The notes beneath the pieces are model-generated. The model ran no database searches. It was given only the letters and a program-made list of their open reading frames with translations, and was not told where the DNA came from. Below, in pieces: positions 1 to 64,000 of a DNA stretch of 64,000 nucleotides. How positions within the stretch are numbered: position 1 is the stretch's first letter; every line of letters begins with the position of its first letter. The DNA lies in the NCBI GenBank assembly GCA_035528115.1, contig DATKZF010000003.1, positions 487,089 through 551,088 of the forward strand, in the 5' to 3' direction. The translations under genes and the position numbers were made by a program. The DNA is from Candidatus Bipolaricaulota bacterium. Its GTDB lineage: Bacteria > Patescibacteriota > Patescibacteriia > UBA11705 > DATKZF01.

Positions 1-1
1 T

Positions 2-1342
2 ATCGACGACAAGGTTAAGAAAGGACAAATCATGGCTGACGGACCGTCAACGGAAAACGGTGAATTGGCGCTGGGTCAAAACGTCTTGATCGCTTACATG
101 GCCTGGGAAGGCAACAATTACGAAGACGCCATGATCATTTCGGAAAAATTGGTTCACTTCGATAGATTTTCTTCCGTTCATATCGACAATCATATTATTG
201 ATATTCGAGACACCAAGCTCGGACCCGAACAGGTCACCTCGGATATTCCCAATATCAGCGAAGACAAATTAATGAATCTTGACGCCGAAGGCATCGTGCG
301 CGTGGGCGCGGTGGTTTCTTCCGGCGACATTTTGGTCGGAAAAATCACGCCCAAAGGCGAAACCGAATTATCGGCCGAGGAAAAATTGCTGAAAGCCATT
401 TTCGGAGAAAAGGCCAGAGACGTGCGCGACACCTCGCTTCGTTTGGAGCATGGCGAGCACGGCAAAGTGGTGGACGTGAAAATATTTTCTCAGGAAAACG
501 GCGACAAACTGTCTCCGGGAGTACTCAAATCCATTCAGGTTTCCATTGCCAATTTGAGAAAAATTCAGGTCGGCGATAAATTGGCCGGCCGTCACGGCAA
601 CAAAGGCGTCATTTCCAAAATCGTGCCCGTGGAAGACATGCCGTTTAGCGAAGACGGCACGACAATTGACGTTATCTTGACGCCGCTGGGCATTTGCTCC
701 CGTATGAACTTGGGGCAGGTTTTGGAAACCCATTTGGGATTGGCCGCGCAAAAGCTCGGTTATAAAGTGGCCACGCCCGTGTTCAACGGCATTACGGAAA
801 AAACCATCAAAGAAGAATTGGTCAAAGCCGGTTATCCGGAAAGCGGCCAATTGACTTTATATAACGGCAAAACCGGCGAAGCGTTCGAGCATCAGGTGAC
901 GATCGGCATCAATTACATTTTGAAATTGAATCACATGGTGGAAGACAAGATTCACCAAAGATCAATCGGCCCTTACTCGCTGATCACTCAGCAGCCGCTC
1001 GGAGGCAAAGCGCAATTCGGCGGACAAAGATTCGGAGAAATGGAAGTCTGGGCGCTCGAAGCTTATGGCGCGGCGCACACTTTGCAGGAAATTTTGACCA
1101 TTAAATCCGATGACGTTGTGGGCAGAGCCAAAGCTTACGAATCAATTATCAAGGGAGAGCCGATTAAGCGGCTGAACGTGCCCGAATCCTTCAATGTCTT
1201 GGTCAGAGAATTGAAAGGCCTGTGCTTGGATGTCGAATTGCTCAAAGACGGAAAATCCATCGACTTGGAAAAGGAAGAAGAGTTTAGGGACAGAAGCGAG
1301 AGGCATCAACAAGTCGAGACCGCCAAAGAGCCGGTCGAGTAA
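2..1342 (+). CDS. rpoB: DNA-directed RNA polymerase subunit beta, C-terminal portion (5' end lies outside the window)
   Basis: Colinear with the E. coli RpoB C-terminus: [61 protein letters not shown]. The reading frame is open from position 2. Confidence 0.95.
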
Positions 1343-1375
1343 TTTAATCTTCATTTAATAATTACTTCTATATTT

Positions 1376-4300
1376 ATGAGCGAAGCATTAAAAATAAGAG
1401 ACTTTGATTCCATAAAGTTGAAGCTCGCCTCTCCGGAAGAAATCAAATCATGGTCTCACGGCGAAGTGACTCGGCCGGAAACCATCAATTACCGAACGCA
1501 AAAACCGGAAAAGGACGGCTTGTTTTGCGAAAAGATTTTTGGTCCCAGTAAAGATTGGGAATGCTATTGCGGCAAATATAAAAAAATCCGTTATCGCGGC
1601 ATTGTTTGCGACAAGTGCGGGGTGGAAGTGACTCGCTCGATTGTCCGCCGAGAAAGAATGGGGCATGTTGAATTGGCCACGCCGGTCACTCATATTTGGT
1701 TTTTGCGCGGTGTGCCGTCAAAAGTCGGTTTACTGCTGGATATGTCCATTCAGAAATTGGAAAAGGTGGTTTATTTCGCCAACTTCATTGTCATTGACGT
1801 TGATGAAGAAGGCAAAAAAGAAGAAATAGAAAATTTGAAAAAAGAATACAAATCAAGGAAAAAAGGCATTGACGGACAATTCAGCCAGCAAGTCAACGCG
1901 GCCAAAAACTCCGCTCAATTAAACGACAAAGAGAAAAAGAAGAAGTTGATTGAACTCAACAAATGGAAAGAAAAAGAATTGGAAGATTTGGAAAGCAATT
2001 TCGAGCAAACACAGAAAGAATTGAAAGATTTGGTGCCTTTGCAAATACTGGCTGAAAGCATGTATCAGGATTTGTCTTTGAAATACGGCCACATTTTCGA
2101 CGCCGGCATTGGCGCCGAGGCCGTCAGAAAGTTATTGCTCAAGGTGGATCTCGATCAGCTGATCAAAAAGCTGGATTCCGAAATTAAAAAAGAAAAAGCG
2201 ACCAAACAGAAAAAATCGATCAATCGCGTCAAGCTTTTGAAGAGTTTGCGCCGCAATAAAATTCAACCCGAATGGATGGTTCTGACCGCGGTGCCGATCA
2301 TTCCTCCGGATTTGCGTCCCATGGTGCCGCTCGATGGCGGACGTTTCGCCACCTCCGATTTGAACGACTTGTACCGTCGAGTGATCAGCAGAAACAATCG
2401 TTTGAAACGTTTGCTGGAACTGCGCGCGCCGGAAGTTATTTGTCGCAATGAAAAAAGAATGTTGCAAGAAGCCGTGGACGCTTTGATAGACAATTCCGCC
2501 AGAAAAACAAAAACCACCACCGCTTCCACCGGCCAGAAAAGAAGTTTGAAATCCATTGCCGATTATTTGAAAGGCAAACAAGGCCGATTCAGGCAAAATC
2601 TTTTGGGTAAAAGAATCGACTATTCCGGCCGAAGCGTTATTGTGGTCGGGCCGAATTTGAAACTTCATCAATGCGGTCTGCCGAAGAAAATGGCCTTGGA
2701 ATTGTTTAAGCCGTTTATCATTTCCAGATTAATCAAACAAGAATACGTTCATAATATCAGAAGCGCCAATCGCTTCATCGAAGCCGATCGTCCCGAAGTC
2801 TGGGATATTTTGGAAGAAGTTGTCTCGGGCGCGCACGTGCTTTTGAACAGAGCGCCGACCTTGCACAGATTGGGCATTCAGGCGTTCCAACCGGTTTTGA
2901 TCGAGGGCAAGGCCATTAAACTGCATCCGCTCGTTTGTTCCGCTTTTAACGCGGACTTTGACGGCGACCAAATGGCCGTGCATGTGCCTCTGACCGAAGA
3001 AGCCAAAAAAGAAGCCAGGGAAAGAATGTTGTCAACGCGCAATCTTTTAAAGCCGGCCACGGGTTTGCCGGTGGCGGTGCCCGCCATGGACATGATCTGG
3101 GGCTGTTATTACCTCACGTCTTTTAAAGACAATGATCATCCGAAAGCTTTCTGCGACACCAAGGAAGCCAAGATCGCGCATGCCTTGGGCAAAATAGGGC
3201 TGCAAGATAAAATTCTGGTCAAGGTCAAAAGCTCGGCTGATTTGGCGGTTAAAATCAAGAATGAAGAAGTGACTGAGACCACGGTGGGCAGAGTCATTTT
3301 CAACGAAATTTTGCCGGACGGATTGCCGTATTATAATGAATTGATCGATAAGAAAAAGTTGGGACAAATTGTCAGCTTGACTTTGGATATTTACGGCTTT
3401 GAGCTGACGGCCGAACTGCTGGATAAAATCAAGGAATTGGGTTTTGATCAATTGACGAAATCAGGATATTCCTGGGGCATGGACGATTTGCCGGATCTTA
3501 TCGGTAAAAAAGAATTGATTACCGAAGGCAACGGCCGAGTCGATGAAGTGCAAATGCAATTTGAAACCGGTCTTTTGACTGAAGATGAAAGATACAGCAA
3601 AGTCATTGAGATTTGGACTGACATCAAAGAGAAAGTGGTCAAACTCAGCCAAAACAGTTTGAATCCCGACGGCCCGGTTTATACCATGATCACTTCAGGT
3701 TCCAGAGGTTCCTGGGGGCAATTGACTCAAATGATGGGCATGAAGGGTTTGGTGACCAATCCATCCGGTCAGATTATCGAATTGCCGGTCAAAGCCAATT
3801 TTAAAGAAGGGTTTACCGTTCTCGAATATTATATTTCCACTCACGGCGCCAGAAAAGGTTTGTCCGATACGGCTCTGCGCACGGCCAATGCCGGTTATTT
3901 GACCAGAAGATTGGTGGACGTTTCCCAAGACGTGATCATCGTTTCCGATGATTGCGGCGATAAAGGCGGCGCTCTGTTCACCAAGGAAGAAAGCGATGTT
4001 ATCGGCCAGAGTTTGGTTGCCAGAATTACGGGCAAATACATCATGGAAGATATCAAAGATCCCAAGACCGGAGAGGTCATAGTCAAAAAGGGCGAGGTCA
4101 TTACTCATGACGTGGCCAGAGAATTGGAAAACATTGAATTGGACAAGGTGAAAGTGAGAACCGTGCTTAGTTGTAAATTGAGCAGAGGCTTGTGCCAAAA
4201 ATGCTACGGCTATGATTTGGCTTATAACAAACCCGTGGATATGGGCACCGCTGTCGGCATTATCGCCGCTCAGAGCATCGGCGAGCCCGGCACTCAGCTG

Positions 4301-5263
4301 ACCATGAGAACTTTCCATACCGGCGGCGTGGCCGGACAGGATATCACTCAAGGTTTGCCTCGAGTTGAAGAAATTTTCGAAGCGCGTCCGCCAAAGAAAA
4401 AAGCTTTGCTCAGCGAAGTGGACGGCGCGGTGACAATCATTGAAAAACCCAGAATCATTCAGGGTCCCAAAGGCGAAATCATCGCTCAGACCGCGTTCGG
4501 CGAAAGAGTGGTGAAAATTTCTTATCAAGATAAAGAAGTTGATACTTATAATTTCAAAGATCCGGCAGCCGTCGAACTGAAAGTCAAAGATGGCGACAAG
4601 GTCAGAGTGGGCGAAGTGCTTTTCTTGTCCGGCAAGAAAAAAGTCAAAGTGGTGCGAGACGGCAAGGTGGAACTCAAAGACAATAAAATCCTGATTTCGA
4701 ATGAGATGGCCAAAGAAAAAGAATACATAATTCCGGCCGGCACCACCCTTTGGATCAAAGACGGGCAAGCGGTCAAAAAAGGAGATCAATTGACCGAAGG
4801 CAGCATCAATTTGGATGAATTGTACGCGCTCAAAGGCAAGCAAGCGGTGCAAGAATACATTTTGAACGAAATTCAATATATTTATTCTTCGCAAGGTCAA
4901 AGATTGAATGACAAACACGTTGAAGTCATTTCCAGGCAAATGTTCTCCAGGGGTTACGTCAAAGATCCGGGAGACACTTATTTGCTGGAAGGCGAGATCG
5001 TGGAAAAAGCGGAATTGGAAGAGGCGAATCAGCAGGTTAGAAAAGGCGGCAAACTGGCTGTCAGCGAGGAAATATTCTTGGGCATTTCCAAGGTTTCGTT
5101 GACCACCAAGAGCTTCTTATCCGCCGCGTCTTTCCAGGAAACGGCCAGAGTGCTGATCAACGCCGCGGTCACGGGCAAGGTTGACCGATTGGAAGGCTTG
5201 AAAGAAAACGTCATCATCGGCAGGTTGATTCCGGCCGGAACAGGTTACGTGAAAAAACCTTAG
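1376..5263 (+). CDS. rpoC: DNA-directed RNA polymerase subunit beta'
   Basis: Contains the [14 protein letters not shown] catalytic motif, [20 protein letters not shown], and a zinc-binding CxxC...CxxC N-terminus. It sits 34 nt downstream of rpoB. Confidence 0.95.
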
Positions 5264-5269
5264 TGATTT

Positions 5270-5296
5270 CCGGCCGCTAATTCGCGGCCGGTTAAA
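5270..5296 (+). terminator. Hairpin CCGGCCGC-taattc-GCGGCCGG plus T-rich tail after rpoC
   Basis: An 8-bp perfect GC-rich inverted repeat lies directly after the rpoC stop codon. Confidence 0.6.
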
Positions 5297-5332
5297 TTAA
5301 TTCGAGCGGATAATTATTTTTAATTCGAACGT

Positions 5333-7180
5333 ATGAAAAATAACATCGCCAAAAATATTATCATTTTCATCGTGGTGTTTTTCATTATCGCCGCCATCTT
5401 CAGTTTGTACAATATTTCCTCGCAAGAGGTGGAAAATATCGGGGTGTCTCAGCTCATTTCCGAAATAGACAGCGGTCAAGTGAAAACAATAGGCGTGGAA
5501 GGCGATAATATCAATATCGCTTTGCAAGACGGTCATTTGCAGAAGTTGATGAAAGAGCCGACCGAATCTTTCTCGGATATCGTCAATAACTACGCGATTG
5601 ACCCGGCAAAATTATCGGGCATTGACATCCAAGTGGTTGAAGCGGAAGGCTGGGCTTTCTGGGCTTCGGCAATTTTGCCATATCTGCTGCCGTTTTTATT
5701 GATCGTGGCTTTTATTTGGTTCATGATGAGGCAGCTTCAGGGAGCGAACACCAAAGCCATGTCTTTCGGCCAAAGCCAGGCCAGAGAATTCAGCGCTCAA
5801 GGCAAAAACAAAATCACTTTCAAAGACGTGGCCGGAGTTATCGAAGCCAAAATCGAACTGGAGGAAGTGGTGGAATTTTTAAAGCATCCCAAAAAATTTC
5901 TTGATCTGGGAGCGAAGATTCCAAAAGGAGTTTTATTGATGGGCCCTCCGGGCACGGGCAAGACTTTGTTGGCCAGAGCAGTGGCCGGTGAAGCCAATGT
6001 GCCTTTCCTGAGCATTTCCGGATCGGAATTCGTGGAAATGTTCGTGGGCGTGGGAGCGTCGCGCGTTCGAGATTTATTTAAAAAAGCGAAAAAGAGCGCG
6101 CCGTGCATTATTTTCGTGGATGAAATCGACGCGGTGGGACGTCAGCGAGGCGCCGGACTGGGCGGTTCGCACGACGAGAGAGAGCAGACCTTAAATCAAA
6201 TTTTGGTCGAGCTGGACGGCTTTGACGCCAATACCAATGTTATCGTGATGGCCGCCACCAATCGCCCGGATGTTTTGGATCCGGCTTTGCTTCGCCCGGG
6301 CAGATTTGACCGACGGGTCATTCTTGATTTGCCGGACATTAAAGACAGACAGGCTATTTTGAACGTTCATTCCACCGGCAAGCCGTTTGATAAAGATATC
6401 AATTTAAGAAAAATAGCGGAGAGAACTCCGGGCTTTTCAGGCGCTGACTTGGCCAACTTATTAAACGAAGCCGCGATTTTAACGGCGCGACGGGACAAAT
6501 CCCAAATCGGCATGGATGAAGTCTTGGAAAGCATTGAAAAAGTGCTTTTGGGACCGGAAAGAAAAAGTCGGGTGCTCTCTGATGAAGAGAAAAATGTCAC
6601 GGCTTATCATGAGGCCGGACACGCTGTCGTGGCGCATCTTTTGCCCGGCACTGACCCGGTGCAGAAGGTATCCATTATTTCCAGAGGTTCGGCGGCCGGT
6701 TATACTTTGAAATTGCCGACAGCGGATAAAAATCTTCATAAAAGATCGGAATTTATTTCGGACTTGGCCATTTTTTTGGCCGGGCACACGGCTGAGAAAA
6801 TCATTTTCGGCGAGGTGACTACCGGAGCTTCGAATGATTTGCAAAAGGCCACCGAATTGGCGCACGACTTGATCACGCGATTCGGCATGAGCGATCATTT
6901 GGTGCCCAGAATTTACGGAGGAAAAGAAGAATTGGTTTTCTTGGGCAGAGATATCAGGGAGCAAAGAAATTACAGCGAAAAAGTGGCTGAATTGATTGAT
7001 CATGAAATTGACGGTCTGATTTCTGCCGCCATCAAAAGCGCGGAGCGGATTATAAACGACCATAGAGATAAATTGGACAAACTGGTGGCGCATCTTATGG
7101 AAAAGGAAACGATCGAAAGAGAAGAATTCGAAAAATTGATGGGGCCAAAAGAAGCCGTTGAAAACAAACAAGACAAATAA
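5333..7180 (+). CDS. ftsH: ATP-dependent zinc metalloprotease FtsH
   Basis: Two N-terminal TM helices, Walker A GPPGTGKT, a second AAA region and the HEAGHA zinc-binding motif. Confidence 0.95.
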
Positions 7181-7183
7181 TAG

Positions 7184-7211
7184 AAAAAGGCCGCTGACTT
7201 GGCGGCCTTTT
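7184..7211 (+). terminator. Hairpin AAAAAGGCCGC-tgacttg-GCGGCCTTTT after ftsH
   Basis: Perfect inverted repeat followed by a T run. It overlaps the 5' end of the ORF-track call 7199..8017, which argues for the downstream ATG at 7220 as the true start. Confidence 0.65.
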
Positions 7212-7219
7212 CAATTGAC

Positions 7220-8017
7220 ATGAAAAGAATCAAAGCCTTAATAATGATGCTGGCGCTATGCGTTGGCCTGGGCGCCTGCTCGGTTCAGGTGACTAACGAA
7301 GACGTTTCGACGGATTTTGACGCCAAGATAATCAAGACGGTCGAGTTCGAAGATTGGCGGGAAATCGAGCCCGGTTTGGCGATCAAACAATATTTGTTTG
7401 ATGACAAAATCACCATGACCGCGCTGAAATATTTCGGCGACAATTTCGACTGGGCGATCGCGCAAGATGTTGAGTCGCCCAAAACCGTGGCTGATTGGCA
7501 AAAAGCGCTAAAGGCCAAGGTCGCGATCAACGGGGGCTATTTCGACGAAAACAACGGTTCTACCGGCTATTTGTTGATTGACGGCCAAGAATACGGGAGA
7601 CCGAGCCGTGACGGGCAAAACGGCTATACGGGCATGCTGACCATAAAGGACGGTCGGCCGAGTTTGCGTTATTTGCCTGAAAATAATTACGCCGAAAACG
7701 AAAAATCGGATTTCGCCTTGCAGACTTTTCCCACGCTGATCAATAACGGCTCGAGCTTGATTGCCGTCGATAGTGGTAAAACCGCCAGACGACAGGTCTT
7801 GGCGCAAAACAAGAACGGAGAATTTTTCATCATCGCGGTCGAAGGTTTTGTCAGTCTGTATGAATTGGCCGATTGGCTGGCGAACTCGGAATTGGATTTG
7901 TCCATCGCTATCAATCTTGATGGCGGGCCTTCGGTCGGTTTGAGCGTTTATGTTGATGATTTCAATTATAATCTGGAATCGGCTTTCGTGCCCAACATTA
8001 TTTTCGCGACAAATTGA
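7220..8017 (+). CDS. Lipoprotein of the phosphodiester glycosidase (DUF2233, NAGPA-like) family
   Basis: Signal peptide with lipobox LGAC; the INGGYF and NLDGGPSVG motifs are typical of the DUF2233 phosphodiester glycosidase family. Confidence 0.6.
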   Translation: MKRIKALIMMLALCVGLGACSVQVTNEDVSTDFDAKIIKTVEFEDWREIEPGLAIKQYLFDDKITMTALKYFGDNFDWAIAQDVESPKTVADWQKALKAKVAINGGYFDENNGSTGYLLIDGQEYGRPSRDGQNGYTGMLTIKDGRPSLRYLPENNYAENEKSDFALQTFPTLINNGSSLIAVDSGKTARRQVLAQNKNGEFFIIAVEGFVSLYELADWLANSELDLSIAINLDGGPSVGLSVYVDDFNYNLESAFVPNIIFATN

Positions 8018-8059
8018 TTCGCTTGTTAATAACTATTTTTTTTAAAGCAAAACTTTTGA

Positions 8060-8091
8060 TATAATAAAATTAACTTGACGTCAAGTTAATT
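8060..8091 (+). promoter_or_regulatory. TATAAT -10 element (8060-8065) immediately followed by a perfect 24-bp palindrome AATTAACTTGAC|GTCAAGTTAATT (8068-8091)
   Basis: Read directly from the sequence; located about 45 nt upstream of the 8133 gene start. Candidate operator overlapping the transcription start. Confidence 0.45.
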
Positions 8092-8132
8092 TTAAAATTT
8101 GAATAAAAACAAAAAATTAAATAAAAATAAAT

Positions 8133-9209
8133 ATGCCATTGTACAGAATCATATTAAGGAGAGCTTGGCAGATCAGTTGGAAAAGAAAGTGGCTCTGGTT
8201 TTTGGGTTTTTTTGCCGCGTTTTTAAGCAATGAAACCATCTATGAATCGATTATTTCCGGTTTTAACAGTCGGTTTTCCGGCCAGAGTTTTTCATTATTG
8301 ACCAAGAATTTTTTCGGCCAAGGAATCTTCGATATTTTTAATGTCAGCTTTTTGAAAACGTGGTGGACTTCCGGAGCGACCGGGTTTACTTATTTGTTGC
8401 TTTTGACCGTGGCCTTTGTTTCGCTTCTGTTGTTTTTCATTTTCATTTCGGTGATTTCCCAAGCCGGTTTGATCAAAGCGGCCATTGCCAGCGACGTTAA
8501 GCAGCCATACGGATTGAAACGAGCGCTCAGAGACGGTATTGATCATTTTTGGCCGGTGTTGGGCTTGAACATCGTGACCAAAGGGGCGTTGTTCGGGATT
8601 TTGGCCGTGATCGCTTACGGGGTTAGCTTGTTGATCAAGGTTTGCTCCATAAATGCCATAGATTATATCTTGACGGCATTGTTTGTTTTGATTCTGGTTT
8701 TCGGTTCGCTTTTAATTTATTATTTGACCATTTACGGCACCGCCTTTATCGTTTTGCGCGGAAAAAAGATTTTTTCCAGCATCAAGCTGTCTTGGAGTTT
8801 GTTTTTTAATAATTTTTTGATCAACTTGGAAATGGCTTTGATCCTGTTTTGCTCCGTGGTGATCTTGTCCATTCTTTTAATCGCCGCGCTGTTTATTTTA
8901 AGCGCGCCGTTGATACTTTTGACCTTGCTTCTCGGCGTGGCCGCGGCCGCCAAGGGAGTTATCGTCATTGCCGCGCTCTGGGTGGTTTTGGTGGTGTTGA
9001 TGGTCTTTTTCTTCGGCTCATGGTATTCGACTTTTCAGATTTCTTGCTGGGCCATATTATTCGAGGAGCTGGCTTTGAAAAGAGGCAGATCGAAAATAGC
9101 CAGAATATTCGATTCAATGAAAAATTTGGTTAAAAAAACTCCGGCGAAGAAAAGAAAACCGGTTGTCAAACCTTTGGCCAGACGGACATATAATAGAAAG
9201 AAAAAATAA
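8133..9209 (+). CDS. Polytopic integral membrane protein (8 or more TM helices) with a basic K/R-rich C-terminal tail; function unknown
   Basis: Hydrophobic-helix periodicity throughout; the C-terminus is KKTPAKKRKPVVKPLARRTYNRKKK. Confidence 0.5.
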   Translation: MPLYRIILRRAWQISWKRKWLWFLGFFAAFLSNETIYESIISGFNSRFSGQSFSLLTKNFFGQGIFDIFNVSFLKTWWTSGATGFTYLLLLTVAFVSLLLFFIFISVISQAGLIKAAIASDVKQPYGLKRALRDGIDHFWPVLGLNIVTKGALFGILAVIAYGVSLLIKVCSINAIDYILTALFVLILVFGSLLIYYLTIYGTAFIVLRGKKIFSSIKLSWSLFFNNFLINLEMALILFCSVVILSILLIAALFILSAPLILLTLLLGVAAAAKGVIVIAALWVVLVVLMVFFFGSWYSTFQISCWAILFEELALKRGRSKIARIFDSMKNLVKKTPAKKRKPVVKPLARRTYNRKKK

Positions 9210-9222
9210 AATATTCAATAAA

Positions 9223-9247
9223 AAAAGGGCTTTGGCCCTTTTTTGTT
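9223..9247 (+). terminator. Hairpin AAGGGC-tttg-GCCCTT plus T run
   Basis: Inverted repeat followed by TTTTTTGTTTTT after the membrane protein gene. Confidence 0.55.
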
Positions 9248-9287
9248 TTTAAAAATCCTTGGAATTTTTTTATGGGAAAAAATGCGG

Positions 9288-9314
9288 AGAGCGGAAAGGC
9301 AAGCTTTCCGCTCT
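9288..9314. repeat. AGAGCGGAAAG-loop-CTTTCCGCTCT hairpin; first member of a dispersed hairpin family
   Basis: 11-bp perfect stem. Related copies are at 12812-12833, 12943-12965 and 32327-32359. Confidence 0.6.
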
Positions 9315-9372
9315 TTATGTCCTTTGTTTTTTCGACTGTGCTGTATACGACAGAGGAATTTAAATAACGGCA

Positions 9373-10509
9373 TTATTTTTTTCGCCAGAGAGTGATTACT
9401 CGCTCAATATGCTGGCCGGGTCGAAAATACTCCCAGGTATTCAGGCGGTCAAATGAATTTTTAAGCTCAGCCGAGATATTGACGTTGAAAATTCTTTCTT
9501 TGGTTTTAATTTTGGGAAAAATAAAGACGATGAACGCGCCGGGCGCCAAAATATTATTCAATGAATCGAATGCTTTCAAATATAAATTTTTTAATTCCTT
9601 GATCATCAGGAGTATTTCACTTTCTTTTTCCTTGCCGTACAGCGGCTTGCCCAAAAAAGGCTCGGTAATCACGGCGTCCGGAATGAAGGGCAGATCCTTT
9701 TTGGTCGCGATTGAAGCGTCCAATCTTTCGATAATGATTTGGGAAGATATATTGAATTTCAGTTTCAACCAATCAATGTTTTTTTCGCACTTTTTCAAGG
9801 TCTCCGAATTGATGTCGCTGCCGATGATTTTTTTTACGCCGGACAAAGCCGCTTGTTGCAAGATCGTGCCGAAGCCGCAAAACGGATCCCAAATCGATTC
9901 AGGTTTGACCGGCAATAAATTGACGGCCATCTGCGCGACTTTCGGGGGCAACATGCCAATTTTGGCATCGAATTCCGGCCGGCCGAAATCAAGTCGGTTC
10001 CATCTTTCAAAATCTTGAACGGCCGCGGAGCGGCCGAGCAAGAAATCGGTTCCGTCAAAGAAAACACACAGCTCGACGCCGTCTTCAATCAGTTTGTTTT
10101 TGGCCACGCTGACCGATGACAAAGCGTTGCCCACGGCTCGCACAAAACGGCAAGGCCTGTTTTCTTTGATCAGTTTTTTGATTTCTATGCCGAGCTTATA
10201 AAGCTTCAGATATTTTCCCGTGTAATCGCTCAAGCCGAAAACCATTTTATTTTTTGATGATAAATCTTCTATCAAGACGGCGAGTTTGGCCGGCTCGAGC
10301 TTTTTTTCTCGGTCGATTATTTCACCGAATTTCACGCAGCCGCCCAAACTCTCGAAAAGCGGTCGGTCGATCTTTTTTTGAGACGACAAAATCAGCGTGT
10401 CATTTTTTTCTGAGACAAGTTCGGTTTTTATCGCAGCCTTGGCCAGAACGCTCGCCAGCTCGGCTTTTGAAATCGCCGGAGTTTTTCCAAAGATGAAGAA
10501 ATATTCCAT
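9373..10509 (-). CDS. SAM-dependent RNA methyltransferase (UPF0020/Trm11-like putative N2-guanine methyltransferase with a THUMP-like N-terminal region)
   Basis: Motif I DPFCGFGT and an NPPY-like TEPFLGKP motif. The likely start is MEYFFIFG, preceded by TATAAT; the track's longer ORF would start inside that promoter. Confidence 0.6.
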   Translation of the reverse strand: MEYFFIFGKTPAISKAELASVLAKAAIKTELVSEKNDTLILSSQKKIDRPLFESLGGCVKFGEIIDREKKLEPAKLAVLIEDLSSKNKMVFGLSDYTGKYLKLYKLGIEIKKLIKENRPCRFVRAVGNALSSVSVAKNKLIEDGVELCVFFDGTDFLLGRSAAVQDFERWNRLDFGRPEFDAKIGMLPPKVAQMAVNLLPVKPESIWDPFCGFGTILQQAALSGVKKIIGSDINSETLKKCEKNIDWLKLKFNISSQIIIERLDASIATKKDLPFIPDAVITEPFLGKPLYGKEKESEILLMIKELKNLYLKAFDSLNNILAPGAFIVFIFPKIKTKERIFNVNISAELKNSFDRLNTWEYFRPGQHIERVITLWRKK

Positions 10510-10768
10510 ACTTTTTTCGATTATATAAAAGACTGCGCCATTGCCGTTGAGCACTTAAAATGTGTACCCAATACATTGAGCATTGAGTTGAGGAGAGAGA
10601 TTTTAGGGCCTCTGCATGACGTTACATGCCTTGACCCAAACATTTTTAATGCTGTATTGGTGAATGACGCAGTCTTTTATGGGTGATTTCAGCTTTTATT
10701 CTAACATTATGAAAAAAGTCGCGCAAGTTGATGCCAAAAAAGGCATTGAAATGACCTTGGCGATTGAT

Positions 10769-10797
10769 TGACAGAAACGTTGAAAATTGTTAAACTT
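10769..10797 (+). promoter_or_regulatory. Sigma-70-like promoter for infB: TTGACA, 17-nt spacer, TAAACT
   Basis: Read directly from the AT-rich intergenic region, 20-45 nt upstream of the infB ATG. Confidence 0.45.
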
Positions 10798-10818
10798 ATT
10801 TATGTTATTCAATAAAAT

Positions 10819-12801
10819 ATGAATGTAGCCGAATTGGCCAGAATATTAAAAGTGGGAACCAGAGATCTTTTGGAAACATTGCCGAAGCTTGGTTTTGATT
10901 TGGGCAAAAAGTCGATTAAAGTCAATGACAAAATGGCTCAGCAGATCATCGTGGCTTGGCGCGAATATGACAGAAAAATGCGGCAGGAAGAGCAATACCT
11001 CAAAGGCAAGGACAAGGACGCGGCCAAGGACGAGGAACCCAAGGGAGAAGTGGAAATTCCGCCGGTTTTAACGGTGCGTGATTTTTCTAAAATTTTGAAT
11101 TTGCCGGTGACCGGTGTGATTTCGGAATTGATGAAAAACGGAGTCATGGCTTCGGTCAATCAAAGAATAGATTTCGATACGGCGGCCATCATGGCCGAAG
11201 AATTGGGCTACACTCCGATTTTAAAAGATGAGGATGCGGGAGTTGAATTGAATCAGGATCTGAAATTGAAAAATATTTTCGAAAAGGAAAAAGAATCGCT
11301 CGAAAGTCGGGCGCCCGTAATCGTGGTCATGGGACACGTTGACCACGGCAAAACCAAATTGCTCGACGCCATTCGCAAAACTCACGTGATGGAAGGCGAG
11401 GCCGGCGGCATCACTCAGCACATTGGCGCTTATCAGGTTAATAAAAAGGGCAGGCAAATCACTTTTATCGATACGCCCGGTCATGAGGCGTTTACAGCCA
11501 TGAGATCGAGAGGCGCGAAAATAGCGGACATCGCCATTTTGGTGATCGCCGCGGATGACGGCATTAAACCGCAGACGGTTGAAGCCATAAAAATAGCTCA
11601 GGAAGCGGGTTTGACGATCGTGGTCGCCATAAATAAAATAGACAAGCCGGGCGCCAACGTTGAAAAAGTCAAACAGGATTTGACCAAATATAATCTTTTA
11701 CCCGAAGAATGGGGCGGCAAAATTATTGTCGCGCCGGTTTCGGCCAAAAATAATATCGGCATTGATGAATTGCTCGACAAAATTTTGTTCGTGGCCGACT
11801 TGGAAGCGGATAAAATCAGAGCCAATCCGAGCGGTGAATTCGTGGGCAGTATCATTGAGTCGCATATCGATAAAAACATGGGACCCGTGGCCACGGTATT
11901 GATTAAAAACGGCACTTTGAAAAAAGGAGAAAATTTATCGATTGACGGAGCGTACTTCGGCAAAGTCAGAGCCATGAAAAATTATAACGGCAAAGATGCG
12001 GATTTGGCCGGTCCGTCCATGCCCGTTCAGATCGTTGGTTTCAAAGTCGCTCCCAAAGTCGGAGACATCGTGGAAGCGGTCATGGATTTGAAAAAATCGA
12101 AACGCAAAGCGGATTATTTCAAGTTGTCAAAGCAGGAAGAATTCGTGCACATGCCTTCGCAAGAAGAAGATGATTCAACTTCGAACGTCACCAAATTGAA
12201 CGTGGTGATCAAAGCCGACGTACTGGGCTCGGAGGAAGCGGTTATCGAATCTTTGCAAAAAATTGAGAACAAGGAAATTAAAATAGATTTTGTTCAAAAA
12301 GGTTTGGGCAATATTACCGAGTCCGATGTGCTGGCCGCCGAGGCAAGCGGCGCCATGCTTTTGGGATTCAATGTCAGACCCACGGCCGAGGCTGAACTTT
12401 TGGCCAGAGACAAAGGCGTGGAAATTAAAATTTATAAAATTATTTACGAATTGATCGATGAGGTTAAAAATAAATTGAATGAAATTGTCAAACCTGAAAT
12501 AGTCAGGGAAAATTTGGGCAAGATGGAAGTGTTGGCATTGTTCAAAAAGACGGATAAGGGCCAAATCGTCGGCGGCAAAGTGATTTCCGGCAAAATCGAA
12601 GCCGGCAGCTCAGCTGCCGTTTTCAGAAAAGATGAATTCGTCGGCTTGGGTAAAATTTCCCAGTTGCAGGCGGGTAAACAAGAGGTTGCGGACGTGCCGG
12701 CCGGCCAGGAAGCGGGTATTCAATTTGAAGGTCAAACTCCAATCGAGGTTGGCGATGTGCTGGATGTTTATCGGGAAATAGAGAAAAAGAAAGTTATTTA
12801 A
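10819..12801 (+). CDS. infB: Translation initiation factor IF-2 (short form with a reduced N-terminal region)
   Basis: G domain VVMGHVDHGKTKLLD, DTPGHEAF, NKID; the domain order is colinear with bacterial IF-2. Confidence 0.95.
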   Translation: MNVAELARILKVGTRDLLETLPKLGFDLGKKSIKVNDKMAQQIIVAWREYDRKMRQEEQYLKGKDKDAAKDEEPKGEVEIPPVLTVRDFSKILNLPVTGVISELMKNGVMASVNQRIDFDTAAIMAEELGYTPILKDEDAGVELNQDLKLKNIFEKEKESLESRAPVIVVMGHVDHGKTKLLDAIRKTHVMEGEAGGITQHIGAYQVNKKGRQITFIDTPGHEAFTAMRSRGAKIADIAILVIAADDGIKPQTVEAIKIAQEAGLTIVVAINKIDKPGANVEKVKQDLTKYNLLPEEWGGKIIVAPVSAKNNIGIDELLDKILFVADLEADKIRANPSGEFVGSIIESHIDKNMGPVATVLIKNGTLKKGENLSIDGAYFGKVRAMKNYNGKDADLAGPSMPVQIVGFKVAPKVGDIVEAVMDLKKSKRKADYFKLSKQEEFVHMPSQEEDDSTSNVTKLNVVIKADVLGSEEAVIESLQKIENKEIKIDFVQKGLGNITESDVLAAEASGAMLLGFNVRPTAEAELLARDKGVEIKIYKIIYELIDEVKNKLNEIVKPEIVRENLGKMEVLALFKKTDKGQIVGGKVISGKIEAGSSAAVFRKDEFVGLGKISQLQAGKQEVADVPAGQEAGIQFEGQTPIEVGDVLDVYREIEKKKVI

Positions 12802-12811
12802 TTTCCTCCAT

Positions 12812-12839
12812 AGCGGAAAGTTTACCTTTCCGCTTTTTT
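12812..12839 (+). terminator. AGCGGAAAG-tttac-CTTTCCGCT hairpin plus TTTTTT (infB terminator; AGCGGAAAG family)
   Basis: Perfect stem followed by a T run, directly after the infB stop. Confidence 0.7.
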
Positions 12840-12942
12840 GTCCATTAAAAAAATTGAGAGCGGAGCGTTTTGCCTGGCAACAGGCGAGTTTTTCGTTGGA
12901 TTTGAATTTTGTTTTGGTTTAGGTCATTTTATTCCCTAAACC

Positions 12943-12965
12943 AGCGGAAAGCTTGCCTTTCCGCT
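12943..12965. repeat. Second AGCGGAAAG-cttgc-CTTTCCGCT hairpin, about 110 nt after the first
   Basis: Same stem sequence as 12812 with a different loop. Confidence 0.55.
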
Positions 12966-13046
12966 CTGTTCGCCTTATAGTCGGCACTTGCTCGCCAAGG
13001 CCGCTGTTTGCTATAATGAAATGGCTTTATTCATCACCTAAAATTT

Positions 13047-13370
13047 ATGGAAAAACATTTTACTGACGTCAATTTCGAAGATGAAGTTTTGAAATACGAA
13101 GGCCCGGTTTTAGTCGATTTTTTCGCTGAATGGTGCGGCCCGTGCAAGATGCAAGGCCCGATAATCGATGAATTGGAACAAGAAATGGATGGCAAGGCCG
13201 TTAAAATAGGCAAAATGGACGTGGACGCCAATCCCAAAACCGCGGAAAAATACGGAATTATGAGCATTCCGACTTTGATGATTTTTGTGAACGGCGAAGT
13301 CAAAGAAACCATGAACGGAGTGCACAATAAAGAAGATTTAAAAGGTAAATTGCAGAGTTTGCTTAAATAA
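13047..13370 (+). CDS. trxA: Thioredoxin
   Basis: WCGPCK active site; 107 aa; thioredoxin-fold consensus. Confidence 0.9.
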   Translation: MEKHFTDVNFEDEVLKYEGPVLVDFFAEWCGPCKMQGPIIDELEQEMDGKAVKIGKMDVDANPKTAEKYGIMSIPTLMIFVNGEVKETMNGVHNKEDLKGKLQSLLK

Positions 13371-13373
13371 AAT

Positions 13374-14354
13374 ATGGAAAACGAACAATACGATGTCATA
13401 ATAATCGGCGCGGGCGCGGCCGGTCTGACCGCGGCGATTTACGCGGGCAGAAGAGAGCTGAAAACCCTTGTTTTGACCAAAGACATCGGCGGCCAAGCCG
13501 CGATTACCGATGAGATTGAAAATTGGCCGGGAGAGATGTCCATTTTGGGCCCGGCGCTGATGGAGAAAATTAAAAACCAGGCTGAAAAATGGGGAGCTAA
13601 AATTGAATTTGACGAAGTTTCGAAAATAGAAAAAACCGGAGAATTTTTCACCGTTAAAACCGGCAGAGGAGAATTTTTAGGAACCGCGGTGATCCTGTGT
13701 TTTGGTTTGTCTCATCGGCGGCTGGGTATTCCCGGAGAAAAGGAGTTTGTCGGTAAGGGAGTGTCTTTTTGCGCCACCTGCGACGGCCCGCTTTTTCGAA
13801 ACAAGACGGTGGCCATAGCCGGCGGCGGCAATTCCGCCTTGGACGCGGCCGAATATTTGGCCAGGTTGGCGGAGAAGGTTTACATTATCATCAGAAAGGA
13901 CAGCTTCAGTGAGCGAGCGGAAACCGTCGCGGCTGACACAATCGCTGAATTGGAAAAACAAGGTAAAATCGAAATGAGATGGAATACGGACGTCAAAGAA
14001 ATCAAGGGCGATAAAACGGTCAAATCAATCATGCTTGAAAATACCAAGAGCGGCCAAGTCGAAGAACTGCCGATCAATGGAATATTCGTGGAGGTCGGCA
14101 TGATCCCGCAGACAAAGGCCATTGAAGGTTTGGTTGATTTGGACGAGCGCGGTCAGATTGTCATTGACCAAGCTTGCCAAACCAGCGCGCCCGGCATTTT
14201 CGCGGCCGGCGACGTCACCTGCAGTCCATACAAACAACTGGTTACTTCAGCGGGAGAAGGCGCCAAAGCGGCTTTGTCCGCTTACGCTTATTTGCGAAAG
14301 GCCAAAGGCGGACATGAGGGATCGTTGAGGGATTATAAGATGAAGAAAAAATAG
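13374..14354 (+). CDS. trxB: Thioredoxin-disulfide reductase
   Basis: FAD motif GAGAAGLTAA, redox-active CATCDGP, NAD(P) motif GGGNSA. It lies 3 nt after trxA, so the two form an operon. Confidence 0.9.
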   Translation: MENEQYDVIIIGAGAAGLTAAIYAGRRELKTLVLTKDIGGQAAITDEIENWPGEMSILGPALMEKIKNQAEKWGAKIEFDEVSKIEKTGEFFTVKTGRGEFLGTAVILCFGLSHRRLGIPGEKEFVGKGVSFCATCDGPLFRNKTVAIAGGGNSALDAAEYLARLAEKVYIIIRKDSFSERAETVAADTIAELEKQGKIEMRWNTDVKEIKGDKTVKSIMLENTKSGQVEELPINGIFVEVGMIPQTKAIEGLVDLDERGQIVIDQACQTSAPGIFAAGDVTCSPYKQLVTSAGEGAKAALSAYAYLRKAKGGHEGSLRDYKMKKK

Positions 14355-14417
14355 AGGTCATGGAAATACGGATGATTACGAGTTATATGGCATTATAAAA
14401 ACACCTAATTCACTATT

Positions 14418-14972
14418 ATGAAAGCGACAATACTACTTATCACCATAATCTTCCTCTTAACCGGCTGTAGTCAGAATAATGAAAATGTCATGCAAGTGGA
14501 TGAAACCCCCGATGTCCAAAGAGTCGTTTTGGATGAAACAAAGGCACCAAACACATACAATGACGAAGAATTAAATATTTCTTTTGAATTTCCATTAAAT
14601 TGGGAAATATATACACAAGAAAACGAGGAACACACTGTTTATTTTGAGCCTGAGGGTGATTACAATAGAACTATAATCTTTGATTATCAATCCGAAAGTT
14701 TTGACGAATACGAGAGGAGGGGCAATGTCGGTAAACCACCAAAAGCAGAGGATTACACGGAAGACTACCTGGTAAACTTCACGGAGAAATTAGCAGAAGA
14801 GATGTATTTCGCAGACAACCCAAACTATCCAGCTAGAATGTATCAAGGATTCGAGTCAGTCAAATACATAATAAAAATTGATGAAAAACACGTCATGTTT
14901 CGTCGAGAATATTGGTTGAACCAACAGGAAGAACAAGATCTAGTAGAAATATTAAATTCCCTTTCTTTCTAG
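14418..14972 (+). CDS. Acidic lipoprotein of unknown function
   Basis: Lipobox LLTGC. Its codon usage (ata/cta/tta/aca-rich) differs from the flanking genes. Confidence 0.45.
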   Translation: MKATILLITIIFLLTGCSQNNENVMQVDETPDVQRVVLDETKAPNTYNDEELNISFEFPLNWEIYTQENEEHTVYFEPEGDYNRTIIFDYQSESFDEYERRGNVGKPPKAEDYTEDYLVNFTEKLAEEMYFADNPNYPARMYQGFESVKYIIKIDEKHVMFRREYWLNQQEEQDLVEILNSLSF

Positions 14973-15169
14973 TAGTTTTTATAACACGATATAACAGCAT
15001 ATAACTGGCTCACTCTTGGTGCTGTTCTGACGAAAAATTGTAATACCAACGTTCGCGTAAATGCTTCGGCGGTGAGTCGCTGTCGCTCTATATTATACCG
15101 CCTCGCACTTCAGCTATACGCAAACGTCAGCTGAAATTGTGAAACATTTTATTCATTCACCAAACTCAT

Positions 15170-15580
15170 ATGAAAAAAACAGTAAGTCAATCATTGGTTT
15201 TTCTTTCCGGAGTAATCATCCTTGTTCTGGGAGGACTTAATATCCTGGCCTGGATTATTCTATTCAATGTAATTCAATCAATAAAAACACCCCCGCAATT
15301 CCTCATACCAATTTTAGAGGCCCTTATGGACGCATTAAAACATCCATTTCAAATAGTAATTTTATTACTAACCATGGTTTTAGGCATTGTTTTGGTGATA
15401 GCTTCAAAGAAAATGAAAAAGCCCGAAAAACTATTTCATTGGTCAGTGGCAGCACTAGTCATGGGATTAATCATACTTTTTGAGTTAAAAGGCGGGGGTA
15501 TTTTCGGTGGAATCACTGCCGGCATATTAAGCAGCGCAGGTGGAATATTTGGTTTAATTGAATCAACAAAAAAGACGTAG
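15170..15580 (+). CDS. Small membrane protein (3-4 TM helices) of unknown function
   Basis: Hydrophobic helices and a G-rich C-terminal segment; same atypical low-GC codon usage as 14418-14972. Confidence 0.4.
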   Translation: MKKTVSQSLVFLSGVIILVLGGLNILAWIILFNVIQSIKTPPQFLIPILEALMDALKHPFQIVILLLTMVLGIVLVIASKKMKKPEKLFHWSVAALVMGLIILFELKGGGIFGGITAGILSSAGGIFGLIESTKKT

Positions 15581-15717
15581 AAATACACGGCTTCAAAAAA
15601 CCGGGATAATTGATGGGAAGCGTGGATTAAAATATTAAATAAAAAATTAATTGAAAAGATTACAAATTTTATCTCGTACAATCCGTACGCAAAATCTTGT
15701 AAATCTTGTAACTAAAT

Positions 15718-16953
15718 ATGAACGCTTTTGAGAACGCCATGAAGCAGCTCGATAACGCCGCGCAAACGATAAATTTGGACAAAGATGTTCACGAAATGCT
15801 GAAAAGACCGCAAAAGACCATTGAGGTGAATTTGCCCGTGAGAATGGATGACAGTTCGTTGAAGTTTTTTGACGGTTATCGCGTGCAATACAATAATTGG
15901 CGCGGACCTTACAAAGGCGGCATCAGATATTTTCCACAGGTTGATTTGAATGAAGTGAAAGCTTTGTCTTTTTGGATGACCATAAAATGCGCGGTTTTGG
16001 ACATACCATTTGGCGGCGGCAAAGGCGGCGTGACCGTTGACCCCAAGAAATTGTCAGAAAAAGAATTGGAAAGTTTAAGCCGAGCATATATAAGAGCGAT
16101 TTATAATGACGTGGGTCCGGACAAAGACGTGCCCGCGCCCGATGTTTACACCACCCCGCAAATCATGGCTTGGATGACTGATGAATTTTCGAAAATAAAA
16201 GGCGAAGCGACTCCCGGTGTAATTACCGGAAAACCCATTGAAGCCGGCGGCTCGGCCGGACGCGACACGGCCACGGCTCAAGGCGGCTATTATCTCTTGA
16301 AGCATTTTATGGAAATGGAACAAAGAGAGCCGCAAAATCAGACCGTGGCCATTCAAGGCTTCGGCAATGCCGGTTCGGTCATGACTCAGTTATGCGAAAA
16401 AGACGGCTTAAAAGTGGTGGCGGTTTCCGACTCTCAAGGCGGAATTTTCAAAGCCGACGGCTTGGATATTTCAAAAGTCATTGAACATAAAGGGAAAAAC
16501 GGTTCGGTCCAAAATTTCGAAGGCGCGCAAAATATTTCAAATGAAGAATTGCTTGAACTTGATGTCCAATTTTTAATTCCGGCCGCTTTGGAAAATCAAA
16601 TCACCAAAGACAATGTCGATAGGATAAAAGCCAAAGCGATTTTGGAATTAGCCAACGGACCGATCGCGCCCGAGGCTGACGTGGCCTTATTCGAAAGAGG
16701 CATTAAGGTCATTCCCGATGTCCTGGCCAACGCCGGCGGAGTGACCGTTTCCTATTTCGAATGGTATCAGAACACGCATAATGAAAAATGGACGCGCGAA
16801 GAGGTTTTTGAAAAATTGAAACCGAAGATGATTGATAATTTCACGCAAGTTATCGAGCGATCGGAAAAATATCAAATTGATTATAGAAGAGCGGCGTTTG
16901 TTTTGGCGCTGGAGAGGCTGCAAGAATCCTGTAACATGAATCATGAAGCATAG
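15718..16953 (+). CDS. gdhA: Glutamate dehydrogenase (Glu/Leu/Phe/Val dehydrogenase family)
   Basis: Catalytic IPFGGGKGGV motif and Rossmann GFGNAGS. Confidence 0.9.
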   Translation: MNAFENAMKQLDNAAQTINLDKDVHEMLKRPQKTIEVNLPVRMDDSSLKFFDGYRVQYNNWRGPYKGGIRYFPQVDLNEVKALSFWMTIKCAVLDIPFGGGKGGVTVDPKKLSEKELESLSRAYIRAIYNDVGPDKDVPAPDVYTTPQIMAWMTDEFSKIKGEATPGVITGKPIEAGGSAGRDTATAQGGYYLLKHFMEMEQREPQNQTVAIQGFGNAGSVMTQLCEKDGLKVVAVSDSQGGIFKADGLDISKVIEHKGKNGSVQNFEGAQNISNEELLELDVQFLIPAALENQITKDNVDRIKAKAILELANGPIAPEADVALFERGIKVIPDVLANAGGVTVSYFEWYQNTHNEKWTREEVFEKLKPKMIDNFTQVIERSEKYQIDYRRAAFVLALERLQESCNMNHEA

Positions 16954-16957
16954 TTAC

Positions 16958-17124
16958 GAATTACAATTATCTAGTAGGCCGATTAATATATGTTACAAAT
17001 TACATTCATCAATAGTTTTAAGCCTGAGAATCTTGTGATTCGTAACAATCGCTTGAAAGCTAAATAGTCGATTGTAATACGTAACAAATAACCTAAAAGC
17101 TAAATAGAATTTTGTAATTCGTAA
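16958..17124. repeat. MITE-like element with no cargo, bounded by inverted repeats GTTACGAATTACAA ... TTTTGTAATTCGTAAC and containing internal partial copies
   Basis: The terminal inverted repeats are read directly. An internal 42-nt stretch (ACAAATAACCTAAAAGCTAAATAGAATTTTGTAATTCGTAAC) recurs inverted at 40480-40535. Confidence 0.6.
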
Positions 17125-17144
17125 CAAATCACTAATTTCATTAA

Positions 17145-17762
17145 ATGCATTACGAACTAATACTTCAAAAAAAAGGATATCACTTCATCGCCGGCATTGA
17201 TGAAGCCGGACGAGGGGCCTGGGCGGGCCCCTTGTTTGTCGGCGCCGTGATTTTGCCGCTGGGCGAATTGAAAAAATTCAAAGGCGTCGGGGATTCGAAA
17301 AAATTGACCGCGGAAAAAAGAGAAATTTGCGCCAAAACAATAAAAAAATATTGCGTGGCCTGGGCGATCGGCAGGGTCGAGTCCGGTGAAATCGATTCAT
17401 TGGGACTTCAAAACGCTCATTTGCTGGCGGTCGAAAGAGCGGTATTGGGGCTGGGCATCATGCCCGATTATGTGTTGGTTGACCGCATCGCCAAAGTGAA
17501 ATTTCCCATGCCTTTTGAAAACGTGATTAAAGGCGATGATAAATTCATTTCCGTGGGCGCGGCTTCGATTATGGCCAAGGTGGAAAGAGACGCTGAAATG
17601 AGCGAGCTGGAAAATAAATATCCCAATTATCATTTTAAAGAGCATAAAGGTTATGGCACAGGAGAGCACATGGACGAAATAGCCAAATTCGGCTTGTGCG
17701 ACCTTCATCGACGCTTGTTTTCCCCGATTAAGGAAATAGATAAAAAAATGCAGTTGTTTTAA
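17145..17762 (+). CDS. rnhB: Ribonuclease HII
   Basis: IAGIDEAGRGAWAGPLFVGAV matches the RNase HII active-site region (DEAGRG). Confidence 0.9.
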   Translation: MHYELILQKKGYHFIAGIDEAGRGAWAGPLFVGAVILPLGELKKFKGVGDSKKLTAEKREICAKTIKKYCVAWAIGRVESGEIDSLGLQNAHLLAVERAVLGLGIMPDYVLVDRIAKVKFPMPFENVIKGDDKFISVGAASIMAKVERDAEMSELENKYPNYHFKEHKGYGTGEHMDEIAKFGLCDLHRRLFSPIKEIDKKMQLF

Positions 17763-17782
17763 TGATTTGCTGTTGCTTGGAC

Positions 17783-17811
17783 TTGACAAGAAACAAAACC
17801 GGTGTTAATAT
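17783..17811 (+). promoter_or_regulatory. Sigma-70 promoter TTGACA, 17-nt spacer, TAATAT, followed by a GGAGGTGG RBS at 17843-17850
   Basis: Read directly; it drives the GC-rich ORF that starts at 17855. Confidence 0.5.
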
Positions 17812-17854
17812 ATCGACGTCATTTCACATCTCACAATTTGCGTGGAGGTGGCAG

Positions 17855-18274
17855 ATGTCCGATGACAGAAAATTCGAGGAGGCTTTCCCGGGAAGCTATG
17901 GACACTCGCAGCTCGATGAGGAGATTCCGAGCCAAGGTTCGGATCCCGAGTCCATGCTGCTTCAGGGCGGCCGAGAGCTTCGCCTTGACATGATCGGTGA
18001 TGAACTGGTCAGAAGGCTGACGCCGCGGGAGGAAAAGATCCTGCGCATGCGGTTCGGCATCGGCGAGGACGATGAGTCTCCGCTGAAGGACAAGGACATG
18101 TCGGAGGAAACTCGACGGCGCGTGGAATTGATCGAGCAGAAGTCGTTGAGGAATCCCCGCCATCCCTGCCAGAAGAATCAAGCCGAAGCTCGTCGCCGAG
18201 TGCTTGAGCTTTTGGCGAAATCCCGGCGCGATCTCCGCGCAGTTGTCGACATCGAAGAAGAAGCCGTGGGCTAG
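17855..18274 (+). CDS. Small protein made of a sigma-70 (RpoD-type) region 3.2/4 fragment, GC-rich and foreign-looking
   Basis: LTPREEKILRMRFGIG...TRRRVELIEQKSLRNPRHP is near-identical in pattern to RpoD LTAREAKVLRMRFGI...TRERIRQIEAKALRKLRHP, but the HTH turn TLEEVGKQFDV is replaced by EDDESPLKDKDMSEE. GC is about 58% with G/C-ending codons. Confidence 0.5.
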   Translation: MSDDRKFEEAFPGSYGHSQLDEEIPSQGSDPESMLLQGGRELRLDMIGDELVRRLTPREEKILRMRFGIGEDDESPLKDKDMSEETRRRVELIEQKSLRNPRHPCQKNQAEARRRVLELLAKSRRDLRAVVDIEEEAVG

Positions 18275-18296
18275 CAAGCACAGTTGTTAGCCTCTC

Positions 18297-18320
18297 AAGG
18301 ACTCGAAATCGGGTCCTTTT
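18297..18320 (+). terminator. Hairpin GGACTCG-aaat-CGGGTCC (one G-U pair) plus TTTT
   Basis: Directly after the stop of the sigma-fragment ORF. Confidence 0.55.
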
Positions 18321-18375
18321 AAAATTGTTTTAAGCCTTGAAAAAAAGGGTTGATTGGGATAGAATGTTAATGTTG

Positions 18376-18874
18376 GGTTACAAATTACAAATGAAGACGA
18401 ATAACACAAATGGTTACAAATATGCCTAATGATAAGGTCATATATCCGGAATTGAGTTATCAAATAGTCGGAATTTTGTTCGACGTGCACAATGAGATTG
18501 GAGGCAAAGTGAGCGAGAAAGTTATTTCGCGGGCAATCGCGTCGGATTTGGATAACTGTCATCTCAAGTATGAAAAAGAAATACAGGTCCCCGTTTTCTA
18601 CAAAGGAAAGCAGATTGGATATTATTTTCTTGATTTCTTAATAGAGGGGAAAATTGTGCTGGAAATAAAAAAGGGCTTTCGATTCGCAAATAAAGATTTT
18701 GATCAAATACATGATTATTTGCAGTCAACCGGTTTGAAATTGGGCATCTTGGCGATATTTTCGGACACAAAAGTAAAATTCAGAAGAATACTAAACGAGT
18801 ATTAATTTTTATTAAACAATGAATACAAATTTGTATTCATTTGTAACATTTGTACGGATTTGTAATTTGTAACC
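18376..18874. mobile_element. Mini-cassette bounded by perfect 16-bp inverted repeats GGTTACAAATTACAAA (18376-18391 and 18859-18874) carrying one GxxExxY-family gene
   Basis: Left inverted repeat GGTTACAAATTACAAA; right TTTGTAATTTGTAACC is its exact reverse complement. An 18-bp palindrome GAATACAAATTTGTATTC sits at the 3' side of the cargo. Confidence 0.6.
18410..18805 (+). CDS. GxxExxY-family small protein (TIGR04256-like, putative PD-(D/E)XK fold)
   Basis: Family-typical core VPVFYKGKQIG...DFLIEGKIVLEIK...QIHDYLQSTGLKLGILAIF and an N-terminal G..SE.V helix. Confidence 0.6.
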   Translation: MVTNMPNDKVIYPELSYQIVGILFDVHNEIGGKVSEKVISRAIASDLDNCHLKYEKEIQVPVFYKGKQIGYYFLDFLIEGKIVLEIKKGFRFANKDFDQIHDYLQSTGLKLGILAIFSDTKVKFRRILNEY

Positions 18875-18876
18875 TT

Positions 18877-21279
18877 ATGAAAAAGTATAATCATCAAAAA
18901 ATCGAAAAAAAATGGCAAGACTTATGGGAAGAAAAAGAGGTCTTTCAGGCTTTGGATTTTGATAAAACCGACAAGCCCAAATATTATTGTCTGATAGAAT
19001 TTCCTTATCCGTCAGGCCAGGGACTTCACGTGGGTCATCCGAGAAGCTACACGGCCATGGATGTCATTGTCAGAAAGAAAAGAATGGAAGGCTATAATGT
19101 TTTATTTCCCATCGGCTGGGACGCTTTTGGTTTGCCCACGGAAAATTACGCCATCAAGACGGGCATTCATCCGAAGCTGGCCACCTCGCAAAACATTAAA
19201 AGATTCACTCAGCAAATCAAAAGTCTGGGCTTGAGTTTTGACTGGTCAAGGGAAATAAACACCACCGATCCCAAATATTACAAATGGACGCAGTGGATTT
19301 TTTTGAAACTTTACGAAAACGGTTTGGCTTATAAAAAGAAAATAGCCATCAATTGGTGCCCGTCATGCAAAATCGGTTTGGCCAATGAAGAAGTGATAGA
19401 CAACAAATGCGAGCGTTGCGGCCATCAGGTGGAAAGACGAGACATGGAGCAATGGCTTTTGAAGATCACCGAATACGCCGATCGTTTGATTGAAGATTTG
19501 TCCACCGTGGATTATCCCGAGAGCGTCAGATCCGCGCAGATCAATTGGATCGGCAGGAGCTATGGCGCGGAAGTGGATTTTAAAATCAAAGATTCGGATA
19601 AGAAAATAACGGTGTTCACGACCAGGCCGGACACGCTTTTCGGCGCCACCTACGTGGTGCTTTCGCCGGAGCATGAATTGGTTTCAAAAATAACGGCCAA
19701 GGCTCAAAAAGCCAAGGTCGAAAAATACCAATTGGCGGCCAGAAAGAAATCCGATTTGGAAAGAACCGAAACCGGCAAGGAAAAGACGGGCGTTTTCACC
19801 GGCGCTTTTGCCATCAATCCGGTCAATGGAGAAGAATTGCCGATTTGGATCGCCGATTATGTTTTAGCCAATTACGGCACGGGCGCGATCATGGCCGTGC
19901 CGGCTCATGATGAGCGGGATTTTGAATTCGCGACCGCTTATAAATTGCCGATTGTGGAAGTGATTACAGGTGGAAATATAACCGAGCAAGCATACACGGG
20001 AGAGGGTGAATTAATCAATTCCGACTTTCTAAACGGTCTGACGGTCGAGGAAGCCAAAGACAAAATGATCGCTTGGTTGGAAAAAAACGAGGCCGGCAAG
20101 TACGCGGTCAATTATAAATTGAGAGATTGGGTTTTTTCGCGTCAACATTATTGGGGCGAGCCCATCCCGATCGTTTTTTGCAAAAAATGCGGGGAAGTGC
20201 CAATCCCGGAAAAAGATTTGCCCGTGGTTTTGCCCAAAGTCGATAATTACAAACCGACTGAGACCGGCGAGTCTCCCTTGGCGAATATTAAAGAATGGGT
20301 GAACGTCAAATGTCCGAAATGCGGCGGCCCAGCCAGAAGGGAAACTGACACCATGCCGAATTGGGCGGGCAGTTCCTGGTATTTTTTACGCTATTGCGAT
20401 CCGAAAAACGATAAAGCTTTTGCCGATCCGGACAAATTGAAATATTGGCTGCCCGTTGATTTGTACAACGGCGGCATGGAGCACACCACTTTGCATTTGC
20501 TGTATTCTCGATTTTGGCACAAATTTTTATACGATATTGGCCAAGTGCCGACTGCAGAACCGTACGCGGCGCGTCGCTCGCACGGCATGATTTTGGGCGA
20601 AGACGGCCAGAAAATGTCCAAATCCAGGGGCAATGTCATTAATCCTGATGGAATTATCAAAGAATACGGAGCTGATGTTTTGCGCGTTTATGAAATGTTT
20701 ATGGGGCCGTACGGCCAGGCCATTTCCTGGTCAACCAGCGGTCTTAACGGCGCGCGCCGATTTTTGGATCGGGTCTATAATTTCAAAGCGTTCAAAAACA
20801 ACGGTCATGAAGATGATCCGAACACTTTGATGCTTTTGCATCAGACCATAAAAAAGGTCACCGAGGACATCGATAAAATGAGATTCAATACTTGCGTTTC
20901 CGCTCTGATGATTTTGCTCAATGATTTTGAAGAGAAAAAAGTCGTGTCCAAAGACACTTGGAAAAAATATCTGATTTTGCTCTCGCCGTTCGCCCCTCAT
21001 CTGGCCGAAGAGCTGTGGAGTGAAATGGGTGAGAAAAGATCGATTTGTTCCGTGGCTTGGCCGGAGTATGACAAGGATAAGATCGTGGAAGAAAAAGTGA
21101 AAATCGTGGTTCAGATCAATGGCAAGCTTAAAGTGAGTTTTGAGGCCGAGGCCGGCATCTCCGAAGATGAGGCCAAGGAAGACGCTTTGGGATTGGAAAA
21201 GGTCAAGCAGGCGCTTAAAGATAAAAAAATAAAGAAAACGATTTTCGTTAAGGATAGGTTGATCAATTTCGTGGTTTGA
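18877..21279 (+). CDS. leuS: Leucine--tRNA ligase
   Basis: HIGH-type motif [14 protein letters not shown], editing domain and a zinc CxxC...CxxC. The ATG lies 2 nt after the right inverted repeat of the upstream cassette. Confidence 0.95.
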
Positions 21280-21336
21280 TTTTGAAATTTATTATTCAAT
21301 AATTGAAAAACGGTTTTTAAAAAACCGTTTTTGGGT

Positions 21337-21394
21337 GGAACCGCCATGCAGAGACGCGTCATGGCGCGTCTCTGCATGGCGGTTCTTTGTTTTC
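21337..21394 (+). terminator. Long perfect hairpin GGAACCGCCATGCAGAGACGCG-tcatgg-CGCGTCTCTGCATGGCGGTTC plus T-rich tail (AGAGACGCG family)
   Basis: 22-bp stem; a second short hairpin AAAAACGGTTTTT/AAAAACCGTTTTT precedes it at 21307-21333. Confidence 0.75.
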
Positions 21395-21448
21395 GTAAAT
21401 TTATGATAAAATAAAGTTGACTGATATTTTGTAAGTTTTTAGAAAATT

Positions 21449-22207
21449 ATGCAACTGATTCAAGATTTGCAAGCTCTGGGGTTAAATGACAAGGAGGCCA
21501 GAGTCTACGTATCCGCTTTGCAGCTCGGACTTGCCACGGTTCAAGATCTGGCCGAAAGCGCGGAAATCAACAGAACCACCACTTATAATCATGTGCGCAA
21601 TTTGATTGAGCGGGGTATGATTGTTTCCCATGAAAAGCAAGGCAAGATTTTTTTCGTGGCGGAAAAGCCTGAAAATTTTTACAAATTGATTGAGGCCAAA
21701 GAAGAAGAAATCAAAAAGCAGCAGCAAGTCTTTTTCGACATGCTGCCCGAGCTGAAGGCCTTGTATAATATTTCTCTGGAAAAACCCAAAATCAGACTTT
21801 TTGAAGGACTGGAAGGCTTGGAAGAAATGCAAAGGGACATTTTATACAGTCGCGAGCAAGTCATGTTCGGTTTTTATTGTTTGGATTTAGTCTTCGACGT
21901 TTTTCCCGATATTTACAAAAATTATTCCAAGCTCAGAGTTAAAGAAGGCATCAGGTCTAAAATCATTTACACCAAAAAGGCGGGGCAAATGTATTTCGAA
22001 GACGATGTCACGCGCCTGCGTGAGCGCAGGTTCGTGCCTTACGATTATTTTCCGTTTCAAAGCGACGTGACCATTTACGGTAATAAAATCGCGATCGCTT
22101 CGTTAAAAAACACATTGCACGGTATAATTATAAATAACGCGAAAATTGCGGAAAGCTTCAAACTTCTTTTTTCGCTGGCCTGGGAGGGCGCTAAAAAATA
22201 TAATTAA
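21449..22207 (+). CDS. TrmB-family transcriptional regulator
   Basis: N-terminal winged HTH LNDKEARVYVSALQLGLATVQDLAESAEINRTTTYNHVRNLIERGMI; TrmB-like architecture with a C-terminal effector domain. Confidence 0.55.
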   Translation: MQLIQDLQALGLNDKEARVYVSALQLGLATVQDLAESAEINRTTTYNHVRNLIERGMIVSHEKQGKIFFVAEKPENFYKLIEAKEEEIKKQQQVFFDMLPELKALYNISLEKPKIRLFEGLEGLEEMQRDILYSREQVMFGFYCLDLVFDVFPDIYKNYSKLRVKEGIRSKIIYTKKAGQMYFEDDVTRLRERRFVPYDYFPFQSDVTIYGNKIAIASLKNTLHGIIINNAKIAESFKLLFSLAWEGAKKYN

Positions 22208-22224
22208 TATGGGCTGCGAATAAC

Positions 22225-22977
22225 ATGCACAAATTGAAAACACAATTGATGGAATTCGGACTTTTCGAAAAAGAAGCCGAAGCTTATTTGAAATTGTTGT
22301 CGGCCGGAGAAGCGAAAATCAGCGAATTGGCCGCTTCGCCGGATGTTCTCGGGAGTTTTTTGGTGGCTTTGGATTCATTGGCCGACAGAGAATTGATCTT
22401 AAAAAATAAAGTCGGAGATGTTTTTTATTATCAAGCCAAAGACCCGGAACATGTGCTGGCCAGTCTTCAAGAGAAAAAGGCCAGAGCCGAATTAAGCCGC
22501 GATAAAATCGACAAGGTGATGCTTAATTTGAATTGGCTTTATACTCAATCCGGAGGCAAGAAAGAAAAAGCGGCCGGAGTTTATCAAGGTTACGAAGGCG
22601 TGCTGGAAATCAGAAAAAAGATTTTTGAAAAAAAACACCAGAATATTTACAACATCACGTCGCTTCACCAATATTTGCCCAGAGCGCATGTGGAATCCAT
22701 GCTGGAGAACGTCAATGAATCTTATTTGGCCATTGTGCCCCAGCGCGATGAAAAATATTTGAAGGAATTGGACGGCTTAACCGGTAAAAATTCCAAATTA
22801 AAAATCAAACTCGCGCCTGACGCCATGTGGCCGGATAAATCGGAGGTTTTGATTTTTGGAGATTACGTCGCTTTCGGCGATATTGAAGATGAGCAAAGAT
22901 TCGTTTTAATTCAAAACGAACTGGTGGCGCAAAACATGAAAACCATGTTTGAAAATATGTGGAGCGATTTAAAATAA
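22225..22977 (+). CDS. TrmB-like regulator, more divergent paralogue
   Basis: FEKEAEAYLKLLSAGEAKISELAA HTH pattern; adjacent and co-oriented with 21449-22207. Confidence 0.45.
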   Translation: MHKLKTQLMEFGLFEKEAEAYLKLLSAGEAKISELAASPDVLGSFLVALDSLADRELILKNKVGDVFYYQAKDPEHVLASLQEKKARAELSRDKIDKVMLNLNWLYTQSGGKKEKAAGVYQGYEGVLEIRKKIFEKKHQNIYNITSLHQYLPRAHVESMLENVNESYLAIVPQRDEKYLKELDGLTGKNSKLKIKLAPDAMWPDKSEVLIFGDYVAFGDIEDEQRFVLIQNELVAQNMKTMFENMWSDLK

Positions 22978-23135
22978 ATGTCCGGGAATCGTCTTTGGCG
23001 ATCCCCGGAATTGACGCGCGCCGAATTTGCGATTTCGGTAAAGGCCGCAGTGAAAGATTCCTTTCCCGCCCCCTTTCAGTGCCGGTACTTGGAACCTTTC
23101 GGGCACCAGATCGGTTGGGGTTTTAGCCCTGGTGG

Positions 23136-23408
23136 CTACCGGTTTTTGAATGCCAGCAGCACGCACAACCAATAGACGATCGCCACGCGCTTTGCGATTT
23201 CGCGTTTGCGGATGTCCATGGCGGTCCTTTCCCAGCCTCCGCCGGACAAGCCGGCGCTGCCCGCTCTAAAGCCGCCCTTGGGCGACGACTCGGCGGCCAC
23301 GTAGCGGGAGAGAGATTGTCTCTCCGGCGTACCGGTTAAGGCCTCCTTTCCGGCTTCGGTTGTGCGATTGGCAACTTTGCCCGGCACAACGGATTTTTCT
23401 GGGTCCAT
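23136..23408 (-). CDS. Hypothetical GC-rich small protein with a single C-terminal TM anchor
   Basis: RBS-like GAGGG upstream of ATG (MDPEKS...); C-terminus KRVAIVYWLCVLLAFKNR is hydrophobic; high-GC3 codons. Coding status is uncertain. Confidence 0.25.
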   Translation of the reverse strand: MDPEKSVVPGKVANRTTEAGKEALTGTPERQSLSRYVAAESSPKGGFRAGSAGLSGGGWERTAMDIRKREIAKRVAIVYWLCVLLAFKNR

Positions 23409-23586
23409 TCCTAGACCCTCAGGACCTCGGAGCTCACTTGAATCCTCCTGTCGATCTGGGCGCACGTGTCTGTATTATTATAACATAAAAAAGCGTAAAA
23501 ATTCGCAAAAAAATGCTCATTGGGAGTTGTTTTTATTTTTGGAGTAATTGCGGTATAATGTTTGTGCTAAAAACTTTCTGAATATT

Positions 23587-24678
23587 ATGAAAATAGCGCT
23601 TATTCACGACAATTTGGTGCAGGAAGGCGGAGCTGAAAAGGTGCTGGCCGCCTTGTGCGAGATGTTTCCGGAAAGTCCGGTTTTTACCTTGGTACATAAT
23701 AAAAATAAGACTCAGTCTTTTTGGGGCAATAAAGAAATCAGGACGTCTTTTCTTCAAAAATTGCCTTTTGGCGTCAGCAAATTTCAATGGTTTTTAATGT
23801 GGATGCCCGCGGCTACGGAAAAGCACGATTTGAGCGAGTTTGATTTGATCATCTCCAGCTGTTCGGATTTCGCCAAGGGCGTCATTACCAAGCCGACCGC
23901 CAAGCACATCTGTTATTGCCACACGCCCACCAGGTATTTGTGGATTGAAAGCCAGAAATACGTGGACACTTTGAGAAAAAATAGCTTGGTGAAAAAATTC
24001 CTGCCCATTGCCTTGAGCAAATTGCGCTTATGGGACAGAATGGCCGCTGACAGAGTGGATGTCTTCGTGGCCAATTCCAATGTGGTCGCGCAAAGAATAA
24101 AAAAATATTACGGACAAGACAGTCGAGTTATTTTTCCTCCGGTGGAAACCTCCAAATTTTTCATCAGCTCTCGGCCCAAAAAATATTTTTTGGCCGGTGG
24201 CCGGTTGGTGCCGTACAAAAGGTTTGACTTGGCCATTACCGCGTTCAATCGACTCAATATGCCGCTGAAAATATTCGGCGACGGTTCGGAAAAAAAGAAT
24301 TTGATGAAACTGGCCAAAAACAACATTGAATTTTTAGGTAAAGTTTCGGATTCTAAAAAGGCTGAACTTTTCGCGGACAGCAAAGCGTTCATCAATCCGC
24401 AGGAAGAAGATTTCGGCATCACCAGCATCGAGGCCATGGCCAGCGGCCGTCCAGTAATCGCTTTTCGAGCCGGCGGCGCGCTCGACACGGTCATTGACAA
24501 TGAAACCGGAATTTTTTTCGACAGGCAAAATTGGGAAGATCTCGCTTATCGCGTCCTGAGCTTTGACGAAAAATCGTTTGACCCTGAAACGATCAGAGCG
24601 CACGCTCAAAATTTCGATTTGGAAATATTCAGGAATAAAATGAAAGAATTGATTTCCAGCCAGCCGCTAATGGATTAA
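23587..24678 (+). CDS. GT4-family glycosyltransferase (glycosyl transferases group 1)
   Basis: N-terminal MKIALIHDNLVQEGGAEKV and a C-terminal GT4 donor-binding region (FGITSIEAMASGRPVIA). Confidence 0.85.
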   Translation: MKIALIHDNLVQEGGAEKVLAALCEMFPESPVFTLVHNKNKTQSFWGNKEIRTSFLQKLPFGVSKFQWFLMWMPAATEKHDLSEFDLIISSCSDFAKGVITKPTAKHICYCHTPTRYLWIESQKYVDTLRKNSLVKKFLPIALSKLRLWDRMAADRVDVFVANSNVVAQRIKKYYGQDSRVIFPPVETSKFFISSRPKKYFLAGGRLVPYKRFDLAITAFNRLNMPLKIFGDGSEKKNLMKLAKNNIEFLGKVSDSKKAELFADSKAFINPQEEDFGITSIEAMASGRPVIAFRAGGALDTVIDNETGIFFDRQNWEDLAYRVLSFDEKSFDPETIRAHAQNFDLEIFRNKMKELISSQPLMD

Positions 24679-24687
24679 CGATCCGAT

Positions 24688-25824
24688 ATGAAAAACATCG
24701 CCATCGACGTTCGGTGCCTCCTGGAGGAGCGGCTGACCGGCGTCGGAGAATACACTTTTAATCTTTTAAAGTCGATTTTCGATATTGATCGCAATAATCA
24801 ATATTTTTTATTTTACAATCAAAGCGAGCCGTTTTTGGGGCATATTAAAAAGCTGGAAGCTGAAAACGTCACGCTCTGCGGATTCAAGATTCCCAATAAA
24901 TTTTTGAATTTGTCGCTAGGGGTGTTCGGCCGGCCTTTTTTGGATTCGCTGGTCGAGACTCAATGCAAGACTAAAATTCATCAGTTTTTTTTCCCCAACA
25001 TCAATTTTTTGTCGGTATCCCCGCTATGCAAATATATGGTCACTTGCCATGATTTATCTTTTGAAATTTTTCCGTATTTTTTTTCAACCAGACAAAAATT
25101 ATGGCACAAGGCGGTCAGGCCAAAAAGAATCTTCGAGCGCGCGGAAAAAATAATTTCGGTTTCCGCCAACACTAAAAAAGATTTGATTCAAGAATACAAT
25201 TTGAACCCCAATAAAATAGAGGTTATTCATTCGGGCATTGATATTAATTTGGACAAGTCAAAAAACGGAGAAATAAAAAGAAAATACGATTTGCCCGAGC
25301 GCTACATTTTGAGCTTGGGCACTCTGGAGCCCAGAAAGAATATTGAAACGCTCATCCAAGCGTTTGCCATGCTCAAAAAGCAAACCGAGGCGCCTCACAA
25401 ATTGATTATCGCCGGCGGCAAAGGCTGGAAGTACAAAAAGATTTTCGAGCTGGCCGCGAAAACAGATTTGGCCAAAGATATAATTTTTATCGGCTACATT
25501 CCGGCGTCGGACAAACCCAATATTTTGGCGCTGGCCGATGTTTTCGTTTATCCGTCTTTTTACGAAGGTTTCGGTTTTCCGCCCATTGAAGCCATGGCTT
25601 CGAGATGTCCGGTTATTTCCAGCCATGTGGCCTCGTTGCCGGAAATTTGCGAGAACGCGGCGCTGTTGATCGATCCTTACAGCATAGTGGATTTGTTTTT
25701 CGCCATGAAGGAAGTTTTGCGAGACAAAAATTTGAGAGTCAGTCTGATCGGCAAAGGGTTCGTGCAATCTTCGAAATTTTCGTGGCCGGAAGCGGCGGAG
25801 AAATTTTTAAAATTGATAAATTAA
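24688..25824 (+). CDS. GT4-family glycosyltransferase
   Basis: EGFGFPPIEAMASRCPVISS donor-binding motif; GT-B fold pattern. Confidence 0.85.
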   Translation: MKNIAIDVRCLLEERLTGVGEYTFNLLKSIFDIDRNNQYFLFYNQSEPFLGHIKKLEAENVTLCGFKIPNKFLNLSLGVFGRPFLDSLVETQCKTKIHQFFFPNINFLSVSPLCKYMVTCHDLSFEIFPYFFSTRQKLWHKAVRPKRIFERAEKIISVSANTKKDLIQEYNLNPNKIEVIHSGIDINLDKSKNGEIKRKYDLPERYILSLGTLEPRKNIETLIQAFAMLKKQTEAPHKLIIAGGKGWKYKKIFELAAKTDLAKDIIFIGYIPASDKPNILALADVFVYPSFYEGFGFPPIEAMASRCPVISSHVASLPEICENAALLIDPYSIVDLFFAMKEVLRDKNLRVSLIGKGFVQSSKFSWPEAAEKFLKLIN

Positions 25825-26130
25825 TGCTACGGATAGTTAATTCTAATAGGACAAGCTATGTTTGGGTGTAATCGTTTGCTACGGATATGAACTTCCAAAT
25901 AGCTTGGCTATGCGAATAAATTTAAAATAGCGACAGCATGGCTGAAGCTATTGTCGCGGGCGCTCGGCCTGCGCGGCGATGCGCGCGAATTCTTCGTATG
26001 TGTTGAATCCCATGACGACCATGCGGTGGTAAGTATCGCCGTTGTCGTCCGCGTCAGCGAAGATGTGCGGAGATGAGTCCGGCGTGATTCGTTCTACCCA
26101 CGCCTGAGATCCGCCAGGGAATGACTGAAT

Positions 26131-26322
26131 TCAGGTTTGCGCGGCATGAGCGTTCTCCTTGCCGTTGGCCAGGGCGTTGTATTTGTTGATGCCCATGATA
26201 ACAGCCACTTCGCGGCCGTTTTCGCAGATGAAGCTGATGGGCGCTTCCGGTCGGCAGTGTTGGGGGAGCCTCTCCCGCAACTTGTCGATCGGAGTTCTGT
26301 CTCGGATAATGTCGCTTGGCAT
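26131..26322 (-). CDS. Phd/YefM-family type II antitoxin-like protein (62 aa) in a GC-rich islet
   Basis: AAGGAGG RBS 5 nt upstream; APISFICENGREVAVIMGINKYNAL matches the Phd/YefM beta-strand/helix core (ITRxGKPVAVLxSxEEYExL). Confidence 0.5.
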   Translation of the reverse strand: MPSDIIRDRTPIDKLRERLPQHCRPEAPISFICENGREVAVIMGINKYNALANGKENAHAAQT

Positions 26323-26379
26323 GGCGTCCTCCTTGGTTGATATGATAAAATTAGCATAGGACGGCGGGATTGACAAATT

Positions 26380-26604
26380 CATGGATCACATATCATGGAG
26401 CACATAGCACGTATCATGCCTGCCCGCCGTAGCTTAAGAGCGAAGGCGGGGATCACCTATCATGAAACAAAAGAACATGAGACGGAAAAACAGAGAAACA
26501 AGGCCGACGCTGTTGTCATCTCGACCGAAGCGGAGAGATCTTTTCCTAATTCTTCGGAATAGATTTCTCCATCCCCAATTTCTAATTTCCGGTTTCTTAT
26601 TACC
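26380..26604. repeat. Dispersed intergenic repeat, copy A, directly upstream of the GT4 gene at 26624
   Basis: Shares a roughly 110-nt core with 46322-46547 (CATGAAAC..AAGGCCGACGCTGTTGTCATCTCGACC..GAAGCGGAGAGATCTTTTCCTAATTCTTCGGAATAGATTTCTCC..TCCGGTTTC..ATTACC) and an ATCATGGATCAC head that also appears inverted at 40565-40612. Confidence 0.65.
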
Positions 26605-26623
26605 CATTATTGTTAAATAAATT

Positions 26624-27748
26624 ATGCGCATAGGCATTGACGCTCGAATGTACGGCAGTCAGCAGACCGGCATCGGCAATTACATTAAAAATCTGACCGA
26701 GGCGCTTTTTGAAATCGATCGAAAGAACGAATACGTTTTGTTTTTGAGAGAACCGCAATTTTCCGAATATCAAATCCCTTATGCGAACGTTAAAAAAGCC
26801 AAAGTCACCCCGCGTTGGTACGGTTATGGAGAACAGCTGATTTTGCCTTTTCAATTGATGAGGGAAAAAATCGATATCATCCATTTCCCGCATTTTAATT
26901 CTCCGCTTTTTTATTTCAAACCGTCCGTGGTCACCATTCATGATGTGACCCCTTATCACTTCCCGGGACATCGCATGTCGTCATGGCTTCGGCGAGCCGG
27001 ATTTCGGCTGATTTTCAAGAATTCGGTCAAAAGAGCCCGCCAAGTCATCTGCGTGTCGCAAAGCACAAAAAACGATGTGATCAAGTATTTTCACGTTCCT
27101 GAGGATAAGCTGTTGGTAACTCACCTGGGGGTAAAAAAGCATTTTCGAAAAATTGAAAATCATGGTATAATAAATAAGTTGAAAGAAAAATACGGGATAA
27201 AAAAGCCCTTCATTTTTTACGTTGGCGTGTGGAGAAACCATAAAAATTTGCCGGGCCTGCTGAAAGCTTTTCAATTGCTTAAAACGCGATACAAATTGGA
27301 CTATCAATTGGTGCTGGGCGGCAATGAAGATCCTCATTATCCGGAGGTTCGCCAGACTTGGGAAAAATTGGGTCTGGCCAAGGACATTGTTTTGCCCGGA
27401 TTCATTCCGGAAAAGGAATTGCCTCTTTTTTACAATGCCGCGGCCGCTTATGTCATTCCTTCGTTCATCGAAGGATTCGGTCTGATCGGCATTGAAGCCA
27501 TGGCCTGCGGCGCGCCGGTCGTTTCTTCAAACACCAGCAGTTTGCCCGAAGTTTTGGGAGACGTGGCCGAATATTTCAATCCCGAAGACGAAAATGAAAT
27601 GGCGCGAAAAATATTCGAAGTTTTAACGGACAATGACAAGCGTTCAAAAATGGTTGCCAAAGGGTTTGAACAAATAAAAAAATATTCGTGGGAAGATTGC
27701 GCTCGAAAGACGCTGGACGTTTACGAACGGATTTATAAAAATAAATAA
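26624..27748 (+). CDS. GT4-family glycosyltransferase
   Basis: MRIGIDAR...GIGNY N-terminus and EGFGLIGIEAMACGAPVVSS. Confidence 0.85.
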   Translation: MRIGIDARMYGSQQTGIGNYIKNLTEALFEIDRKNEYVLFLREPQFSEYQIPYANVKKAKVTPRWYGYGEQLILPFQLMREKIDIIHFPHFNSPLFYFKPSVVTIHDVTPYHFPGHRMSSWLRRAGFRLIFKNSVKRARQVICVSQSTKNDVIKYFHVPEDKLLVTHLGVKKHFRKIENHGIINKLKEKYGIKKPFIFYVGVWRNHKNLPGLLKAFQLLKTRYKLDYQLVLGGNEDPHYPEVRQTWEKLGLAKDIVLPGFIPEKELPLFYNAAAAYVIPSFIEGFGLIGIEAMACGAPVVSSNTSSLPEVLGDVAEYFNPEDENEMARKIFEVLTDNDKRSKMVAKGFEQIKKYSWEDCARKTLDVYERIYKNK

Positions 27749-27750
27749 TT

Positions 27751-30273
27751 ATGGCAAAGTCGGCCAAAATAAAAAAAACAACCGGAGTCAAAAAAGCTAA
27801 AATAAAAAAACCGGTTGAAAAAGCTTCGGCCAAAAAAAATTCGGCGAAAAAAACGGTTAAGAAAAAAATCGCGGCCAAAACAAAACCGGTCAAATCCAAA
27901 AAAAGGGTTGTGACAAAAAAAAGGACTGTCTCGCCGATTAAAGCAAGCAAGCGGACAGAGCTGGCCAAAAAAGATTCGTCGAAAGAATTGGCCAAATTGA
28001 TCGCCGGCGAAGCGATGTCTGACATCGGCGCTGATTTTATTTTAAATAAAGCTTCTTTGGAGAAAAAAGACAGGCCGAATGTTTTCGTTTACAATAAACC
28101 TCAACCGAAAGTATCAGCGCATTTGCTTGATTTGAAAAACAGAATAGAAATTATCGAGGAAGAGACGGATTCTTTCACGATTTCTCGCGATACTTGCGAC
28201 GATTTCGCGCCGGTCAAATTATTAAAAGAAGAATTAAGCGAGCAATTCACCAAACCCAAGCTTTTCATTTTGCCGCTCGGCTGGGTAAAGGCTTTGGCCG
28301 GATTTATTGTTTTTTCATTGATCGTGGCCGGTCCCATTCAAGCTTTCGGCAATTATTATAAATTGAATAAAACTAAAGAAAGCGTGATCGGCTTGGCCAC
28401 GGGCGGTTTGAATGATCTGAAAACGGCTCAGGACAGCGCGGCCGGGAAAAATTTGGCGAAAGCGGGACAATATTTCAGTAGCGCCGGCGGCAATTTCAGT
28501 TCTGCAAAAGAGCAATTGGACGATATCAATGTTTTGCTCCAACCGATTTTGAAAATGATTCCCGTCGAAGGCAAGACTCTCGGAGACGCCGAGAATTTAT
28601 TGATCGTGGGAGAAAATTTATCGGTTTTGGGCCGATCGATCTCGGAAATATTCGATTTTTTTTACAATGACTCGTCGTCAATCACGGTAAAAATCGCCCG
28701 CATTAAGGAAGATAGCGCGAATCTTTTGCCGATCGCCGAGGAGACCGCGGAAAAAATAAAAAAAATAAATCCGAACGCGGTGCCGGAAGAAAACAAAGAA
28801 CAATTCGAACAGGCCAAAGAATTGATTGAAAAATTCGTCGCCGATTTGAAAACGATAGATTCATTATCCGATTTTTTGCTGGAAGTTCTCGGCGATTCGC
28901 AGAAAAAAAGATATTTGGTGGTTTTCCAAAACGATCGCGAGCTCAGACCGACCGGAGGATTTATAGGCAGTTACGCGATGGTGGACATATATCAAGGCGA
29001 AATTAAGAATATCGACATGCCCGGCGGCGGTTCGTATGATTTGCAAGGCGGCTTGCTGGAAAAAATCATCCCGCCAAAGCCCCTTTTATTGATCAATAAT
29101 CGTTGGGAATTTCAGGATTCGAATTGGTTTTTCGATTTTCCTTCTTCCGCGCGAAAAATGGCCTGGTTTTACGAAGCGGCCGGCGGACAGACCGTGGACG
29201 GAGTCATCGCGATCAACGCCGGATTGATCGAGGAATTATTGGCGTATTTGCCGCCGATCGATTTATCGGAATATGGCAAATCAATCAATGCCGACAATTT
29301 TATTGACGAGATTCAAAAATCAGTGGAACTCGAATACGATCGGTCGATAAACAGGCCAAAGCAGATTTTGTCCGACATGGCGCCGAAATTTCTTGAAGCC
29401 ATTTTTGAGGCCAAAGAAAATAATTTGATGAACATCGCTCAAACCTTGAACCGGAGTTTCGCGAAAAAGGACATCATGATGTATTTGGACGATCCCGAGA
29501 TGGAAACGGCGGTCATGGATTACAATTGGGCGGGCGAGGTAAAGGAAACGTCCATGGATTATCTGGCCGTGGTGGCCGCCAATATCGGCGGTCAGAAAAC
29601 CGACGGGGCGATCAAACAAGACATGGAATTGGTTTCGTCAATCGACAATCGCGGATTCATTATCAATCATTTGACCGTTAAAAGACGCCATAACGGCTCG
29701 CCGGACAATGTTTTTGAGAACGCGACCAACAGAGTGTATTTGAAAATTTACGTGCCTCAGGGCAGTCAAATCATTAATTCCTCAGGTTTTTCCAAAATTG
29801 ATGCCGGAGAATTTTTTCCATTGGCCGCGGGCGCGAAGCAAGACGAGTTTTTGTCCGATGAAGAAAGATTGATCGGCGTGGACAAATTATCCGGCTTGCA
29901 AATTTACGAAGAAGAAGGCAAAACCGTGTTCGCTGATTGGGTGGAAACTAAAGTCGGCGAGGAGTCGCAAATTGAAATTTCGTACATGCTGCCTTGGCAA
30001 TTAACCATGCCGGAAAAGTCCGAGGGCCTCGGCGCGATTTTCAATTCGCTTTTCAAAAAAGATCAAGAAGCGAATTATTATTCTTTGCTGATTCAAAAAC
30101 AATCGGGCGCGAAAAGCCGGCTCAGCGCTTCGGTGATATTGCCGGGCAAACAACAAATAACTTGGACATACCCTCAGGATTTTATTTTGGACGGTAAATC
30201 AAAAGGAACGTTAAACGCGGATCTGGACACCGATCAAATGATCGGTTTGGTATTCGAACCTCAAAAAAACTAA
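27751..30273 (+). CDS. Membrane-anchored DUF4012-family protein with an N-terminal lysine-rich histone-H1-like tail
   Basis: KKxxAKK repeats, one TM helix, then YLVVFQNDRELRPTGGFIGSYAMVDIYQGEIKNIDMPGGGSYD, which matches the DUF4012 signature. Confidence 0.7.
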   Translation: MAKSAKIKKTTGVKKAKIKKPVEKASAKKNSAKKTVKKKIAAKTKPVKSKKRVVTKKRTVSPIKASKRTELAKKDSSKELAKLIAGEAMSDIGADFILNKASLEKKDRPNVFVYNKPQPKVSAHLLDLKNRIEIIEEETDSFTISRDTCDDFAPVKLLKEELSEQFTKPKLFILPLGWVKALAGFIVFSLIVAGPIQAFGNYYKLNKTKESVIGLATGGLNDLKTAQDSAAGKNLAKAGQYFSSAGGNFSSAKEQLDDINVLLQPILKMIPVEGKTLGDAENLLIVGENLSVLGRSISEIFDFFYNDSSSITVKIARIKEDSANLLPIAEETAEKIKKINPNAVPEENKEQFEQAKELIEKFVADLKTIDSLSDFLLEVLGDSQKKRYLVVFQNDRELRPTGGFIGSYAMVDIYQGEIKNIDMPGGGSYDLQGGLLEKIIPPKPLLLINNRWEFQDSNWFFDFPSSARKMAWFYEAAGGQTVDGVIAINAGLIEELLAYLPPIDLSEYGKSINADNFIDEIQKSVELEYDRSINRPKQILSDMAPKFLEAIFEAKENNLMNIAQTLNRSFAKKDIMMYLDDPEMETAVMDYNWAGEVKETSMDYLAVVAANIGGQKTDGAIKQDMELVSSIDNRGFIINHLTVKRRHNGSPDNVFENATNRVYLKIYVPQGSQIINSSGFSKIDAGEFFPLAAGAKQDEFLSDEERLIGVDKLSGLQIYEEEGKTVFADWVETKVGEESQIEISYMLPWQLTMPEKSEGLGAIFNSLFKKDQEANYYSLLIQKQSGAKSRLSASVILPGKQQITWTYPQDFILDGKSKGTLNADLDTDQMIGLVFEPQKN

Positions 30274-30276
30274 ATT

Positions 30277-32289
30277 ATGATCGATAAAAAATCGTACAAT
30301 CAAGAAGAAAAAAAAGACAAAGGCAAAGAAGCCGTTGAGTCGGCCGATAAATCGGGAAGATTCAGCAGAAAAGAAAAAAAACAGTCTAAAAAAAGGCATG
30401 GGTTCAGTTTTTTTTCCAAACCTTCGAAAGCCATTGAATCGATAGCCTCGATTTACAAGCAAACGGACGAATTGTTTAAAAATAATGCGCCGATTGACGG
30501 TGAGGTTAAGGAAGAAGAGCAAATCCTGGCGCAGATCATGGAAAAAAGAAAAATCAGAAGGAAAAGAATGATAATTTTTTCGGCATTGTGCGGATTGGCT
30601 ATTATCGCCGGAGCCAGCGTGTTCGGATTTTTCGTTTTCAACAAGCGCCAGCAATTTTCCGAAGATAAAATAAATATTGAAATTCTCGGTCCGTCCGAGG
30701 CGATTATCGGCCAGGAAATTTCATATCTGATTAATTATGAAAATAAAGGAAATATTGATATCGATGACGTCAATGTTTTTATCAAATTGCCCCAGGGTTT
30801 TGATTTGATCGAAAAAATACCTGAGACCGATGGCACCAATTGGCATTTTGACAAATTGAAAGTGGGGGAATCCGGGCAAATAAAATTAACGGGTAAGCTT
30901 ATTGATCGAGCTGATTCCGAACAAAAAATGGCCGTGACTTTGAGCTATCAGCCGGAGAATTTCAGCTCCGAATTTTCCACGGGTGAAAATTTTTACACCC
31001 AGCTTCTGCCCGCGGAAATAGACACTGAGGTTTCCAGTCCGGAAACGGCCGCGCCCGGGCAAAAAATCAATTTGGTTATTTCTTATCAAAACAATTCGGA
31101 GAACGATTACGATAAATTCATTTTGAAACTATCGGCGCCGGCTGATTTTCAAATGCTGTCCAGTCAGCCCCAGGCGACGAATAACGAATGGCTGATAGAA
31201 AACATCGGCGCCGAATCGGACAAGCAAGAAATATCGGTCGAGGGCAAATTCGGCGAAGACTTGAATTTGGCCGAAGTCGAAATTGAGCAAAAATTTTCTT
31301 TGCAGGTTTTGTATCCGGGCAAGCTCGATAATAAGTTTTTGCAAAAAGAAGAGGGATTTTCCATCAGGCTTTCGGATGAAGAAATTTTCACCTATTTGAT
31401 CATCAACGGCAAAACGGAAAACAGCAACACTTGTTTCGGCAATGATTTAACCGGCAGTATTATTTTCAAAAACACGGGCGATAAGTCATTTGAAAATTTG
31501 ACCGCGAAATTGATCATCGAGCAATCACCCGTGGACGTGCTGGATTGGCAAAATTCCAATTTCGCCGGCGGCGTTAAGGCGAATATCGAAAACGGCAAAG
31601 AAATAAAATGGAGCCTTTCCGGCTTGCAGGCCAACAGCGAAAAAGTCATTGATTTTAAAATCCCGGTGGCCAAGCTGAGCGCTTTGAGCGATTTTTCAAA
31701 TGACAGTCTTTCCGCGCAAAAGCTTAAATTCCATTCGACCCTGTCCTTTCCGGATGAAGCTCGAACAATCGACAGCTCAGCGCTCGAAATAGGTTTGAAC
31801 AGCGATTTGAAATTGGGCATCAAGGCTTTGTATTATGACGCCGAGGGCAATGCCTTGGGCTCAGGGCCTCTGCCGCCGCAAGCCAATAAGAAGACGGAAT
31901 ATGTGATTTATTGGGATATTTCAAACAATTTGCATGAAATAACGGACATAAAAGTCAAAACAAAATTGGCCGAGAAAGTCAGCTGGGTGGGCGAGCAAAA
32001 AATTGGCGTCGGACAAATGAATTTTAACGCGGACACAGGTGAAGTGGTTTGGGAAATAAACCGGTTGCCCAAAAATATCAATGAGTCCCACGCCAATTTC
32101 AGAATCGGCTTGCGACCGCTTTCGGAAGACATCAGCAAGCTGATGAAATTGACCGAGACGACCACCATTGAAGCCAAGGACGCGGTGACCGGGGAAACGA
32201 TCGTCATGTCGCTTAATCCGATCACCAGCAATTTGGAATTCGATGACAAGGGCAAGGAAAAGGGAGTGGTGATACAAGAAATAGAATAA
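30277..32289 (+). CDS. Membrane-anchored surface protein with DUF11-type conserved repeat domains
   Basis: Basic N-terminus, TM helix, and repeated segments resembling DUF11/TIGR01451 (GQEISYLINYENKGNIDIDDVNV..LPQGF; GQKINLVISYQNNSEND). Confidence 0.5.
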   Translation: MIDKKSYNQEEKKDKGKEAVESADKSGRFSRKEKKQSKKRHGFSFFSKPSKAIESIASIYKQTDELFKNNAPIDGEVKEEEQILAQIMEKRKIRRKRMIIFSALCGLAIIAGASVFGFFVFNKRQQFSEDKINIEILGPSEAIIGQEISYLINYENKGNIDIDDVNVFIKLPQGFDLIEKIPETDGTNWHFDKLKVGESGQIKLTGKLIDRADSEQKMAVTLSYQPENFSSEFSTGENFYTQLLPAEIDTEVSSPETAAPGQKINLVISYQNNSENDYDKFILKLSAPADFQMLSSQPQATNNEWLIENIGAESDKQEISVEGKFGEDLNLAEVEIEQKFSLQVLYPGKLDNKFLQKEEGFSIRLSDEEIFTYLIINGKTENSNTCFGNDLTGSIIFKNTGDKSFENLTAKLIIEQSPVDVLDWQNSNFAGGVKANIENGKEIKWSLSGLQANSEKVIDFKIPVAKLSALSDFSNDSLSAQKLKFHSTLSFPDEARTIDSSALEIGLNSDLKLGIKALYYDAEGNALGSGPLPPQANKKTEYVIYWDISNNLHEITDIKVKTKLAEKVSWVGEQKIGVGQMNFNADTGEVVWEINRLPKNINESHANFRIGLRPLSEDISKLMKLTETTTIEAKDAVTGETIVMSLNPITSNLEFDDKGKEKGVVIQEIE

Positions 32290-32326
32290 CGCAAAATAAA
32301 TTCCAAGTTCCAAATATCAAATGTAT

Positions 32327-32359
32327 TAAAATAGCGGAAAGCTTGTCTTTTCGCTATTT
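32327..32359 (+). terminator. ATAGCGGAAAG-cttgtc-TTTTCGCTAT hairpin plus T run (AGCGGAAAG family)
   Basis: Imperfect stem located after the 30277-32289 gene. Confidence 0.5.
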
Positions 32360-32591
32360 TATGATAATTGTTTTTTTACTTCCAATTTGGTTTGCCTGCG
32401 ATTGTATGTTTTTTTGCTGGCTATCTTTTTCGTCGGCCGATGCAAAACGCCGGATTTTTTGCGGGTTTTTCGGCGAAGGCTTTTGATTTTTTCTCCGGGA
32501 GAATCGTAAATTTTAACAATGATTTTCTTTTTCATAAAATTTTTTGTTTTGTTGAATTAATTATATCATGAATTTATTTTCGGCGCGCGGG

Positions 32592-32644
32592 CGTCCGGGG
32601 GCGGCCGCCCTCGGACGTAGAGACGCGCCATGGCGCGTCTCTAC
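32592..32644. repeat. Two consecutive GC-rich hairpins: CGTCCG..CGGACG and GTAGAGACGCGCC-atgg-CGCGTCTCTAC (AGAGACGCG family)
   Basis: The second hairpin is nearly identical to those at 21352 and 51584. Confidence 0.6.
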
Positions 32645-33752
32645 AACGCGCGTTCGCGCGTTCGTCCGCGCGCCAAATCAAAAAGCGGCCATGAAAGCCG
32701 CTTTTAGATTAGCATCAACCTGCCATTTTACCCGATCAAGATGCTGTTGCCAAAAAACTGGATAGTTGGAGAGAGATTTAAAGAACATCTATCTCGTTTT
32801 TGGCAAACAGTATGCTGACAGGGTAAATCGCTCGCGAATCCTACCCGAATTTAACTATACGATGTATGACTTATTACTTGTAACTTCAAATCGTTAATTA
32901 AATTCGGGTAGGCGGGAAAAACTAGTTTGTTTTTCCCACCGGCTTCACCACTTACGGTAGGTTACACCGCCTTGCTTTGCTGGCGAGGCTGACGAGGGCC
33001 GGACACACGTATGCCCGGGAGCGGTTATTAACGGATCTCTCCGTCACTCCAGAGAAAGGCTACACCCCAAGGATTACTCCCCGAAAGGTTCACCAGCCCG
33101 TTGGAGCCAACCGCTGCGCAAAGTCCCCCGGATGGACAATCAGCGCTGTCGCGCCTTCTTCACGTCGGGCGCCCATCACGGTCATACCCAACGCTGCCTC
33201 ATTATGAGCATCTCTACTCCATCTCCTTGTAGATTGCCCTTGCCATGGAACCGGTCTTCGAAATTAGTGAAGACCGTCCCCCAAGTTTTTTATCTTGTTA
33301 CACAACTCCTATGGCCGGCCGTTTTTCAAATAGGTCCGGCTTGTTCGAAGCGTTGCAAGGGGTGGGGACTCTTCAGGGAGAGATCCCCTGTGGCGGATGA
33401 GCGATGGACCCTTTTTGGCGTTGGAGCTGAAAGCTCCTGGGTCCTGCGGTCGCGTGTCGCGCGACGCTTCATCCGCCGTTTCCGGTCCGGCCATCCTGAT
33501 GGCCGGCTAGCCTCGTTCTGGGCGCACCCGGCTAGCTGGGCGCGTTCTTTATGAGCACTGATACTCTCCTTTCTCGGTGATAAAGAATGAGCGCGCGCTC
33601 CCTTAGCCTATTTGGCCGAAGGAGCCGCCGTACGCGCTCAGCCAGCCTGAGTCTCCAAGTTAATCTTCGAAAATCAGGTTGGCCGGAGACGTCCTAGGTG
33701 AGGTTGTCTCCGATGGGGGAAAGAACGAGGAGGGGTGGGGTGGGGGAAAGGG

Positions 33753-34100
33753 TTACTTCTTCTTGCTCTTCTTGCCCTTCTCCTTACGAGCCTGGGACTG
33801 CAGCCCGGTCTGGCCCGACTCGGAGCCCTTGCTCTGGAGTCGGATCTCGCGATCGTTGTCGGCCCGCGCCTTGCGCCGCGCCTCCTGGTCCGCCGGCCGT
33901 CCCTTGCGGACGCCGCCGGGGCGGTTGAATTCCATTTTTCGGCCCCCGCTCCAACTGCCCCAGGGGGAGCTGACGGAGGATCGTCGGTTGCACTCCTCGA
34001 TGCGCTTGAGCACGAGCGGTGGTGGCTCCACGGAGACGAGCACGCATTTCGTCTGGGTCGGGGTGGGATCGGATTCTTTCGTGATCGCAACCATGTTCAT
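33753..34100 (-). CDS. Hypothetical small basic protein (115 aa) with a lysine-rich C-terminus inside a GC-rich islet
   Basis: Strong AAGGAGGG RBS 5 nt upstream of ATG and a TTGACA -35-like element; the sequence is not low-complexity except for the KEKGKKSKKK tail. Confidence 0.35.
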   Translation of the reverse strand: MNMVAITKESDPTPTQTKCVLVSVEPPPLVLKRIEECNRRSSVSSPWGSWSGGRKMEFNRPGGVRKGRPADQEARRKARADNDREIRLQSKGSESGQTGLQSQARKEKGKKSKKK

Positions 34101-34939
34101 TCCCTCCTTGGGGTGGGGTGGTTGTGTGTCCCTGAAACTACGATGTAGATGAGCGTGCTAAAGAAAGATTTGAAGGGTCATATAAATTAATAATTACCCT
34201 TGTCTTTTTTAGCTTTCTCTCTCCTCTACATCCCGGTTTCAGCGACTCTTTAAGGAAAAAAATAGACAGAAAAGATTCTGCCAGATCGCGAATCACAGCT
34301 TCGCGATAGCCTTGAACGAAAATTATGCTTTGTTCAGGGCTTGGCTGACTCTCTCCCAAAAGTCCGCTTGGTTTTCAAAGTTTCATTGTGACTTGGTATT
34401 ATATCATAATTTAATGAATTTGTCAAGCGTGGACGTAAAAAGGATTCATATTTTATCTAAAATTACATAAATCAAGAAGGATTATTAAGAGATGGCTTGT
34501 TTCGTCTCGCGCATTTGGCGCTTCGACGACCCACTTTTTGACGCCAAAAAGTGGGCAACCTGCCTGCCGGCAGGCAGGAAAGCGCTGGGGGAAAATGATT
34601 CGTAAAGCGACAATTTAATGTTAACAATCTCGCGACGGCTCAGCATTTTCCCCCAGACCCCCGGTGCTATCCGCGCGTGATTCGTCGATATTAGGACTTT
34701 TGCCTTTTATCTGCCTCATTGTTTTACCAAGGTTCGATTTTAACCGGCCAAAGAGGCAGGTAGCCGGCTACCTGCTTTTGAGAAATTAAGGAACGCTGAG
34801 GAGACCCCTGACGAATGCAAGGGGACGACGAAGCGAACCGGACGTTAGTCCATAACCTGCCCCCCGACCTTTAAAATAAGCAATAAAAAGGGAGGGGGGA
34901 CAAGGGGGGAGGGTTAAAATTATGAGGTTTCATGGCATA

Positions 34940-34975
34940 AAAAAAGCCGCCCCATTCGGGGCGGCTTGAAATTGA
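34940..34975. terminator. Bidirectional hairpin AAGCCGCCCC-attc-GGGGCGGCTT flanked by A and T runs
   Basis: Lies directly 3' of the minus-strand sugar transferase gene. Confidence 0.65.
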
Positions 34976-34984
34976 CGTTTATTA

Positions 34985-36412
34985 TTAAATGGCCGATAAA
35001 CCTTTTAGCACCACCCATGGCGTTTTCAAGAAAATCCACAAATCAAGGCGATATGACCAATTTTCAATATAATAGATGTCCATTTTTGCTTCTTCGTCAA
35101 AGGGCAGATCCGATCGTCCGCTGATTTGAGCCAGACCCGTTAATCCGGGTTTTATATCCAAGGTTCGAGTTTGCTCCTGAGAATAATTGGCCACTTCTCG
35201 GGGCTGATGAGGACGCGGGCCGACCAGGCTCATGTTGCCGATCAGCACATTGAAAAATTGCGGCAATTCGTCAATGCTGAACTTTCTGATGAATTTGCCG
35301 ACCTTGGTCACTCGCGGATCTTTTTTGATTTTATACAACGCGCCCCGCGACGCCCGTTGTTCCTTGATCAATTTATTTTCATACTCAAGCGCCTTTTTTC
35401 CGGCCTTGGTATTTTCATCCGTGCTGAATTCATTGTACATGGATCTGAATTTGTAAACGAAAAATTTATTGCCGTATTGTCCGACCCTTTCATTTTTGTA
35501 AATTATCGGGCCGCGCGACGTGATTTTAATGGCCAGAGCTGTCAACAATAAAATGGGGGAAAGCAGTAGCAATAAAATGAATGAGAAAACAATGTCCGCG
35601 GTTCGCTTAATGATTTTTCTCCAGCCGTCGAGCGGAGTTTTTTTGATTTCAATCACGGGAATGCCTCCGATCATGTGGGATTCGATGTTCGTGGACCTGG
35701 CCTCAAAAGGGCCTGCCGCGTATTTGAAAACGATGTGATTGTATTTGGCGAAATTCAAAAGTTTGATGGAATCTTTTCTGGAAATGTTGGGATCGGATTG
35801 AATGATTTCGTCAATGAAATATTTTTTGTGCCATTCGACCAACTTGTCGAAGGCCGTCGAATCGATTTCTTTGATTTGTCCGATGATTTTGAGTCCGAGC
35901 GAAGATTCCTTGTTTATCGTGTCTTTGATCGTCTGGGTGTACGCGTTATAGCCTACCAGCACGACTTTGTTAGTGCCCCAGCCCGTTTTGTACAAATGAT
36001 TTTGAATCATTCTGATGATAAATCTGCCCAGCACGATATAGACAATGCTCAATATCCAGGCGGCCAGAACAATGAATCTGGATTCAAAGAGTTCTCGCAC
36101 GAAAAACATGTAAATGATAATGGCGGCCATGCCCGTGGAACAAGCCATGAAAATGCGCGCCAATTCATCGGTCAAGGTCGGTTTTTTGAAATTGTAAAGT
36201 CTGCTTATAAAGAAGAAAAGAATCCAGACGACGGAGACGACGAGCGCCGCGATAATGTATTTGTCAAAAGGCAAATCAAAAATTACCGGTCTTATCTCGG
36301 TAATTTCTTGCTTGAATCTTAAAAAATACGCGGTAATGGCGGCCAGCAACAATAAAATATAGTCTGTCGCCAACCTAATAAGGACGAAAATTAATTCGGA
36401 TTTTTTTATCAT
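34985..36412 (-). CDS. Polyprenyl-phosphate glycosyl-1-phosphate transferase (WbaP/CpsE-type bacterial sugar transferase)
   Basis: Four N-terminal TM helices; C-terminal catalytic domain with KFRSM and DELPQFFNVLIGNMSLVGPRP motifs. Confidence 0.85.
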   Translation of the reverse strand: MIKKSELIFVLIRLATDYILLLLAAITAYFLRFKQEITEIRPVIFDLPFDKYIIAALVVSVVWILFFFISRLYNFKKPTLTDELARIFMACSTGMAAIIIYMFFVRELFESRFIVLAAWILSIVYIVLGRFIIRMIQNHLYKTGWGTNKVVLVGYNAYTQTIKDTINKESSLGLKIIGQIKEIDSTAFDKLVEWHKKYFIDEIIQSDPNISRKDSIKLLNFAKYNHIVFKYAAGPFEARSTNIESHMIGGIPVIEIKKTPLDGWRKIIKRTADIVFSFILLLLLSPILLLTALAIKITSRGPIIYKNERVGQYGNKFFVYKFRSMYNEFSTDENTKAGKKALEYENKLIKEQRASRGALYKIKKDPRVTKVGKFIRKFSIDELPQFFNVLIGNMSLVGPRPHQPREVANYSQEQTRTLDIKPGLTGLAQISGRSDLPFDEEAKMDIYYIENWSYRLDLWIFLKTPWVVLKGLSAI

Positions 36413-37321
36413 AGCATGGGTTTTATTGGAAGATAAATGACTACTATCATTATGCCAGTTTTATCGGTGTCTGGCAATGTCATTTGGCTTCCAATGATCT
36501 AAATAAGCCTGTAAGCCGAATTCTGTGGCCTCCGCCAAGAATTCGAACGGCAGATTTTAGAACCTGTCGGCCGAAGCCTTGGCGAAGGTCGATGACCATC
36601 TATCTAGGTCCGACATTGCTGCCGGACTCAAGCGAGCTACCAAATTTGCTCTTGCACCTGATAGGGTTTACCACGCTTGGACGTTGCCGTCCAAGGAGAG
36701 AAGTATGATTTAAATGGTCACGTGAACAATTTAACTTTTTTTCTTCTCACTTTTCACCTTTGGCCGCGAAGCGGCCACCCTGAGTGAGGAGCAGTGCGAC
36801 GAATCGAAGGGTGTAGATGTATCCTTCGACTCGCTATGCTCGCTCAGGATAGTCGCTTCGCGACTAGTATAGTCTCTGTGGCACTGGCCGTCGGCCGAGT
36901 TTCTTTCGACCCTATCTCAGAAATAATTTTCTATTCAATTGGCGAATTTAGGCTGCAAATTGTTCAAAACTCGTCACCATAATAATCATATTATGCTTCT
37001 TCGTCTTTCACAATTTTCGCTCTAAATTCGCTCAATCTCATTACGAAACTTATGTCTGAGATAGGGTCTTGTTATCTCGGCATCGCCCGGACGTTATCCG
37101 GTATCATTTTTTATGGTGTTCGGACTTTCCTCCCTCCTTCGCTCCTTGCTGCGCTCGAGCTTCGAAGGGCAAGCCCTCTTAGTTTGCGAGGGGGGTTGCC
37201 GTTCTTGGCTTCAAACAAAGCAAGGAGCGAAGAAGAGCGGTCATCCGGCTTATTCAGATCAATGAAATTATAGCAAAAAAATGATGAAATGTCAATGGTA
37301 ATTTAAAAACCGCCAGCATGG

Positions 37322-38674
37322 CTAGCGGTTGAGGAAGTTACGAAAAGCGTCGGTCACGACCATCTGCTCGAGGCGCTCGCCACAAGTGATGATGCCAAGC
37401 TGCGCGTCCGGGAAGTGTGAGGTCGAGGAATTTGTGACTCCAAGCAGGAAGTCCTGCGCCTCGTCCGGCAGTTGACTGAAACTTCTGGCCGCGCCCGTCC
37501 CGCTTTTCCAGCCGTTGAAATTGACAACGTCGGGCTCGCACAGGTCCCAGTCAGCAATGCGAGCGGGCGGGTACGCGAAGCGCTCGCCGCGAAGTTGCCA
37601 GGTATCCACGACCGGGATTTTAGGTTGACTGTCGAGCACGTCCAGTTTCGTAAAGCACAGGAAGTTCGGCGCGCAGAGCCGAATTCCTTGTCGAAGGAGC
37701 GGGAGATTGAGCGGGCCGCAACGTCGAGGGCGTCCGGTGGTGACGCCGAATTCCGCGCCGCGTTGTCGCAGAGACTCTCCGGTGTCGGATTTGTCTTCGC
37801 CGGGAAAAGGCCCGCCGCCGACTCTGGTGGCGTAGAGCTTGGATACTCCGATCGTGAACGCGATGTCCATTATCGTCAATCCCGCTTGCGCGATCAGGCC
37901 GGCTGCGGTCGTTGATGACGAAGTGACGTACGGGTACGTCCCGAACAGCCGATCAAGCAGAGCTCCTTGGCCCGGTTCGATCAGGCCGATGTCGCCGTTG
38001 CGTTTGATTTCATCGATTACTCGTAAGGTGTCCGTGACGCGACCGCCCAGCTTTCGGACGGAGTCAATGACATTGTCCACTTCGCATTTTTCTTCGGGCC
38101 GGCCGCAGCCGCGCAAGATGGCGTTGGCGAGGTCGTACGCCAGCTTGAGCCTCTGTTCAGCTTTGTCGCCGCTCTCAAGCAGTTCAAAGAATGTCGGTCC
38201 GACCCGGAATGCCTGCATGGCGTAGGTCGGGCCGATGCCGCTGCCCGTGGTGCCGATACGGTCATTGCCCATGAGAATTTCGATGGCCGCTTCGACCGAA
38301 CGATAGATCGGCAAAACGACTTGAGCGCGACCGTCGATCAAGGTTGGCGAGACGTTGACTCCTTGGGCGCGCAGGTCCGTCATTTCTTTTTTCAGCGCGA
38401 CTGGGTCGATGACCATGCCAGCTGCCAAAATGGCCGTGATGTCGGGATCGAACACGGCCAGCGGCAGGTAATGGCTTTTTTGGAGTCGACCGAAGCTGTC
38501 TCTGTACGAATGGCCGGCATTGCCGCCGCCATTGGGCCGAATGGCCCATTTGATGCGCGGGTTGTGGCTCTGCTTCATCAGCTGAGCCAGACGCAGAGAG
38601 ACAGACCCTTTGCCGTTGTCTCCGAACGTCAAATCGGAGAGTAAAATGAACCTGCCGCGAAGATTAGGCATCAT
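37322..38674 (-). CDS. purA: Adenylosuccinate synthetase-family protein, divergent and GC-rich
   Basis: P-loop GDNGKGS (PurA GDEGKGK), GGGNAGHS (catalytic His), TTGSGIGPTY, YATRVGGGPFP, GVTTGRPRRCG, and the GTP-specificity motif TKLD. About 62% GC, in contrast to the AT-rich promoter TTGACT-17-TAAACT upstream. Confidence 0.8.
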   Translation of the reverse strand: MMPNLRGRFILLSDLTFGDNGKGSVSLRLAQLMKQSHNPRIKWAIRPNGGGNAGHSYRDSFGRLQKSHYLPLAVFDPDITAILAAGMVIDPVALKKEMTDLRAQGVNVSPTLIDGRAQVVLPIYRSVEAAIEILMGNDRIGTTGSGIGPTYAMQAFRVGPTFFELLESGDKAEQRLKLAYDLANAILRGCGRPEEKCEVDNVIDSVRKLGGRVTDTLRVIDEIKRNGDIGLIEPGQGALLDRLFGTYPYVTSSSTTAAGLIAQAGLTIMDIAFTIGVSKLYATRVGGGPFPGEDKSDTGESLRQRGAEFGVTTGRPRRCGPLNLPLLRQGIRLCAPNFLCFTKLDVLDSQPKIPVVDTWQLRGERFAYPPARIADWDLCEPDVVNFNGWKSGTGAARSFSQLPDEAQDFLLGVTNSSTSHFPDAQLGIITCGERLEQMVVTDAFRNFLNR

Positions 38675-38751
38675 GGCCTCTCTTTCTTTGTATGTCATTG
38701 CCCATGGAAAGTTTAGAAGCTTTGAGGAGAAAAGTCAATCATTGCGCAATT

Positions 38752-38784
38752 AAAAAACAAGCCCTATTTTAGGGCCTGTTTTTG
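38752..38784. terminator. Bidirectional hairpin GCCCT-atttt-AGGGC with flanking A and T runs
   Basis: Lies between the convergent 3' end of 38801-39403 and the promoter region of the purA-like gene. Confidence 0.45.
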
Positions 38785-38800
38785 ATATATTGAGCTTTTT

Positions 38801-39403
38801 TTACGCTTCCGGGTATTTGGTGATATCGATTATTTTGCCGTCGTCATCCATTAAGATAATGACTGTCGGCTCCATGTCAGTGTCATTGGGAAAGGCTTGA
38901 ACTTCCCACATGTAATGATAATCAAGTCCGTTATATCTCAGCAAAGAAACGATCACTATCGCGTCCGGGTTGGCCGCTTTGAAAGCGTCGATTTCGCTTT
39001 TAGCCAGATTATAGATGGCCGGGCTGTCGGTCTTTAAGGCTTCGCCGCCTTGCTGTTCATAAGAACATTCGCCTTGATCGGTCGAGCTGACGACCATTTC
39101 TTGCTTGACCGTCAGATATTTGATTTTGTTTTGCGATGGCGAGCAATAGTAGAAGAACCAAGCGTTGCTCGTGCCTTCTTCATTGAGCGGCGATTGAAAA
39201 GTCTTTTCCACGACCGCGTCGGACGCCCATTTTTTCGCTTCAAGGTCGGCGACTTTTTTGGCTTCCAAGATGGTCATCATGGTTTTTCCCGGAGTCACCA
39301 CTTCAGGTTGCGCTGTTTTGTTTACAACCGGAGTTTTTTCGGCGCAAGCCGCTCCCGAAAGAACCAGAGCCGCCATTGCTAAAACGAAAATTGCTTTTTT
39401 CAT
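38801..39403 (-). CDS. Secreted protein of unknown function (signal peptide, predicted AXA-type cleavage)
   Basis: N-terminal MKKAIFVLAMAALVLSGAACA signal peptide followed by a small acidic domain. Confidence 0.45.
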   Translation of the reverse strand: MKKAIFVLAMAALVLSGAACAEKTPVVNKTAQPEVVTPGKTMMTILEAKKVADLEAKKWASDAVVEKTFQSPLNEEGTSNAWFFYYCSPSQNKIKYLTVKQEMVVSSTDQGECSYEQQGGEALKTDSPAIYNLAKSEIDAFKAANPDAIVIVSLLRYNGLDYHYMWEVQAFPNDTDMEPTVIILMDDDGKIIDITKYPEA

Positions 39404-39406
39404 AGT

Positions 39407-40390
39407 TTATTCGTTAATTATTAACCCTATGTTTTTTTTGACTCTCGCTAATGTTTTTTCGGATATTTTTTTCGCTTCGCGCAAGCCTTGTCCCAGAATT
39501 TTTTGCGCTTCTTTATCATCGACGTTTCTCATTCTTTCTTGAATCGGAACCAGGAATTCTATGATTTTTTCAGCCAAATCTTTTTTGAATTCCGAATAAG
39601 CCGCGCCTTTGTACTTTTTTTCAATTTCTTTGATTTCTTCCCCGGAAACCAGATGGTAAATGGTCAGCAAGTTTGAAAGCGCGGGTTTGTCTTTGGCATA
39701 AACGATGTCAGAACCGGAATCAGTGACCGCTTTCATTATTTTTTTTCTGACGACTTCCGGCGTATCGGTCATGGCGATGTAATTCAATTCGGATTTGGCG
39801 GACTTGCTCATTTTTTGGGTCGGATCGTCAAGTCCCATGACGCGAGCGCCTAATTTCGGCACGATCGGTTCGGGAATTTTGAAGGTGTCGCCGTAAATTT
39901 TATTGAATTTTTTGGCGATTGTTCTGGTCAATTCCACGTGCTGGATTTGGTCCTCTCCCACGGGCACGACATCAGTGCCATAGAGTAAAATGTCGGCCGC
40001 CATCAGCACCGGATAATCAAACAGGCCGGTATTGATGTTTTCTTTGTGCTTTTGGGACTTGTCTTTGAATTGCGTCATGCGCTCCAGCTCGGCCATTGGC
40101 GTGATGGTGTTTAATATCCAGGCCAGCTCGGCGTGCTCAGGCGCTTGCGATTGAATGAACAGTGAGCATTTTTTAGGATCAAGGCCGGCGGCGAGATAGA
40201 GCTTTGCCAAATTATAGGTATTTCTTTTCAGCTTTTCCGGATCTTGATAAACCGTCAAAGCATGCAAATCAACGATGCAAAACAAACAATCATACTCATT
40301 GATGAATTTGATCCAATTTTTGATGGCGCCGAAATAATTGCCCAGATGAATTACGCCGCTCGGCTGAATGCCGCTGAAGACTCTTTTCAT
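39407..40390 (-). CDS. trpS: Tryptophan--tRNA ligase
   Basis: Class I N-terminal GIQPSGVIHLGNYFGA and KMSKS. Confidence 0.9.
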   Translation of the reverse strand: MKRVFSGIQPSGVIHLGNYFGAIKNWIKFINEYDCLFCIVDLHALTVYQDPEKLKRNTYNLAKLYLAAGLDPKKCSLFIQSQAPEHAELAWILNTITPMAELERMTQFKDKSQKHKENINTGLFDYPVLMAADILLYGTDVVPVGEDQIQHVELTRTIAKKFNKIYGDTFKIPEPIVPKLGARVMGLDDPTQKMSKSAKSELNYIAMTDTPEVVRKKIMKAVTDSGSDIVYAKDKPALSNLLTIYHLVSGEEIKEIEKKYKGAAYSEFKKDLAEKIIEFLVPIQERMRNVDDKEAQKILGQGLREAKKISEKTLARVKKNIGLIINE

Positions 40391-40394
40391 ATTA

Positions 40395-40612
40395 CGAATT
40401 ATTACTTCTAATAAGCTAGCCTTGGTTTTAGGTTTTGTGAATCGTTACGAATGATTACAAATACGTTTATGTTACGAATTACAATATTCTATTTAGCTTT
40501 CAGGTTATTTGTTACGAATTACAATATTCTCAGGCATAAAGCTATAGGTGAATGTAATTTGGAAAAATGCTCCATGATACGTGATCCATGATCTATGGTA
40601 ACGTCTCGTAAT
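40395..40612. repeat. Intergenic array of GTTACGAAT(G)ATTACAA repeat units, plus an inverted copy of the 42-nt repeat ACAAATAACCTGAAAGCTAAATAGAATATTGTAATTCGTAAC and an inverted partial ATCATGGATCAC head
   Basis: The GTTACGAATTACAAT motif occurs twice in tandem (40493, 40523). The 42-nt stretch at 40480-40535 is the reverse complement, with 2 mismatches, of 17080-17124. The stretch 40565-40612 is the reverse complement of the head of the repeat at 26380. Confidence 0.6.
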
Positions 40613-40650
40613 AATATTTTACCAAATCCAAGCCTCATTTGTCGAGGAAA

Positions 40651-42384
40651 TTAAACTTCAATGACCACGGGCAAAATCATGGGTCGGCGTTTGGTTTTTT
40701 TGAACAAAAACGCGCCGATTTCATTTCTCAGCCTGTTCTTTATGTCATTGGCATCTGCCGGAGTGTTGTCGTTGTTGTCCTTGGCTATTTTTTTCACCAG
40801 CGCGCGAGCCGCTTCGACCAATTCTTTGCTTTCTTTCATGTAAATGAAGCCTCTGGAAATAATATCCGGACTGCCGATCAGCGCGCCCGATCTTTTGCTG
40901 AGGGTGGCGATGACGACAAACATGCCGTCTTCCGACATTTGTCGGCGATCGCGCAAAACTATATTGCTGACGTCGCCCACGCCCAGTCCGTCAACCATGA
41001 CGTATTCGGTGGGCACTCGTTCTTTGGTCAGATTTCCCTTGGCTTGCCCGCCTTGTCTGGCGAATTCAATCACTTGGCCGTTATCGGCCACCAGAATGTT
41101 TTCTTTGGGCATGCCCAGTTGTTCGGCTATGTCGGCGTTGGCTTTGAGCATGTAGTGATTGGCTTCGATTGGGATATAATATTCGGGTTTCAATAATCTG
41201 ATCATCATTTTCAAGTCTTCTTGCATGGCGTGTCCGCCGGCGTGGACATCCATCAATTGGTAATGATAAACCTTGGCGCCTTGTCTGGCGAAGGTATCCT
41301 TTAAGCTTTGGATGGTCCTTTCATTTCCGGGAATGACCGAAGAAGAGAAAATAATCGTATCGCCTTTGGCCACGGTCAGGAATCGATGATCGTTGTTGGC
41401 GATTCTCATCAAAACGGCATTGCTTTCTCCTTGCGCGCCGGTGCCGACGATCACTTGCTTGCTCTGCGGCAATTTCATGAAGTCATTTTGTTCGACAATG
41501 GTGCCGGGTTTTATTTTCATGTAGCCAAGTTCGGTGGCGATGTCGACGTTGGAGATCATACTGCGGCCGTCGAGATAAATTTTTCTGCCGAGCTTTTCGC
41601 AAATACTGATGATTTGCTGAACGCGATTTAATGACGAAGCGAATGTGCCCACGATAATTCTGCCCGGCGCGTCCGCGAATATTTTGCTGATATCTTCCGA
41701 TACTTTGCTTTCGGAAATTTGATAACCCGGTTTTTCCGCGTTGGTGCTGTCCGCCATCAACGCCATTACGCCTCTGGCGCCGAATTGGGCGATGCGGTTC
41801 AAATCCGCGGGCTTGTCGTTGATCGGGTTAAAGTCGATTTTAAAATCTCCCGTGTGAATGATATTGCCGACCGGCGTCGAAATGAACACGCCGAAGCTGT
41901 CCGGGATATTGTGATTGACTCTGAAAAATTCGACTTTGAATTTGCCCAGCTGAATGGCGTCCTTTTCCGGATCCACCATTTGAATATTGAGTTTGCCGGT
42001 GTGAAATTCTTCATGCCGTTTTTGAATGATGCCGGCCGTGAGCTTGGCCGTATAGATGGTGGGGTTGCCGAGCTCGGGAATAAGATAAGAAACGGCCCCA
42101 ATGTGATCATAATGGCCGTGAGTGATTATCACTCCTTTGATTTTTTTCACTTTGTCTTTCAAATAAGTGATGTCGGGAATGATAAAATCAATGCCCGGCA
42201 TGTTTTCTTCCGGGAATTGCAAACCAAGGTCAATGATAATAATGTCATTGCCGTACTCGATCGCGGTCATGTTGCGGCCGACTTCTTCGAGTCCGCCGAG
42301 CACGATGAGCCGCAGTTTGTTTAAGCTGGGTCTGGGGACCCATCTTTTTCTGGCAGAAGGGGCCTGTGTTGTTTTTTGTCTCAT
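40651..42384 (-). CDS. rnj: Ribonuclease J (metallo-beta-lactamase, beta-CASP)
   Basis: HGHYDHIGA motif, beta-CASP region and C-terminal domain; 577 aa. Confidence 0.9.
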   Translation of the reverse strand: MRQKTTQAPSARKRWVPRPSLNKLRLIVLGGLEEVGRNMTAIEYGNDIIIIDLGLQFPEENMPGIDFIIPDITYLKDKVKKIKGVIITHGHYDHIGAVSYLIPELGNPTIYTAKLTAGIIQKRHEEFHTGKLNIQMVDPEKDAIQLGKFKVEFFRVNHNIPDSFGVFISTPVGNIIHTGDFKIDFNPINDKPADLNRIAQFGARGVMALMADSTNAEKPGYQISESKVSEDISKIFADAPGRIIVGTFASSLNRVQQIISICEKLGRKIYLDGRSMISNVDIATELGYMKIKPGTIVEQNDFMKLPQSKQVIVGTGAQGESNAVLMRIANNDHRFLTVAKGDTIIFSSSVIPGNERTIQSLKDTFARQGAKVYHYQLMDVHAGGHAMQEDLKMMIRLLKPEYYIPIEANHYMLKANADIAEQLGMPKENILVADNGQVIEFARQGGQAKGNLTKERVPTEYVMVDGLGVGDVSNIVLRDRRQMSEDGMFVVIATLSKRSGALIGSPDIISRGFIYMKESKELVEAARALVKKIAKDNNDNTPADANDIKNRLRNEIGAFLFKKTKRRPMILPVVIEV

Positions 42385-42561
42385 AATGTTTTTTATGGAA
42401 GTTAAATAATTACAAATAATTAAATCCGTTAGGACAAGCTTGATTTTGGTTCTAAGAATTAATTACAAATAGTTACGAACAAACAAATTTATAAATTAGG
42501 AAAGTAATAAGTAATTGAAAAGGTGGTAGCTGTTTAGGTGGCTATCTAAAAAGCTAAGAAG

Positions 42562-44421
42562 CTACTGGTTTGAAGATTTCCATTTCCTCTTCGTGTTGAC
42601 GTACCATTCGCTGATTTTAGCGAAGCGATGCGCCGGAGTGATAATTTGATGAGTGGTCAGCCCGTTGATTTTTTTGCTTACCGGATAAGTGTAGGTGGTA
42701 TTGAACAAGAAAATCGCCGGAGCTTCTTCCGTAAGTATTTTTTGGAATTCAATATAATTTGTTTCCCGCTCTTTCGGATCCGTTACCGATCTGGCGTCTT
42801 CCAGGAATTTGTCGGCTTTCGCGTTTTTAAAGCAAGACAAGTTAAGTCCCGGATGCTTGCATTGGTCCGAATGCCAAAACGGAAACGGATCGGGGTCTTG
42901 CCCCAGAATTTCTCCGTAAAGCAGCATTTGATATGAGCGATCTTTGATGACGTTTTTTTGAATTTCATTGACGTCCAGAATATTGAGGTTTACTTTGACG
43001 CCGATTTGTTGCCAATACTGTTGAATATGCTTGGAGATTTTTTCGAAATCGGTTTGATTGGGCGCGGTGAGCGTAAATTCAAGGTATTCAGCGCCTTTTT
43101 TTCTGACTTGAAACGGATACGCTTGCTCGGAATCCTCGTTTTGATAATCGGTCAGCGCCCAACCCGCGTCATCCAGGATTTTTTTAGCTTGCTCGATGTT
43201 GAAGTCGTATTTTTTGATATCTTCGGTATAGCCGATATAGCCGGGCAGAATCGGGCTGTCAATAACAACGGCTGAGCCGGCGTAAACCGCTTCGGCCAGT
43301 TGCGGCTTGTCAATGGCATAGGCCAGCGCCTGTCTGATGTTTTTTTCTTTCAACGTTTTGTTGTCTCCGCCGACGTTTATGAAAATGGAAACATATTGCG
43401 GCAATGCGAACTCATTGAAATTAAGCCCTCGATTATTGAAAATTTCGGATTTGTATTTTTCGGGCAAGTAGCTGATGCCTTCGATTTTTTTGTTGTTGAT
43501 CGCGTCAATGGCGGAATTGAAATCCGGATAAAATTTAAAAGTTAATTTATCGATCAAAGGCGAAGTCCCATGGTACAAGTCATTTCTGATCAAGCTGACG
43601 CTTTTGAGCGAGCCGTTGGTTTCTTTGGTCAAAGATTTTATTTTGTAAGGCCCGCTGCCCACCGCCTTCAAATTCGCCTCGGCCAAATTGGTGTTGCCCG
43701 CGGGAATGTCCAGCCAGACATGTTCGGGCAAGATGCCGAAAGTCAGGGATTCCGCAAAGGGCGCGAAAGGATTTTCCAGCTTGAATTTTATGGTGGAGTC
43801 ATCTATTTTTTCCGTGGTGACGCCGGCAAAGTTGAAAATCAGAGGGCTTTTCGTTTGTGGATCCTTGATTCTTTCAATGGTGAAAATCACGTCGTCGGCC
43901 GTGAGTTTTTCGCGGTCATCCCAATATAAGTCAGGTTTTAATTTAAGAGTATATTCTTTTTGATCTTCGCTGATTGTCATGTTTTCTGCCAAGTCATTGG
44001 CCAGGACCTGTCCGGGTTCGAATTTCAAAAGTCCGGAAAATAGTAAAAAAGAAAGATCCAGGTCGACATCGTTTGTCTGCGCGAGAATCGGGTTGATGTA
44101 TTTCGGCGCTCCCACCAATCCTTCCGTGTATTCGCCTCCGGGAGCCGCGACCAGTTCTGAATGAGTCATATAAACGTTGCCGGCCAAAGTCAGCCCGCAA
44201 ATCGTCAAAACGCCCAGAAGAATTTTTATCGCCATTGATTCTTTTTTGGAAAAAAACTTGGAGATGTATTTCAATTGTTTTAAAGACGGAACCGCTTTTG
44301 ATTTATTCAAATCTTGCACCAGCTTTTGATCGATCTGGGTTTGATATTGCGCTTGTTTCAGCCGTTCCCGGCGTTTTTTATCGTTTTTACCACGATAAAA
44401 TTTGTGAAAAAAAACATTCAC
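42562..44421 (-). CDS. ABC transporter substrate-binding protein, family 5 (peptide/nickel, OppA/DppA-like), membrane-anchored
   Basis: N-terminal TM anchor, then an SBP family-5 fold pattern (about 560 aa extracellular). Confidence 0.7.
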   Translation of the reverse strand: MNVFFHKFYRGKNDKKRRERLKQAQYQTQIDQKLVQDLNKSKAVPSLKQLKYISKFFSKKESMAIKILLGVLTICGLTLAGNVYMTHSELVAAPGGEYTEGLVGAPKYINPILAQTNDVDLDLSFLLFSGLLKFEPGQVLANDLAENMTISEDQKEYTLKLKPDLYWDDREKLTADDVIFTIERIKDPQTKSPLIFNFAGVTTEKIDDSTIKFKLENPFAPFAESLTFGILPEHVWLDIPAGNTNLAEANLKAVGSGPYKIKSLTKETNGSLKSVSLIRNDLYHGTSPLIDKLTFKFYPDFNSAIDAINNKKIEGISYLPEKYKSEIFNNRGLNFNEFALPQYVSIFINVGGDNKTLKEKNIRQALAYAIDKPQLAEAVYAGSAVVIDSPILPGYIGYTEDIKKYDFNIEQAKKILDDAGWALTDYQNEDSEQAYPFQVRKKGAEYLEFTLTAPNQTDFEKISKHIQQYWQQIGVKVNLNILDVNEIQKNVIKDRSYQMLLYGEILGQDPDPFPFWHSDQCKHPGLNLSCFKNAKADKFLEDARSVTDPKERETNYIEFQKILTEEAPAIFLFNTTYTYPVSKKINGLTTHQIITPAHRFAKISEWYVNTKRKWKSSNQ

Positions 44422-44438
44422 AAAGTGTCAGTTTATTT

Positions 44439-44660
44439 TTAGAGAATGATTTGAAGGAAAGATGTTCCCAGGAACAGTATCGATAGAGCGATGGTGAGAT
44501 TGAATAAAGTTTTTTCAATGCCTCGCTTGGTTCTGTACACGGCGCCGCTGCCTCCGAATACTCCGGAAAGGCCGCTGCCGCGATTTTGCAATAAAATAAC
44601 GATCATCAGCAAAACGCTGATAACCATTTGCGAGATAATGATTATGTTTGAGTAATTCAT
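44439..44660 (-). CDS. secG: Preprotein translocase subunit SecG
   Basis: LLQNRGSGLSGVFGGSG signature between two TM helices; 73 aa. Confidence 0.8.
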   Translation of the reverse strand: MNYSNIIIISQMVISVLLMIVILLQNRGSGLSGVFGGSGAVYRTKRGIEKTLFNLTIALSILFLGTSFLQIIL

Positions 44661-44755
44661 ATGATATTGACAGCATATATTGAAAACGCGTTTTTGTCAA
44701 TAAGGTGAAAAAACGGTTTTGGGGAACTTTTTAAAAAGTGCTATAATATCAACTG

Positions 44756-45439
44756 ATGAATACCGAACAAAAATTGCGTGACAGACAGTGGTTTAAGTTG
44801 GCCATGATTGTATTGGGCGTTTTTTTAGTCATCATGCTTGTCGAATTGAAATTGCATAATCCTTTCGAAAAAATCAAATTGATAAATCAATCGTCGAATG
44901 AGGAAATTCTCGACATGACGAGCGTAGTTACTTCAAGCGATCCTTTCCTGGGCAATGAACAAGCCAAAATTCAAATAGTCGAATTCGGAGATTTCGCTTG
45001 TCCGTATTGCCGGCAGGCCGCGCCGATCATGCGATCATTGATGGCCGAGTATCAGGATAAGGTTTTTTTTCAATTCAGGGATTATCCGGTGGTGACGACC
45101 GAGTCGATGTGGCTGGCCATGGCCGCGGATTGCGCTGACGAGCAGAATAAATTTTGGGCTTTCTCGGACAAGCTTTTTCAAAATCAAGGAGAGGTCAGTG
45201 AAGAAACCATTTATAATTTGGCGAAAAGCGTAGGCTTAGCCACGGACAGATTTAAAAATTGTTTGACAACACAGAAATATAAAAGCGAGGTGGTCGAAGA
45301 TTTCAATGACGGAGAAGCTTTGAAAATTGAAGGCACGCCCACTTTTTTCATTAACGGCAGAAAAGTCAAAGGCGTCCCGGACGCCGAAATTTGGAGAAGT
45401 CTTTTGGATGAGCTGATCTCCTTATATGAAGAAAATTAA
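44756..45439 (+). CDS. DsbA-family thiol:disulfide oxidoreductase, membrane-anchored
   Basis: N-terminal TM helix and a thioredoxin fold with CPYC active site. Confidence 0.75.
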   Translation: MNTEQKLRDRQWFKLAMIVLGVFLVIMLVELKLHNPFEKIKLINQSSNEEILDMTSVVTSSDPFLGNEQAKIQIVEFGDFACPYCRQAAPIMRSLMAEYQDKVFFQFRDYPVVTTESMWLAMAADCADEQNKFWAFSDKLFQNQGEVSEETIYNLAKSVGLATDRFKNCLTTQKYKSEVVEDFNDGEALKIEGTPTFFINGRKVKGVPDAEIWRSLLDELISLYEEN

Positions 45440-45986
45440 TATGAGAGAAATAAGAATACACGGTCGAGGCGGACAAGGCACGGTGACCGCGGCGGAACTT
45501 TTGGCCATGGCGATTTTTCATGACGGCAAATATTCCCAAGCATTTCCATTTTTTGGCGTGGAGCGCCGAGGCGCGCCCGTTGAAGCTTACGTTAGAATAG
45601 ATGATAAGCCGATCAGATTGCGCAGTCAGGTTTATGCCCCCTGTTTTTTAATAATTATGGATATGAGTTTGGCCGAATTGCCGCAAGTGTTTCATGGAGT
45701 GAAAAAAGACGCTATGGTTTTGGTCAACAGCGAAAAAAAATTGAAATTAAAAAATTTCAAAGTTTTTAATGTGCCGGCCACGTCCATTGCCTTGGAAGCC
45801 ATGGGCAATCCGCTTTTGATAAACACTTCTTTAATGGCCGCTTTCGCCGCCATCACCGGTTTGGTCAAATTCGATTCTTTGGTCGAAGCGGTCAAAGACA
45901 GGCTCGCGCATAAAGGCGAAGAGGTGATTAAAAAAAATATCATTGCCATGAAGGTGGCGAAGAAATATATTGAGGAGAGCTTGTAG
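45426..45986 (+). CDS. porG: Pyruvate/2-oxoacid:ferredoxin oxidoreductase gamma subunit
   Basis: IRIHGRGGQGTVTAAELLAMA...FGVERRGAPV. Confidence 0.8.
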   Translation: MKKINMREIRIHGRGGQGTVTAAELLAMAIFHDGKYSQAFPFFGVERRGAPVEAYVRIDDKPIRLRSQVYAPCFLIIMDMSLAELPQVFHGVKKDAMVLVNSEKKLKLKNFKVFNVPATSIALEAMGNPLLINTSLMAAFAAITGLVKFDSLVEAVKDRLAHKGEEVIKKNIIAMKVAKKYIEESL

Positions 45987-46040
45987 CTGGTAGGGTGTAG
46001 CTGGTTAGGTGGCTACCTAATAACCTAATAAGCTACAAGC
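45979..46040. repeat. Imperfect palindromic element GCTTGTAGC...TTAGGTGGCTACCTAA...GCTACAAGC filling the porG-porD intergenic region (GCTTGTAGC/TAGGTGGC family)
   Basis: It starts inside the last codons of porG. Related copies are at 42519-42567 and, split around a cargo gene, at 47741-47760 and 48136-48157. Confidence 0.65.
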
Positions 46041-46047
46041 TAATATT

Positions 46048-46326
46048 ATGAAGAACAAATTATCCACAAAACCCGGCACAACCAAATTGAACAATACGGG
46101 CGATTGGCGGACTTATAAGCCGGTGGTTGATCATAAGCGTTGTATCGCCTGCGGCGTTTGTTCCCGCGTTTGTCCGGAAGGGTGCATTTTTTCAGTGGGA
46201 GAAAAAATGCTTCAAAAAGGCGGTAAAGTTTTTTTCGAACACGATTTGGACTATTGCAAGGGCTGCGGTATTTGCGCGGAAGAGTGTCCGGTCAAGTGCA
46301 TTGAGATGGTTCGGGATAAATCATGA
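46048..46326 (+). CDS. porD: 2-oxoacid:ferredoxin oxidoreductase delta subunit (2x[4Fe-4S] ferredoxin)
   Basis: CIACGVCSRVCP and CKGCGICAEECP cluster motifs. Confidence 0.8.
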   Translation: MKNKLSTKPGTTKLNNTGDWRTYKPVVDHKRCIACGVCSRVCPEGCIFSVGEKMLQKGGKVFFEHDLDYCKGCGICAEECPVKCIEMVRDKS

Positions 46327-46547
46327 ATCATGGATCATGAAACGAAAGAATATGAGACAGAAAGACAGAGAAACAAGGCCGACGCTGTTGTCATCTCGAC
46401 CTCTCGACCTTGCTCGGGGCAGGCCGAAGCGGAGAGATCTTTTCCTAATTCTTCGGAATAGATTTCTCCAACCCCAATTTTTCCGCCAAAGGCGGATCCG
46501 CCTCGGGCGGATAATTTCCGGTTTCCGGTTTCCGGTTTCTCATTACC
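46322..46547. repeat. Dispersed intergenic repeat, copy B (with insertions), upstream of porA
   Basis: Same core as 26380-26604; it carries an extra (TTTCCGG)x3 tract. Confidence 0.65.
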
Positions 46548-46569
46548 ATACATCACATTTGTAACTATT

Positions 46570-46588
46570 CCTGCCTGCGGCAGGCAGG
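46570..46588. repeat. Palindrome CCTGCCTGC-g-GCAGGCAGG (second copy, CCTGCCTGCCGGCAGGCAGG, at 34559-34578)
   Basis: Read directly; the two copies share an identical 9-bp arm. Confidence 0.6.
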
Positions 46589-46640
46589 CGTAAAAAAATA
46601 AGGCAAAGGCAAGCTAATTAGTTTTAAGAATTCGTAACGT

Positions 46641-47741
46641 ATGAAAAAATGCATCGAAGGCTCCGAGGCCATAGCCGAAACAATCAAACTCTGCCGGCCG
46701 GAAGTGGTGGCTGTTTTTCCGATTACGCCGCAGACTCATATAATAGAGCATTTGGCTCAATATAAAGCGGACGGAGACGCTGATTATGAATATATCAGAG
46801 CGGAGAGCGAGTTTTCCGCGGCTTCCATTATTTTGGGCGCGGCCGCCATGGGCTCCCGCGTTTACACGGCTTCCAGTTCGCAAGGACTGCTTTTGATGAC
46901 TGAGGTGATTTACAATATCGCGGGCATGCGTTTACCCGTGGTCATGACCGCGGCCAACAGAGCCATTTCGGCGCCGCTGAACATTTGGAATGATCAACAA
47001 GATGTCATGCCGTTTCGGGACGCGGGTTGGCTGATGCTTTTCGCGGAAGACAATCAGGAAGCGGTTGATTTTCATTTGATGGCTTATAAAATAGCGGAAA
47101 GATTTTCTTTGCCGGCCATGGTTTGCGTGGACGGCTTCGTATTAACGCATACCTTTGAAACCGTTGATTTGCCTTCAAGCGCTGAGGTTAAAAAATTTTT
47201 GCCGCGATTTTCTCCGAAAAAAAATTCGGCTTTGGACGTGATTCGGCCGGTAAGTTTGGGGTGTTTTGCCACGCCGGACGATTATCAGGAAATCAGACTG
47301 GAATTGCACGAAGATTTATTGAAAACAAAAGAAGCTTTTTTATCGGAAGCCGTAAAATTCAAACAGATTTTCGGCCGACAATTGAATGTCTGTCAGTATT
47401 ACGGCCCGGCAAACGCGAAGACCGTGATTGTTTCCATGGGTTCGGTTTTGGGCACCATAAAAGAAGCGGTTGATGAGCTGAATAAAAAAAGCGGCCAAGT
47501 CGGCGTTTTGAAAATTACCATGTTTCGGCCTTTCCCGGAAAAAGAAATTTTTGATATTTTAAAAAACAGAAAAAAAGTCATTGTTTTGGACAAGTCGATT
47601 TCTCTCGGTCGCGGCGGAATTTTATTCAATGAAATCAAACAATGTTTGTCAGGATCAAAGGTTGAAGTGAAGGGAGTCGTGGAGGGATTGGGAGGCAGAG
47701 ATGTGACCATGGGATTTGTTTCTGAGCTTGTAGCTTTTTAG
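46641..47741 (+). CDS. porA: 2-oxoacid:ferredoxin oxidoreductase alpha subunit
   Basis: N-terminal GSEAIAE...CRPEVVAVFPITPQT and the domain order of POR alpha. Confidence 0.85.
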   Translation: MKKCIEGSEAIAETIKLCRPEVVAVFPITPQTHIIEHLAQYKADGDADYEYIRAESEFSAASIILGAAAMGSRVYTASSSQGLLLMTEVIYNIAGMRLPVVMTAANRAISAPLNIWNDQQDVMPFRDAGWLMLFAEDNQEAVDFHLMAYKIAERFSLPAMVCVDGFVLTHTFETVDLPSSAEVKKFLPRFSPKKNSALDVIRPVSLGCFATPDDYQEIRLELHEDLLKTKEAFLSEAVKFKQIFGRQLNVCQYYGPANAKTVIVSMGSVLGTIKEAVDELNKKSGQVGVLKITMFRPFPEKEIFDILKNRKKVIVLDKSISLGRGGILFNEIKQCLSGSKVEVKGVVEGLGGRDVTMGFVSELVAF

Positions 47742-48157
47742 CTTGTAGGTTGTAGGTGGCAAAATATGGAAAAACAAGTAATAAACAGTTATAAGGATTT
47801 GATTGTTTGGCAGAAAGCCATGGACTTGGTGGTTGCCGTTTATAAGCTTACGGATAAGTTCCCAAGAGAAGAAGCGTACGGGCTTACTTCTCAGATGCGA
47901 CGCAGCTCCATTTCCATTCCTTCAAATATTGCGGAAGGAAGAAGGCGCGGAACAAGAAGAGAGTACAGGCACTTCTTAATTGTCGCGTATTCATCGGGAG
48001 CTGAGCTTGAAACTCAACTTGAAATCGCGAAAAGATTAAATTTTTCGGAAGATATCGTTTATAATGTCGCTGCTGATTTATTAGAGGAGATTATGAAAAT
48101 ATTAAATTCAATGACGTCGTCGCTTTATGTCTAAAGCCACCTAATCAGCTAACAAGC
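47741..48157. mobile_element. Cassette bounded by imperfect inverted repeats GCTTGTAGGTTGTAGGTGGC (left) and GCCACCTAATCAGCTAACAAGC (right) carrying a four-helix-bundle gene, inserted between porA and porB
   Basis: The outer 6 bp (GCTTGT) and inner 8 bp (TAGGTGGC) of the two arms are perfect reverse complements. An empty abutting-palindrome version is at 45979-46040. Confidence 0.55.
47766..48134 (+). CDS. Four-helix-bundle protein (TIGR02436, the 23S rRNA intervening sequence protein family)
   Basis: YKDLIVWQKAMDLVVAVYKLTDKFPREEAYGLTSQMRRSSISIPSNIAEG...GAELETQL matches the family consensus closely. Confidence 0.7.
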   Translation: MEKQVINSYKDLIVWQKAMDLVVAVYKLTDKFPREEAYGLTSQMRRSSISIPSNIAEGRRRGTRREYRHFLIVAYSSGAELETQLEIAKRLNFSEDIVYNVAADLLEEIMKILNSMTSSLYV

Positions 48158-48162
48158 TCATT

Positions 48163-50613
48163 ATGAAAATAAAAAAAACAACTCTCGCCATATTATTACT
48201 GGTCATCATGTCCGCGATGTTTGGATTTTCGGAGTTGGCCAAAGCCGCCGACTTGCGCGAAGCCATTCCGAATTTGAAAATTTCCATTCCCACTTTGCAG
48301 GAAGGGTTCCAACAGCCGGTGGTGATCAGCAAATGTCCCAAGGACAAACCCAATTGCGCGCCAAACGAGAAGCAGGCGTTCGCTTCGATTCCGTGGATCG
48401 CGCAGTATGTCAGCGCCATTTACAAATACGCGCTCGGTCTGGCCGCGATAATGGCCACGATTTCCGTGATGATCGGCGGCGTCTTGTACCTGACATCGGC
48501 AGGCAATCCTCAGCGCATCGGCACGGCTAAAAACATGATTATCGGCGCCATCTCGGGCATGGCCATTATTATTTTTTCTTATGTCTTTTTAAATTTGATC
48601 AATCCTGAACTGGTGAAATTAAGCCCGATCGAAATACAAACCGTGCTCGAAGAGCAGCTGGCCACGGGTCAAAGTTGCAGCAGTTTGGGTGGACAATTTT
48701 TAGTGCAGGTCGGCGCTGAAACGACCGATCCCAGTAACGCTTCCAATCACAGTAAATATTTGTGCGGCTCTTATTATCCGGTGTCCGTGGCCGCGGGCGC
48801 GGCCGGTTCGGCCGGAGGATCATGTCTCGGAGATTTTTGTCCGACCGGCAGTTGCGTTGAATTTGAAGGCAATACCCAGTGCGTTAACGCGCTTTTTTAC
48901 GGAACCATCAAGAGAACGGGTTTGGGCAGAATTATTGATAAAATAACCTTGATGGGAATAACTTCGGATAATGAAGTGGTGACGATTAAAGAATATCCGA
49001 TCAGCGGCACGGATTCATATATTATTCCGTTGACCGGAGATATCGACGCCAAGGTCAGAAACGCGCAAAAATTTTTCTTTTTGATTGAAATCAATGATAC
49101 CGACAATTGGGCGTATTGGGCGAAATTCCAAGCCACCAAAAATCAAAGCTTAATGGATTTGATCGGAGACAGAATTGCCGGAGCCTTTACCCCTACATGG
49201 GATGATGACGTTCCCGCTGTCAGAAGCTATAAAGATTCCAATAAGGCGATATTGGGCACGGCTCTGCCCATTCCCGTAGAACTTAGTCAGGCTCTGGGCA
49301 AAGCTTGCGAGACTTGCAGGGTTTTTGAAAGAGATCCGGAGACCTGGCAGCACTGGACGGCAAAGCCGTTTTGCAAGTTTTGGACGGCCGAAGAAGTGCT
49401 GGGCATCATTGGGGCAAACGGCGGACTGGGCATCAGAGTGAATTTCGACACGGATGATTTCCCTGAAGATTATACGAAGGTTGAAGCGGATGAATTGGCT
49501 ATTTACAACACCATGCCTTGCGGGCCGATCTATGGCTGCGATTTGAAATACGAAGAAAATAGCGCATATACGCAGTATGATCCGAAAAAAACCAAAGCCG
49601 AATGCGAAGCAGCCGCGAAATCGTCAGCCGGTCAGACTGTCGGCGGCGGTTCTTGTCAAATAAACGAGGTCTGGACCACCAAAAATGATCCTGACGGCAA
49701 TCCATTGGTTTGCCTGCCGGCGGGCGGTGTGGGTCAATATGAATGGTCCGGCGGCAAGGAAGGAGAGGCCATTGATAACTCTAACCTGGTTAATCCAAAA
49801 GATGTGCAACATTTTGGCGTGGAATTGCATAGTCGATATGCGAGTCTTGGCACTCAATTACCGACCGTGTCTTGCGTTGACGGCACCAAACCGACTTGGT
49901 TGGACGCGCAAGGAGCTTGGGACGCGGTGGGTTGCGAAAAAACTACGGGGGATGTCTATTATTGTTCGGGCAGATGTTTGGGACCGGATAAACAGGTTTC
50001 GTCTACGCCGGGTTCAAAATGCATTGGCGGTGTTTCTTGCTTCCCGTTCAACGGTCAAAAATTGATTTGCAATATGTCATCGCAGACTTGTCAATTCGGC
50101 GTCTGGGGAGATTATTGCGCCAGCGATATTCACTGCGACACTAGTTCCGGCTTTACTTGCAATATGGATCTGAAGGCTTGCGTTAAGAACGGCGCCGGGC
50201 AGCAGTGGCAAGCATGTTCGAGTGATGCTGATTGCGGCGGTTCATTGAAATGCTTATATCCTGCTTATATTGATTCGGATAATGGCGGTTGCGGCACATT
50301 TCCGGAAAGTTTTCCTGAAGCCGCGCGAGGTTCATGGGAAGACGTCAATTATGGTAGCAGCACTAATAATAGAAAAATTTGTTGGGATCCGGCGAAAAAT
50401 AATGACGTAAATGGCCTTTGCGATTGTGAAGCGAATCTTCAATGCGGGTCGGACAATGAGAAATGGTCGGATGCGGAGTTATGTAATACGGACGGTTTGA
50501 ATTATTGCTCTTCGGTTATCGAGGGCGCTAGGTGCGATACGGACAAAGACACGCCGCTGGCCGGAGGATATATTTGCGATGAAAGAAATTATCTAATTAA
50601 AAAAATTCAGTAA
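48163..50613 (+). CDS. Large cysteine-rich extracellular protein with signal peptide and an N-terminal two-helix hydrophobic hairpin resembling a VirB2/TrbC-type pilin module (inference)
   Basis: Signal peptide MKIKKTTLAILLLVIMSAMFG. The hairpin LGLAAIMATISVMIGGVLYLTSAGNPQRIGTAKNMIIGAISGMAIIIFSYVFL is followed by about 650 aa with more than 40 Cys, including repeated C-x-S-D-x-x-C units. The gene sits between porA and porB. Confidence 0.55.
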   Translation: MKIKKTTLAILLLVIMSAMFGFSELAKAADLREAIPNLKISIPTLQEGFQQPVVISKCPKDKPNCAPNEKQAFASIPWIAQYVSAIYKYALGLAAIMATISVMIGGVLYLTSAGNPQRIGTAKNMIIGAISGMAIIIFSYVFLNLINPELVKLSPIEIQTVLEEQLATGQSCSSLGGQFLVQVGAETTDPSNASNHSKYLCGSYYPVSVAAGAAGSAGGSCLGDFCPTGSCVEFEGNTQCVNALFYGTIKRTGLGRIIDKITLMGITSDNEVVTIKEYPISGTDSYIIPLTGDIDAKVRNAQKFFFLIEINDTDNWAYWAKFQATKNQSLMDLIGDRIAGAFTPTWDDDVPAVRSYKDSNKAILGTALPIPVELSQALGKACETCRVFERDPETWQHWTAKPFCKFWTAEEVLGIIGANGGLGIRVNFDTDDFPEDYTKVEADELAIYNTMPCGPIYGCDLKYEENSAYTQYDPKKTKAECEAAAKSSAGQTVGGGSCQINEVWTTKNDPDGNPLVCLPAGGVGQYEWSGGKEGEAIDNSNLVNPKDVQHFGVELHSRYASLGTQLPTVSCVDGTKPTWLDAQGAWDAVGCEKTTGDVYYCSGRCLGPDKQVSSTPGSKCIGGVSCFPFNGQKLICNMSSQTCQFGVWGDYCASDIHCDTSSGFTCNMDLKACVKNGAGQQWQACSSDADCGGSLKCLYPAYIDSDNGGCGTFPESFPEAARGSWEDVNYGSSTNNRKICWDPAKNNDVNGLCDCEANLQCGSDNEKWSDAELCNTDGLNYCSSVIEGARCDTDKDTPLAGGYICDERNYLIKKIQ

Positions 50614-50615
50614 TT

Positions 50616-51530
50616 ATGACAGCCAATAATTCATACCATTCTCCATTTCAACACCTGATCAATCCCGGCCACACGGCTTGCGCGGGTTGCGGTTTGATGG
50701 TGGCCATGATTAATGTTCTCGACGCGCTCGGGCCGAACACCATTGTGGTCGGAGCCACGGGTTGCAGCGAAGTGACCACCAGCAAATATCCGCAAAGCGC
50801 ATTTAAGGTGCCCTGGATTCATTCGGTTTTCGAAAATCCGGCGGCCGTGGCCACGGGCATTGAGGCTGTTTTGAAAAAAAGAGGTCAAGATAAAGACATT
50901 AATGTGTTGGCTTGGGGAGGGGATGGCGCCATTTTTGATATTGGCATCGGTTTTATTTCCGCCGCATGGGAGAGGCGGGAAAATTTTTTGCTGGTGTGCC
51001 TCGACAATGAGGCATACATGAACACGGGCATTCAGTCCAGCGGCGCCACGCCGCTTGACGCTTATACCATGACCACGCCGTCCGGCGAAAAATCCTGCGG
51101 CAATGCGAATTTGAAAAAAGACATGATCAGGATCGCTTTGGCGCATGACGTAGCGTACGCGGCCACGGCCACCATCGGCGATTTGACCGATTTGACCAAT
51201 AAAGTTAAAAAAGCGGCGAAAATAAAAGGGCCGAAATACATTCAGGTTTTAACGACCTGCATTCCCGGCTGGAACGTGGAGCCGAAATTGTCGATCAATT
51301 TGGCCAGGCTGGCTCAGCAGACGGGCATTTATCCGGTTCTCGAATATGAATACGGTAAATTAACCAATGTGAAAAAAGTGGCCAAGGATCGGCCGAGAGT
51401 GGAAGAATATTTGAAGCCGCAGGGCAGGTTCAAGCATTTGTTTTCCAAAAGCGGCAAGTGCCAGAGCGGCATTGAAGCGATTCAAACGTTGGCGGATGAG
51501 AATGTGGAAAAGTACGGGTTGTTGAAATAA
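50616..51530 (+). CDS. porB: 2-oxoacid:ferredoxin oxidoreductase beta subunit (TPP-binding)
   Basis: CAGCGLMVA..., GCSEVTT and GDG TPP-binding patterns; starts 3 nt after the preceding gene. Confidence 0.85.
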   Translation: MTANNSYHSPFQHLINPGHTACAGCGLMVAMINVLDALGPNTIVVGATGCSEVTTSKYPQSAFKVPWIHSVFENPAAVATGIEAVLKKRGQDKDINVLAWGGDGAIFDIGIGFISAAWERRENFLLVCLDNEAYMNTGIQSSGATPLDAYTMTTPSGEKSCGNANLKKDMIRIALAHDVAYAATATIGDLTDLTNKVKKAAKIKGPKYIQVLTTCIPGWNVEPKLSINLARLAQQTGIYPVLEYEYGKLTNVKKVAKDRPRVEEYLKPQGRFKHLFSKSGKCQSGIEAIQTLADENVEKYGLLK

Positions 51531-51552
51531 AATAAATTAGGCGGCGGCCGCG

Positions 51553-51613
51553 AAAACGACGAATGAAAATTCGTCGTTTTATTGTAGAGGCGCGCCGCGG
51601 CGCGTCTCTACAA
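51553..51613 (+). terminator. Two hairpins after porB: AAAACGACGAAT-gaaa-ATTCGTCGTTTT and GTAGAGGCGCGCC-gc-GGCGCGTCTCTAC (AGAGACGCG family)
   Basis: Both are perfect or near-perfect inverted repeats. Confidence 0.65.
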
Positions 51614-51752
51614 TGGCGGCATCGCCGCCCGCGGCCGCCTTTTGACGCCTTTCAAAAATTGTGTTAAACTGATTCGCAAGGTGTTTAACTTCCCGACGAG
51701 AAAAAAAACGAAAAATTTCAAAAAACTTTTCGCCTCACTCGTCGCGTTTTCT

Positions 51753-54629
51753 ATGAGCAAAACCATAAAAATAAAAGGCGCCAGAGTAAACAATTTAAAA
51801 AACATCAGCTTGGAGATTCCCAGAAATAAATTGGTGGTCATCACCGGACTGTCCGGCTCGGGCAAGTCGTCTTTGGCTTTTGACACGATTTACGCGGAAG
51901 GACAAAGACGCTACGTGGAAAGTTTATCGTCTTATGCCCGGCAATTTTTGGATGTGCAGGACAAGCCCGATGTGGATCAGATCGAAGGCCTGTCTCCGGC
52001 GATCGCCATTGATCAAAAATCTTCCTCGAGAAATCCTCGTTCGACCGTGGGCACGATCACGGAAACCTATGATCTTTTGCGTTTGTTGTATTCGAAAATA
52101 GGCATTCCGCATTGTCCCAAATGCGGCCGGGAAGTGTCCCGTCAGACAGTTGAGGAAATAGTCGATAAAATTTGGGATATTGACCATCATTTGAATATTA
52201 TGGTGCTGGCCCCGATCATAAAGGATCAAAAGGGCAAGCATCATAATGTCCTGGAAGAATTGCAAAAAGCCAATTATTATCAAGTCAGATTGGACGGCAT
52301 TGTTTATAATATAGAAGAAGCGCTGGATCTGATCATGGATAAACAAAAAAGGCATACCGTCGAAGCGGTGGTTGATCGAGTCGTTTTAAGCGGCGACAAA
52401 GAAGAAAAAAAACAATTGGCCGAATCCGTGAAAATCGCCCTTGATTTGGGCGACGGGCTGGTGATCATTCAGCGATCGGATAGAGAAGAAGATGAAATAT
52501 TCAGTCAATATTATAATTGTCCCGTTTGCAACATCAGTTTGCCGGAAATCGATTTGAGAAGTTTTTCATTCAATTCTCCGAATGGCGCTTGCGCCGAATG
52601 CAGCGGTCTGGGCATTAAGCAGGAAGTGGATCCGGAATTGGTGATTTCCAATCCGAGATTGACGCTCGCCGAAGGCGCGATCAAGCCATGGACTAAAATA
52701 TTTTCCACGCAAACCACGAATTGGCAATTACTCGAGGCAGTTTCGCAAAAACACAAGTTTTCGCTTAACATTCCGGCCGGCAAGCTGTCTTCAAAAGCCA
52801 AAGAGGTGATTTTATACGGCACGGGCGGAGAATTATATCAGATCGGCAGCAAATCAATGTCGTTTGAAGGAGTGATTCCGTATTTGGAAAACAAATATAA
52901 GATTACGGATTCCGATTATATCAGAAAAGAAATCGAAAAATACATGCGCATGCATATTTGCCCGTCATGCGAGGGCAAAAGGCTAAAACCCGAATCTCTG
53001 GCCATAACGATCGGCGGGTTGAATATTTCGCAGGTGGCTGATTTGCCGATCAGTAAAATAATTTTGTACATCAATGAATTGGTGGACACGGCCGTCAAAA
53101 AAGGCGCTAAGATTTCGGTCAGAGGAAAATTGATCAAAGAAAAAATGGTTGAAAGATCCATCTTTATCGGCAAGCAAATTTTTAAGGAATTAAAGCGGAG
53201 GCTCGGTTTTATCGAAGACGTGGGTTTGAGCTATTTGACTTTGGATCGCAGCGCGAACACTTTGTCCGGCGGCGAAGCCCAGCGCATCAGGCTGGCCACT
53301 CAGATGGGCGCCAAACTCGCGGAAGTCGTGTATGTGTTGGATGAACCGACCATCGGTTTGCATCAAGCGGACATTCATAAATTAATCGGCACGCTTTTGG
53401 AATTAAAAGCGCAGGATAATACGGTGATTGTGGTCGAACATGATGAAACCACCATGATGGCGGCTGATCAGATAATCGATATCGGACCCGGCGCCGGCGT
53501 GGGCGGCGGGGAAGTGGTCGCTCAGGGCACGCCCGAGCAGATAAAAAAGAATCCGAAATCTTTGACCGGCAAATATTTGTCGGGCAAGCTTAAAATCGAA
53601 ACATTGAAAATCGATCGCCGAAAAAGAGGCAATGGCAAGAAAATTTCGATCAAAGGCGCGACCGCCAATAATTTAAAAAACATCAACGTTGACATTCCGC
53701 TCGGCAAGTTCGTCTGCATCACCGGCGTTTCCGGTTCGGGCAAATCCACTTTGATGAGCGATATTTTGTCCAAAGCCCTGGCCAAAACGTTTTATCGCTC
53801 CAAGGAAATGCCGGGCGAGCATAAGAAAATAGAAGGCATTCAATATTTGGACAAAGTCATTACCATCGACCAATCGCCGATCGGCCGCACGCCGAGGTCA
53901 AACCCCGCGACCTATACCGGTTTATTCACTTATATTCGAGATTTGTTCACTCAAATGCCGGAAGCGAAAATTAAAGGTTTTGACGCGGGCAGATTCAGCT
54001 TCAATGTCAAAGGCGGCCGGTGCGAAGCTTGCGGCGGCGATGGACTGGTTAAAATAGAGATGCAGTTTTTGCCCGATGTTTACGTGATTTGCGAAGAATG
54101 CAAAGGGAAAAGATATAATAAAGAGACTCTTGAAATTCATTATCGCGGCAAAAATATTTCCGATGTTTTAGACATGACCGTTTCTCAAGCCAAGGAATTT
54201 TTTCAAGACATTCCGATTTTAAATGAAAAGTTGTCAGTGCTCGAAGAAGTCGGTTTGGGATATTTGACGCTCGGTCAGCCGGCCACCACTTTATCCGGCG
54301 GCGAAGCGCAAAGAATCAAATTGGCCACGGAATTATCGAGATATTCCACAGGCAAAACATTGTATATTCTGGACGAGCCCACCACCGGACTTCATTTCGA
54401 CGATATCAATCGTTTGTTATTGATCTTGAATAAGCTGGTTGACAAAGGCAACTCGGTTTTAATCGTGGAGCATAATTTGGATGTCATCAGGCAATCGGAT
54501 TGGGTGATAGATTTGGGACCCGAAGGAGGAGAAGAAGGCGGCTACTTGGTGGCCGAGGGTTCTCCCGATCAGGTGGCCAAGGTTAAAAAATCCGTGACCG
54601 GGCAGTATTTGAAGAAAATGAGAGACTGA
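51753..54629 (+). CDS. uvrA: Excinuclease ABC subunit A
   Basis: Two ABC ATPase modules (GLSGSGKSSL, GVSGSGKSTL), zinc-finger CxxC pairs and LSGGEAQR signature motifs. The start is at MSKTIKIKGARVNNLKN. The ORF ends with TGA at the expected C-terminus (TGQYLKKMRD). Confidence 0.95.
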   Translation: MSKTIKIKGARVNNLKNISLEIPRNKLVVITGLSGSGKSSLAFDTIYAEGQRRYVESLSSYARQFLDVQDKPDVDQIEGLSPAIAIDQKSSSRNPRSTVGTITETYDLLRLLYSKIGIPHCPKCGREVSRQTVEEIVDKIWDIDHHLNIMVLAPIIKDQKGKHHNVLEELQKANYYQVRLDGIVYNIEEALDLIMDKQKRHTVEAVVDRVVLSGDKEEKKQLAESVKIALDLGDGLVIIQRSDREEDEIFSQYYNCPVCNISLPEIDLRSFSFNSPNGACAECSGLGIKQEVDPELVISNPRLTLAEGAIKPWTKIFSTQTTNWQLLEAVSQKHKFSLNIPAGKLSSKAKEVILYGTGGELYQIGSKSMSFEGVIPYLENKYKITDSDYIRKEIEKYMRMHICPSCEGKRLKPESLAITIGGLNISQVADLPISKIILYINELVDTAVKKGAKISVRGKLIKEKMVERSIFIGKQIFKELKRRLGFIEDVGLSYLTLDRSANTLSGGEAQRIRLATQMGAKLAEVVYVLDEPTIGLHQADIHKLIGTLLELKAQDNTVIVVEHDETTMMAADQIIDIGPGAGVGGGEVVAQGTPEQIKKNPKSLTGKYLSGKLKIETLKIDRRKRGNGKKISIKGATANNLKNINVDIPLGKFVCITGVSGSGKSTLMSDILSKALAKTFYRSKEMPGEHKKIEGIQYLDKVITIDQSPIGRTPRSNPATYTGLFTYIRDLFTQMPEAKIKGFDAGRFSFNVKGGRCEACGGDGLVKIEMQFLPDVYVICEECKGKRYNKETLEIHYRGKNISDVLDMTVSQAKEFFQDIPILNEKLSVLEEVGLGYLTLGQPATTLSGGEAQRIKLATELSRYSTGKTLYILDEPTTGLHFDDINRLLLILNKLVDKGNSVLIVEHNLDVIRQSDWVIDLGPEGGEEGGYLVAEGSPDQVAKVKKSVTGQYLKKMRD

Positions 54630-54783
54630 TTAATGATTATTCGCAGCCATTTGTGGCAAACCCATAAACCAAAAACCAAGGCAAGCCATTCAGACGCTAT
54701 GATTTGTAATGTGTTTGTAATAAATATGACGCTAAGGCTAGCTAAGTAGCCGCAATAATTCGTAACGTGTTTGTAACGTATTT

Positions 54784-54812
54784 AAAAAGCTGTCTATGTT
54801 TAGACAGCTTTT
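54784..54812. terminator. Bidirectional hairpin AAAAGCTGTCTA-tgtt-TAGACAGCTTTT
   Basis: Perfect 12-bp stem between convergent uvrA and the REC gene. Confidence 0.7.
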
Positions 54813-55255
54813 TTCGTGGTTTTCCTTTTTTTCGAGAAAAGGCTTATGATCAAATCGATCAATCTTGCCGGACGCAGGGGCTTGTCGATGTAAGCGTCGG
54901 GCTCAAACAGCGGCGAGGTCAGAGCATTGATGTCCGGTCCAATGCCGGTCATGATGATGATCACCGGAGTTTGTCCATCCTTTTTTTCTTCCAGACGGAT
55001 GTTCTTGCATGCCTCCCAGCCGTTCATGGCGGGCATCATCACGTCCAGAAGGACGATATCCGGACAATGCTCGCGGTAGAGTGTTACCGCTTCGCATCCG
55101 TCGGCAGCTTTGAGCAGCTCTGCCTCGGGGAAGGCGCGACTAAAGATGGTTCCCATCATGTCTACCAGAAATTGGTCATCGTCAGCCACCAGGATGCTGG
55201 CGGGAATTGCTCCGGCGACAACCCTTTGTACCCATTTTATTTTCGGATCTCCCAT
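54800..55255 (-). CDS. Stand-alone response-regulator receiver (CheY-like REC) domain protein
   Basis: ILVADDD...LLDVMMPAMNGWE...IIMTG REC motifs with the phospho-acceptor Asp; no output domain, and no kinase in the window. GC-rich codons. Confidence 0.7.
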   Translation of the reverse strand: MGDPKIKWVQRVVAGAIPASILVADDDQFLVDMMGTIFSRAFPEAELLKAADGCEAVTLYREHCPDIVLLDVMMPAMNGWEACKNIRLEEKKDGQTPVIIIMTGIGPDINALTSPLFEPDAYIDKPLRPARLIDLIISLFSKKRKTTKKAV

Positions 55256-55337
55256 GCCGCCACCTCCTTGTTTTTTGGGGACGATAAAAAGAGCTTATGA
55301 TAAATAAAAAAAATTGGCAAGTCGCCAATTTTTTGAG

Positions 55338-55658
55338 TTATTTGATTTCTCTAAGTCTTTTATGAGTGGTTCTAAGATGCCCAAGTTTCGCCCGCCTGAC
55401 TTTGTATTCTTTGGCTGTCTCTATTTTTTCAATAACCGGTGAATGCAAGGGGAAGATTTTTTCAACTCCGATGCCGTCCGAGACTTTTCTGACCGTGATC
55501 GTGGCTCCGATTTCAGAGCCATGTTTTCTGGCCAAAACCAAGCCTTCAAAAATCTGGACTCTTTCTTTTTCTTCTCCTTTGGGTGTTAACTCTTTGATTC
55601 TTTGATGCACCGCGACCACTTTGCCGGGCTGAACTTCAGGGTAAATATCTTTTTTCAT
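55338..55658 (-). CDS. rplS: 50S ribosomal protein L19
   Basis: 106 aa; IFEGLVLARKHGSEIGATITVRKVSDGIGVEKIFPLHSP matches L19. Confidence 0.9.
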   Translation of the reverse strand: MKKDIYPEVQPGKVVAVHQRIKELTPKGEEKERVQIFEGLVLARKHGSEIGATITVRKVSDGIGVEKIFPLHSPVIEKIETAKEYKVRRAKLGHLRTTHKRLREIK

Positions 55659-55810
55659 AGGGTTACAAATTACGAATGTTTTGTAAAAAGGTTACCAATG
55701 GTTACGAATTTACAAATAATTTTTAGTTTATTATAAATTTTATCTCGTATGCTAAAGCCTGTACATCTTGTAACTAACAGATATGATTTTAGCTTTTTGG
55801 AGAGAAATTG

Positions 55811-56368
55811 TCAAGCATTCTCAAAAATGATTTTTTCGCAGTCTTTGACCGCTTGTTTGAGCTCGTTTTCTTTGTTTTTTACAATGAAATCGGCATGTTT
55901 GGCCATGGCCAGCTCGGCAGGCAGTTGCTCCAATCTTTTTTTCAATTTTTCGGGATCCATATTCCTTTTTTCGATCCTTTTTTTCAAAATTTCCGAGTTG
56001 GGAACCTCAAGGAAAATTTTGATTATGCTCTTTTGTGAAAATTCGTTTTTATCAATGGATAAAGGGTCAATGGTTATCAACGGTGTTTTGCCGGCCTGCC
56101 AAATTTGTTCAATTTCCTTGAGAGCTTTGCCGTAATAATTGCCGTAAACCAAATCCCATTCCAGCAGCGCGTTTTTATCGATCAATTTTTTGAAATCCTT
56201 GACGGAGATAAAATTATACTCGCCCGCTACTTCTTTGGACTTTCTACGAGGCCTGGTGGTGTAAGTCATGGGCCGCGCCAATTCGTCCGGCTGGTTTTTT
56301 AGGAGTTTGTTGACAATGGTTGTTTTTCCCGAGCCTGAAGGGCCGGAAATCAAGATCAATTTTTTCAT
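55811..56368 (-). CDS. gmk: Guanylate kinase
   Basis: P-loop GPSGSGKTT and YTTRPRR motif. Confidence 0.9.
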   Translation of the reverse strand: MKKLILISGPSGSGKTTIVNKLLKNQPDELARPMTYTTRPRRKSKEVAGEYNFISVKDFKKLIDKNALLEWDLVYGNYYGKALKEIEQIWQAGKTPLITIDPLSIDKNEFSQKSIIKIFLEVPNSEILKKRIEKRNMDPEKLKKRLEQLPAELAMAKHADFIVKNKENELKQAVKDCEKIIFENA

Positions 56369-57978
56369 AAATCCAAAAAATCTTTTCTATGAGCTTGAAT
56401 AAAGGCCGCGGCTTCTTCTTTTGAGGATATTTTGTCGCTGAGTTGCTCTTCGCGCAAACGCTTTTTAATCTCGCTGATCCAAGGCCCTCCTTTTTTGCCT
56501 TCAAAAAGTTCCATGATTTCGCCGCCATTCAATAATTCGACCGGAGTGTCGATTCTGGCCGCCAGAGTCGCTTTGATTTTCTCCATTCTTTTTATCAGCG
56601 CTTTGAATTTATCCGTGGAAGGCGAGCCGTCGGGGCGGAGCGAGCCGAGCGCGTCCAAATAATGAAGCATCATTAGGCGTTGGCCTCGGGAACCCATGAA
56701 ATATTTTTCAATCGTTGTTGCTTTAAGCGTTGCCGGGTCGCCAGCGGTGGCGATCATGTGATTTTCAATCAGAAATTTGACGCGCTCGACTTGTTTTCTG
56801 GAAAATCTTAATTTGCGTAAAATGGTTTCCGACATTTTGGCGCCGACATTCTCATGGCCGTAAAAAACGATTTTTTTCTTGCCATCTTTTTCTATTTCTT
56901 TTTTGGTCGCTGGTTTGCCCACATCATGCAATAAAACTGCCATGATGAACGACCCGTCGATTTTGGCTTCCGGAAATTGCGCTTTGAATTCCGGAGAATT
57001 TATTTTTTCAATCATTAATTTAGTGTGCTCGATGACATCGCCTTCGTAGTGATGTTCCGGCGGCTGTTCGCAGCCTTTGAGTTTGTCTATTTCTGGGATT
57101 ATTTGTTCAAAGACGCCGGCTTTGTCGAAAAGTTCAAAAGCGAGAGAAGGATTGGTTTCAAGGGCTTTGAGCATTTCTTTTCTGATAGTGTCTTCGGGCA
57201 CGACTCTTTCGGTTTGCCCCTCATTGTTTGTTCTGGTGTCATTTAAATGTTTGGCGTTTTCCACGATGGCTTGCCAGGTTTTCGGTTCTATTCGAAAATC
57301 AAGCTGGCAGGCAACGCGAATGGCGCGCAAAATTCTGGAATAATCTTCTTTGAATCTCTCGTTGGGGTCGCCGACCGCGCGAATGATTTTATTTTCCAAA
57401 TCTTTTCGGCCGCCGAAAGGATCAATTAATTTTCCTTCGCGCGCGTCAAAAGCCATGGCATTGATGGTCAGGTCTCTGCGGCTCAAATCGGTTTCAATCG
57501 GCAAGTTCGGATCATATTGGACTTCAAAATCTCTTTTGCCGCCGCCGCCGGTGGACATTTCAGTGCGCGGAAAAGCAAAGTCCATGGCTTCGGTCAAGGT
57601 CGAGTCCGCGGGCATGAATTTGTTGACGCCGAAGTTTTTTCCGGTCAGATCTAGGCTGCCTTTTTCTTTGGTCAGAGCTTTTTCCAATTGCGCTTGCGTG
57701 ATTTTACCCAAAACAAAATCATAGTCTTTGGACGGTCTGTCCAAAAACGAGTCTCTGACAATGCCTCCGACCATGTAAATTTTTAATTCGGGAAGTTCGG
57801 GATTGGTAATGAGGTCATCGATAGTTCTTTTTACGGACGGCTCGTCCAAAATTCTTTGACGGAGTTTGTCTTCGATTCGTTCTTGTTTTTTAAAAATATT
57901 TTCGAAGAATTTCATATAATTTCCACCCCACTTTCTTGTCCGCCGTAGCGTTAGCGAAGGCGGGAGTGGGCATGGCAA
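56365..57978 (-). CDS. cca: CCA-adding tRNA nucleotidyltransferase with HD domain (poly(A) polymerase/CCA family)
   Basis: Pol-beta NTase motif GGIVRDSFLDRPSKDYDF and HD motif LLHDVGKP. Overlaps gmk by 4 nt. Confidence 0.8.
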   Translation of the reverse strand: MPCPLPPSLTLRRTRKWGGNYMKFFENIFKKQERIEDKLRQRILDEPSVKRTIDDLITNPELPELKIYMVGGIVRDSFLDRPSKDYDFVLGKITQAQLEKALTKEKGSLDLTGKNFGVNKFMPADSTLTEAMDFAFPRTEMSTGGGGKRDFEVQYDPNLPIETDLSRRDLTINAMAFDAREGKLIDPFGGRKDLENKIIRAVGDPNERFKEDYSRILRAIRVACQLDFRIEPKTWQAIVENAKHLNDTRTNNEGQTERVVPEDTIRKEMLKALETNPSLAFELFDKAGVFEQIIPEIDKLKGCEQPPEHHYEGDVIEHTKLMIEKINSPEFKAQFPEAKIDGSFIMAVLLHDVGKPATKKEIEKDGKKKIVFYGHENVGAKMSETILRKLRFSRKQVERVKFLIENHMIATAGDPATLKATTIEKYFMGSRGQRLMMLHYLDALGSLRPDGSPSTDKFKALIKRMEKIKATLAARIDTPVELLNGGEIMELFEGKKGGPWISEIKKRLREEQLSDKISSKEEAAAFIQAHRKDFLDL

Positions 57979-58005
57979 CGAAGCCGACTGAAAGTCGGGC
58001 AGAAA

Positions 58006-58944
58006 TTAGAGTTTTTTAAAAAAATCATCTAAATCCCCATCAAGAGCAATTTTATATTCCAACTTATCTCCATTCAAATCCTCAAACGACAAATAATAGG
58101 CTTGCAAAAACATGCGGACTATTTTGGCCGGCTTGTATTTTTTCGTTTTGTACAGCGGATCGCCGACCACCGGGTGGTTTAGCGCCAGAAAATGCACTCT
58201 GATTTGATGCGTTCGGCCCGTTTTCGGCGAGACATCGACCAGCGAGTATTTCGGGCTGGTTTTGATGACTTCATATTCGGTCAAAGCGCTTTTGCCGAGA
58301 GTTGAATTAAACGGATGAGCCGCCATGGCGCCGCTTTGCGCGCTTCTGCCCACGCGAAAAGACATTTCATCCTCGAGCGAATCCGGTCGGCCGTAAATGA
58401 GAGCGTAGTATTTTTTGGTGATGAGCCTTTTTTTGAATTGCGATTTCAAATGCTCGAACATTTTTTGATTCTTGGCGATGACCATCAGGCCGGAAGTTTC
58501 TTTGTCTAGGCGATGAACAATGCCGGGGCGATTCGGGTCTTCTCCCACTTTGGCGATGGAAGGATGTTTTTTCATCAGCCAGTCGACCAATGTTTTTTCA
58601 GCGCTCGTTTTAGTCGGATGAACCAAAAGATTCGCCGGTTTGTAAATGATCAGCCAGTCATCCTTTTGGTCGAGAATTTTAATTTTTTTGAGAATCCCCG
58701 CGTTCTGATTTTCTTTCGGCGGTTTTTTCAATACGTCCGCCGGCCGGGACGCCGTTTCTTTTTTTATTTCGACAAGGTCTCTCGCCTTTAAAAAGCGGTG
58801 AGCGGTCGCCTTTTTTCCGTTAACCTCAATCAAACCGGCCAAAATACGTTTCTTTATTTGGCTGCGGGTCGACTCAGTCAGCTTTTTATTGAGGAATTTA
58901 TCCAGGCGCCAACCGTGGAATTGTTCGTCTATCTTATATTTCAT
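58006..58944 (-). CDS. RluA-family 23S rRNA pseudouridine synthase (RluD-like, with an S4 domain)
   Basis: HRLDKETSGLMVIAKN catalytic motif and an N-terminal S4-like region. Confidence 0.85.
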   Translation of the reverse strand: MKYKIDEQFHGWRLDKFLNKKLTESTRSQIKKRILAGLIEVNGKKATAHRFLKARDLVEIKKETASRPADVLKKPPKENQNAGILKKIKILDQKDDWLIIYKPANLLVHPTKTSAEKTLVDWLMKKHPSIAKVGEDPNRPGIVHRLDKETSGLMVIAKNQKMFEHLKSQFKKRLITKKYYALIYGRPDSLEDEMSFRVGRSAQSGAMAAHPFNSTLGKSALTEYEVIKTSPKYSLVDVSPKTGRTHQIRVHFLALNHPVVGDPLYKTKKYKPAKIVRMFLQAYYLSFEDLNGDKLEYKIALDGDLDDFFKKL

Positions 58945-59013
58945 GAATCCAGTCTATCATTTCCGCTGAATTTTTTCAATTGAAAAACGACGATCGTGAG
59001 ACAATCGTCGCTA

Positions 59014-60003
59014 TTAGGCGGCAAAATCGAAAATTTGCTTTTCGATGTCCGCTCGAGGGATCAGGCCTTCCCCGGACTGATTGACCAGCCTTAGAATGGT
59101 CTGGTTGTCGAGTCCGTTACTTGCGAGAATCTCTTTCGCTTCCTTCCTGCTTAGGATACCTTGTCCGCGCAGACTGGACATGGCCTTGAGCAGAGTCTCT
59201 TTGTCTTCTCCCACGGCGGCCATGAAGGCGGATAGAATCCATTTGCTGGTTTGCTTGATGGAAAGCAGGGCGTCGCAAATTCTGTCCACGTTCCAGTTGT
59301 TTGCCAGCAATGAAACGACGATTCTGCCCGCAGTCCACTTGGCCGGTCCGAACAGCTGGCGATAGAGGTGCGAAGCGATATTGTAGTCGCTCCACTTGGC
59401 GCTCTCCAGGGCGCGGATTATTCTCGAATCTTTCCAGCCGGCCGCTTGCAGCGCTCGGAACGTTTGATCCGGACCGATTTTCGTGTCCCCGAACGCCTTG
59501 ACGATCCGCATGTCGCCCCAGCCGATGATCGAAAGGATGGAAACAATGATGTCAAAGGTGTCGAATTTCCAAATGTTGGCAACTAGCTCGTCGTCCGTCC
59601 AGACTCGCGACAAGGCTTTGCAGATCCGACGCAAGGCTTTTTTTCGCGTCTTGTCCGGCAATTTCGTGCCCGGCTTGTCCTCCGTGAAGCCGATCTGGTA
59701 GCACAGGAGAAAACTATCGTGCAGAAAATACAAGCCATTTGCGACCATAAGCAGTTCCACCAGGTATTTTTTCTCAATGGCGGAGTGCCGCAAGGCGCGC
59801 ACGATCTTGGCGTCGAACCAGCCGGCCGCGAAAAGGTCATTGACGATCTCGATGTTTCGCCTTTTCTCTTCAAGCGACCCCGGGGTTTTGGAAAAACCCA
59901 GGCCGGCGAGCAGGGTTTGATCGATTCTGGCGATATTTGCCGGGTGTTTTTTCGCCAGTCTGTCCGCTTCGCGCAGAGTTTTTTTCAGTATCGCCAAATC
60001 CAT
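59014..60003 (-). CDS. Repeat protein with 6 or more copies of a roughly 30-aa motif a-G-W-x-D-x-R-I-(V/I)-R-A-L; function unknown
   Basis: AAGWFDAKIVRALRHS, IIGWGDMRIVKAFGDT, AAGWKDSRIIRALESA, KWSDYNIASHLYRQL, KWTAGRIVVSLLAN, NWNVDRICDALLSI; AAAAAGGAGGGGGAC RBS before ATG. Confidence 0.45.
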   Translation of the reverse strand: MDLAILKKTLREADRLAKKHPANIARIDQTLLAGLGFSKTPGSLEEKRRNIEIVNDLFAAGWFDAKIVRALRHSAIEKKYLVELLMVANGLYFLHDSFLLCYQIGFTEDKPGTKLPDKTRKKALRRICKALSRVWTDDELVANIWKFDTFDIIVSILSIIGWGDMRIVKAFGDTKIGPDQTFRALQAAGWKDSRIIRALESAKWSDYNIASHLYRQLFGPAKWTAGRIVVSLLANNWNVDRICDALLSIKQTSKWILSAFMAAVGEDKETLLKAMSSLRGQGILSRKEAKEILASNGLDNQTILRLVNQSGEGLIPRADIEKQIFDFAA

Positions 60004-60078
60004 GTCCCCCTCCTTTTTGCCGTACAGATAAGTTAGCATGAATCCATAATTAAAAAAAGCCGGCTTGGTGAAGCTGGC

Positions 60079-60552
60079 TTAAAATCCGGGAGGCAGATTG
60101 GGATTGATGGCTTGAGACAATGACCTTCTGAAGGCGAGGAAGCTTTCCGGCGTTCGAAAGAATTTCGCCATGTCGGTTATCCTGCCATGGCCATTGCCGT
60201 AAACCGCCAAAGTGGCGACGGAGTTCTCTCCTGCTTGAATGCTGTGCCATACATCCGGCGCCAGACTCAACTGACAAATGCTGTCGTTATCTAATTTCTT
60301 TGGGGGCATGGCGACACATTGGTGATTTCCATCTTTGTCCCAGAGATGCACAACGACGCTGTTGTTTCCGCCGGTGACCGTCAAAAAAGCCATTTCTCCT
60401 TCATTGTAGGCTCCGTCGGCGTATTGAGTGCCGGGAGAGATCATTTGAATCGACGGGAGCCCATCCGGCCCGTCGTCTATTTTAGGGTAGGAGTGGCTGG
60501 GGGAGCAGACGAGGAGGCATCCTCCTAACAGTGTTTGTTTCGTTGCGCCCAT
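60079..60552 (-). CDS. Small cupin-like protein, possibly a WxcM/FdtA-like sugar 3,4-ketoisomerase fold (weak)
   Basis: AAAGGAGG RBS. PDVWHSIQAGENSVATLAVYGNGH resembles the P.VWH..........VLAS.Y segment of FdtA/WxcM-type cupins. Only weak similarity is seen by eye. Confidence 0.35.
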   Translation of the reverse strand: MGATKQTLLGGCLLVCSPSHSYPKIDDGPDGLPSIQMISPGTQYADGAYNEGEMAFLTVTGGNNSVVVHLWDKDGNHQCVAMPPKKLDNDSICQLSLAPDVWHSIQAGENSVATLAVYGNGHGRITDMAKFFRTPESFLAFRRSLSQAINPNLPPGF

Positions 60553-60645
60553 CGTTTCCTCCTTTGTTCTGAAAGGAAGTTTACTTGGCCGGTCGGGTTT
60601 TGTCAATTTAAAAGCGGCGGATTGATAAGACAATCGCCGCTTGAG

Positions 60646-60831
60646 CTATTTGGATGTTTTGATTTTTTTTCTGGAAGAAATCCCCGTGCCGAGAATTACC
60701 GAGCTTAGGAACATTCCTCCTCTCCCGATGGTCAGCGACAATCCGGGAATACCAAAGGAAACGCTGATGCCGTTACGTGAAAAACTCAGCCACAAGTTAC
60801 GGCCAAGTCTGACGTGTGTTCTGAAATTCAT
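60646..60831 (-). CDS. DUF4236-family small protein, copy A (61 aa counting from the internal Met)
   Basis: MNFRTHVRLGRNLWLSFSRNGISVSFGIPGLSLTIGRGG...ILGTGISSRKK matches the DUF4236 pattern (M.FR..I.LG.G.RLN.SK.G.S.S.G.PG...........G.PGTG.S). Coordinates could be off by 1 nt. Confidence 0.5.
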   Translation of the reverse strand: MNFRTHVRLGRNLWLSFSRNGISVSFGIPGLSLTIGRGGMFLSSVILGTGISSRKKIKTSK

Positions 60832-60880
60832 GTTGCCTCCGTTTAAAAGCGGCGGATTGATAAGACAATCACCGCTTGAG

Positions 60881-61066
60881 CTATTTGAATTTTTTGATTT
60901 TTTTTCTCGAAGAAACACCCGTGCCCGGAATGCCCGTATTGAGAAAAATTCCTTTTCTGCCAATGTTAATCGATATGCCTGGGATGCCGATAGAGAAGCT
61001 GACGCCGTTTTTTGAAATATTCAAGCGCGCATTGCGGCCGAGCCTGATTCTTTTTTGGAAGCGCAT
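60881..61066 (-). CDS. DUF4236-family small protein, copy B (61 aa)
   Basis: MRFQKRIRLGRNARLNISKNGVSFSIGIPGISINIGRKGIFLNTGIPGTGVSSRKKIKKFK; tandem paralogue of copy A. Confidence 0.6.
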   Translation of the reverse strand: MRFQKRIRLGRNARLNISKNGVSFSIGIPGISINIGRKGIFLNTGIPGTGVSSRKKIKKFK

Positions 61067-61129
61067 GACTTTATCTCCTTTTCAAGAAAAGAGGCGGCTT
61101 GGATTGTCCAAACCGCCTCATGTCATTGA

Positions 61130-61663
61130 TTACTCCTTCTTGCGGCCGGCGTCCTTTTCCGGAGCCTCTTCGAGAACCTTGATCTTGGTGATGGCCTCGA
61201 AGGCCGGCTCGAGCTGCTGGAGCAGGGTTGCCATCATTTCACGGCCCGTGCCCTGCATGCAGTACTCGGCCACCTTGGCCACGGTCTCGCAGTTGGGGAT
61301 GAACCCGTACTGCGTGGACAGGTAGTGCACCGCGCTGGCCACGAACAGCGGCTCGAGCATGTGGCCGAGCGCGGTGTCGAAGAACTTGGGGTAGGTGTCG
61401 CCCAAGGTGCGGCGCAAGATGCCAATCATCAAGTCGCACGCTTCTTCGGATCCGGCGATCTTGGCGCCGTGCTTGAGGTTGACTGTGACAGCATGGAGAG
61501 TCTGATTGGGCTTGTCGGTCATGCTGGACATGGTGGTTTCTCCTTGGGTGGTGGTTTGTTTATCGGTCTGCGGTATTTCGCCGAGCGCCTGGGCTGCGTC
61601 CTCTCCTGCAGCCTCGCCGAGCGCTTCGGCGATTCTTTTTTTGACATCCTTGACACTGCTCAT
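61130..61663 (-). CDS. Hypothetical protein (about 177 aa) with very GC-rich, G/C-ending codons; foreign-looking
   Basis: GGAAGGAG RBS. The ATG overlaps the upstream gene's stop (TAATG). Codons are dominated by ctg/gtg/gcc/aag/ttc/cac, unlike host genes. No recognisable domain. Confidence 0.4.
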   Translation of the reverse strand: MSSVKDVKKRIAEALGEAAGEDAAQALGEIPQTDKQTTTQGETTMSSMTDKPNQTLHAVTVNLKHGAKIAGSEEACDLMIGILRRTLGDTYPKFFDTALGHMLEPLFVASAVHYLSTQYGFIPNCETVAKVAEYCMQGTGREMMATLLQQLEPAFEAITKIKVLEEAPEKDAGRKKE

Positions 61664-62217
61664 TAATTTTCTCCTTCCGTTACCGCATCCTCTTTTTTTT
61701 CTTTCTTCTCCTCCTTCTTGGTTCCCTTCTCCTTGCCCCCATTCTTCCTGAGGGCTTTCTCTTTGTCTTGCCGCGAAAGAATGCTCTCCATGAGAGCATC
61801 GATGACGATTTGGACTGATAGCCATGAGTCGCATTGCCCCAGCTCACGAATGACATCATCGTCATCAATGACTGAAGTCTTGACGTGGTCTTTTAGCGAA
61901 TCTCCCAGAATAAGGTAGCATAAGTGGCAATGCGGGCAGATTTTGATGAAGTCGCCGGCAAACTTCATGATGATATAGTAGTGACTCCTGCACTCATAGC
62001 ATGGCTGAGCGGTGAAGAAATGGACAGCCTTGCTTGGGTTGCCGGCCGCGTTTTCGATTCGTCTTTTCAAAGCGCTAATGATGGCTTCTCCATTGATTTC
62101 CCACGGATTCTTGTGTGAAAAATAGTTAATAAGCTCTTTTCTTACGTTAATGTCCATGTCTTGAGCTCCTTTGTCTCCGCGGGTTTTTAAGTTATCAATG
62201 AACATGTAAGGAAGCAT
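61663..62217 (-). CDS. Hypothetical zinc-ribbon protein (CxxC...CxxC) with a K/E-rich C-terminal tail
   Basis: CYECRSHYYIIMKFAGDFIKICPHCH; the tail is KEKGTKKEEKKEKKED. A TATAAT lies immediately upstream of the ATG, so the transcript may be leaderless. Confidence 0.4.
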   Translation of the reverse strand: MLPYMFIDNLKTRGDKGAQDMDINVRKELINYFSHKNPWEINGEAIISALKRRIENAAGNPSKAVHFFTAQPCYECRSHYYIIMKFAGDFIKICPHCHLCYLILGDSLKDHVKTSVIDDDDVIRELGQCDSWLSVQIVIDALMESILSRQDKEKALRKNGGKEKGTKKEEKKEKKEDAVTEGEN

Positions 62218-62333
62218 TATAACAATTTAAAAAATGATGTCATTAATATGTTAAATTTAATTATTGATATTTGTCTTTATTTTGTCTAAAATTAAATAAA
62301 ATGCTCGAAATATAAAAATATTGTTCGTAAAAA

Positions 62334-62361
62334 TTGACAAAAATTATTAATTTGATATAAT
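62334..62361 (+). promoter_or_regulatory. Consensus sigma-70 promoter TTGACA, 16-nt spacer, TATAAT for the TrmB-like gene at 62368
   Basis: Perfect -35 and -10 hexamers read directly from the sequence. Confidence 0.6.
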
Positions 62362-62367
62362 AAATGC

Positions 62368-63192
62368 ATGGAAATTAAAGCGGAACAAATCAAACTGATC
62401 AGCGAATTGAAAAAGGCGGGATTAAAGCAAAAAGAAGCGGAGATTTATGCCGCTCTTTTGGAATTGGGCGGCGCTTATCCGTCCAAAATCGCGGAATACA
62501 CGAAATTGAACAGAAGCACGGCTTATAAAATTTTGGAGGAATTGGCCATTAAAGGCCTGGTTTCTGAATTGCGAAAAGGAAAAAAACTTTACTATCAGAT
62601 TGAAAAACCCGAAAAATTGGTTAGGTTCGCCGACAGTCAGATCAGGCTCGCGGAAAATCGTTTGGAAAATGCCAAAAAGATATTGCCGGAAATAGAAGGA
62701 TTGTTTACCTTGACTCCTCATAAACCAAAGGTAATGTTTTATGAAGGGCTTGACGGCGTGCTCAAGGTTTACGCCGATCATGTTGAAGTGAAAGAAACTT
62801 ATGAGATGTTGGCTTATTCAAACGCCGCCGAGTATTTGAAATTCATTCCCAAAAAAGACCAGGAAGCATATACGAAGAAAAAGGAGAAATTGAAAATTAA
62901 AACAAGAGGCATTGTGCCGGATACGGTGATTGATAAAAGTTACAATAAAGTCGCTTACGCTAAAATCGAAAAAAGCATTTGGCCAAAGATCCGCTATATT
63001 CCGGCAAAGATGTTTCCTTATCATGGCGAAGTTACAATTTACGGCAAAGATAAGGTCTCTTTGATAAATTTCAGAAAAGGAGCGTATGTCGGCGTTATTA
63101 TAGAAGATCAAGACATTCACGACATGATGGCCATGATTTTTGAGCTGGCTTGGGCCGGTGCCAAGGAATTCGAGAAAGAGAAAAAAGTTTGA
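62368..63192 (+). CDS. TrmB-family transcriptional regulator (third paralogue)
   Basis: KEAEIYAALLELGGAYPSKIAEYTKLNRSTAYKILEELAIKGLVSE winged HTH. Confidence 0.6.
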   Translation: MEIKAEQIKLISELKKAGLKQKEAEIYAALLELGGAYPSKIAEYTKLNRSTAYKILEELAIKGLVSELRKGKKLYYQIEKPEKLVRFADSQIRLAENRLENAKKILPEIEGLFTLTPHKPKVMFYEGLDGVLKVYADHVEVKETYEMLAYSNAAEYLKFIPKKDQEAYTKKKEKLKIKTRGIVPDTVIDKSYNKVAYAKIEKSIWPKIRYIPAKMFPYHGEVTIYGKDKVSLINFRKGAYVGVIIEDQDIHDMMAMIFELAWAGAKEFEKEKKV

Positions 63193-63201
63193 TTTTTGGA
63201 G

Positions 63202-64000
63202 ATGACAATGATATCATTGAATAAATCAAAGAAAAATATGACTCAAACATTCATTAAAGACTTCAAAGAATTCATCGAAAAACAGGTTTCAATCAAAGGC
63301 TGGGTTTATAATCTGCGCTCATCGGGCGCGATTATGTTTTTGCAGATTCGAGACGGCTCGGGCTTTGTTCAGACCGTGGTGTCCAAAAAAGAAGTTGACG
63401 ACAAGGTTTGGATAGAGGCGCAAAAGATTACCACGGAAAGTTCGGTTGAATTGACCGGCAAAGTGACCGAGCATCCCAAGCAAAAAGGGGTTTTCGAATT
63501 GCAAGTTTCAGCAGTTAAAATTATTCAAATCGCCGCCGAATACCCGATCGGAAAAAAAGAGCACGGCCCTGAATTTCTTTTGGACAACCGGCACCTGTGG
63601 CTGCGCGCTCCCAAACAATGGGCTGTTTTGCGCGTTCGAAACACCATTATCAACGCGACTTACGAATATTTGAATAAAGAAGGTTTTATAAAAATTGATT
63701 CGCCGATTTTAACGCCCGTGTCTTGCGAAGACACCACCACTTTATTTGAAACCGATTATTTTGATTTGGGCAAAGCTTATTTATCGCAATCAGGCCAGCT
63801 GTACATTGAAGCGGCCATATTTTCCGTGGGCAGATGCTTTGACTTCGGCCCGACATTTCGAGCGGAAAAATCAAAAACCAGAAGGCATTTGACCGAGTTT
63901 TGGATGATGGACGCTGAGGCCGCGTTTGTCGAGCATGAAGAGAATATGAAAGTGCAGGAAGGATTGATTTGCTTTATCATTGAAAAAGTTCTCGAGAGAA
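63202..64000 (+). CDS. asnS: Asparagine--tRNA ligase, N-terminal portion (runs past the window end)
   Basis: OB-fold anticodon-binding N-terminus and class IIb motif 2 FRAEKSKTRRHLTEFWMMDAE (AsnRS type); GGAG RBS. Confidence 0.85.
   Translation, partial: MTMISLNKSKKNMTQTFIKDFKEFIEKQVSIKGWVYNLRSSGAIMFLQIRDGSGFVQTVVSKKEVDDKVWIEAQKITTESSVELTGKVTEHPKQKGVFELQVSAVKIIQIAAEYPIGKKEHGPEFLLDNRHLWLRAPKQWAVLRVRNTIINATYEYLNKEGFIKIDSPILTPVSCEDTTTLFETDYFDLGKAYLSQSGQLYIEAAIFSVGRCFDFGPTFRAEKSKTRRHLTEFWMMDAEAAFVEHEENMKVQEGLICFIIEKVLER

Follow-up and report, generated by a model that had tools for sequence, protein, structure and literature searches.

The sigma-tail gene and its signals

The window analysed here is the whole stretch of 64,000 nucleotides of DNA. 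It carries a short open reading frame (ORF), which we call the sigma-tail ORF, together with promoter, ribosome-binding and terminator signals (Table 1). The codon positions of the ORF show coding periodicity (GC1/2/3 = 0.68/0.39/0.69). The public annotation (HUT22610.1) places the start at ATG 17762 and gives a product of 170 aa. ATG 17855 is the better start: ATG 17762 is placed 5' of the conserved -35 box, and in every ortholog the common 'PG' motif follows about 10-13 residues after the start.

Table 1. Positions in the window of the sigma-tail gene, the parts of its product, its signals and the proposed docking site
Feature	Position	Strand	Remarks
Sigma-70-type promoter	17783..17811	+	-35 TTGACA 17783-17788; 17-nt spacer; TG 17803-17804; -10 TAATAT 17806-17811
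Shine-Dalgarno sequence GGAGG	17844..17848	+	6 nt 5' of the ATG; read from the sequence
Sigma-tail ORF (stop included)	17855..18274	+	139 aa; ATG 17855, TAG 18272-18274; free-standing homolog of regions 3.2-4 of primary sigma
Residues 8-48: region 3.2-like linker, then H1-like helix	17876..17998	+	Collinear with sigma 'SLExPxGxExDxxLGDFIED...'
Residues 49-70: region 4.1 (end of H1 and H2)	17999..18064	+	LTPREEKILRMRFGIG, canonical; the one part hit by Pfam Sigma70_r4
Residues 71-85: acidic, degenerate counterpart of HTH helix H3	18065..18109	+	Ec 566-582
Residues 86-104: counterpart of -35 recognition helix H4	18110..18166	+	TRRRVELIEQKSLRNPRHP; aligned to Ec T583-P601
Residues 105-139: C-terminal tail	18167..18271	+	Insertion of ~17 residues, then H5-like 'DLRAVVD'; window-specific extension
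Intrinsic-terminator-like hairpin and T-rich tail	18297..18332	+	AAGGACTCG-AAAT-CGGGTCCTT
Flap-tip helix of the host RNA polymerase beta subunit (context; proposed docking site)	377..415	+	3' part of rpoB, translated

In a consensus scan, with the bases checked directly, the promoter matched at 10 of 12 positions and carried an extended -10 TG in addition. Across the aligned six orthologous loci, TTGACA, the 17-nt spacing and TGnTAnnAT do not vary, and a purine-rich AGGAGG-like box lies at the matching place in every ortholog. Downstream of the ORF, a hairpin of 9 bp (18297-18318) is followed by TTAAAATTGTTTT. The RNA fold of 18270-18335 is significant (-22.3 kcal/mol, z -4.3); the T-run is interrupted, and a simple terminator scanner made no call. 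The pattern AGGACTC...GTCCTTTT is conserved in five loci, which are those where the terminator is readable. The near-consensus TTGACA-17-TAATAT promoter, the GGAGG ribosome-binding site and the separate terminator named in a preliminary description of this DNA were all found at the locus, and the ORF is very probably expressed. From the perfectly conserved TTGACA of the six promoters, we infer that these cells must have a canonical region 4.2 elsewhere.

Relationship to primary sigma factors

The product of the sigma-tail ORF corresponds, in collinear order, to the C-terminal ~95 residues of primary sigma factors (regions 3.2-4). This match had been proposed in the preliminary description and is significant (RpoD E 4e-9 to 2e-8); the two peptide matches to RpoD quoted there were right. 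NCBIfam RpoD models matched residues 49-107 (E 4e-9), the cyanobacterial RpoD models of NCBIfam stretched the match to residues 13-110, and tblastn aligned residues 13-106 to sigma. RpoD chains in the PDB matched with an E value of 2e-8. When sigma fragments carrying regions 2-4 were compared with the 64-kb window by tblastn, the sole match was 18002-18172. A profile search, which had been suggested as a check, gave significant matches to RpoD models, though Pfam Sigma70_r4 (PF04545) scored only 15.7 bits (E 0.011, residues 53-72 only), below its gathering threshold of 24.1 bits. The same Pfam model reached E about 0.02 in two of the five orthologs. A profile of these five relatives, built without the window protein, matched RpoD region 3.2-4 (hhalign 97.6%, E 2.7e-12) and PDB RpoD (E 4.4e-12). 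Despite the sub-threshold Pfam score, homology to region 4 is established at the sequence level by the RpoD, PDB and relatives-only profile matches. The family derives from the 3' part, regions 3.2 to 4, of a primary-sigma (rpoD-type) gene.

Sigma region 2 (2.1-2.4) is absent from the ORF, whose product begins at region 3.2 and has profile and PDB matches at residues 13-110 only. Because it lacks region 2, the predicted protein cannot act as a sigma factor. Pfam and NCBIfam scans at E up to 10 gave no match to LuxR/GerE or any other stand-alone HTH family. The lone PADLOC match was to the sigma-domain part of MzaA, a generic domain (E 9e-7, residues 51-105). Beyond this generic domain, no PADLOC model of a known anti-phage defence component matched, and defence genes are not adjacent.

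Anatomy of the predicted protein

In sigma region 4, the flap-contacting parts are H1, H2 and H5, and the -35 HTH is formed by H3-H4 (PMC2988021). The linker of the sigma-tail protein (residues 8-48) contains a family motif, EAFPG, followed by a spacer of ~18 residues and P-E/D. EAFPG is common to the window protein and the orthologs L164 and L168, and the length of the spacer is constant within 1 residue. Among positions at least 90% conserved in sigma, the window protein keeps 17 of 18 on the 4.1 side vs 8 of 22 on the 4.2 side (Fisher p 2e-4). In the H3 counterpart, the sigma residues T, E, E, V, G and F are all changed and only L77 (= Ec L573) is kept. This stretch has a net charge of -6 and is modelled by AlphaFold2 as coil (pLDDT about 50); the counterpart in the orthologs is Pro-rich. 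In the H4 counterpart, I93, E94 and L98 are invariant across the family. At the Ec -35-contact positions R584, E585, R588 and Q589, the window protein has R, R, E and L, and these positions vary across the six orthologs. The family-invariant residues are the equivalents of Ec R560, G564, I565, L573, I590, E591 and L595. In the C-terminal tail, LRAVVD was aligned by MAFFT on the sigma tail 'xLRAFVD', and the tail is predicted as one long helix (pLDDT 95-97). The orthologs end ~30 residues earlier, with '(I/V)(D/E)(S/A)LK'. As aligned, the flap-docking parts (H1, H2 and the H5-like segment) are retained, the first helix of the HTH has degenerated and there is no conservation of the residues that read -35.

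The preliminary description had the turn of the HTH replaced by an acidic stretch. The segment is indeed acidic and damaged. However, it is not foreign or rewritten; it has diverged, stays collinear with a one-residue indel and keeps residual identities such as L77. Substitutions and an indel of 1-2 residues are, on alignment, what explains the divergent stretch. A compensated frameshift was considered as its origin and rejected, since, of the alternative frames, read by eye, one has a stop and the other lacks any TLEEVG-like peptide.

The AlphaFold2 model made with the sigma alignment has helices at residues 31-54, 57-67, 84-99 and 104-138 and coil at 68-83. It is not compact (pTM 0.30), and Foldseek found no structural match to it in the PDB with E below 6. 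A single-sequence AlphaFold2 model had too low a confidence for use.

The remodelled region 4 might instead bind DNA or RNA with new or low specificity, so that the protein would be a small nucleic-acid-binding regulator or a nucleoid-type protein, like stand-alone domains of the GerE/LuxR or YlxM type. The pI is 5.15 for the window protein and 9.1-10.2 for four of the five relatives (L172, with an N that cuts its C-terminus, was left out), so most orthologs are basic. The H4-like motif IE(A/R)(R/K)(A/S)L is also the best-conserved stretch, and the strength of the promoters and ribosome-binding sites points to an abundant protein. However, the H3 scaffold helix is Pro-rich or acidic and predicted as coil, the family does not conserve the base-contacting positions, the window member is acidic (net charge of -6 in H3), and the HTH families named above gave no match. 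We regard a nucleic-acid-binding role as fairly unlikely. The charge is not conserved, which fits poorly with one common binding surface and leaves room for nucleic-acid binding in the relatives.

Orthologs in related Patescibacteria

From direct sequence searches alone, the sigma-tail ORF looked like a singleton. A word-indexed search of 5.8 billion proteins with the window protein and an exhaustive search of 1.84 billion cluster representatives each returned only the protein itself and ordinary sigma factors, and a second metagenome scan with the ORF returned only rpoD genes, via the REEKILRM pattern. A LeuRS scan of species genomes gave a nearest match only 62% identical and no useful synteny, an RNase HII scan of JGI metagenome contigs found nothing, and more distant RNase HII relatives had a different gene order and were uninformative. 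The lesson for method is that a family missed in billions of proteins was seen only by a synteny walk from the neighbouring RNase HII gene.

The relatives in question are five related, ultra-small Patescibacteria (loci L164, L166, L168, L170 and L172), which carry intact ORFs of 92-108 aa in the matching rnhB-leuS gap and whose RNase HII is 66-68% identical to that of the window. Conservation in relatives, which the preliminary description had named as a check, was found in five syntenic orthologs. The order of genes around the slot (X) is infB-trx-trxR-gdh-rnhB-X-leuS-trmB. Besides rnhB and leuS, the gene has a PDDEXK_3 gene as neighbour in the window and a tiny membrane ORF in the relatives. 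The sigma-tail gene is absent from a more distant relative, whose rnhB and leuS are 133 bp apart.

Outside the closest pair, members of the family are only 21-42% identical. For the closest pair, dN/dS of the sigma-tail gene is 0.23 vs 0.13 for rnhB and 0.04 for leuS. Neutral decay is unlikely because simulated decay of a canonical rpoD tail to the observed identity, indels not counted, left the frame open in only 2-9% of runs. We hold with high confidence that this is a real, conserved, sigma-derived gene. Its six members appear to form a small, fast-evolving family that, within the present sampling, is limited to a single clade of Patescibacteria (CPR). Since the same place and promoter are kept in at least six related genomes, and the terminator wherever it is readable, the gene is not a one-off leftover and probably encodes a working but unstudied transcription accessory protein.

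Base composition and origin

The GC content of the sigma-tail ORF is 58.3% vs 45.4% for the window, its GC3 is 0.69 vs about 0.52 in host genes, and its synonymous codon choice is atypical for the host. The edges of the GC-rich segment are sharp, at about 17850 and 18300. The preliminary description was correct that the gene is GC-rich and unlike its host. As evidence of recent transfer, however, the observation did not stand, because all six orthologs lie 8-20 GC points above their own host genes; the GC shift is a family trait. The excess appears to be partly due to amino-acid composition and partly a maintained synonymous excess. A recent horizontal island is not supported, because all five relatives examined carry the gene at this site and share its GC offset; the ancestor of the clade may still have acquired it long ago. 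No convincing direct or inverted repeats flank the locus. No relatives were found in viral contigs, phage genomes or plasmids, and there is therefore no sign of a mobile-element origin. A search for a donor via the GC-rich purA gene gave nearest relatives only 51-53% identical, too distant to name a donor. Structured RNA was rejected as the main reading of the GC-rich stretch, as there were no Rfam matches and the fold z-score was unremarkable (sense strand, -3.2 vs -3.6 for a purA segment and -14.8 for RNase P RNA); fold z-scores of the orthologs were mixed (+0.8 to -3.2).

The preliminary description had also raised an expressed remnant of a horizontally acquired rpoD. The composition (GC 58% vs 45%, atypical synonymous codons), the lack of a close homolog among the 5.8 billion proteins or 1.84 billion cluster representatives and the loss of core HTH residues would be compatible with a piece of a foreign GC-rich rpoD, lately acquired, without function and transcribed by chance. 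Such a remnant is hardly credible, given syntenic orthologs in five genomes, the promoter in 6/6 loci, the terminator in the five readable ones and the dN/dS of 0.23. All six copies moreover have the same GC offset, the family-specific EAFPG motif is shared and the frame is open despite about 60-65% divergence. The sharp GC boundaries might likewise point to an assembly chimera, or to contamination inserting an rpoD fragment of another organism, the refuting case named in the preliminary description. We consider the chance of this negligible, since the identical (100%) sequence with identical flanks is present in a JGI 604-kb contig, in an NCBI assembly (763 kb) and in the Logan assembly of SRR8554643 (3 samples), and orthologs occupy the same slot elsewhere. 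The remnant and contamination readings were both rejected on synteny, shared signals, purifying selection and independent assemblies.

Discussion

Patescibacteria have reduced genomes and encode few known regulators. Sigma region 4 is a much-studied hub, which is bound by the -35 element, the beta-flap, activators, anti-sigmas and phage proteins. No naturally free-standing, conserved region 3.2-4 module was found described in Pfam, NCBIfam, PHROGs, PADLOC or the full-text literature. The best explanation of the whole, to which we give about an even chance, is that the sigma-tail protein is a clade-specific mimic of sigma region 4: it would bind to polymerase, or to the partners of region 4, but would not read -35 DNA. 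The idea of a region-4 module that does not read DNA was put forward in the preliminary description; it is kept here as the best reading and is strengthened by the conservation and purifying selection of the family.

The mechanism itself, mimicry at the flap or at a region-4 partner, is a tentative proposal that we place a little below even. The protein would be made from a strong constitutive-type promoter and would take the sites of sigma region 4, either the beta-flap tip and RNA-exit channel of the core or a region-4-binding protein. By occupying the site without reading -35 DNA, it would modulate initiation or sigma exchange. Docking on the host flap-tip helix is proposed because the retained parts, H1, H2 and H5, are the flap-contacting ones and the flap-tip helix of the host is canonical. 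The same motif (EEKLLRAIFG) makes up the beta part of the PDB chimera 3t72. Against the mimic stand the pTM of 0.30 and the lack of a structural match, which leave a folded region-4-like domain putative, and also the non-conserved charge, the low identity within the family and its mere six known members. A free region-4 domain would moreover face competition from the region 4 that is tethered in the resident sigma.

A more specific form of the mimic is unlikely: the clade would have made the tail of its housekeeping sigma into an abundant protein in its own right, a linker of sigma-finger length would be threaded in the RNA-exit channel and the beta-flap capped, giving a 'sigma region-4 mimic' subunit for gating the loading of sigma or competing with flap binders of the NusA type. 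If true, this subunit would be a mode of global transcription control undescribed in any bacterium. If docking on polymerase is true in any form, the protein would represent an accessory factor of a new type, mimicking part of sigma, and would offer a rare handle on gene regulation in Patescibacteria.

The protein might also be a decoy that soaks up proteins targeting region 4 (phage AsiA-like inhibitors, Rsd-like anti-sigmas or activators) and protects the resident sigma. The window copy retains the canonical 4.1 surface, AsiA contacts regions 4.1 and 4.2 (PMC2988021), and evolution faster than that of the neighbouring genes is compatible with an arms race. However, the surface of a decoy should track sigma, yet most orthologs are strongly diverged in 4.1 (LPPAVDRGLRVAFGIP). 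Defence models match only the generic sigma domain of MzaA, and no defence or phage genes lie nearby. A decoy function is distinctly unlikely.

The ORF starts at the boundary of regions 3.1 and 3.2 with the length of the linker kept, and two-piece sigmas are known (SigO-RsoA). It could supply, in trans, the C-terminal part of a split primary sigma, the rpoD of the clade then being without regions 3.2-4. This is very improbable: the -35-reading residues vary while the TTGACA of the family's own promoters is invariant, no region-2-only partner adjoins the gene in any locus examined, and the family evolves far faster than expected of an essential part of sigma.

Comparison with known systems

The sigma-tail protein resembles regions 3.2-4 of RpoD/SigA in its collinear similarity over ~95 residues, its canonical 4.1 (LTPREEKILRMRFGIG), the core positions of H4 and the H5-like tail. 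It differs in lacking regions 1-3.1, and hence core-binding or -10 functions, in its degenerate H3 and in the loss of the -35-contact residues. Its gene also stands by itself, with a promoter and a terminator that serve it alone, and the window copy has a C-terminal extension of 30 residues. SigO-RsoA of Bacillus subtilis is a two-subunit sigma in which one polypeptide has a region-4-like part; its genes occur as a pair, and DNA is read by the piece with region 4. The sigma-tail protein shares with this system a division of sigma function between polypeptides, one of them with a region-4-like part. However, the sigma-tail gene has no adjacent partner and its DNA-reading residues are not conserved.

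T4 AsiA, T4 gp33, Rsd, P23-45 gp39 and Xp10 p7 are small proteins of unrelated folds that act at the region-4/beta-flap interface (PMC2988021, PMC3950348, PMC3985653). The sigma-tail protein is likewise small and its proposed site of action is the same, but none of these proteins is homologous to sigma, whereas the sigma-tail protein would act by mimicry. It is also similar in size, and in its putative region-4-like helical domain, to the GerE/LuxR-type and YlxM/UPF0122 proteins. These are stand-alone sigma4-like HTH proteins of ~70-110 residues with a working HTH and Pfam families of their own. The sigma-tail ORF matches none of them (E up to 10) and is closest to group-1 sigma. Region 4 is reused outside complete sigmas in two further cases, the 207-aa proteins P0019 and P0027 (an N-terminal HTH-like part plus region 4) and the 938-aa P0106 with tandem region-4-like repeats. 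These have other architectures, with a canonical 4.2 in the 207-aa group, and share neither synteny nor close similarity with the sigma-tail family.

Homology to primary sigma factors

We identified in the window an ORF of 139 codons whose product (the window protein) lacks region 2 and resembles the C-terminal part of primary sigma factors. NCBIfam RpoD equivalogs match its residues 49-107 (E 4e-9), cyanobacterial RpoD/SigA models align over residues 13-110, and solved RpoD chains match at E 2e-8 to 1e-5. The similarity to sigma regions 3.2 and 4 noted in the preliminary description is thus significant in profile searches, and the two peptide matches to RpoD quoted there are correct. The Pfam Sigma70_r4 model gave a match limited to region 4.1 (residues 53-72), with 15.7 bits against a cut-off of 24.1. 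In a MAFFT alignment with 51 sigma C-termini, collinearity begins at 'SLExPxGxExD..LGDFIED', which covers the end of 3.1 followed by 3.2, and reaches the 'LRAFVD' tail at the C-terminus; the protein has a 4-residue insertion before 4.1 and one of about 17 residues in the tail. The helix-turn-helix (HTH) stretch had been described as replaced. It is indeed divergent, but since it stays in register with sigma through a one-residue indel and retains L77 (L573 of E. coli RpoD, hereafter Ec), 'heavily diverged' is the more fitting description.

The public annotation (HUT22610.1, 'Candidatus Bipolaricaulota', contig of 762,837 bp) starts at 17762 and gives 170 aa. This would put the start codon 5' of the -35 box, and the starts of the orthologs favour the 139-aa product. 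The gene's own promoter, GGAGG site and terminator, all proposed previously, were recovered.

Coordinates of features in the window, the window protein and other contigs
Feature	Location	Strand	Remarks
Flap-tip helix of host beta subunit	377-415		canonical; 3' part of gene at window start
Promoter of sigma-like ORF		+	TTGACA, 17-nt spacer, TG-n-TAATAT; 10/12 consensus matches
Ribosome-binding site		+	GGAGG, 6 nt 5' of ATG
Sigma-like ORF	17855-18274	+	139 codons, then TAG
Terminator-like hairpin	18297-18318	+	9 bp, 3' of stop codon; tail T-rich but interrupted
PDDEXK_3 (GxxExxY-type) gene	18410-18805		between sigma-like gene and leuS
GC-rich gap	22978-23540		57% GC; after two TrmB-like genes
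Terminator-like hairpin	23009-22981	-	11 bp; in the gap
Repeat, about 125 nt	26459-26581; 46334-46480		94-98% identity
GC-rich island	32950-34430		up to 63% GC
115-aa ORF	33753-34100	-	inside island; strong AAGGAGG site, Lys-rich tail
Consensus promoter with TG	34426-34398	-	perfect 12/12; directed into island
RNase P RNA (class A)	36496-37181	-	142.8 bits; fold z-score -14.8
Further GC-rich genes	37322-38698; 59014-60039; 61130-61834	-	53-59% GC, GC3 0.68-0.70
H1	residues 31-54		predicted helix
H2	residues 57-67		predicted helix, canonical sequence
H3 equivalent	residues 68-83		acidic, predicted coil, low confidence
H4	residues 84-99		predicted helical
Tail	residues 104-138		single long helix, confidently predicted; contains H5-like 'DLRAVVD'
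Hydrophobic mini-ORF	L164 6652-6789; L166 6679-6798; L170 4654-4773; L172 1038-1157		39-45 aa, M[DA]SPFWHQ...
Sigma-70-like and GatE-like genes	L084 2609-4312 and 6550-7968		2.2 kb apart

Orthologs in related genomes

On conservation, which the preliminary description had raised, orthologs were found in the same rnhB-leuS slot of five other genomes. The RNase HII encoded upstream has homologs at 64-69% identity, one labelled 'Patescibacteria group bacterium'; this label and the gene content (T4SS pilin, DUF4012, glycosyltransferases) clash with the NCBI label 'Bipolaricaulota'. The loci of the relatives share the order infB, thioredoxin, thioredoxin reductase, gdh, rnhB, X, leuS, trmB, trmB, in which X stands for an ORF of 92-108 codons that carries no annotation, aligns with the window protein and has no match in a Pfam scan. 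The six known members, all from metagenome assemblies (the ORF of locus L172 is interrupted by an N in its record), have in common an E-A-F-P-G-type motif at the N-terminus, a linker that is constant in length and ends in P-(E/D)-(E/D), the block 'L..(E/D)(R/K).LR(M/V).(F/M/L/Y)GI' and the helix '(I/V)..IE(A/R/Q)(R/K)(A/S/C)L'; most also carry the tail '(I/V)(D/E)(S/A)LK'.

A profile of the five relatives, with the window protein left out, matches sigma C-termini (hhalign probability 97.6%, E 2.7e-12) and solved RpoD chains (E 4.4e-12, some from profile position 11 on), and the whole family therefore descends from sigma 3.2-4. A relative at greater distance, with RNase HII 50% identical, has an rnhB-leuS gap of just 133 bp and no sigma-like gene in it; the clade's ancestor therefore seems either to have evolved the gene or to have acquired it. 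Gene order differs in still more distant genomes. In the relatives, a conserved hydrophobic mini-ORF also separates rnhB from the sigma-like gene; it is absent from the window, where a PDDEXK_3 gene is inserted on the leuS side instead.

Composition of the gene

The ORF has 58.3% GC against 45.4% for the whole window, with sharp edges. The preliminary description had considered contig junctions at this shift. Such an assembly artefact has a negligible probability, because 20.5 kb are 100% identical in a 604-kb JGI contig and identical DNA in a 2.8-kb Logan assembly of SRR8554643 runs continuously over both GC boundaries.

GC content of the sigma-like ORF and of host genes
Locus	ORF GC	Host-gene GC
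Window	58%	45%
L164	58%	46%
L166	47%	35%
L168	47%	38%
L170	47%	34%
L172	56%	36%

The composition unlike that of the host, noted previously, is real, but its reading as a sign of recent transfer does not hold, as each of the six orthologs lies about 9-17 GC points above its flanking rnhB and leuS. Recoding each protein with its host's synonymous preferences accounts for roughly one-third to four-fifths of this excess, and the remaining GC3 excess is positive in 6/6 (z 1.1 to 5.1, highest in the window and L172). Since synonymous sites have already diverged strongly between lineages (dS 0.66 even for the closest pair), the GC excess looks like a maintained property. Selection on mRNA structure as its cause found no consistent support: sense-strand fold z-scores were -3.2 in the window and -0.8, -3.0, -2.0, -3.2 and +0.8 in the relatives.

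Three further GC-rich genes lie in the window, and GC enrichment is therefore recurrent in this genome. One encodes adenylosuccinate synthetase, whose nearest relatives share just 51-53% identity, and the remaining two match no Pfam family. The GC-rich island has no Pfam or Rfam match. The GC-rich gap contains no credible ORF family, has no Rfam match and no DNA similarity to relatives by blastn, and its fold z-score is just about -3. Among the other features, RNase P RNA measures 686 nt against a 367-position model and so carries large insertions. The repeat, which could be a shared leader, a promoter region or a small RNA, precedes two unrelated genes, for a glycosyltransferase and for the pyruvate:ferredoxin oxidoreductase alpha subunit.

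Constraint and expression signals

TTGACA, a 17-nt spacer, TG-n-TA..AT and a strong Shine-Dalgarno box precede the ORF in 6/6 loci, and in the alignment of these loci they are the sole invariant blocks of otherwise diverged upstream DNA. A hairpin, AGGACTC...GTCCTTTT, follows the ORF in five. The closest pair, L166 and L170 (72% identical), gives a dN/dS of 0.23; rnhB and leuS from these two genomes give 0.13 and 0.04, respectively. The protein is fast-evolving: identity between lineages is 21-42%, against 66-81% for RNase HII and 73-91% for LeuRS.

The preliminary description had allowed for an expressed remnant. Two large protein searches yielded, apart from the window protein, nothing but ordinary sigma factors with 35-60% identity over region 4, and synonymous codon choice is atypical for the window's host genes, both of which would suit a functionless remnant of a recently acquired rpoD. 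That reading is nevertheless scarcely credible given the syntenic orthologs, the conserved promoter and the dN/dS. Plain decay is further argued against by the uneven retention of sigma-conserved positions (17/18 on the 4.1 side vs 8/22 on the 4.2 side, Fisher p 2e-4) and by simulations in which a canonical tail drifted neutrally down to the identity observed (about 35-40%): the frame stayed open in just 2-9% of runs with indels uncounted. These comparisons show a conserved and constrained gene with strong conserved expression signals, and a real, conserved, sigma-derived gene is highly probable.

Anatomy and possible mechanism

We take Ec R584, E585, R588 and Q589 to be the -35 base readers, as in the Taq sigma4/-35 DNA structure 1KU7; their equivalents are R/R/E/L in the window protein and variable in the relatives. 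The family-invariant residues are the equivalents of Ec R560, G564, I565, L573, I590, E591 and L595. In sigma-70, region 4 comprises residues 540-613 with helices H1-H5, of which H3-turn-H4 is the HTH that binds -35, and contacts with the beta-flap come from residues within or close to H1, H2 and H5 (T4 transcription review PMC2988021). Constraint falls on H1, H2, H4-core and H5 positions and not on the DNA-reading ones. No full-length rpoD lies within the 64-kb window; the invariant TTGACA of the six promoters implies a normal region 4.2 somewhere in these cells, presumably in a full-length rpoD.

We tentatively propose that the protein may be a region-4 mimic that would sit on the beta-flap tip and might place its linker in the RNA-exit channel, as sigma does, or would alternatively bind region-4-directed partners, in either case acting without reading DNA. 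Computed pI values are acidic for the window protein (5.15) and basic for four relatives (9.1-10.2). This contrast and the non-compact structure model (pTM 0.30), for which no structural neighbour was found, weigh against a single simple mechanism. A remodelled nucleic-acid binder is an unlikely alternative to such mimicry, and a decoy for region-4-directed inhibitors is more doubtful still. A split sigma is very improbable, as no gene for a region-2 partner, of the type seen in SigO-RsoA, lies next to it.

Comparison with known systems

The window protein is not a sigma factor because the sigma2 domain is absent and the -35 residues are not kept. Pfam and NCBIfam scans gave no match to LuxR/GerE-type families, no match to defence families was found past the generic sigma domain, and scanned phage, plasmid and viral-contig collections held no relative. 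Literature searches turned up no free-standing region-4 or sigma fragment, whether in Patescibacteria or in other organisms.

Other uses of region 4 were seen in metagenomes. P0019, P0027, P0048 and about 40 other proteins (207-210 aa, marine) form a family in which an HTH-like part at the N-terminus is joined to a canonical region 4 with no other sigma part, which makes it another region-4-only architecture. An exhaustive search also yielded P0106 (938 aa), with at least 8 tandem degenerate region-4-like repeats (LN.REEKIIRLRYGLD...). L084, a metagenome contig of 142 kb and 45% GC, shows an odd combination of a 567-aa sigma-70-like gene and, near it, a gene that from its N-terminal sequence looks like archaeal GatE.

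In the window protein, a domain derived from sigma stands as a protein in its own right. In function it would resemble AsiA, gp33, gp39 and p7, small proteins that act at the region-4/flap interface. However, these are unrelated to it, and the window protein would work through mimicry.

Follow-up and report, generated by a model that had tools for sequence, protein, structure and literature searches.

GC-rich islets in a Patescibacteria chromosome form a Shine-Dalgarno-led gene class that is mostly old and lineage-specific

Results

The window analysed here, a stretch of 64 kb with an overall GC content of 45.4%, is shown to derive from the chromosome of a member of the Patescibacteria (CPR). 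Short units of GC-type composition make up about 10% of the window. The initial annotation had listed seven GC-rich islets, and sliding GC windows and two-fold codon share recover all seven in the places it gave, distinct from the backbone. Below, W is the window's own genome, W2 a related species, and A, B, C and D are four sister genomes, whose housekeeping proteins are ~75% identical to those of W. The features of the islets and their surroundings are as follows.

17783..17811, + strand: putative islet-1 promoter by consensus match, TTGACA-17-TAATAT with an extended -10 TG
17855..18274, + strand: islet 1, 139-aa protein resembling sigma-70 region 4.2; GC 0.58, GGAGG Shine-Dalgarno (SD) site upstream
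23136..23408, - strand: islet 2, 90-aa ORF with a hydrophobic C-terminal tail; GC3 0.73
25937..26322, - strand: islet 3, doubled Phd-like 'IMGIN' gene, split; AAGGAGG SD site upstream
32568..32720, no strand: GC-rich palindromes at the left edge of islet 4; MFE z-scores -6 to -8
32744..32912, no strand: two hairpins; z-scores -3.9 to -6.6
32913..33752, - strand: GC-rich non-coding stretch of islet 4, ~0.85 kb, GC 0.58, downstream of the 115-aa ORF on the same strand
33753..34100, - strand: islet 4 ORF, 115-aa basic protein; GC3 0.84, AAGGAGGG SD site
34398..34426, - strand: putative promoter by consensus match, perfect TTGACA-17-TATAAT (12/12) with TG, leading into the islet-4 unit
36496..37181, - strand: RNase P RNA, bacterial class A, in islet 5; 686 nt, oversized; GC 0.47, backbone-level
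37322..38674, - strand: islet 5, divergent adenylosuccinate-synthetase-like (PurA-like) protein; GC 0.59
54800..55255, - strand: islet 6, stand-alone response-regulator receiver (REC) domain, 151 aa; Pfam 62.6 bits, AAGGAGG SD site
59014..60003, - strand: GC-type gene for an alpha-helical repeat (alpha-solenoid) protein, 329/341 aa; AAGGAGGGGG SD site
60079..60633, - strand: 184-aa ORFan upstream of the alpha-solenoid gene; GC 0.51, two-fold share 0.43, intermediate
60606-60578, - strand: candidate promoter-like site at the 184-aa ORFan
61130..61663, - strand: islet 7, 177-aa protein; GC 0.60, GC3 0.80, AAGGAG SD site

The islets reach a GC of 0.52-0.64 in 400-nt windows and their boundaries are sharp, GC falling to 0.14-0.34 within 50-100 nt past the CDS ends. 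The G/C-ending share of two-fold codons is 0.55-0.83 in islet genes versus 0.35±0.04 (maximum 0.45) in 34 backbone genes. The backbone had been described as low-GC; since it has 45% GC and a GC3 of 0.55 it is not strongly so, and what holds is that the islets are GC-richer than it. Similarly, its reported aaa/gaa/att/ttt usage applies to AAA (78%) and GAA (76%), which dominate, and not to ATT/ATC and TTT/TTC, which are near 50:50. Relative to the backbone, GC1 and GC2 each rise by 10 points in the islets and two-fold sites by 25-45 points. Four-fold sites have a GC (GC4) of 0.67 in backbone genes and 0.75 in islet genes, compared with 0.30 in sister A. The contrast is one of amino-acid content and of two-fold and six-fold codon families, and four-fold sites do not show it. 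In the islets, synonymous site classes lie near one value (Y-ending two-fold 0.74, Leu CTN 0.76, Arg CGN 0.70, GC4 0.75), compared with 0.45, 0.42, 0.42 and 0.67 in the core, and the G-ending share of their purine two-fold codons is just 0.47. Islets and the GC-rich genes of the sisters have a common codon dialect (r=0.54-0.76), which resembles generic high-GC usage. Neither rpoBC nor the gene for ribosomal protein L19 belongs to the GC type, and intergenic DNA is AT-rich, probably constrained by function.

The initial annotation took the islets for domesticated sequence rather than assembly contamination, and this is borne out. A JGI contig of 604 kb matches the window at 100% identity, both islet-5 junctions are crossed by an independent Logan contig that occurs in 3 samples, and all islet proteins are confined to this organism's contigs (604,316, 604,021, 621,551 and 762,837 bp) in at least four independent assemblies; no 90%-identity cluster of islet proteins takes in another genome. 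W2 carries the same GC-rich PurA allele beside host-type flanks, and W2 and the four sister genomes have the same arrangements. A chimeric assembly or bin contamination from a high-GC genome, in favour of which we find nothing except the compositional contrast itself, therefore has a negligible chance of being correct.

The gene in islet 1 starts at 17855 and not at 17762, from where NCBI annotates 170 aa; its putative promoter would give a leader of ~40 nt that includes the SD site. It has partial RpoD region-4 matches in NCBIfam (E=6e-9), PHROGs and PADLOC MzaA, and syntenic orthologues at L171 9504-9824 and L172 9462-9788 (hhalign probability 94.9%, E=5e-8). Islet 2 has no sister counterpart by tblastn against the sisters and no Rfam match; the block next to it is inverted in comparison with the sisters, islet 2 sits at one of the breakpoints, and in sister B this position holds a spacer with a GC of 0.56-0.63. 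Islet 3 consists of two reading frames in W (26131-26322 and about 25937-26110, the out-of-frame half having a GC of 0.59) and of one ORF of 104-110 aa in the sisters. It is colinear with L171 20791-21123 and L172 20768-21082 (hhalign probability 93.4%), and its Phd/YefM matches are under curated cut-offs.

The palindromes at the left edge of islet 4, which include a AGAGACGCGCCATGGCGCGTCTCT copy, are probably terminator hairpins; further copies lie at 21350 and 51586, just past gene ends, and a weak match to RsmW is under threshold. One of the two adjacent hairpins (32744-32825) is 84-86% identical in sisters A and C, loop sequence included, and adjoins each genome's own GC-rich genes. The non-coding stretch is either structured RNA or decayed DNA: it has no period-3 signal and no Rfam, phage or plasmid match, and its minus-strand MFE z-scores of -3.5 to -4.4 are on par with the RNase P control. 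The 115-aa ORF has no counterpart in the sisters. Like islet 2, the islet-4 unit is specific to W and lies at an inversion breakpoint.

Islet 5 had been read as non-coding sequence plus a PurA-like gene; the gene is GC-rich as claimed, and the 'non-coding' part is the RNase P RNA, which has backbone-level GC. The RNA scores 142.8 bits in Rfam versus a gathering score of 100, covers the full model (1-367) and occupies the same position in the sisters. As Klein, Misulovin and Eddy are said to have described in 2002, GC-rich structural RNA genes stand out in AT-rich genomes. The RNase P RNA and the islet-4 tail, which folds more stably than shuffled controls, recall those genes; unlike them, this RNase P RNA is not GC-rich and the GC-rich units of W are mainly protein-coding. 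The PurA-like gene was called as 458 aa from 38698, although its start is likely 38674. It matches Pfam at 320 bits, falls below the NCBIfam equivalog cut-off and has PDB PurA matches; its closest match is 53% identical, ordinary PurA 35%. Its syntenic orthologues in A, C and D have host-like composition. The GC-rich allele is older than the W/W2 split, and its GC3 is 0.70-0.71 in both genomes after ~0.4-0.6 substitutions per synonymous site, with symmetric W versus W2 substitutions (19 versus 21, direction not polarised).

The nearest relatives of the REC protein are stand-alone receivers of Myxococcota type at 43-50% identity, from genomes or loci of 68-74% GC; no sister orthologue was detected among the matches, and its GC4 of 0.64 is as in the backbone. 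An eighth GC-type gene, 59014-60039 on the minus strand, is absent from the initial annotation. This 341-aa ORF, encoding the alpha-solenoid protein, probably starts at 60003, giving 329 aa; it comes second in an operon of two genes, and a terminator follows (59012-58986). Its predicted structure (pLDDT 86) returns only generic helical-repeat matches, and the family has just 5 other clusters among 1.84 billion representatives. Islet 7 is likewise a second gene, after the host-type gene 61663-62217 and before a strong terminator (61119-61091). Its orthologue, L173 6109-6573, is 52-58% identical (E=2e-55) and GC-elevated in that genome also.

Five GC-rich genes (sigma-region-4-like, split Phd-like, PurA-like, 177-aa and 341-aa alpha-solenoid) have same-position sister orthologues, and these sister copies are their nearest relatives anywhere. 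For three units the sisters have no counterpart, namely REC, the 90-aa ORF of islet 2, and the islet-4 unit of 115-aa ORF plus 0.85-kb non-coding tail. No relatives of islet genes were found in viral contigs, phage records, PHROGs (for ORFans) or plasmids, and no integrase, tRNA gene or flanking direct repeat is present at the islets. The initial annotation is thus partly supported as to acquisition. It had proposed many small independent acquisitions, each a fairly recent import from an unrelated high-GC host, neighbour or phage. As a general explanation this is refuted because syntenic sister orthologues exist for five of the eight GC-type genes, and we regard it as improbable: the PurA allele predates the split from W2, the islets have no phage or plasmid relatives among the records searched, the mobile-element marks are missing, and at four-fold sites the islets match the host core. 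Among the islets, only REC points to a high-GC donor clade; it fits the proposal, although its best identity is 43-50%. The W-specific islet 2 and islet-4 unit at inversion breakpoints also fit.

Strong ribosome-binding sites on islet genes, noted initially, proved more telling than was realised. An SD core precedes 7 of 8 islet genes versus 1 of 39 backbone genes in the 64-kb window of W (Fisher p=1e-6). The association recurs in sister genes (Fisher p=0.005), and SD sites are kept on islet-gene orthologues in all sisters, even where orthologue composition is host-like. Some core-gene promoters abut the start codon, the -10 box ending ~6 nt before the ATG (for example 62334-62361, start 62368), and core genes internal to operons likewise have no SD sites, while islet 7 and the 341-aa gene, each second in its operon, are led by an SD site. 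The GC-type genes are a class apart from the core: SD-led, fast-evolving and limited to this lineage.

Discussion

The GC-rich patches are genuine parts of the genome and mostly old lineage-specific accessory genes, not fresh high-GC imports. Two facts recast the islet contrast: the SD split, seen also in the sisters, and the four-fold GC parity with the core. We tentatively favour, as plausible though still somewhat short of probable, that these are old accessory genes of horizontal origin, in which the lineage's drift towards GC has gone further than in the constrained core. Most would have been gained before the sister split and inherited vertically since, an origin from which SD sites, ORFan status and hotspot positions would follow. 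The GC-rich look in W would then be largely home-made. A GC-ward substitution bias, suggested by the four-fold sites of every core gene (GC4 ~0.7 versus 0.3 in sister A), would act on the lineage; codon-tRNA matching and protein constraint would hold the core at A/U-type two-fold and six-fold codons and AT-type amino acids, and the accessory class, the split gene and non-coding DNA would follow this bias at every site. Sisters with an AT bias would have AT-rich versions of these accessory genes, and REC would be a later import from a high-GC, Myxococcota-like lineage.

Consistent with drift, the PurA, islet-3 and 341-aa orthologues are AT-rich and host-like in sisters A, C and D, core GC4 differs between genomes (W 0.67-0.82, B 0.65-0.76, C 0.5-0.6, A and D ~0.3), and non-coding or decayed DNA in W is also GC-rich (islet-4 tail, islet-3 out-of-frame half). 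The near-equal site classes of the islets, the GC-rich spacer of sister B at the islet-2 position and the SD sites kept on sister orthologues point the same way. However, TrmB2, DUF4012, DUF11, DsbA and RluD, at 45-54% identity to their sister orthologues, have a two-fold share of 0.29-0.39 versus 0.59-0.75 for islet genes with orthologues of equal divergence (p=0.0013). Divergent core genes are therefore not GC-shifted, weak constraint alone fails to explain the GC-type class, and drift needs an extra assumption such as an expression difference or tRNA-linked selection. The low G-ending purine share, the W/W2 symmetry and the AT-rich intergenic DNA also count against it. Models of directional mutation pressure and amelioration go back to Sueoka and to Lawrence and Ochman. 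W agrees with them in that sisters differ strongly at weakly selected sites (GC4 0.3 versus 0.7) and that less constrained sequence lies furthest from ancestral composition, but its response is class-specific and not graded by evolutionary rate, which simple models do not predict.

A close rival, which we consider possible yet rather doubtful, is that the GC-type genes are donor-like since they were imported. Either a family ancestor acquired them and amelioration is incomplete in the W lineage, or resident accessory alleles of the W/W2 ancestor gave way to homologous ones of ~58-65% GC from a relative within the Patescibacteria or from a mobile gene pool (xenologous displacement). A shift this large is typical of HGT, the GC-type genes form a discrete class without gradation, SD-type start signals lie inside an SD-less core, the codon dialect is generic high-GC-like, and REC shows entry of high-GC DNA into the lineage. 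The PurA-like and islet-1 proteins of W are outliers against sister-sister distances; the 341-aa family is equidistant (37/38/38) and W is not an outlier for islet 3. Islet values equally fit a donor of ~58-60% GC, so the GC4 parity may be coincidence. Such a donor-like sequence is not on record, however: the nearest relatives of the syntenic genes are always sister copies, and backbones are 31-46% GC in all sampled family members. Replacement would be required at no fewer than five loci, each exactly CDS-bounded; GC4 is already host-valued, REC included; and no residue is left in PurA of sisters A and C, though they would have inherited that ancient import as well.

Horizontal transfer is common in Patescibacteria and stays mostly inside the phylum, as do 83% of inferred transfers (PMC12455944), which suits old accessory genes of horizontal origin as well as an imported composition. 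The islets resemble the atypical horizontally acquired genes and islands described there in being short deviant regions with accessory or ORFan genes at variable hotspots of a reduced CPR genome, with at least one gene (REC) whose nearest relatives are in another phylum. They differ in that most are syntenic sister orthologues and not presence/absence insertions, lack a flanking integrase, tRNA gene or direct repeats, match the host at four-fold sites and are GC-richer than the host, atypical genes being usually lower in GC (PMC6028130).

Even in AT-rich sister A the orthologues of islets 1 and 7 have raised GC, and a GC-rich family (L004 15510-15950 / L168 5058-5411) persists in the two AT-rich sisters A and D; transfers from GC-richer relatives or active maintenance are needed to explain these. 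Maintenance, which we judge unlikely, would mean that selection keeps GC-type codons and amino acids in the SD-led class, perhaps for mRNA stability or structure or a separate translation regime, or that GC-biased gene conversion acts on recombination-prone accessory genes. The GC offset is indeed kept over deep splits (islet 1 in W/A/B, islet 7 in W/A, L004/L168 in A/D) and in PurA of W and W2 despite its synonymous divergence, boundaries are exact at the CDS, and C-ending two-fold codons, at 0.74 here, are what translational selection usually targets. Yet the PurA, islet-3 and 341-aa orthologues in A, C and D have no offset, conversion tracts are not expected to stop at CDS ends, and neither the L19 gene nor rpoBC is GC-type. 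We know of no mechanism of functional maintenance with an effect so large.

Genomes with dual start signals are a known class, GeneMarkS-2 'group C', with leaderless first genes and RBS-led genes (PMC6028130). In W, too, some core genes have a -10 box near the ATG and other genes an SD-type RBS, but nearly all SD use falls within a single compositional class, and the pattern is seen over 64 kb where the published class is genome-wide. The anti-SD motif was detected in just 48% of Parcubacteria 16S rRNA genes (PMC9297842). The core genes of W lack SD motifs as in Parcubacteria with reduced SD/anti-SD pairing, although a minority keeps AAGGAGG and the 16S rRNA gene lies outside the window. Perfect AAGGAGG sites at 4-9 nt spacing are kept by a conserved minority of genes in five related genomes, which argues that the anti-SD is still in use.

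Composition and integrity of the islets

The window has a GC content of 45.4%, and 400-nt windows peak at 0.52–0.64 at each of the seven GC-rich patches listed in the initial annotation: a sigma-region-4-like gene (islet 1), a 90-aa open reading frame (ORF) (islet 2), a Phd-like gene (islet 3), a 115-aa ORF with non-coding DNA (islet 4), the RNase P RNA with a PurA-like gene (islet 5), a REC domain (islet 6) and a 177-aa gene (islet 7). Over nine two-fold families, the share of G/C-ending codons is 0.35±0.04 (maximum 0.45) in a backbone of 34 genes that are clearly housekeeping or have Pfam support, compared with 0.55–0.83 in the islet genes, and past the ends of the islet coding sequences GC falls to 0.14–0.34 inside 50–100 nt. 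Given these shares and the sharp GC edges, the islets are real and deviate well past chance level, as first proposed. An eighth, previously unlisted gene at 59014–60039(-), which encodes a 329/341-aa alpha-solenoid protein, has an islet-like share of 0.59. The accompanying picture of a low-GC backbone written in aaa/gaa/att/ttt holds in part: AAA and GAA are strongly preferred, but only those two, and backbone GC3 is 0.55.

The judgement that the islets are not assembly contamination stands. JGI contig Ga0307379_10000002 (604 kb) is 100% identical to the window, and a Logan contig of separate sequencing origin (a different run; 3 samples) matches 34890–40498 exactly and so spans both islet-5 junctions. 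The islet proteins are recorded solely on contigs of the same organism (604,316, 604,021, 621,551 and 762,837 bp; JGI, ENA, NCBI and Logan), with no other genomes in their 90%-identity clusters. A chimeric assembly is, on this evidence, extremely improbable.

Backbone genes include rpoBC, ftsH, infB, trxB, gdh, rnhB, leuS, trpS, uvrA and gmk, those for L19, RNase J, PFOR subunits and the CCA enzyme, and genes for TrmB regulators, GT4 glycosyltransferases and DUF4012. The NCBI MAG with exactly these proteins is labelled ‘Candidatus Bipolaricaulota bacterium’; this label is probably wrong, given that the nearest LeuRS sequences are labelled Patescibacteria and the sister genomes are likewise Patescibacteria. 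LeuRS anchor scans of genome and metagenome contigs were swamped by generic motifs, and their best matches (64% and 60%) lacked synteny.

Conservation in sister genomes

Sister genomes were found through protein searches followed by contig look-ups: sister A (ENA contig k141_1433182, pieces L004, L171 and L173; ~35% GC), sister B (GCA_049319825.1, L172; 45.7% GC), sister C (L007; 38% GC) and sister D (L168), together with W2 (L175), a relative nearer to the window genome (W). By housekeeping proteins W, A and B form a rough trichotomy (LeuRS identities 75, 76 and 77%), and gene order is kept between W and the sisters. Islets had been read as acquisitions of this genome's own, for which conservation in sisters was the proposed check; islets 1, 3, 5 and 7 and the 341-aa gene all turned out to be syntenic in sisters.

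Orthologues of islet genes in the sister genomes
PurA-like gene (islet 5): sisters A, C and D, beside the RNase P RNA; synteny
Islet 1: L171 9504–9824 and L172 9462–9788; hhalign probability 94.9%
Islet 3: L171 20791–21123 and L172 20768–21082; probability 93.4%, doubled motifs colinear
Islet 7: L173 6109–6573; E=2e-55
341-aa gene: L173 8001–8975 and P0369 of genome B; homologue at syntenic position

No counterpart of the REC gene, islet 2 or the islet-4 ORF was detected on the sister contigs; islet 2 had no homology to sister spacers, nor had the 115-aa ORF to the hotspot genes of sisters. Islet 2 and the islet-4 ORF sit at opposite ends of a block (23548–32535) that runs from GT4a to DUF11 and takes in a further 58-aa basic gene; in W its orientation is opposite to that in sisters A, B and C. 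The 58-aa gene (32362–32535) is homologous to s60 of sister B. The sisters have GC-rich ORFans of their own in a variable stretch past a sugar transferase, and one family is common to A and D.

The closest homologues of the PurA-like gene, the 341-aa gene and islet 7 are those found in the sisters. Orthologues of the PurA-like, islet-3 and 341-aa genes are host-like and AT-rich in composition in A, C and D, and the islet-1 and islet-7 orthologues lie 11–12 GC points over their AT-rich host. Distances do not consistently single out W: the 341-aa family is equidistant (37/38/38), the outlier for islet 3 is not W, and both the W and the AT-rich D copy of the PurA-like protein have long branches. 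W and W2 differ by ~0.3–0.6 substitutions per synonymous site and have the same GC-rich PurA allele (GC3 0.70 in W2 versus 0.52–0.55 in flanking genes), so the allele is old.

The compositional signal is weak at four-fold sites

GC at four-fold sites (GC4) is 0.67±0.10 in the W core and 0.75±0.07 in the islets. At these sites the core is as GC-rich as the islets; the contrast sits in two-fold codons (Y-ending, core 0.45 versus islets 0.74; R-ending, 0.26 versus 0.47), in Leu and Arg codons (Leu via CTN, 0.42 versus 0.76; Arg via CGN, 0.42 versus 0.70) and in amino acids (GARP, 0.21 versus 0.30). Core GC4 is ~0.30 in sister A, 0.65–0.76 in B and 0.5–0.6 in C. Even the REC gene, the best candidate for horizontal transfer, has a GC4 of 0.64, which equals the core level.

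The four-fold outliers proper in W are AT-rich, the clearest being a 1.36-kb insert at 14355–15717 (GC 0.36, GC4 0.31–0.37) with two genes, both without a Shine-Dalgarno (SD) site, for a 184-aa lipoprotein-like protein and a 136-aa membrane protein. TrxB and GDH flank this insert in W and are adjacent in sisters A and B, 107–132 nt apart. Judged by four-fold-site composition, it is the window's clearest recent insertion.

Islet genes are SD-led amid an SD-less core

Strong ribosome-binding sites had been noticed on islet genes, and this association proved pronounced: an SD core at −18 to −4 precedes 7/8 islet genes versus 1/39 core genes (Fisher p=1e-6), mostly as a perfect AAGGAGG at 5–8 nt, and inspection of ~25 core genes found none. 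The SD sites are retained on the orthologues in all sisters, including those with host-like composition. Among 95 sister genes, SD sites precede 8/11 GC-offset genes versus 23/84 others (p=0.005). Two operons of two genes, each closed by a strong terminator, have an SD-led gene of this class in second place: islet 7 in one and the 341-aa gene in the other.

In front of some core genes, consensus promoters reach almost to the ATG; a TTGACA-16-TATAAT promoter (62334–62361), for instance, ends 6 nt ahead of the ATG at 62368. A TTGTAA...CGTAAC-type (GTAAC-type) motif and consensus −10 boxes recur 2–7 nt upstream of core starts (16993–17126, 18376–18424, 18826–18889, 40470–40564, 46594–46640, 54666–54768, 55646–55677 and 62334–62361). 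The sequence pattern suggests that leaderless or very-short-leader transcripts are widespread among core genes. Genomes with dual start signals are a known class (PMC6028130); in the ‘group C’-like form a −10 box lies ~6–10 nt from first-gene starts and ribosome-binding sites are used elsewhere, and the W examples, drawn from 64 kb only, make W a candidate for it. As a rule, atypical genes are poorer in GC (PMC6028130), and the anti-SD motif has been found in just 48% of Parcubacteria (PMC9297842).

Individual islet genes

The non-coding part of islet 5, initially described as GC-rich, is instead an RNA gene with a backbone-level GC of 0.47:

36496–37181 (-): RNase P RNA, class A (RF00010), 142.8 bits against a gathering threshold of 100, model positions 1–367

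It is present at the equivalent position in the sisters and is oversized (686 nt in W, 599 nt at L007 11488–12086 and 607 nt at L004 12319–12925, against 367 in the class-A model), with insertions of ~186, 95 and 50 nt and a core that is 82–83% conserved between genomes.

The neighbouring protein matches Pfam Adenylsucc_synt over its full length (320 bits, E=2.5e-95) and aligns end-to-end with solved PurA structures, but it falls under the NCBIfam equivalog cut-offs (304 versus 402 bits; 273 versus 395.6) and is only ~35% identical to ordinary PurA. GD.GKG, GGNAGH, GTYPYVTSS, TTGR.RR and KLDVLD are seen in the alignment, and E14 and R131 are replaced. The gene encodes a divergent PurA-like protein. 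PurZ of the 2-aminoadenine pathway was considered and rejected (NF038379 exception model, 83.9 versus a cut-off of 300).

Islet 3 contains a doubled Phd-like motif broken over two reading frames. A stop and a frame change split the gene (25937–26322(-)), which is a single ORF of 104–110 aa in the sisters; the W copy is possibly a pseudogene, or one whose expression depends on programmed frameshifting. A Phd/YefM antitoxin identity was rejected at 16.2 versus 29.8 and 16.1 versus 20.8 bits (Pfam/TIGRFAM), and no toxin gene partners it. Islet 1 partially matches the C-terminal end of RpoD only (region 4.2; E=6e-9), with no Pfam match at E≤0.01, and its 139 aa are too short for a complete sigma factor. 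Islet 2 has a hydrophobic tail and islet 7 is an ORFan. The 341-aa protein gives a confident model of an alpha-helical repeat solenoid (pLDDT 86) that matches only generic helical repeats in the PDB, and only five further clusters of its family came up when 1.84 billion representatives were searched exhaustively with HMMER. The islet-4 ORF, a 115-aa basic protein, is clearly coding (GC3 0.84) and has a perfect TTGACA-17-TATAAT promoter match upstream of its unit at 34426–34398(-).

The REC domain of islet 6 (Response_reg 62.6 versus 30.2 bits) has the acidic pocket, phospho-acceptor Asp, Thr and Lys (DDD, LLDVMMP, IIIMTG and DKP in translation); it has no output domain, and the window holds no histidine kinase. 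Its named relatives all belong to Myxococcota or Deltaproteobacteria (43–50% identity), and the two inspected contexts of these relatives have 68–74% GC. The proposed high-GC donor clade therefore fits REC alone, with its Myxococcota-type relatives at 43–50%, and fails for the PurA-like gene, the 341-aa gene and islet 7, whose closest relatives are in the sisters.

Mobility and donor searches

For a phage source, also suggested at the outset, no specific match was found: four scans of viral_contigs, a blastn search of islet 4 against phages and plasmids, tblastn of four ORFans against phages, and the PHROGs and PADLOC scans yielded nothing beyond generic sigma, PurA and REC family matches. Phage or plasmid origin was rejected on these results. 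The window has no tRNA or tmRNA gene, and no repeats flank the islets. Since the nearest homologues are mostly in sisters and mobility signatures are lacking, the reading of the islets as a run of recent foreign insertions was abandoned; many small independent imports from a high-GC donor, host or phage, are very unlikely as the general explanation, although this reading holds for REC.

Explanations of the islets

We show that the islets form a conserved class of accessory genes, which are SD-led, evolve fast and are restricted to the lineage, alongside the RNase P RNA gene and some non-coding DNA; they are not a series of recent foreign insertions. Our tentative explanation, which as a whole we hold to be a little less than evenly probable, is that an old horizontal accessory class met a GC-ward shift of W in which the core was held back. 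The accessory class would be of horizontal origin, but old; the W lineage, and B too, would have moved GC-ward, as seen at four-fold sites; the core would have kept A/U-type codon choices and AT-type amino acids; and the accessory genes, along with one split gene and non-coding DNA, would have followed the shift. An accessory class that follows lineage bias would account for the AT-richness of the same genes in sisters with an AT bias. Its greatest difficulty is that core genes which have diverged just as far from their sister orthologues lack a GC-type composition (p=0.0013), on which fast evolution alone was also rejected as a cause; a second difficulty is that some orthologues are still GC-elevated in AT-rich sisters.

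A close rival, only slightly less probable, is that the islets retain donor composition or that their alleles were replaced by those of a relative with ~58–65% GC. It accounts for the SD sites, for the codon dialect that the islets share and for the discrete nature of the class, but no donor turned up in very large databases, and several replacements would be needed, each ending exactly at the bounds of a coding sequence. Synonymous saturation gave no decisive case against old imports: four-fold distances are finite (W–B ~0.9–1.2) and confounded by composition. We regard functional maintenance or biased gene conversion as unlikely. High expression was rejected because the L19, rpoB/C and infB genes are not GC-type, and structured RNA was rejected as the overall reason for the high GC because Rfam has no match in islets 2 and 4 and the coding islets have period-3 signal and protein homology.

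It is also conceivable, if quite improbable, that selection has held two gene ‘dialects’ apart over deep time in this Patescibacteria family. An SD-less, promoter-proximal core on A/U-type codons and an SD-led, conserved accessory set on GC-type codons would then belong to different translation regimes, with specialised initiation or differing conditions as candidates; in an extreme form, a GC-rich host cell that depends on SD sites would translate the SD-led set. In that case the split would not be a passive trace of horizontal transfer or drift.

Horizontal transfer and genomic islands are already known in Patescibacteria (PMC12455944). What is new is a set of GC-rich atypical genes that are syntenic over sisters, tied to SD initiation amid an SD-less core, and core-like at four-fold sites; a limited literature search found no description of such a class. 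Compositional islands are routinely taken as recent horizontal transfer, and those of episymbiotic CPR bacteria as genes that have flowed in from the host. Here that inference fails for most islets, and synteny with the sisters together with four-fold GC shows that the GC-rich genes have long been resident. The coupling of SD sites to codon dialect, conserved over five related genomes, offers a testable handle on initiation in CPR bacteria with weak SD usage, and bears on how a lineage can climb from ~35% to ~45% GC. It also bears on how atypical MAG genes are read, or filtered as suspected contamination.

RNA elements, repeats and other features

Apart from the oversized RNase P RNA, two elements of islet 4 deserve attention, a possible new structured RNA and a conserved hairpin:

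32913–33752 (-): 840 nt downstream of the 115-aa ORF, GC 0.58, no period-3 signal
32744–32825: hairpin of ~85 nt, with counterparts at L004 17782–17854 and L007 16379–16456

Minimum free energy (MFE) z-scores of the 840-nt stretch (−3.5 to −4.4, minus strand) are similar to those of the RNase P control; the stretch may represent either a new structured RNA or a gene in decay. Hairpin copies are 84–86% identical, including a conserved loop (UUGGAGAGAGAUUUAAAGAACAU), and the rest of the intergenic DNA is unalignable across the three genomes. The hairpin has z-scores of −3.9 to −6.6 and no Rfam match, and in each of the three genomes it adjoins the GC-rich genes particular to that genome. Rfam searches likewise found nothing for islets 2 and 4 or the sister B spacer.

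Islet 4 also has GC-rich palindromes and, counting the conserved one, two hairpins, and one palindrome is repeated at two other 3′ gene ends. This family (AGAGACGCGCCATGGCGCGTCTCT; 21338–21385, 32617–32650 and 51582–51617) lies directly past 3′ gene ends and, from the 20-bp stem and T-tract at 21338, looks like a REP-like terminator element. A repeat of ~125 nt (26452–26581 and 46327–46480; 91–98% identical) lies upstream of GT4c and the PFOR alpha subunit and may act as a regulatory leader common to both or encode a small RNA. The non-coding DNA that separates a 184-aa ORF from islet 7 contains a tandem duplication of a 235-nt unit (60607–61047; 76% identity).

Near its 341-aa orthologue, sister A carries genes of the RT-RNase H and AAA_5 types (L173 10896–16504). 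A bAvd/23S-IVP-type gene (47766–48134) in W adjoins a gene whose 816-aa product weakly matches T4SS pilin (48163–50613), and the genes at these loci in W and sister A may be retroelement-related.

Follow-up and report, generated by a model that had tools for sequence, protein, structure and literature searches.

A candidate mobile cassette with inverted word-array arms and a GxxExxY gene in the leuS leader of a patescibacterial genome

The 5' leader of leuS in this genome contains a small gene enclosed by mirror-image repeats, which raises the question of whether gene and repeats form one mobile unit, and by which route such a unit could reach the space between a promoter and the start codon that it serves. 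The within-genome view is that of the window, i.e., the whole 64-kb stretch of DNA that was analyzed, drawn from a genome of 604 kb, and it was extended by comparison with relatives at leuS and with GxxExxY genes of other Patescibacteria. On the evidence set out below, the unit at 18376-18874 probably (about 0.72) belongs to a widespread family of mobile cassettes that are small, lack a promoter and carry a single gene (Table 1).

Table 1. Positions of the leuS cassette, its surroundings and related units in the window.
Feature	Position	Strand	Remarks
Terminator-like hairpin, end of upstream sigma-like gene	18297..18320	+	AAGGACTC...GGGTCCTTTT; outside the cassette
leuS promoter	18337..18365	+	TTGAAA, 17-nt spacer, TAGAAT
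Left arm	18376..18421	+	Words TACAAAT, TACAAAT, GACGAAT, CACAAAT, TACAAAT; outer tip GGTTAC
GxxExxY / PD-(D/E)XK (PDDEXK_3) gene, 127 aa	18422..18805	+	Cassette cargo
ORF-end remnant and 18-bp palindrome	18814..18838	+	Remnant of last codons, AAACAATGAATAC, from the L003 alignment
Right arm	18826..18874	+	ATTTGTA, five times; outer tip GTAACC, 2 nt before leuS ATG
leuS	18877..21279	+	Host gene with the cassette in its 5' leader
Gene-less inverted-repeat unit, same words	16953..17125	+	Between gdh stop and rnhB start
One-sided array, same words	40391..40545	-	Same reading direction as the flanking genes
Second cassette, same architecture	47724..48159	+	Four-helix-bundle (23S rRNA IVS protein) gene, 47766-48134
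Word cluster	55661..55729	-	Directly upstream of rplS start

Anatomy of the cassette and its cargo

The unit is 499 bp long and holds one small gene for a probable nuclease between mirror-image arrays of 7-nt words. A perfect 16-bp inverted repeat bounding a single GxxExxY gene, as described in an earlier note on this DNA, was confirmed: GGTTACAAATTACAAA occupies 18376-18391 and its exact reverse complement 18859-18874, and the 16-mer, with up to two mismatches allowed, matches the window four times compared to 0.07 times expected from shuffles. The repeat extends inwards to 49 nt with 78% complementarity (18376-18424 and 18826-18874), and these arms are the longest among the 44 inverted repeats of the window, hence a chance origin is ruled out by the shuffles together with the inverted-repeat census. 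The description of the ends as terminal inverted repeats is correct in that they are inverted, but they are arrays of short words and not one repeat. Each arm consists of five 7-nt words, which are of the TACAAAT type on the left (starting at 18379, 18386, 18396, 18405, and 18415) and read ATTTGTA on the right (starting at 18829, 18839, 18848, 18858, and 18865), and the spacing from the outer end is 7, 10, 9, and 10 in both arms alike. The 18-bp palindrome that had been noticed on the 3' side of the cargo was also found; it reads GAATACAAATTTGTATTC (18821-18838) and is the junction of one forward word with the first reverse word. In the alignment with the closer relative L003, the counterpart of the palindrome bases is the last codons of the ORF, where AATGAATATTAA encodes N-E-Y-stop. 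The arms are conserved far above synonymous sites, as the identity to L003 is 83% in the left arm and 85% in the right arm compared to 45% at third codon positions. In RNA folds of the region, left and right arm pair in both the minimum-free-energy and the centroid structures (z = -4.9), and the terminal inverted repeats are thus predicted to form a long stem around the ORF, a feature of the type found in the intervening sequences (IVSs) of rRNA.

The cargo is a member of the GxxExxY family, with profile scores above the curated cut-offs over the full length: 86.4 bits were obtained for TIGR04256 (cut-off 35; profile positions 1-115 of 116) and 88.7 bits for PF13366 (cut-off 22). The ORF most likely starts at 18422 and not at 18410, because homologues align from 18422. 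The cargo has the PD-(D/E)XK catalytic constellation (helix Glu, Asp, and Glu-x-Lys) as well as a restriction-endonuclease fold; its catalytic residues are invariant, and the protein is probably a nuclease. A search of solved structures by sequence returned only noise (E = 0.5), and neither PADLOC nor PHROGs gave a family for the GxxExxY protein. For the four-helix-bundle protein of the second cassette, PADLOC likewise gave no family, and PHROGs gave a match only to the Avd protein of diversity-generating retroelements. PF13366 is entered as "function unknown" (PMC3424549), PF05635, the family of the 23S IVS protein, is of unknown or uncharacterized function in a preprint on rRNA insertions of the candidate phyla radiation (CPR), and the name GxxExxY occurs in at least two papers, one of which, on reverse transcriptases, uses it once.

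The cassette spans from about 10 nt past the -10 box of leuS to 2 nt short of its ATG at 18877, so that it does adjoin the start codon, as had been stated, but with a gap of 2 nt. The leuS promoter is the best promoter-like match of the region (10/12), and its -35 and -10 boxes are invariant in an alignment of five sequences that includes relatives without the cassette. The transcript would start at about 18372-18375, just upstream of the left arm; since the cassette lies between the -10 box and the leuS ATG, it is therefore expected to be transcribed from the leuS promoter, with its gene as the first cistron. The terminator-like hairpin at the end of the preceding gene also occurs in the relatives L003, L089, and L091, and was not called in a consensus terminator scan. 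A known leader RNA was considered and rejected, as a scan of 16800-19100 with Rfam, at E-values up to 1, returned neither a T-box nor any other family. The window contains no rRNA gene, and the cassette is not inserted in an rRNA helix.

Word arrays in the window and among Patescibacteria

The window contains 34 copies of the core word TTAC[AG]AAT. Intergenic DNA, which totals 10.3 kb, accounts for 28 of them, whereas its composition predicts 1.1. Copies of the end sequence without cargo had been reported at three places, which turned out to differ in their structure. The unit seen near 16958-17124 is real and is a gene-less inverted repeat (16953-17125), with arms of 21 nt, 86% complementarity and a distance of 131 nt between them, and with internal tandem subunits of 40 nt. 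Tandem units do exist at 40395-40540, but they form a direct, one-sided array that repeats every 40 nt (40391-40545) and not an inverted pair; a 30-mer in this array equals 17096-17125 of the gene-less unit, identical bar one position that was set to N in the search pattern. The copy at 55662-55720 (here 55661-55729) has words in both orientations, as described, but its inverted repeat is weak; the junction of this cluster with rplS, ATTCGTAATTTGTAACC-CT-ATG, mirrors the leuS junction. Hence, not every gene-less copy in the window is an inverted pair. Four-helix-bundle genes had been suggested as further cargo, and they share the layout with different words: in the second cassette of the window, the cargo carries PF05635 and the arms are built from GCTTGTAG / CTAACAAGC and AGGTGGC / GCCACCT. 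Seven further four-helix-bundle genes flanked by word-array inverted repeats were found in patescibacterial loci.

For the family-wide comparison, 75 non-redundant GxxExxY genes were assembled, most of them taken from 80 genome-scan loci with one genome per species, the others being the gene of the window and a small number from look-up loci; the genome-scan loci were chosen at 44-55% identity to the query, and the set thus represents one subfamily. The median inverted-repeat score is 34 when the two arms of one element are paired, 21 when the arms come from different elements, and 16 around control genes. The density of words per 100 nt is 2.9 for forward words upstream and 2.8 for reverse words downstream of the genes, compared to a background of 0.17, i.e., the words are enriched about 17-fold near GxxExxY genes and are strictly polar (forward on the 5' side, reverse on the 3' side). 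At least two words on each side are present in 51 of the 75 elements, while the remaining 24 are without clear two-sided arrays, some of them being otherwise arranged (e.g., L120 and L141). The gene has the same orientation as its downstream neighbor in 74 of 77 cases and as its upstream neighbor in 70 of 76, and the stop-to-start spacers of 30-50 nt around it are occupied by the arms. Moreover, the arms of one element covary. Over the outer 20 nt, and with 12 poorly anchored elements left out beforehand, 75% of cells are paired compared to 62.6% in shuffles, and the covariation score of 0.342 (0.156 in shuffles) was reached by none of 500 shuffles and compares with at most 0.118 in slid controls. 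Among the arm mismatches, G.U (69) is not in excess over A.C (65), i.e., a sense-strand RNA signature is absent, which neither proves nor excludes an RNA stem. The types of word differ between cassettes of one and the same genome (L157/L161, L160/L166, and L154/L167), which argues against a single host factor.

These patterns bear on an alternative according to which the words are host regulatory DNA that serves this lineage as operators, promoters or leader signals, while the GxxExxY gene simply happens to be located between them. The intergenic bias of the words in the window would be expected of such signals, and ATT[C/T]GTAA stands directly before the start codons of rplS, rnhB and the genes at 46641, 54767, and 40390. 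However, in other species the words accompany the GxxExxY gene to unrelated contexts, they lie on both sides of the gene in opposite orientation, and they differ between cassettes of the same genome, while relatives keep the leuS promoter with other words or none, and no known leader RNA such as a T-box is matched; a purely regulatory role is considered very improbable. Inverted word pairs around a small gene are the rule in the family set, as the medians of 34 and 16 show, and the words do not behave as a common regulatory word that is scattered irrespective of the gene.

Occupied and empty sites, and the movement of gene and arms

Relatives suitable for an empty-site comparison at leuS were obtained by protein search and contig look-ups, as the loci retrieved by a metagenome scan with LeuS were all distant (54-60% identity, many of them in gut bacteria) and unfit for this purpose. 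In L003, both the gene and the arms are present at leuS. In syntenic relatives with LeuS proteins 69-76% identical, the gene is missing from the site, and gene-less arm units or nothing are found in its place: L089, L091, and L092 keep the leuS promoter and have gene-less arm units, while L093 has neither gene nor arm unit. The earlier note had proposed to look for empty sites at orthologous loci; leuS sites without the gene thus exist in all four, and the opposite pattern, in which relatives always contain the gene without the repeats, was not seen. A remnant of the ORF 3' end may persist in L092; the alignment by which the L092 leader was examined as a deletion derivative scores 75, compared to 58.3 +/- 5.8 and a maximum of 81 in shuffles, which is only suggestive.

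Beyond leuS, ORF and arms travel jointly to new stop-to-start junctions. About a dozen recurring contexts were listed by clustering of the neighbors, and the neighbors of most elements match those of no other. The rpsG-fusA spacer holds nine elements, and for six of these the nearest protein relative lies in another context, so that this junction is occupied by cassettes of unrelated lineages. The left arms of L097 and L119 are identical at 39 of 39 bases, with unrelated flanks, and the homology of L097 to both L119 and L123 runs from GGCTAC to GTAGA(C), again between unrelated flanks. When 40 pairs from different contexts were compared, identity was 63-65% within the arms and about 51% outside them. 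The cross-context homology is therefore bounded by the arm tips, and the terminal inverted repeats delimit the moving unit. The proposal of a mobile or recombination-driven element is supported by this arm-bounded homology, by the changes of context and by the gene-less leuS sites.

The cargo itself could be invoked as the agent of this movement. As a free-standing homing endonuclease, the GxxExxY protein would cut empty stop/start junctions and repair would copy the gene into them, leaving to the arms a secondary role, e.g., in RNA insulation. The nuclease fold with invariant catalytic residues would suit such an enzyme, as would the presence and absence of the gene at leuS among relatives and the reoccupation of conserved junctions, namely rpsG-fusA (nine times), a secretion-like gene cluster and lemA-htpX. 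Inverted arms are not required for homing, yet here they move along with the ORF and are better conserved than it is; close relatives are found between unrelated genes, where the homologous flanks for repair are missing, and the four-helix-bundle cassettes share the architecture without a nuclease. Homing by the cargo is thus regarded as unlikely.

Target-site duplications, which had also been suggested as a sign of movement, were sought at 52 well-defined termini and not found, and neither was a common target motif. The inverted repeat often continues into the neighboring stop codon and into the bases before the next start codon. This is relevant for the reading as a conventional terminal-inverted-repeat transposon or MITE, in which a transposase encoded elsewhere acts in trans and the GxxExxY gene is a passenger. 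Defined element ends with inverted termini, gene-less units with the same words, and a 30-mer common to two unlinked loci of the window are what such elements would leave. On the other hand, their movement would be expected to duplicate the target, a single trans-acting transposase would not tolerate the variation of word types within a genome, insertion is nearly always in sense and exactly between a stop and a start codon, and the cargo is always the same small gene, which makes a conventional transposon quite unlikely. That the window is devoid of a transposase, as had been remarked, holds for the cassette in that it encodes no transposase or recombinase of known kind, but this understates what is there, as the only protein encoded by the leuS cassette, the 127-aa GxxExxY candidate, is a probable nuclease. 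A 127-aa nuclease alone cannot integrate DNA.

Known systems and a possible route of spread

For the favored reading, a family of single-gene mobile cassettes, each copy would be a minimal PD-(D/E)XK GxxExxY nuclease gene between arms of three to five tandem words of 7-8 nt, with sense-strand words of the TAC[G/A]AAT type upstream and their reverse complement downstream. The arms may anneal to each other as a long stem, at the level of the transcript and/or of single-stranded DNA, by which the ORF would be looped out, and such a stem could help the host operon to tolerate the insertion. Copying of the cassette to new sites may also use the arms as its substrate, possibly with the encoded nuclease acting on them, and the gene-less units would be deletion derivatives.

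The closest known system is the ORF-bearing IVS of 23S rRNA, which is known from Leptospira, Coxiella, Brucella, and Xanthomonas (PMC4990558). In Coxiella, the IVS has a 28-bp terminal stem that is cut by RNase III, and tandem GACAGAT heptamers precede its four-helix-bundle ORF (PMC4990558). Like these IVSs, the cassettes are about 430-500 nt long, have terminal inverted repeats forming a long stem with a single small ORF in the loop, carry tandem 7-nt words just upstream of the ORF (Coxiella GACAGAT resembles the words of L091 and L092) and are passively transcribed from a strong host promoter, and the second cassette of the window carries the IVS protein family itself. Unlike them, the cassettes lie in an mRNA leader or operon spacer and not in an rRNA helix, the ORF at leuS encodes a PD-(D/E)XK nuclease and not a four-helix-bundle S23p protein, and word arrays are found in both arms. 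For the IVSs of rRNA, origin and mobility are still called unclear, decades after their first report (PMC4990558).

Other systems share some traits with the cassettes. Short intergenic inverted-repeat elements that lie beside genes, are co-transcribed with them and have dispersed gene-less copies are also seen in the Correia (NEMIS) elements of Neisseria. The stems of these are RNase III substrates, and each element is free of an ORF and has a TA target duplication, with copies that are nearly identical, whereas the cassettes lack a duplication, vary in their word arms between copies and usually have an ORF. REPINs resemble the cassettes as hairpin-forming intergenic repeat pairs associated with a small gene, with structure conserved more than sequence; their RAYT, a HUH tyrosine transposase, is encoded by a single-copy gene apart from the REPINs, while the cassette gene lies inside the hairpin and encodes a PD-(D/E)XK protein. 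Integron cassettes are likewise promoterless single genes served by an upstream host promoter, and their imperfect attC palindromes vary but keep complementarity. However, the whole attC site follows its ORF on the downstream side, and IntI recombines it at the attI platform, while the arms described here flank the ORF, no integrase was seen, and the insertion sites are scattered. The ends of Tn7 and Mu have several direct copies of a short site per end, inverted between the ends, and TnsA of Tn7 is a protein of the PD-(D/E)XK restriction-endonuclease fold that takes part in end chemistry, but these elements are far larger than 0.5 kb and need a DDE transposase, to which nothing encoded by the cassette is comparable.

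More tentatively, and with considerable doubt, the GxxExxY cassettes, the four-helix-bundle cassettes, the gene-less hairpins and the 23S IVSs could be one hairpin-armed selfish superfamily. Its members would colonize highly transcribed genes at stop/start junctions, in leaders and in structured-RNA helices, and would spread by a hairpin-guided, transposase-free route that has not been described, with the PD-(D/E)XK nuclease or the four-helix-bundle nucleic-acid binder acting on the element's own word arrays. Genes for the 23S IVS protein (23S_rRNA_IVP) have been reported inside cas operons and in CPR rRNA insertions, where flanking repeats are not mentioned, and a literature search gave no description of word-array arms around GxxExxY or four-helix-bundle genes, nor of the element family.

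In Patescibacteria, both gene families are thus found in precisely delimited, word-armed cassettes that change context as a unit and leave gene-less derivatives. With defined ends, a candidate enzyme with identifiable catalytic residues and natural pairs of occupied and empty sites, the question is open to experiment. The cassettes are also relevant for the annotation of reduced genomes, as they are insertions inside essential operons (the leuS leader and rpsG-fusA), and their arms could be mistaken for promoters, operators or CRISPR-like repeats. Three GxxExxY genes on plasmids were inspected outside Patescibacteria: the gene of Treponema is flanked by an 11-nt inverted repeat, while those of Fusobacteria and Persicobacter have direct repeats instead.

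The leuS cassette and its setting

The GxxExxY cassette is a promoterless, sense-oriented unit with complementary, covarying and constrained arms, which moves as a whole and occurs both with and without its ORF. In the window, the 16-bp perfect inverted repeats described by the earlier note around the GxxExxY gene are present and extend to 49 nt (see the table), which makes them the longest among the 44 inverted repeats of the window within a search span of 1.2 kb, and the 16-mer with up to two mismatches has four matches in the window, where shuffled sequence gives an expectation of 0.07. The arms are word arrays rather than simple repeats, with five 7-nt words each (left: TACAAAT, TACAAAT, GACGAAT, CACAAAT, TACAAAT; right: ATTTGTA five times), spaced 7, 10, 9 and 10 from the outer tips inward, identically in both arms. 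The internal palindrome noted 3' of the cargo is real and is the meeting point of one forward word and the first reverse word; its bases are the final ORF codons in the closest relative, hence a small duplication is placed there in the window copy. The right arm adjoins leuS, as had been claimed, although a gap of 2 nt separates it from the ATG.

The best promoter-like site follows the hairpin that terminates the upstream gene, and its boxes do not vary among the five aligned relatives, some of which lack the cassette. As the cassette starts about 10 nt past the -10 box, the leuS mRNA has it as its first cistron. The cassette region gave no match to any Rfam family, T-boxes among them. The upstream gene does not encode a complete sigma factor, as it matches RpoD-type sigma-70 factors only over their C-terminal end (the final ~60-90 positions of the profile). 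It is called at 170 aa in the window and at 106-108 aa in relatives, whose copies have a promoter-like site and a ribosome-binding site of their own, and it resembles an orphaned piece of a sigma factor C-terminal end, conserved beside leuS. A near-perfect palindrome without a loop lies just 3' of leuS.

Coordinates of the features, in the window unless a compared locus (L-number) is named
Feature	Position	Particulars
Promoter-like site	18337-18365	TTGAAA-17-TAGAAT
16-mer GGTTACAAATTACAAA / exact reverse complement	18376-18391 / 18859-18874
Full cassette inverted repeat	18376-18424 / 18826-18874	49 nt, 78% complementarity
Cargo ORF, likely start	18422	GxxExxY / PDDEXK_3 protein
Internal palindrome	18821-18838	18 bp
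leuS ATG	18877	2 nt beyond right arm
Sigma-like gene	17762-18274; L089 9462-9788; L091 9504-9824
Palindrome between leuS and TrmB-like genes	21338-21385	48 bp; 24-nt arms, 96% complementary
Gene-less inverted-repeat unit	16953-17125
One-sided direct array	40391-40545
Mixed site	55661-55729
30-mer AAAGCTAAATAGAAT[T/A]TTGTAATTCGTAAC	17096-17125; 40471-40500
~40-nt subunit, tandem	17047-17126; 40470-40545	30-mer common to both
~40-nt subunit, single copies	5' of starts 46641, 54767, 40390	directly adjacent
Bracketed ORF	14418-14972	184 aa; weak PsbP_2 match, just under cut-off
Its inverted repeat	14382-14407 / 14970-14995	26 nt, 81% complementarity
Four-helix-bundle / 23S rRNA IVS protein gene	47766-48134	PF05635, 129 bits
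Second cassette	47724-48159	arms GAGCTTGTAGCT...AGGTGGC and GCCACCT...AGCTAACAAGCTC
RNase P RNA gene	36496-37181 (- strand)	RF00010, 142.8 bits; 686 nt vs 367-position model
Hairpin in 186-nt RNase P insert	36908-37068	161 nt; 24-nt arms (36908-36931 / 37045-37068), 92% complementary
CCTGAGCG-N-AGTCGAA(G/T)G	L089 9950-9985	loop of gene-less leuS-leader hairpin
CCTGAGCG-N-AGTCGAA(G/T)G	L092 20-60	upstream of promoter
CCTGAGCG-N-AGTCGAA(G/T)G	about 36795-36850 (- strand)	inside RNase P insertion
Heptamer array	L089 9140-9340	GAGACAC repeated, GGCAATA x3, CTGCCT-type reverse words
Heptamer array	L091 9300-9400	ATACGAG/TACAGAT words

Word-array arms across Patescibacteria

When one genome per species was scanned with a GxxExxY alignment, 80 loci were recovered, almost all of them from Patescibacteria. 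With further loci added, the set comprised 86 GxxExxY genes whose flanks could be recovered, 75 of them non-redundant and usable. The median local inverted-repeat score, computed between the 100-nt flanks on the two sides of the gene, was 34 for an element's own flanks, compared with 21 for arms paired across elements and 16 for 238 control genes of the same loci. TAC-N-A-[AT]-[ATC] words occur forward at 2.9 per 100 nt upstream and reverse at 2.8 per 100 nt downstream (background 0.17 per 100 nt), with at least two words on both sides in 51 of 75 elements. The downstream neighbour has the same orientation as the gene in 74/77 cases and the upstream neighbour in 70/76, and the flanking spacers are typically 30-50 nt and therefore filled by the arms, the right tip usually lying 0-6 nt before the next ATG and the left tip just past the previous stop (median element length 483 bp).

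The word variant is particular to each element and matched between its two arms (for example TACGAAA/TTTCGTA, TACTAAT/ATTAGTA, CACTAAT/ATTAGTG, TCTCGAA/TTCGAGA, ATGCGGA/TCCGCAT). In the outermost 20 nt of both arms, compared over 33 elements after 12 poorly anchored ones had been left out, 75% of cells are paired vs 62.6% in shuffles, and the covariation score is 0.342 vs 0.156, a value reached by 0/500 shuffles and by none of the slid controls (at most 0.118). In two plasmids outside Patescibacteria, L176 (Fusobacteria plasmid CP102406.1) and L174 (Persicobacter), the GxxExxY gene lies between direct, not inverted, repeats, CAGATTTAATCCGTGTACCTAT on both sides being one example, and flanking repeats may be of a different kind in other phyla.

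The distribution of the words within the window raises a rival reading, namely that the right arm is a leader signal widespread in the genome. TTAC[AG]AAT has 34 copies, 28 of them intergenic (10.3 kb in all, 1.1 copies expected), and it is the several copies directly 5' of start codons, in gene orientation, that suggest such a signal; at rplS the start reads ATTCGTAATTTGTAACC-CT-ATG, a mirror of the leuS junction. However, cassettes of one genome carry differing words (L157 and L161, L160 and L166, L154 and L167), which argues against a common signal or single host factor and likewise against a single trans-acting transposase. Of the other window sites taken earlier for cargo-less or tandem units, one is a true gene-less inverted-repeat unit, whereas the other two are a one-sided direct array and a mixed site. 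A dispersed ~40-nt subunit, (A)AAGC[T/A]AGCTAA-TAG...AATTCGTAAC, has a right-arm word as its 3' end. The bracketed ORF at 14418 may be another cargo type, or chance.

The earlier note's extension of the idea to four-helix-bundle genes is supported, since the window gene of this family lies in a second cassette of the same architecture, with GCTTGTAG-type words unrelated to those of the GxxExxY cassette, and seven more such genes in Patescibacteria loci have word-array inverted repeats (L097, L112, L131 with two, L152, L156, L170). Their words are quite different (for example TTAGTAT/ATACTAA, AAGTCAA/TTGACTT, AATCAAG/TTGATTT, GAATGTT/AACATTC), and what is conserved is the architecture, not the sequence.

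Relocation and gene-less sites

Among the neighbour clusters about a dozen contexts recur, and the neighbours of most elements have no counterpart beside any other element. Hot spots include the rpsG-fusA spacer (nine elements), a secretion-like gene cluster and the lemA-htpX spacer; the rpsG-fusA elements are not a clade, as the nearest protein relative of six of the nine sits in a different context. The plainest example is L097, which shares 76-78% protein identity with L119 and L123, where the neighbours are unrelated, and the homology starts exactly at GGCTACAAAATAC and stops at ...TTGTAGA(C), with unrelated flanks outside; the left arms of L097 and L119 are identical at 39/39 bases. Across 40 such different-context pairs the arms are 63-65% identical vs about 51% farther out. 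The relocating unit is therefore the ORF with its two arms. Complementarity often extends into the stop codon of the preceding gene and into the nucleotides ahead of the following start (for example TAA-CCCTACGG...CCGTAGGG-TTA-TATG).

At leuS itself, a relative (L003/L004) encodes a GxxExxY protein 82% identical to that of the window, and its gene order is also shared: the sigma-like gene, hairpin and promoter come first, then TACAAAT-type words in forward orientation, the ORF, words in reverse orientation and the leuS ATG. Between the window and L003 the arms are 83-85% identical and third codon positions of the ORF and leuS 45-46%, therefore the arms are strongly constrained. The comparison of orthologous loci, proposed earlier as a check, also yielded sites without the gene: L089, L091 and L092 are syntenic (LeuS 72-76% identical; gdh, rnhB, small ORF, sigma-like ORF, hairpin, same promoter, leuS) and have no GxxExxY gene there, but a 70-100-nt leader of gene-less arms, with four TACGGAT-type then three AT[T/C]CGTA-type words in L092, ACAGATC/AACGGAT then ATCTGTT/ATCCGTT words in L091 and a plain hairpin in L089. 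The leuS site of L093 (69% identical) has neither the gene nor a gene-less leader of this kind. The L092 motif GATGAATAAATTCGTA aligns to the final ORF codons and the first right-arm word, which suggests, with modest statistics, that the ORF may have been deleted from this leader. Tandem heptamer arrays are also abundant in other intergenic DNA of close relatives, with words differing per locus, therefore word arrays are a general, fast-changing intergenic feature of the lineage.

The comparative evidence thus supports the small mobile cassette with gene-less derivatives that had been proposed. No target-site duplication, which the earlier note had named as a sign to look for, was found at the element termini, and in this the cassette differs from a terminal-inverted-repeat transposon.

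Putative working and relation to intervening sequences

The closest described entity is the ORF-bearing intervening sequence (IVS) of 23S rRNA. In Coxiella, the IVS is 428 nt long; RNase III cuts its 28-bp terminal stem, the loop holds a four-helix-bundle ORF, and immediately 5' of this ORF are three or four GACAGAT heptamers in tandem (PMC4990558). The cassette shares the structural features but lacks two defining ones, as it lies outside rRNA and its ORF is of another family; we therefore call it an IVS-like element outside rRNA, with nuclease cargo, and not an IVS. In the literature, 23S_rRNA_IVP genes have been noted inside cas operons and within insertions in the rRNA of CPR bacteria, and PF13366 is given as a family of unknown function. 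GxxExxY occurs in two of the searched papers, and one of them, on reverse transcriptases, mentions it a single time. No description of word-array arms was found in the searched literature; curated family notes, outside that search, may mention such repeats.

The arms would pair and loop out the ORF, a pairing predicted in both the minimum-free-energy and centroid RNA structures (z = -4.9). In the transcript this would draw the downstream start codon close to the host sequence that lies upstream, and, by analogy with the IVS of 23S rRNA, the paired arms would form an RNase III substrate. As DNA, the arms are a likely substrate for copying of the cassette, possibly with the encoded nuclease. Arm mismatches show no excess of G.U over A.C (69 vs 65) and the xACxAA word core is near-invariant, which, together with arms better conserved than the ORF, suggests constraint beyond a simple sense-strand RNA stem, and DNA and RNA roles of the arms may both apply.

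The RNase P RNA of the window has several large insertions at helix tips, among them a 186-nt insert with a long hairpin and, in the next helix loop, a self-complementary insert ~80 nt long that contains CCTGAGCGAGCATAGCGAGTCGAAGG. These inserts appear to be IVS-like hairpins placed in a further structured RNA, and one motif, CCTGAGCG-N-AGTCGAA(G/T)G, is common to an RNase P insertion and to sites in L089 and L092.
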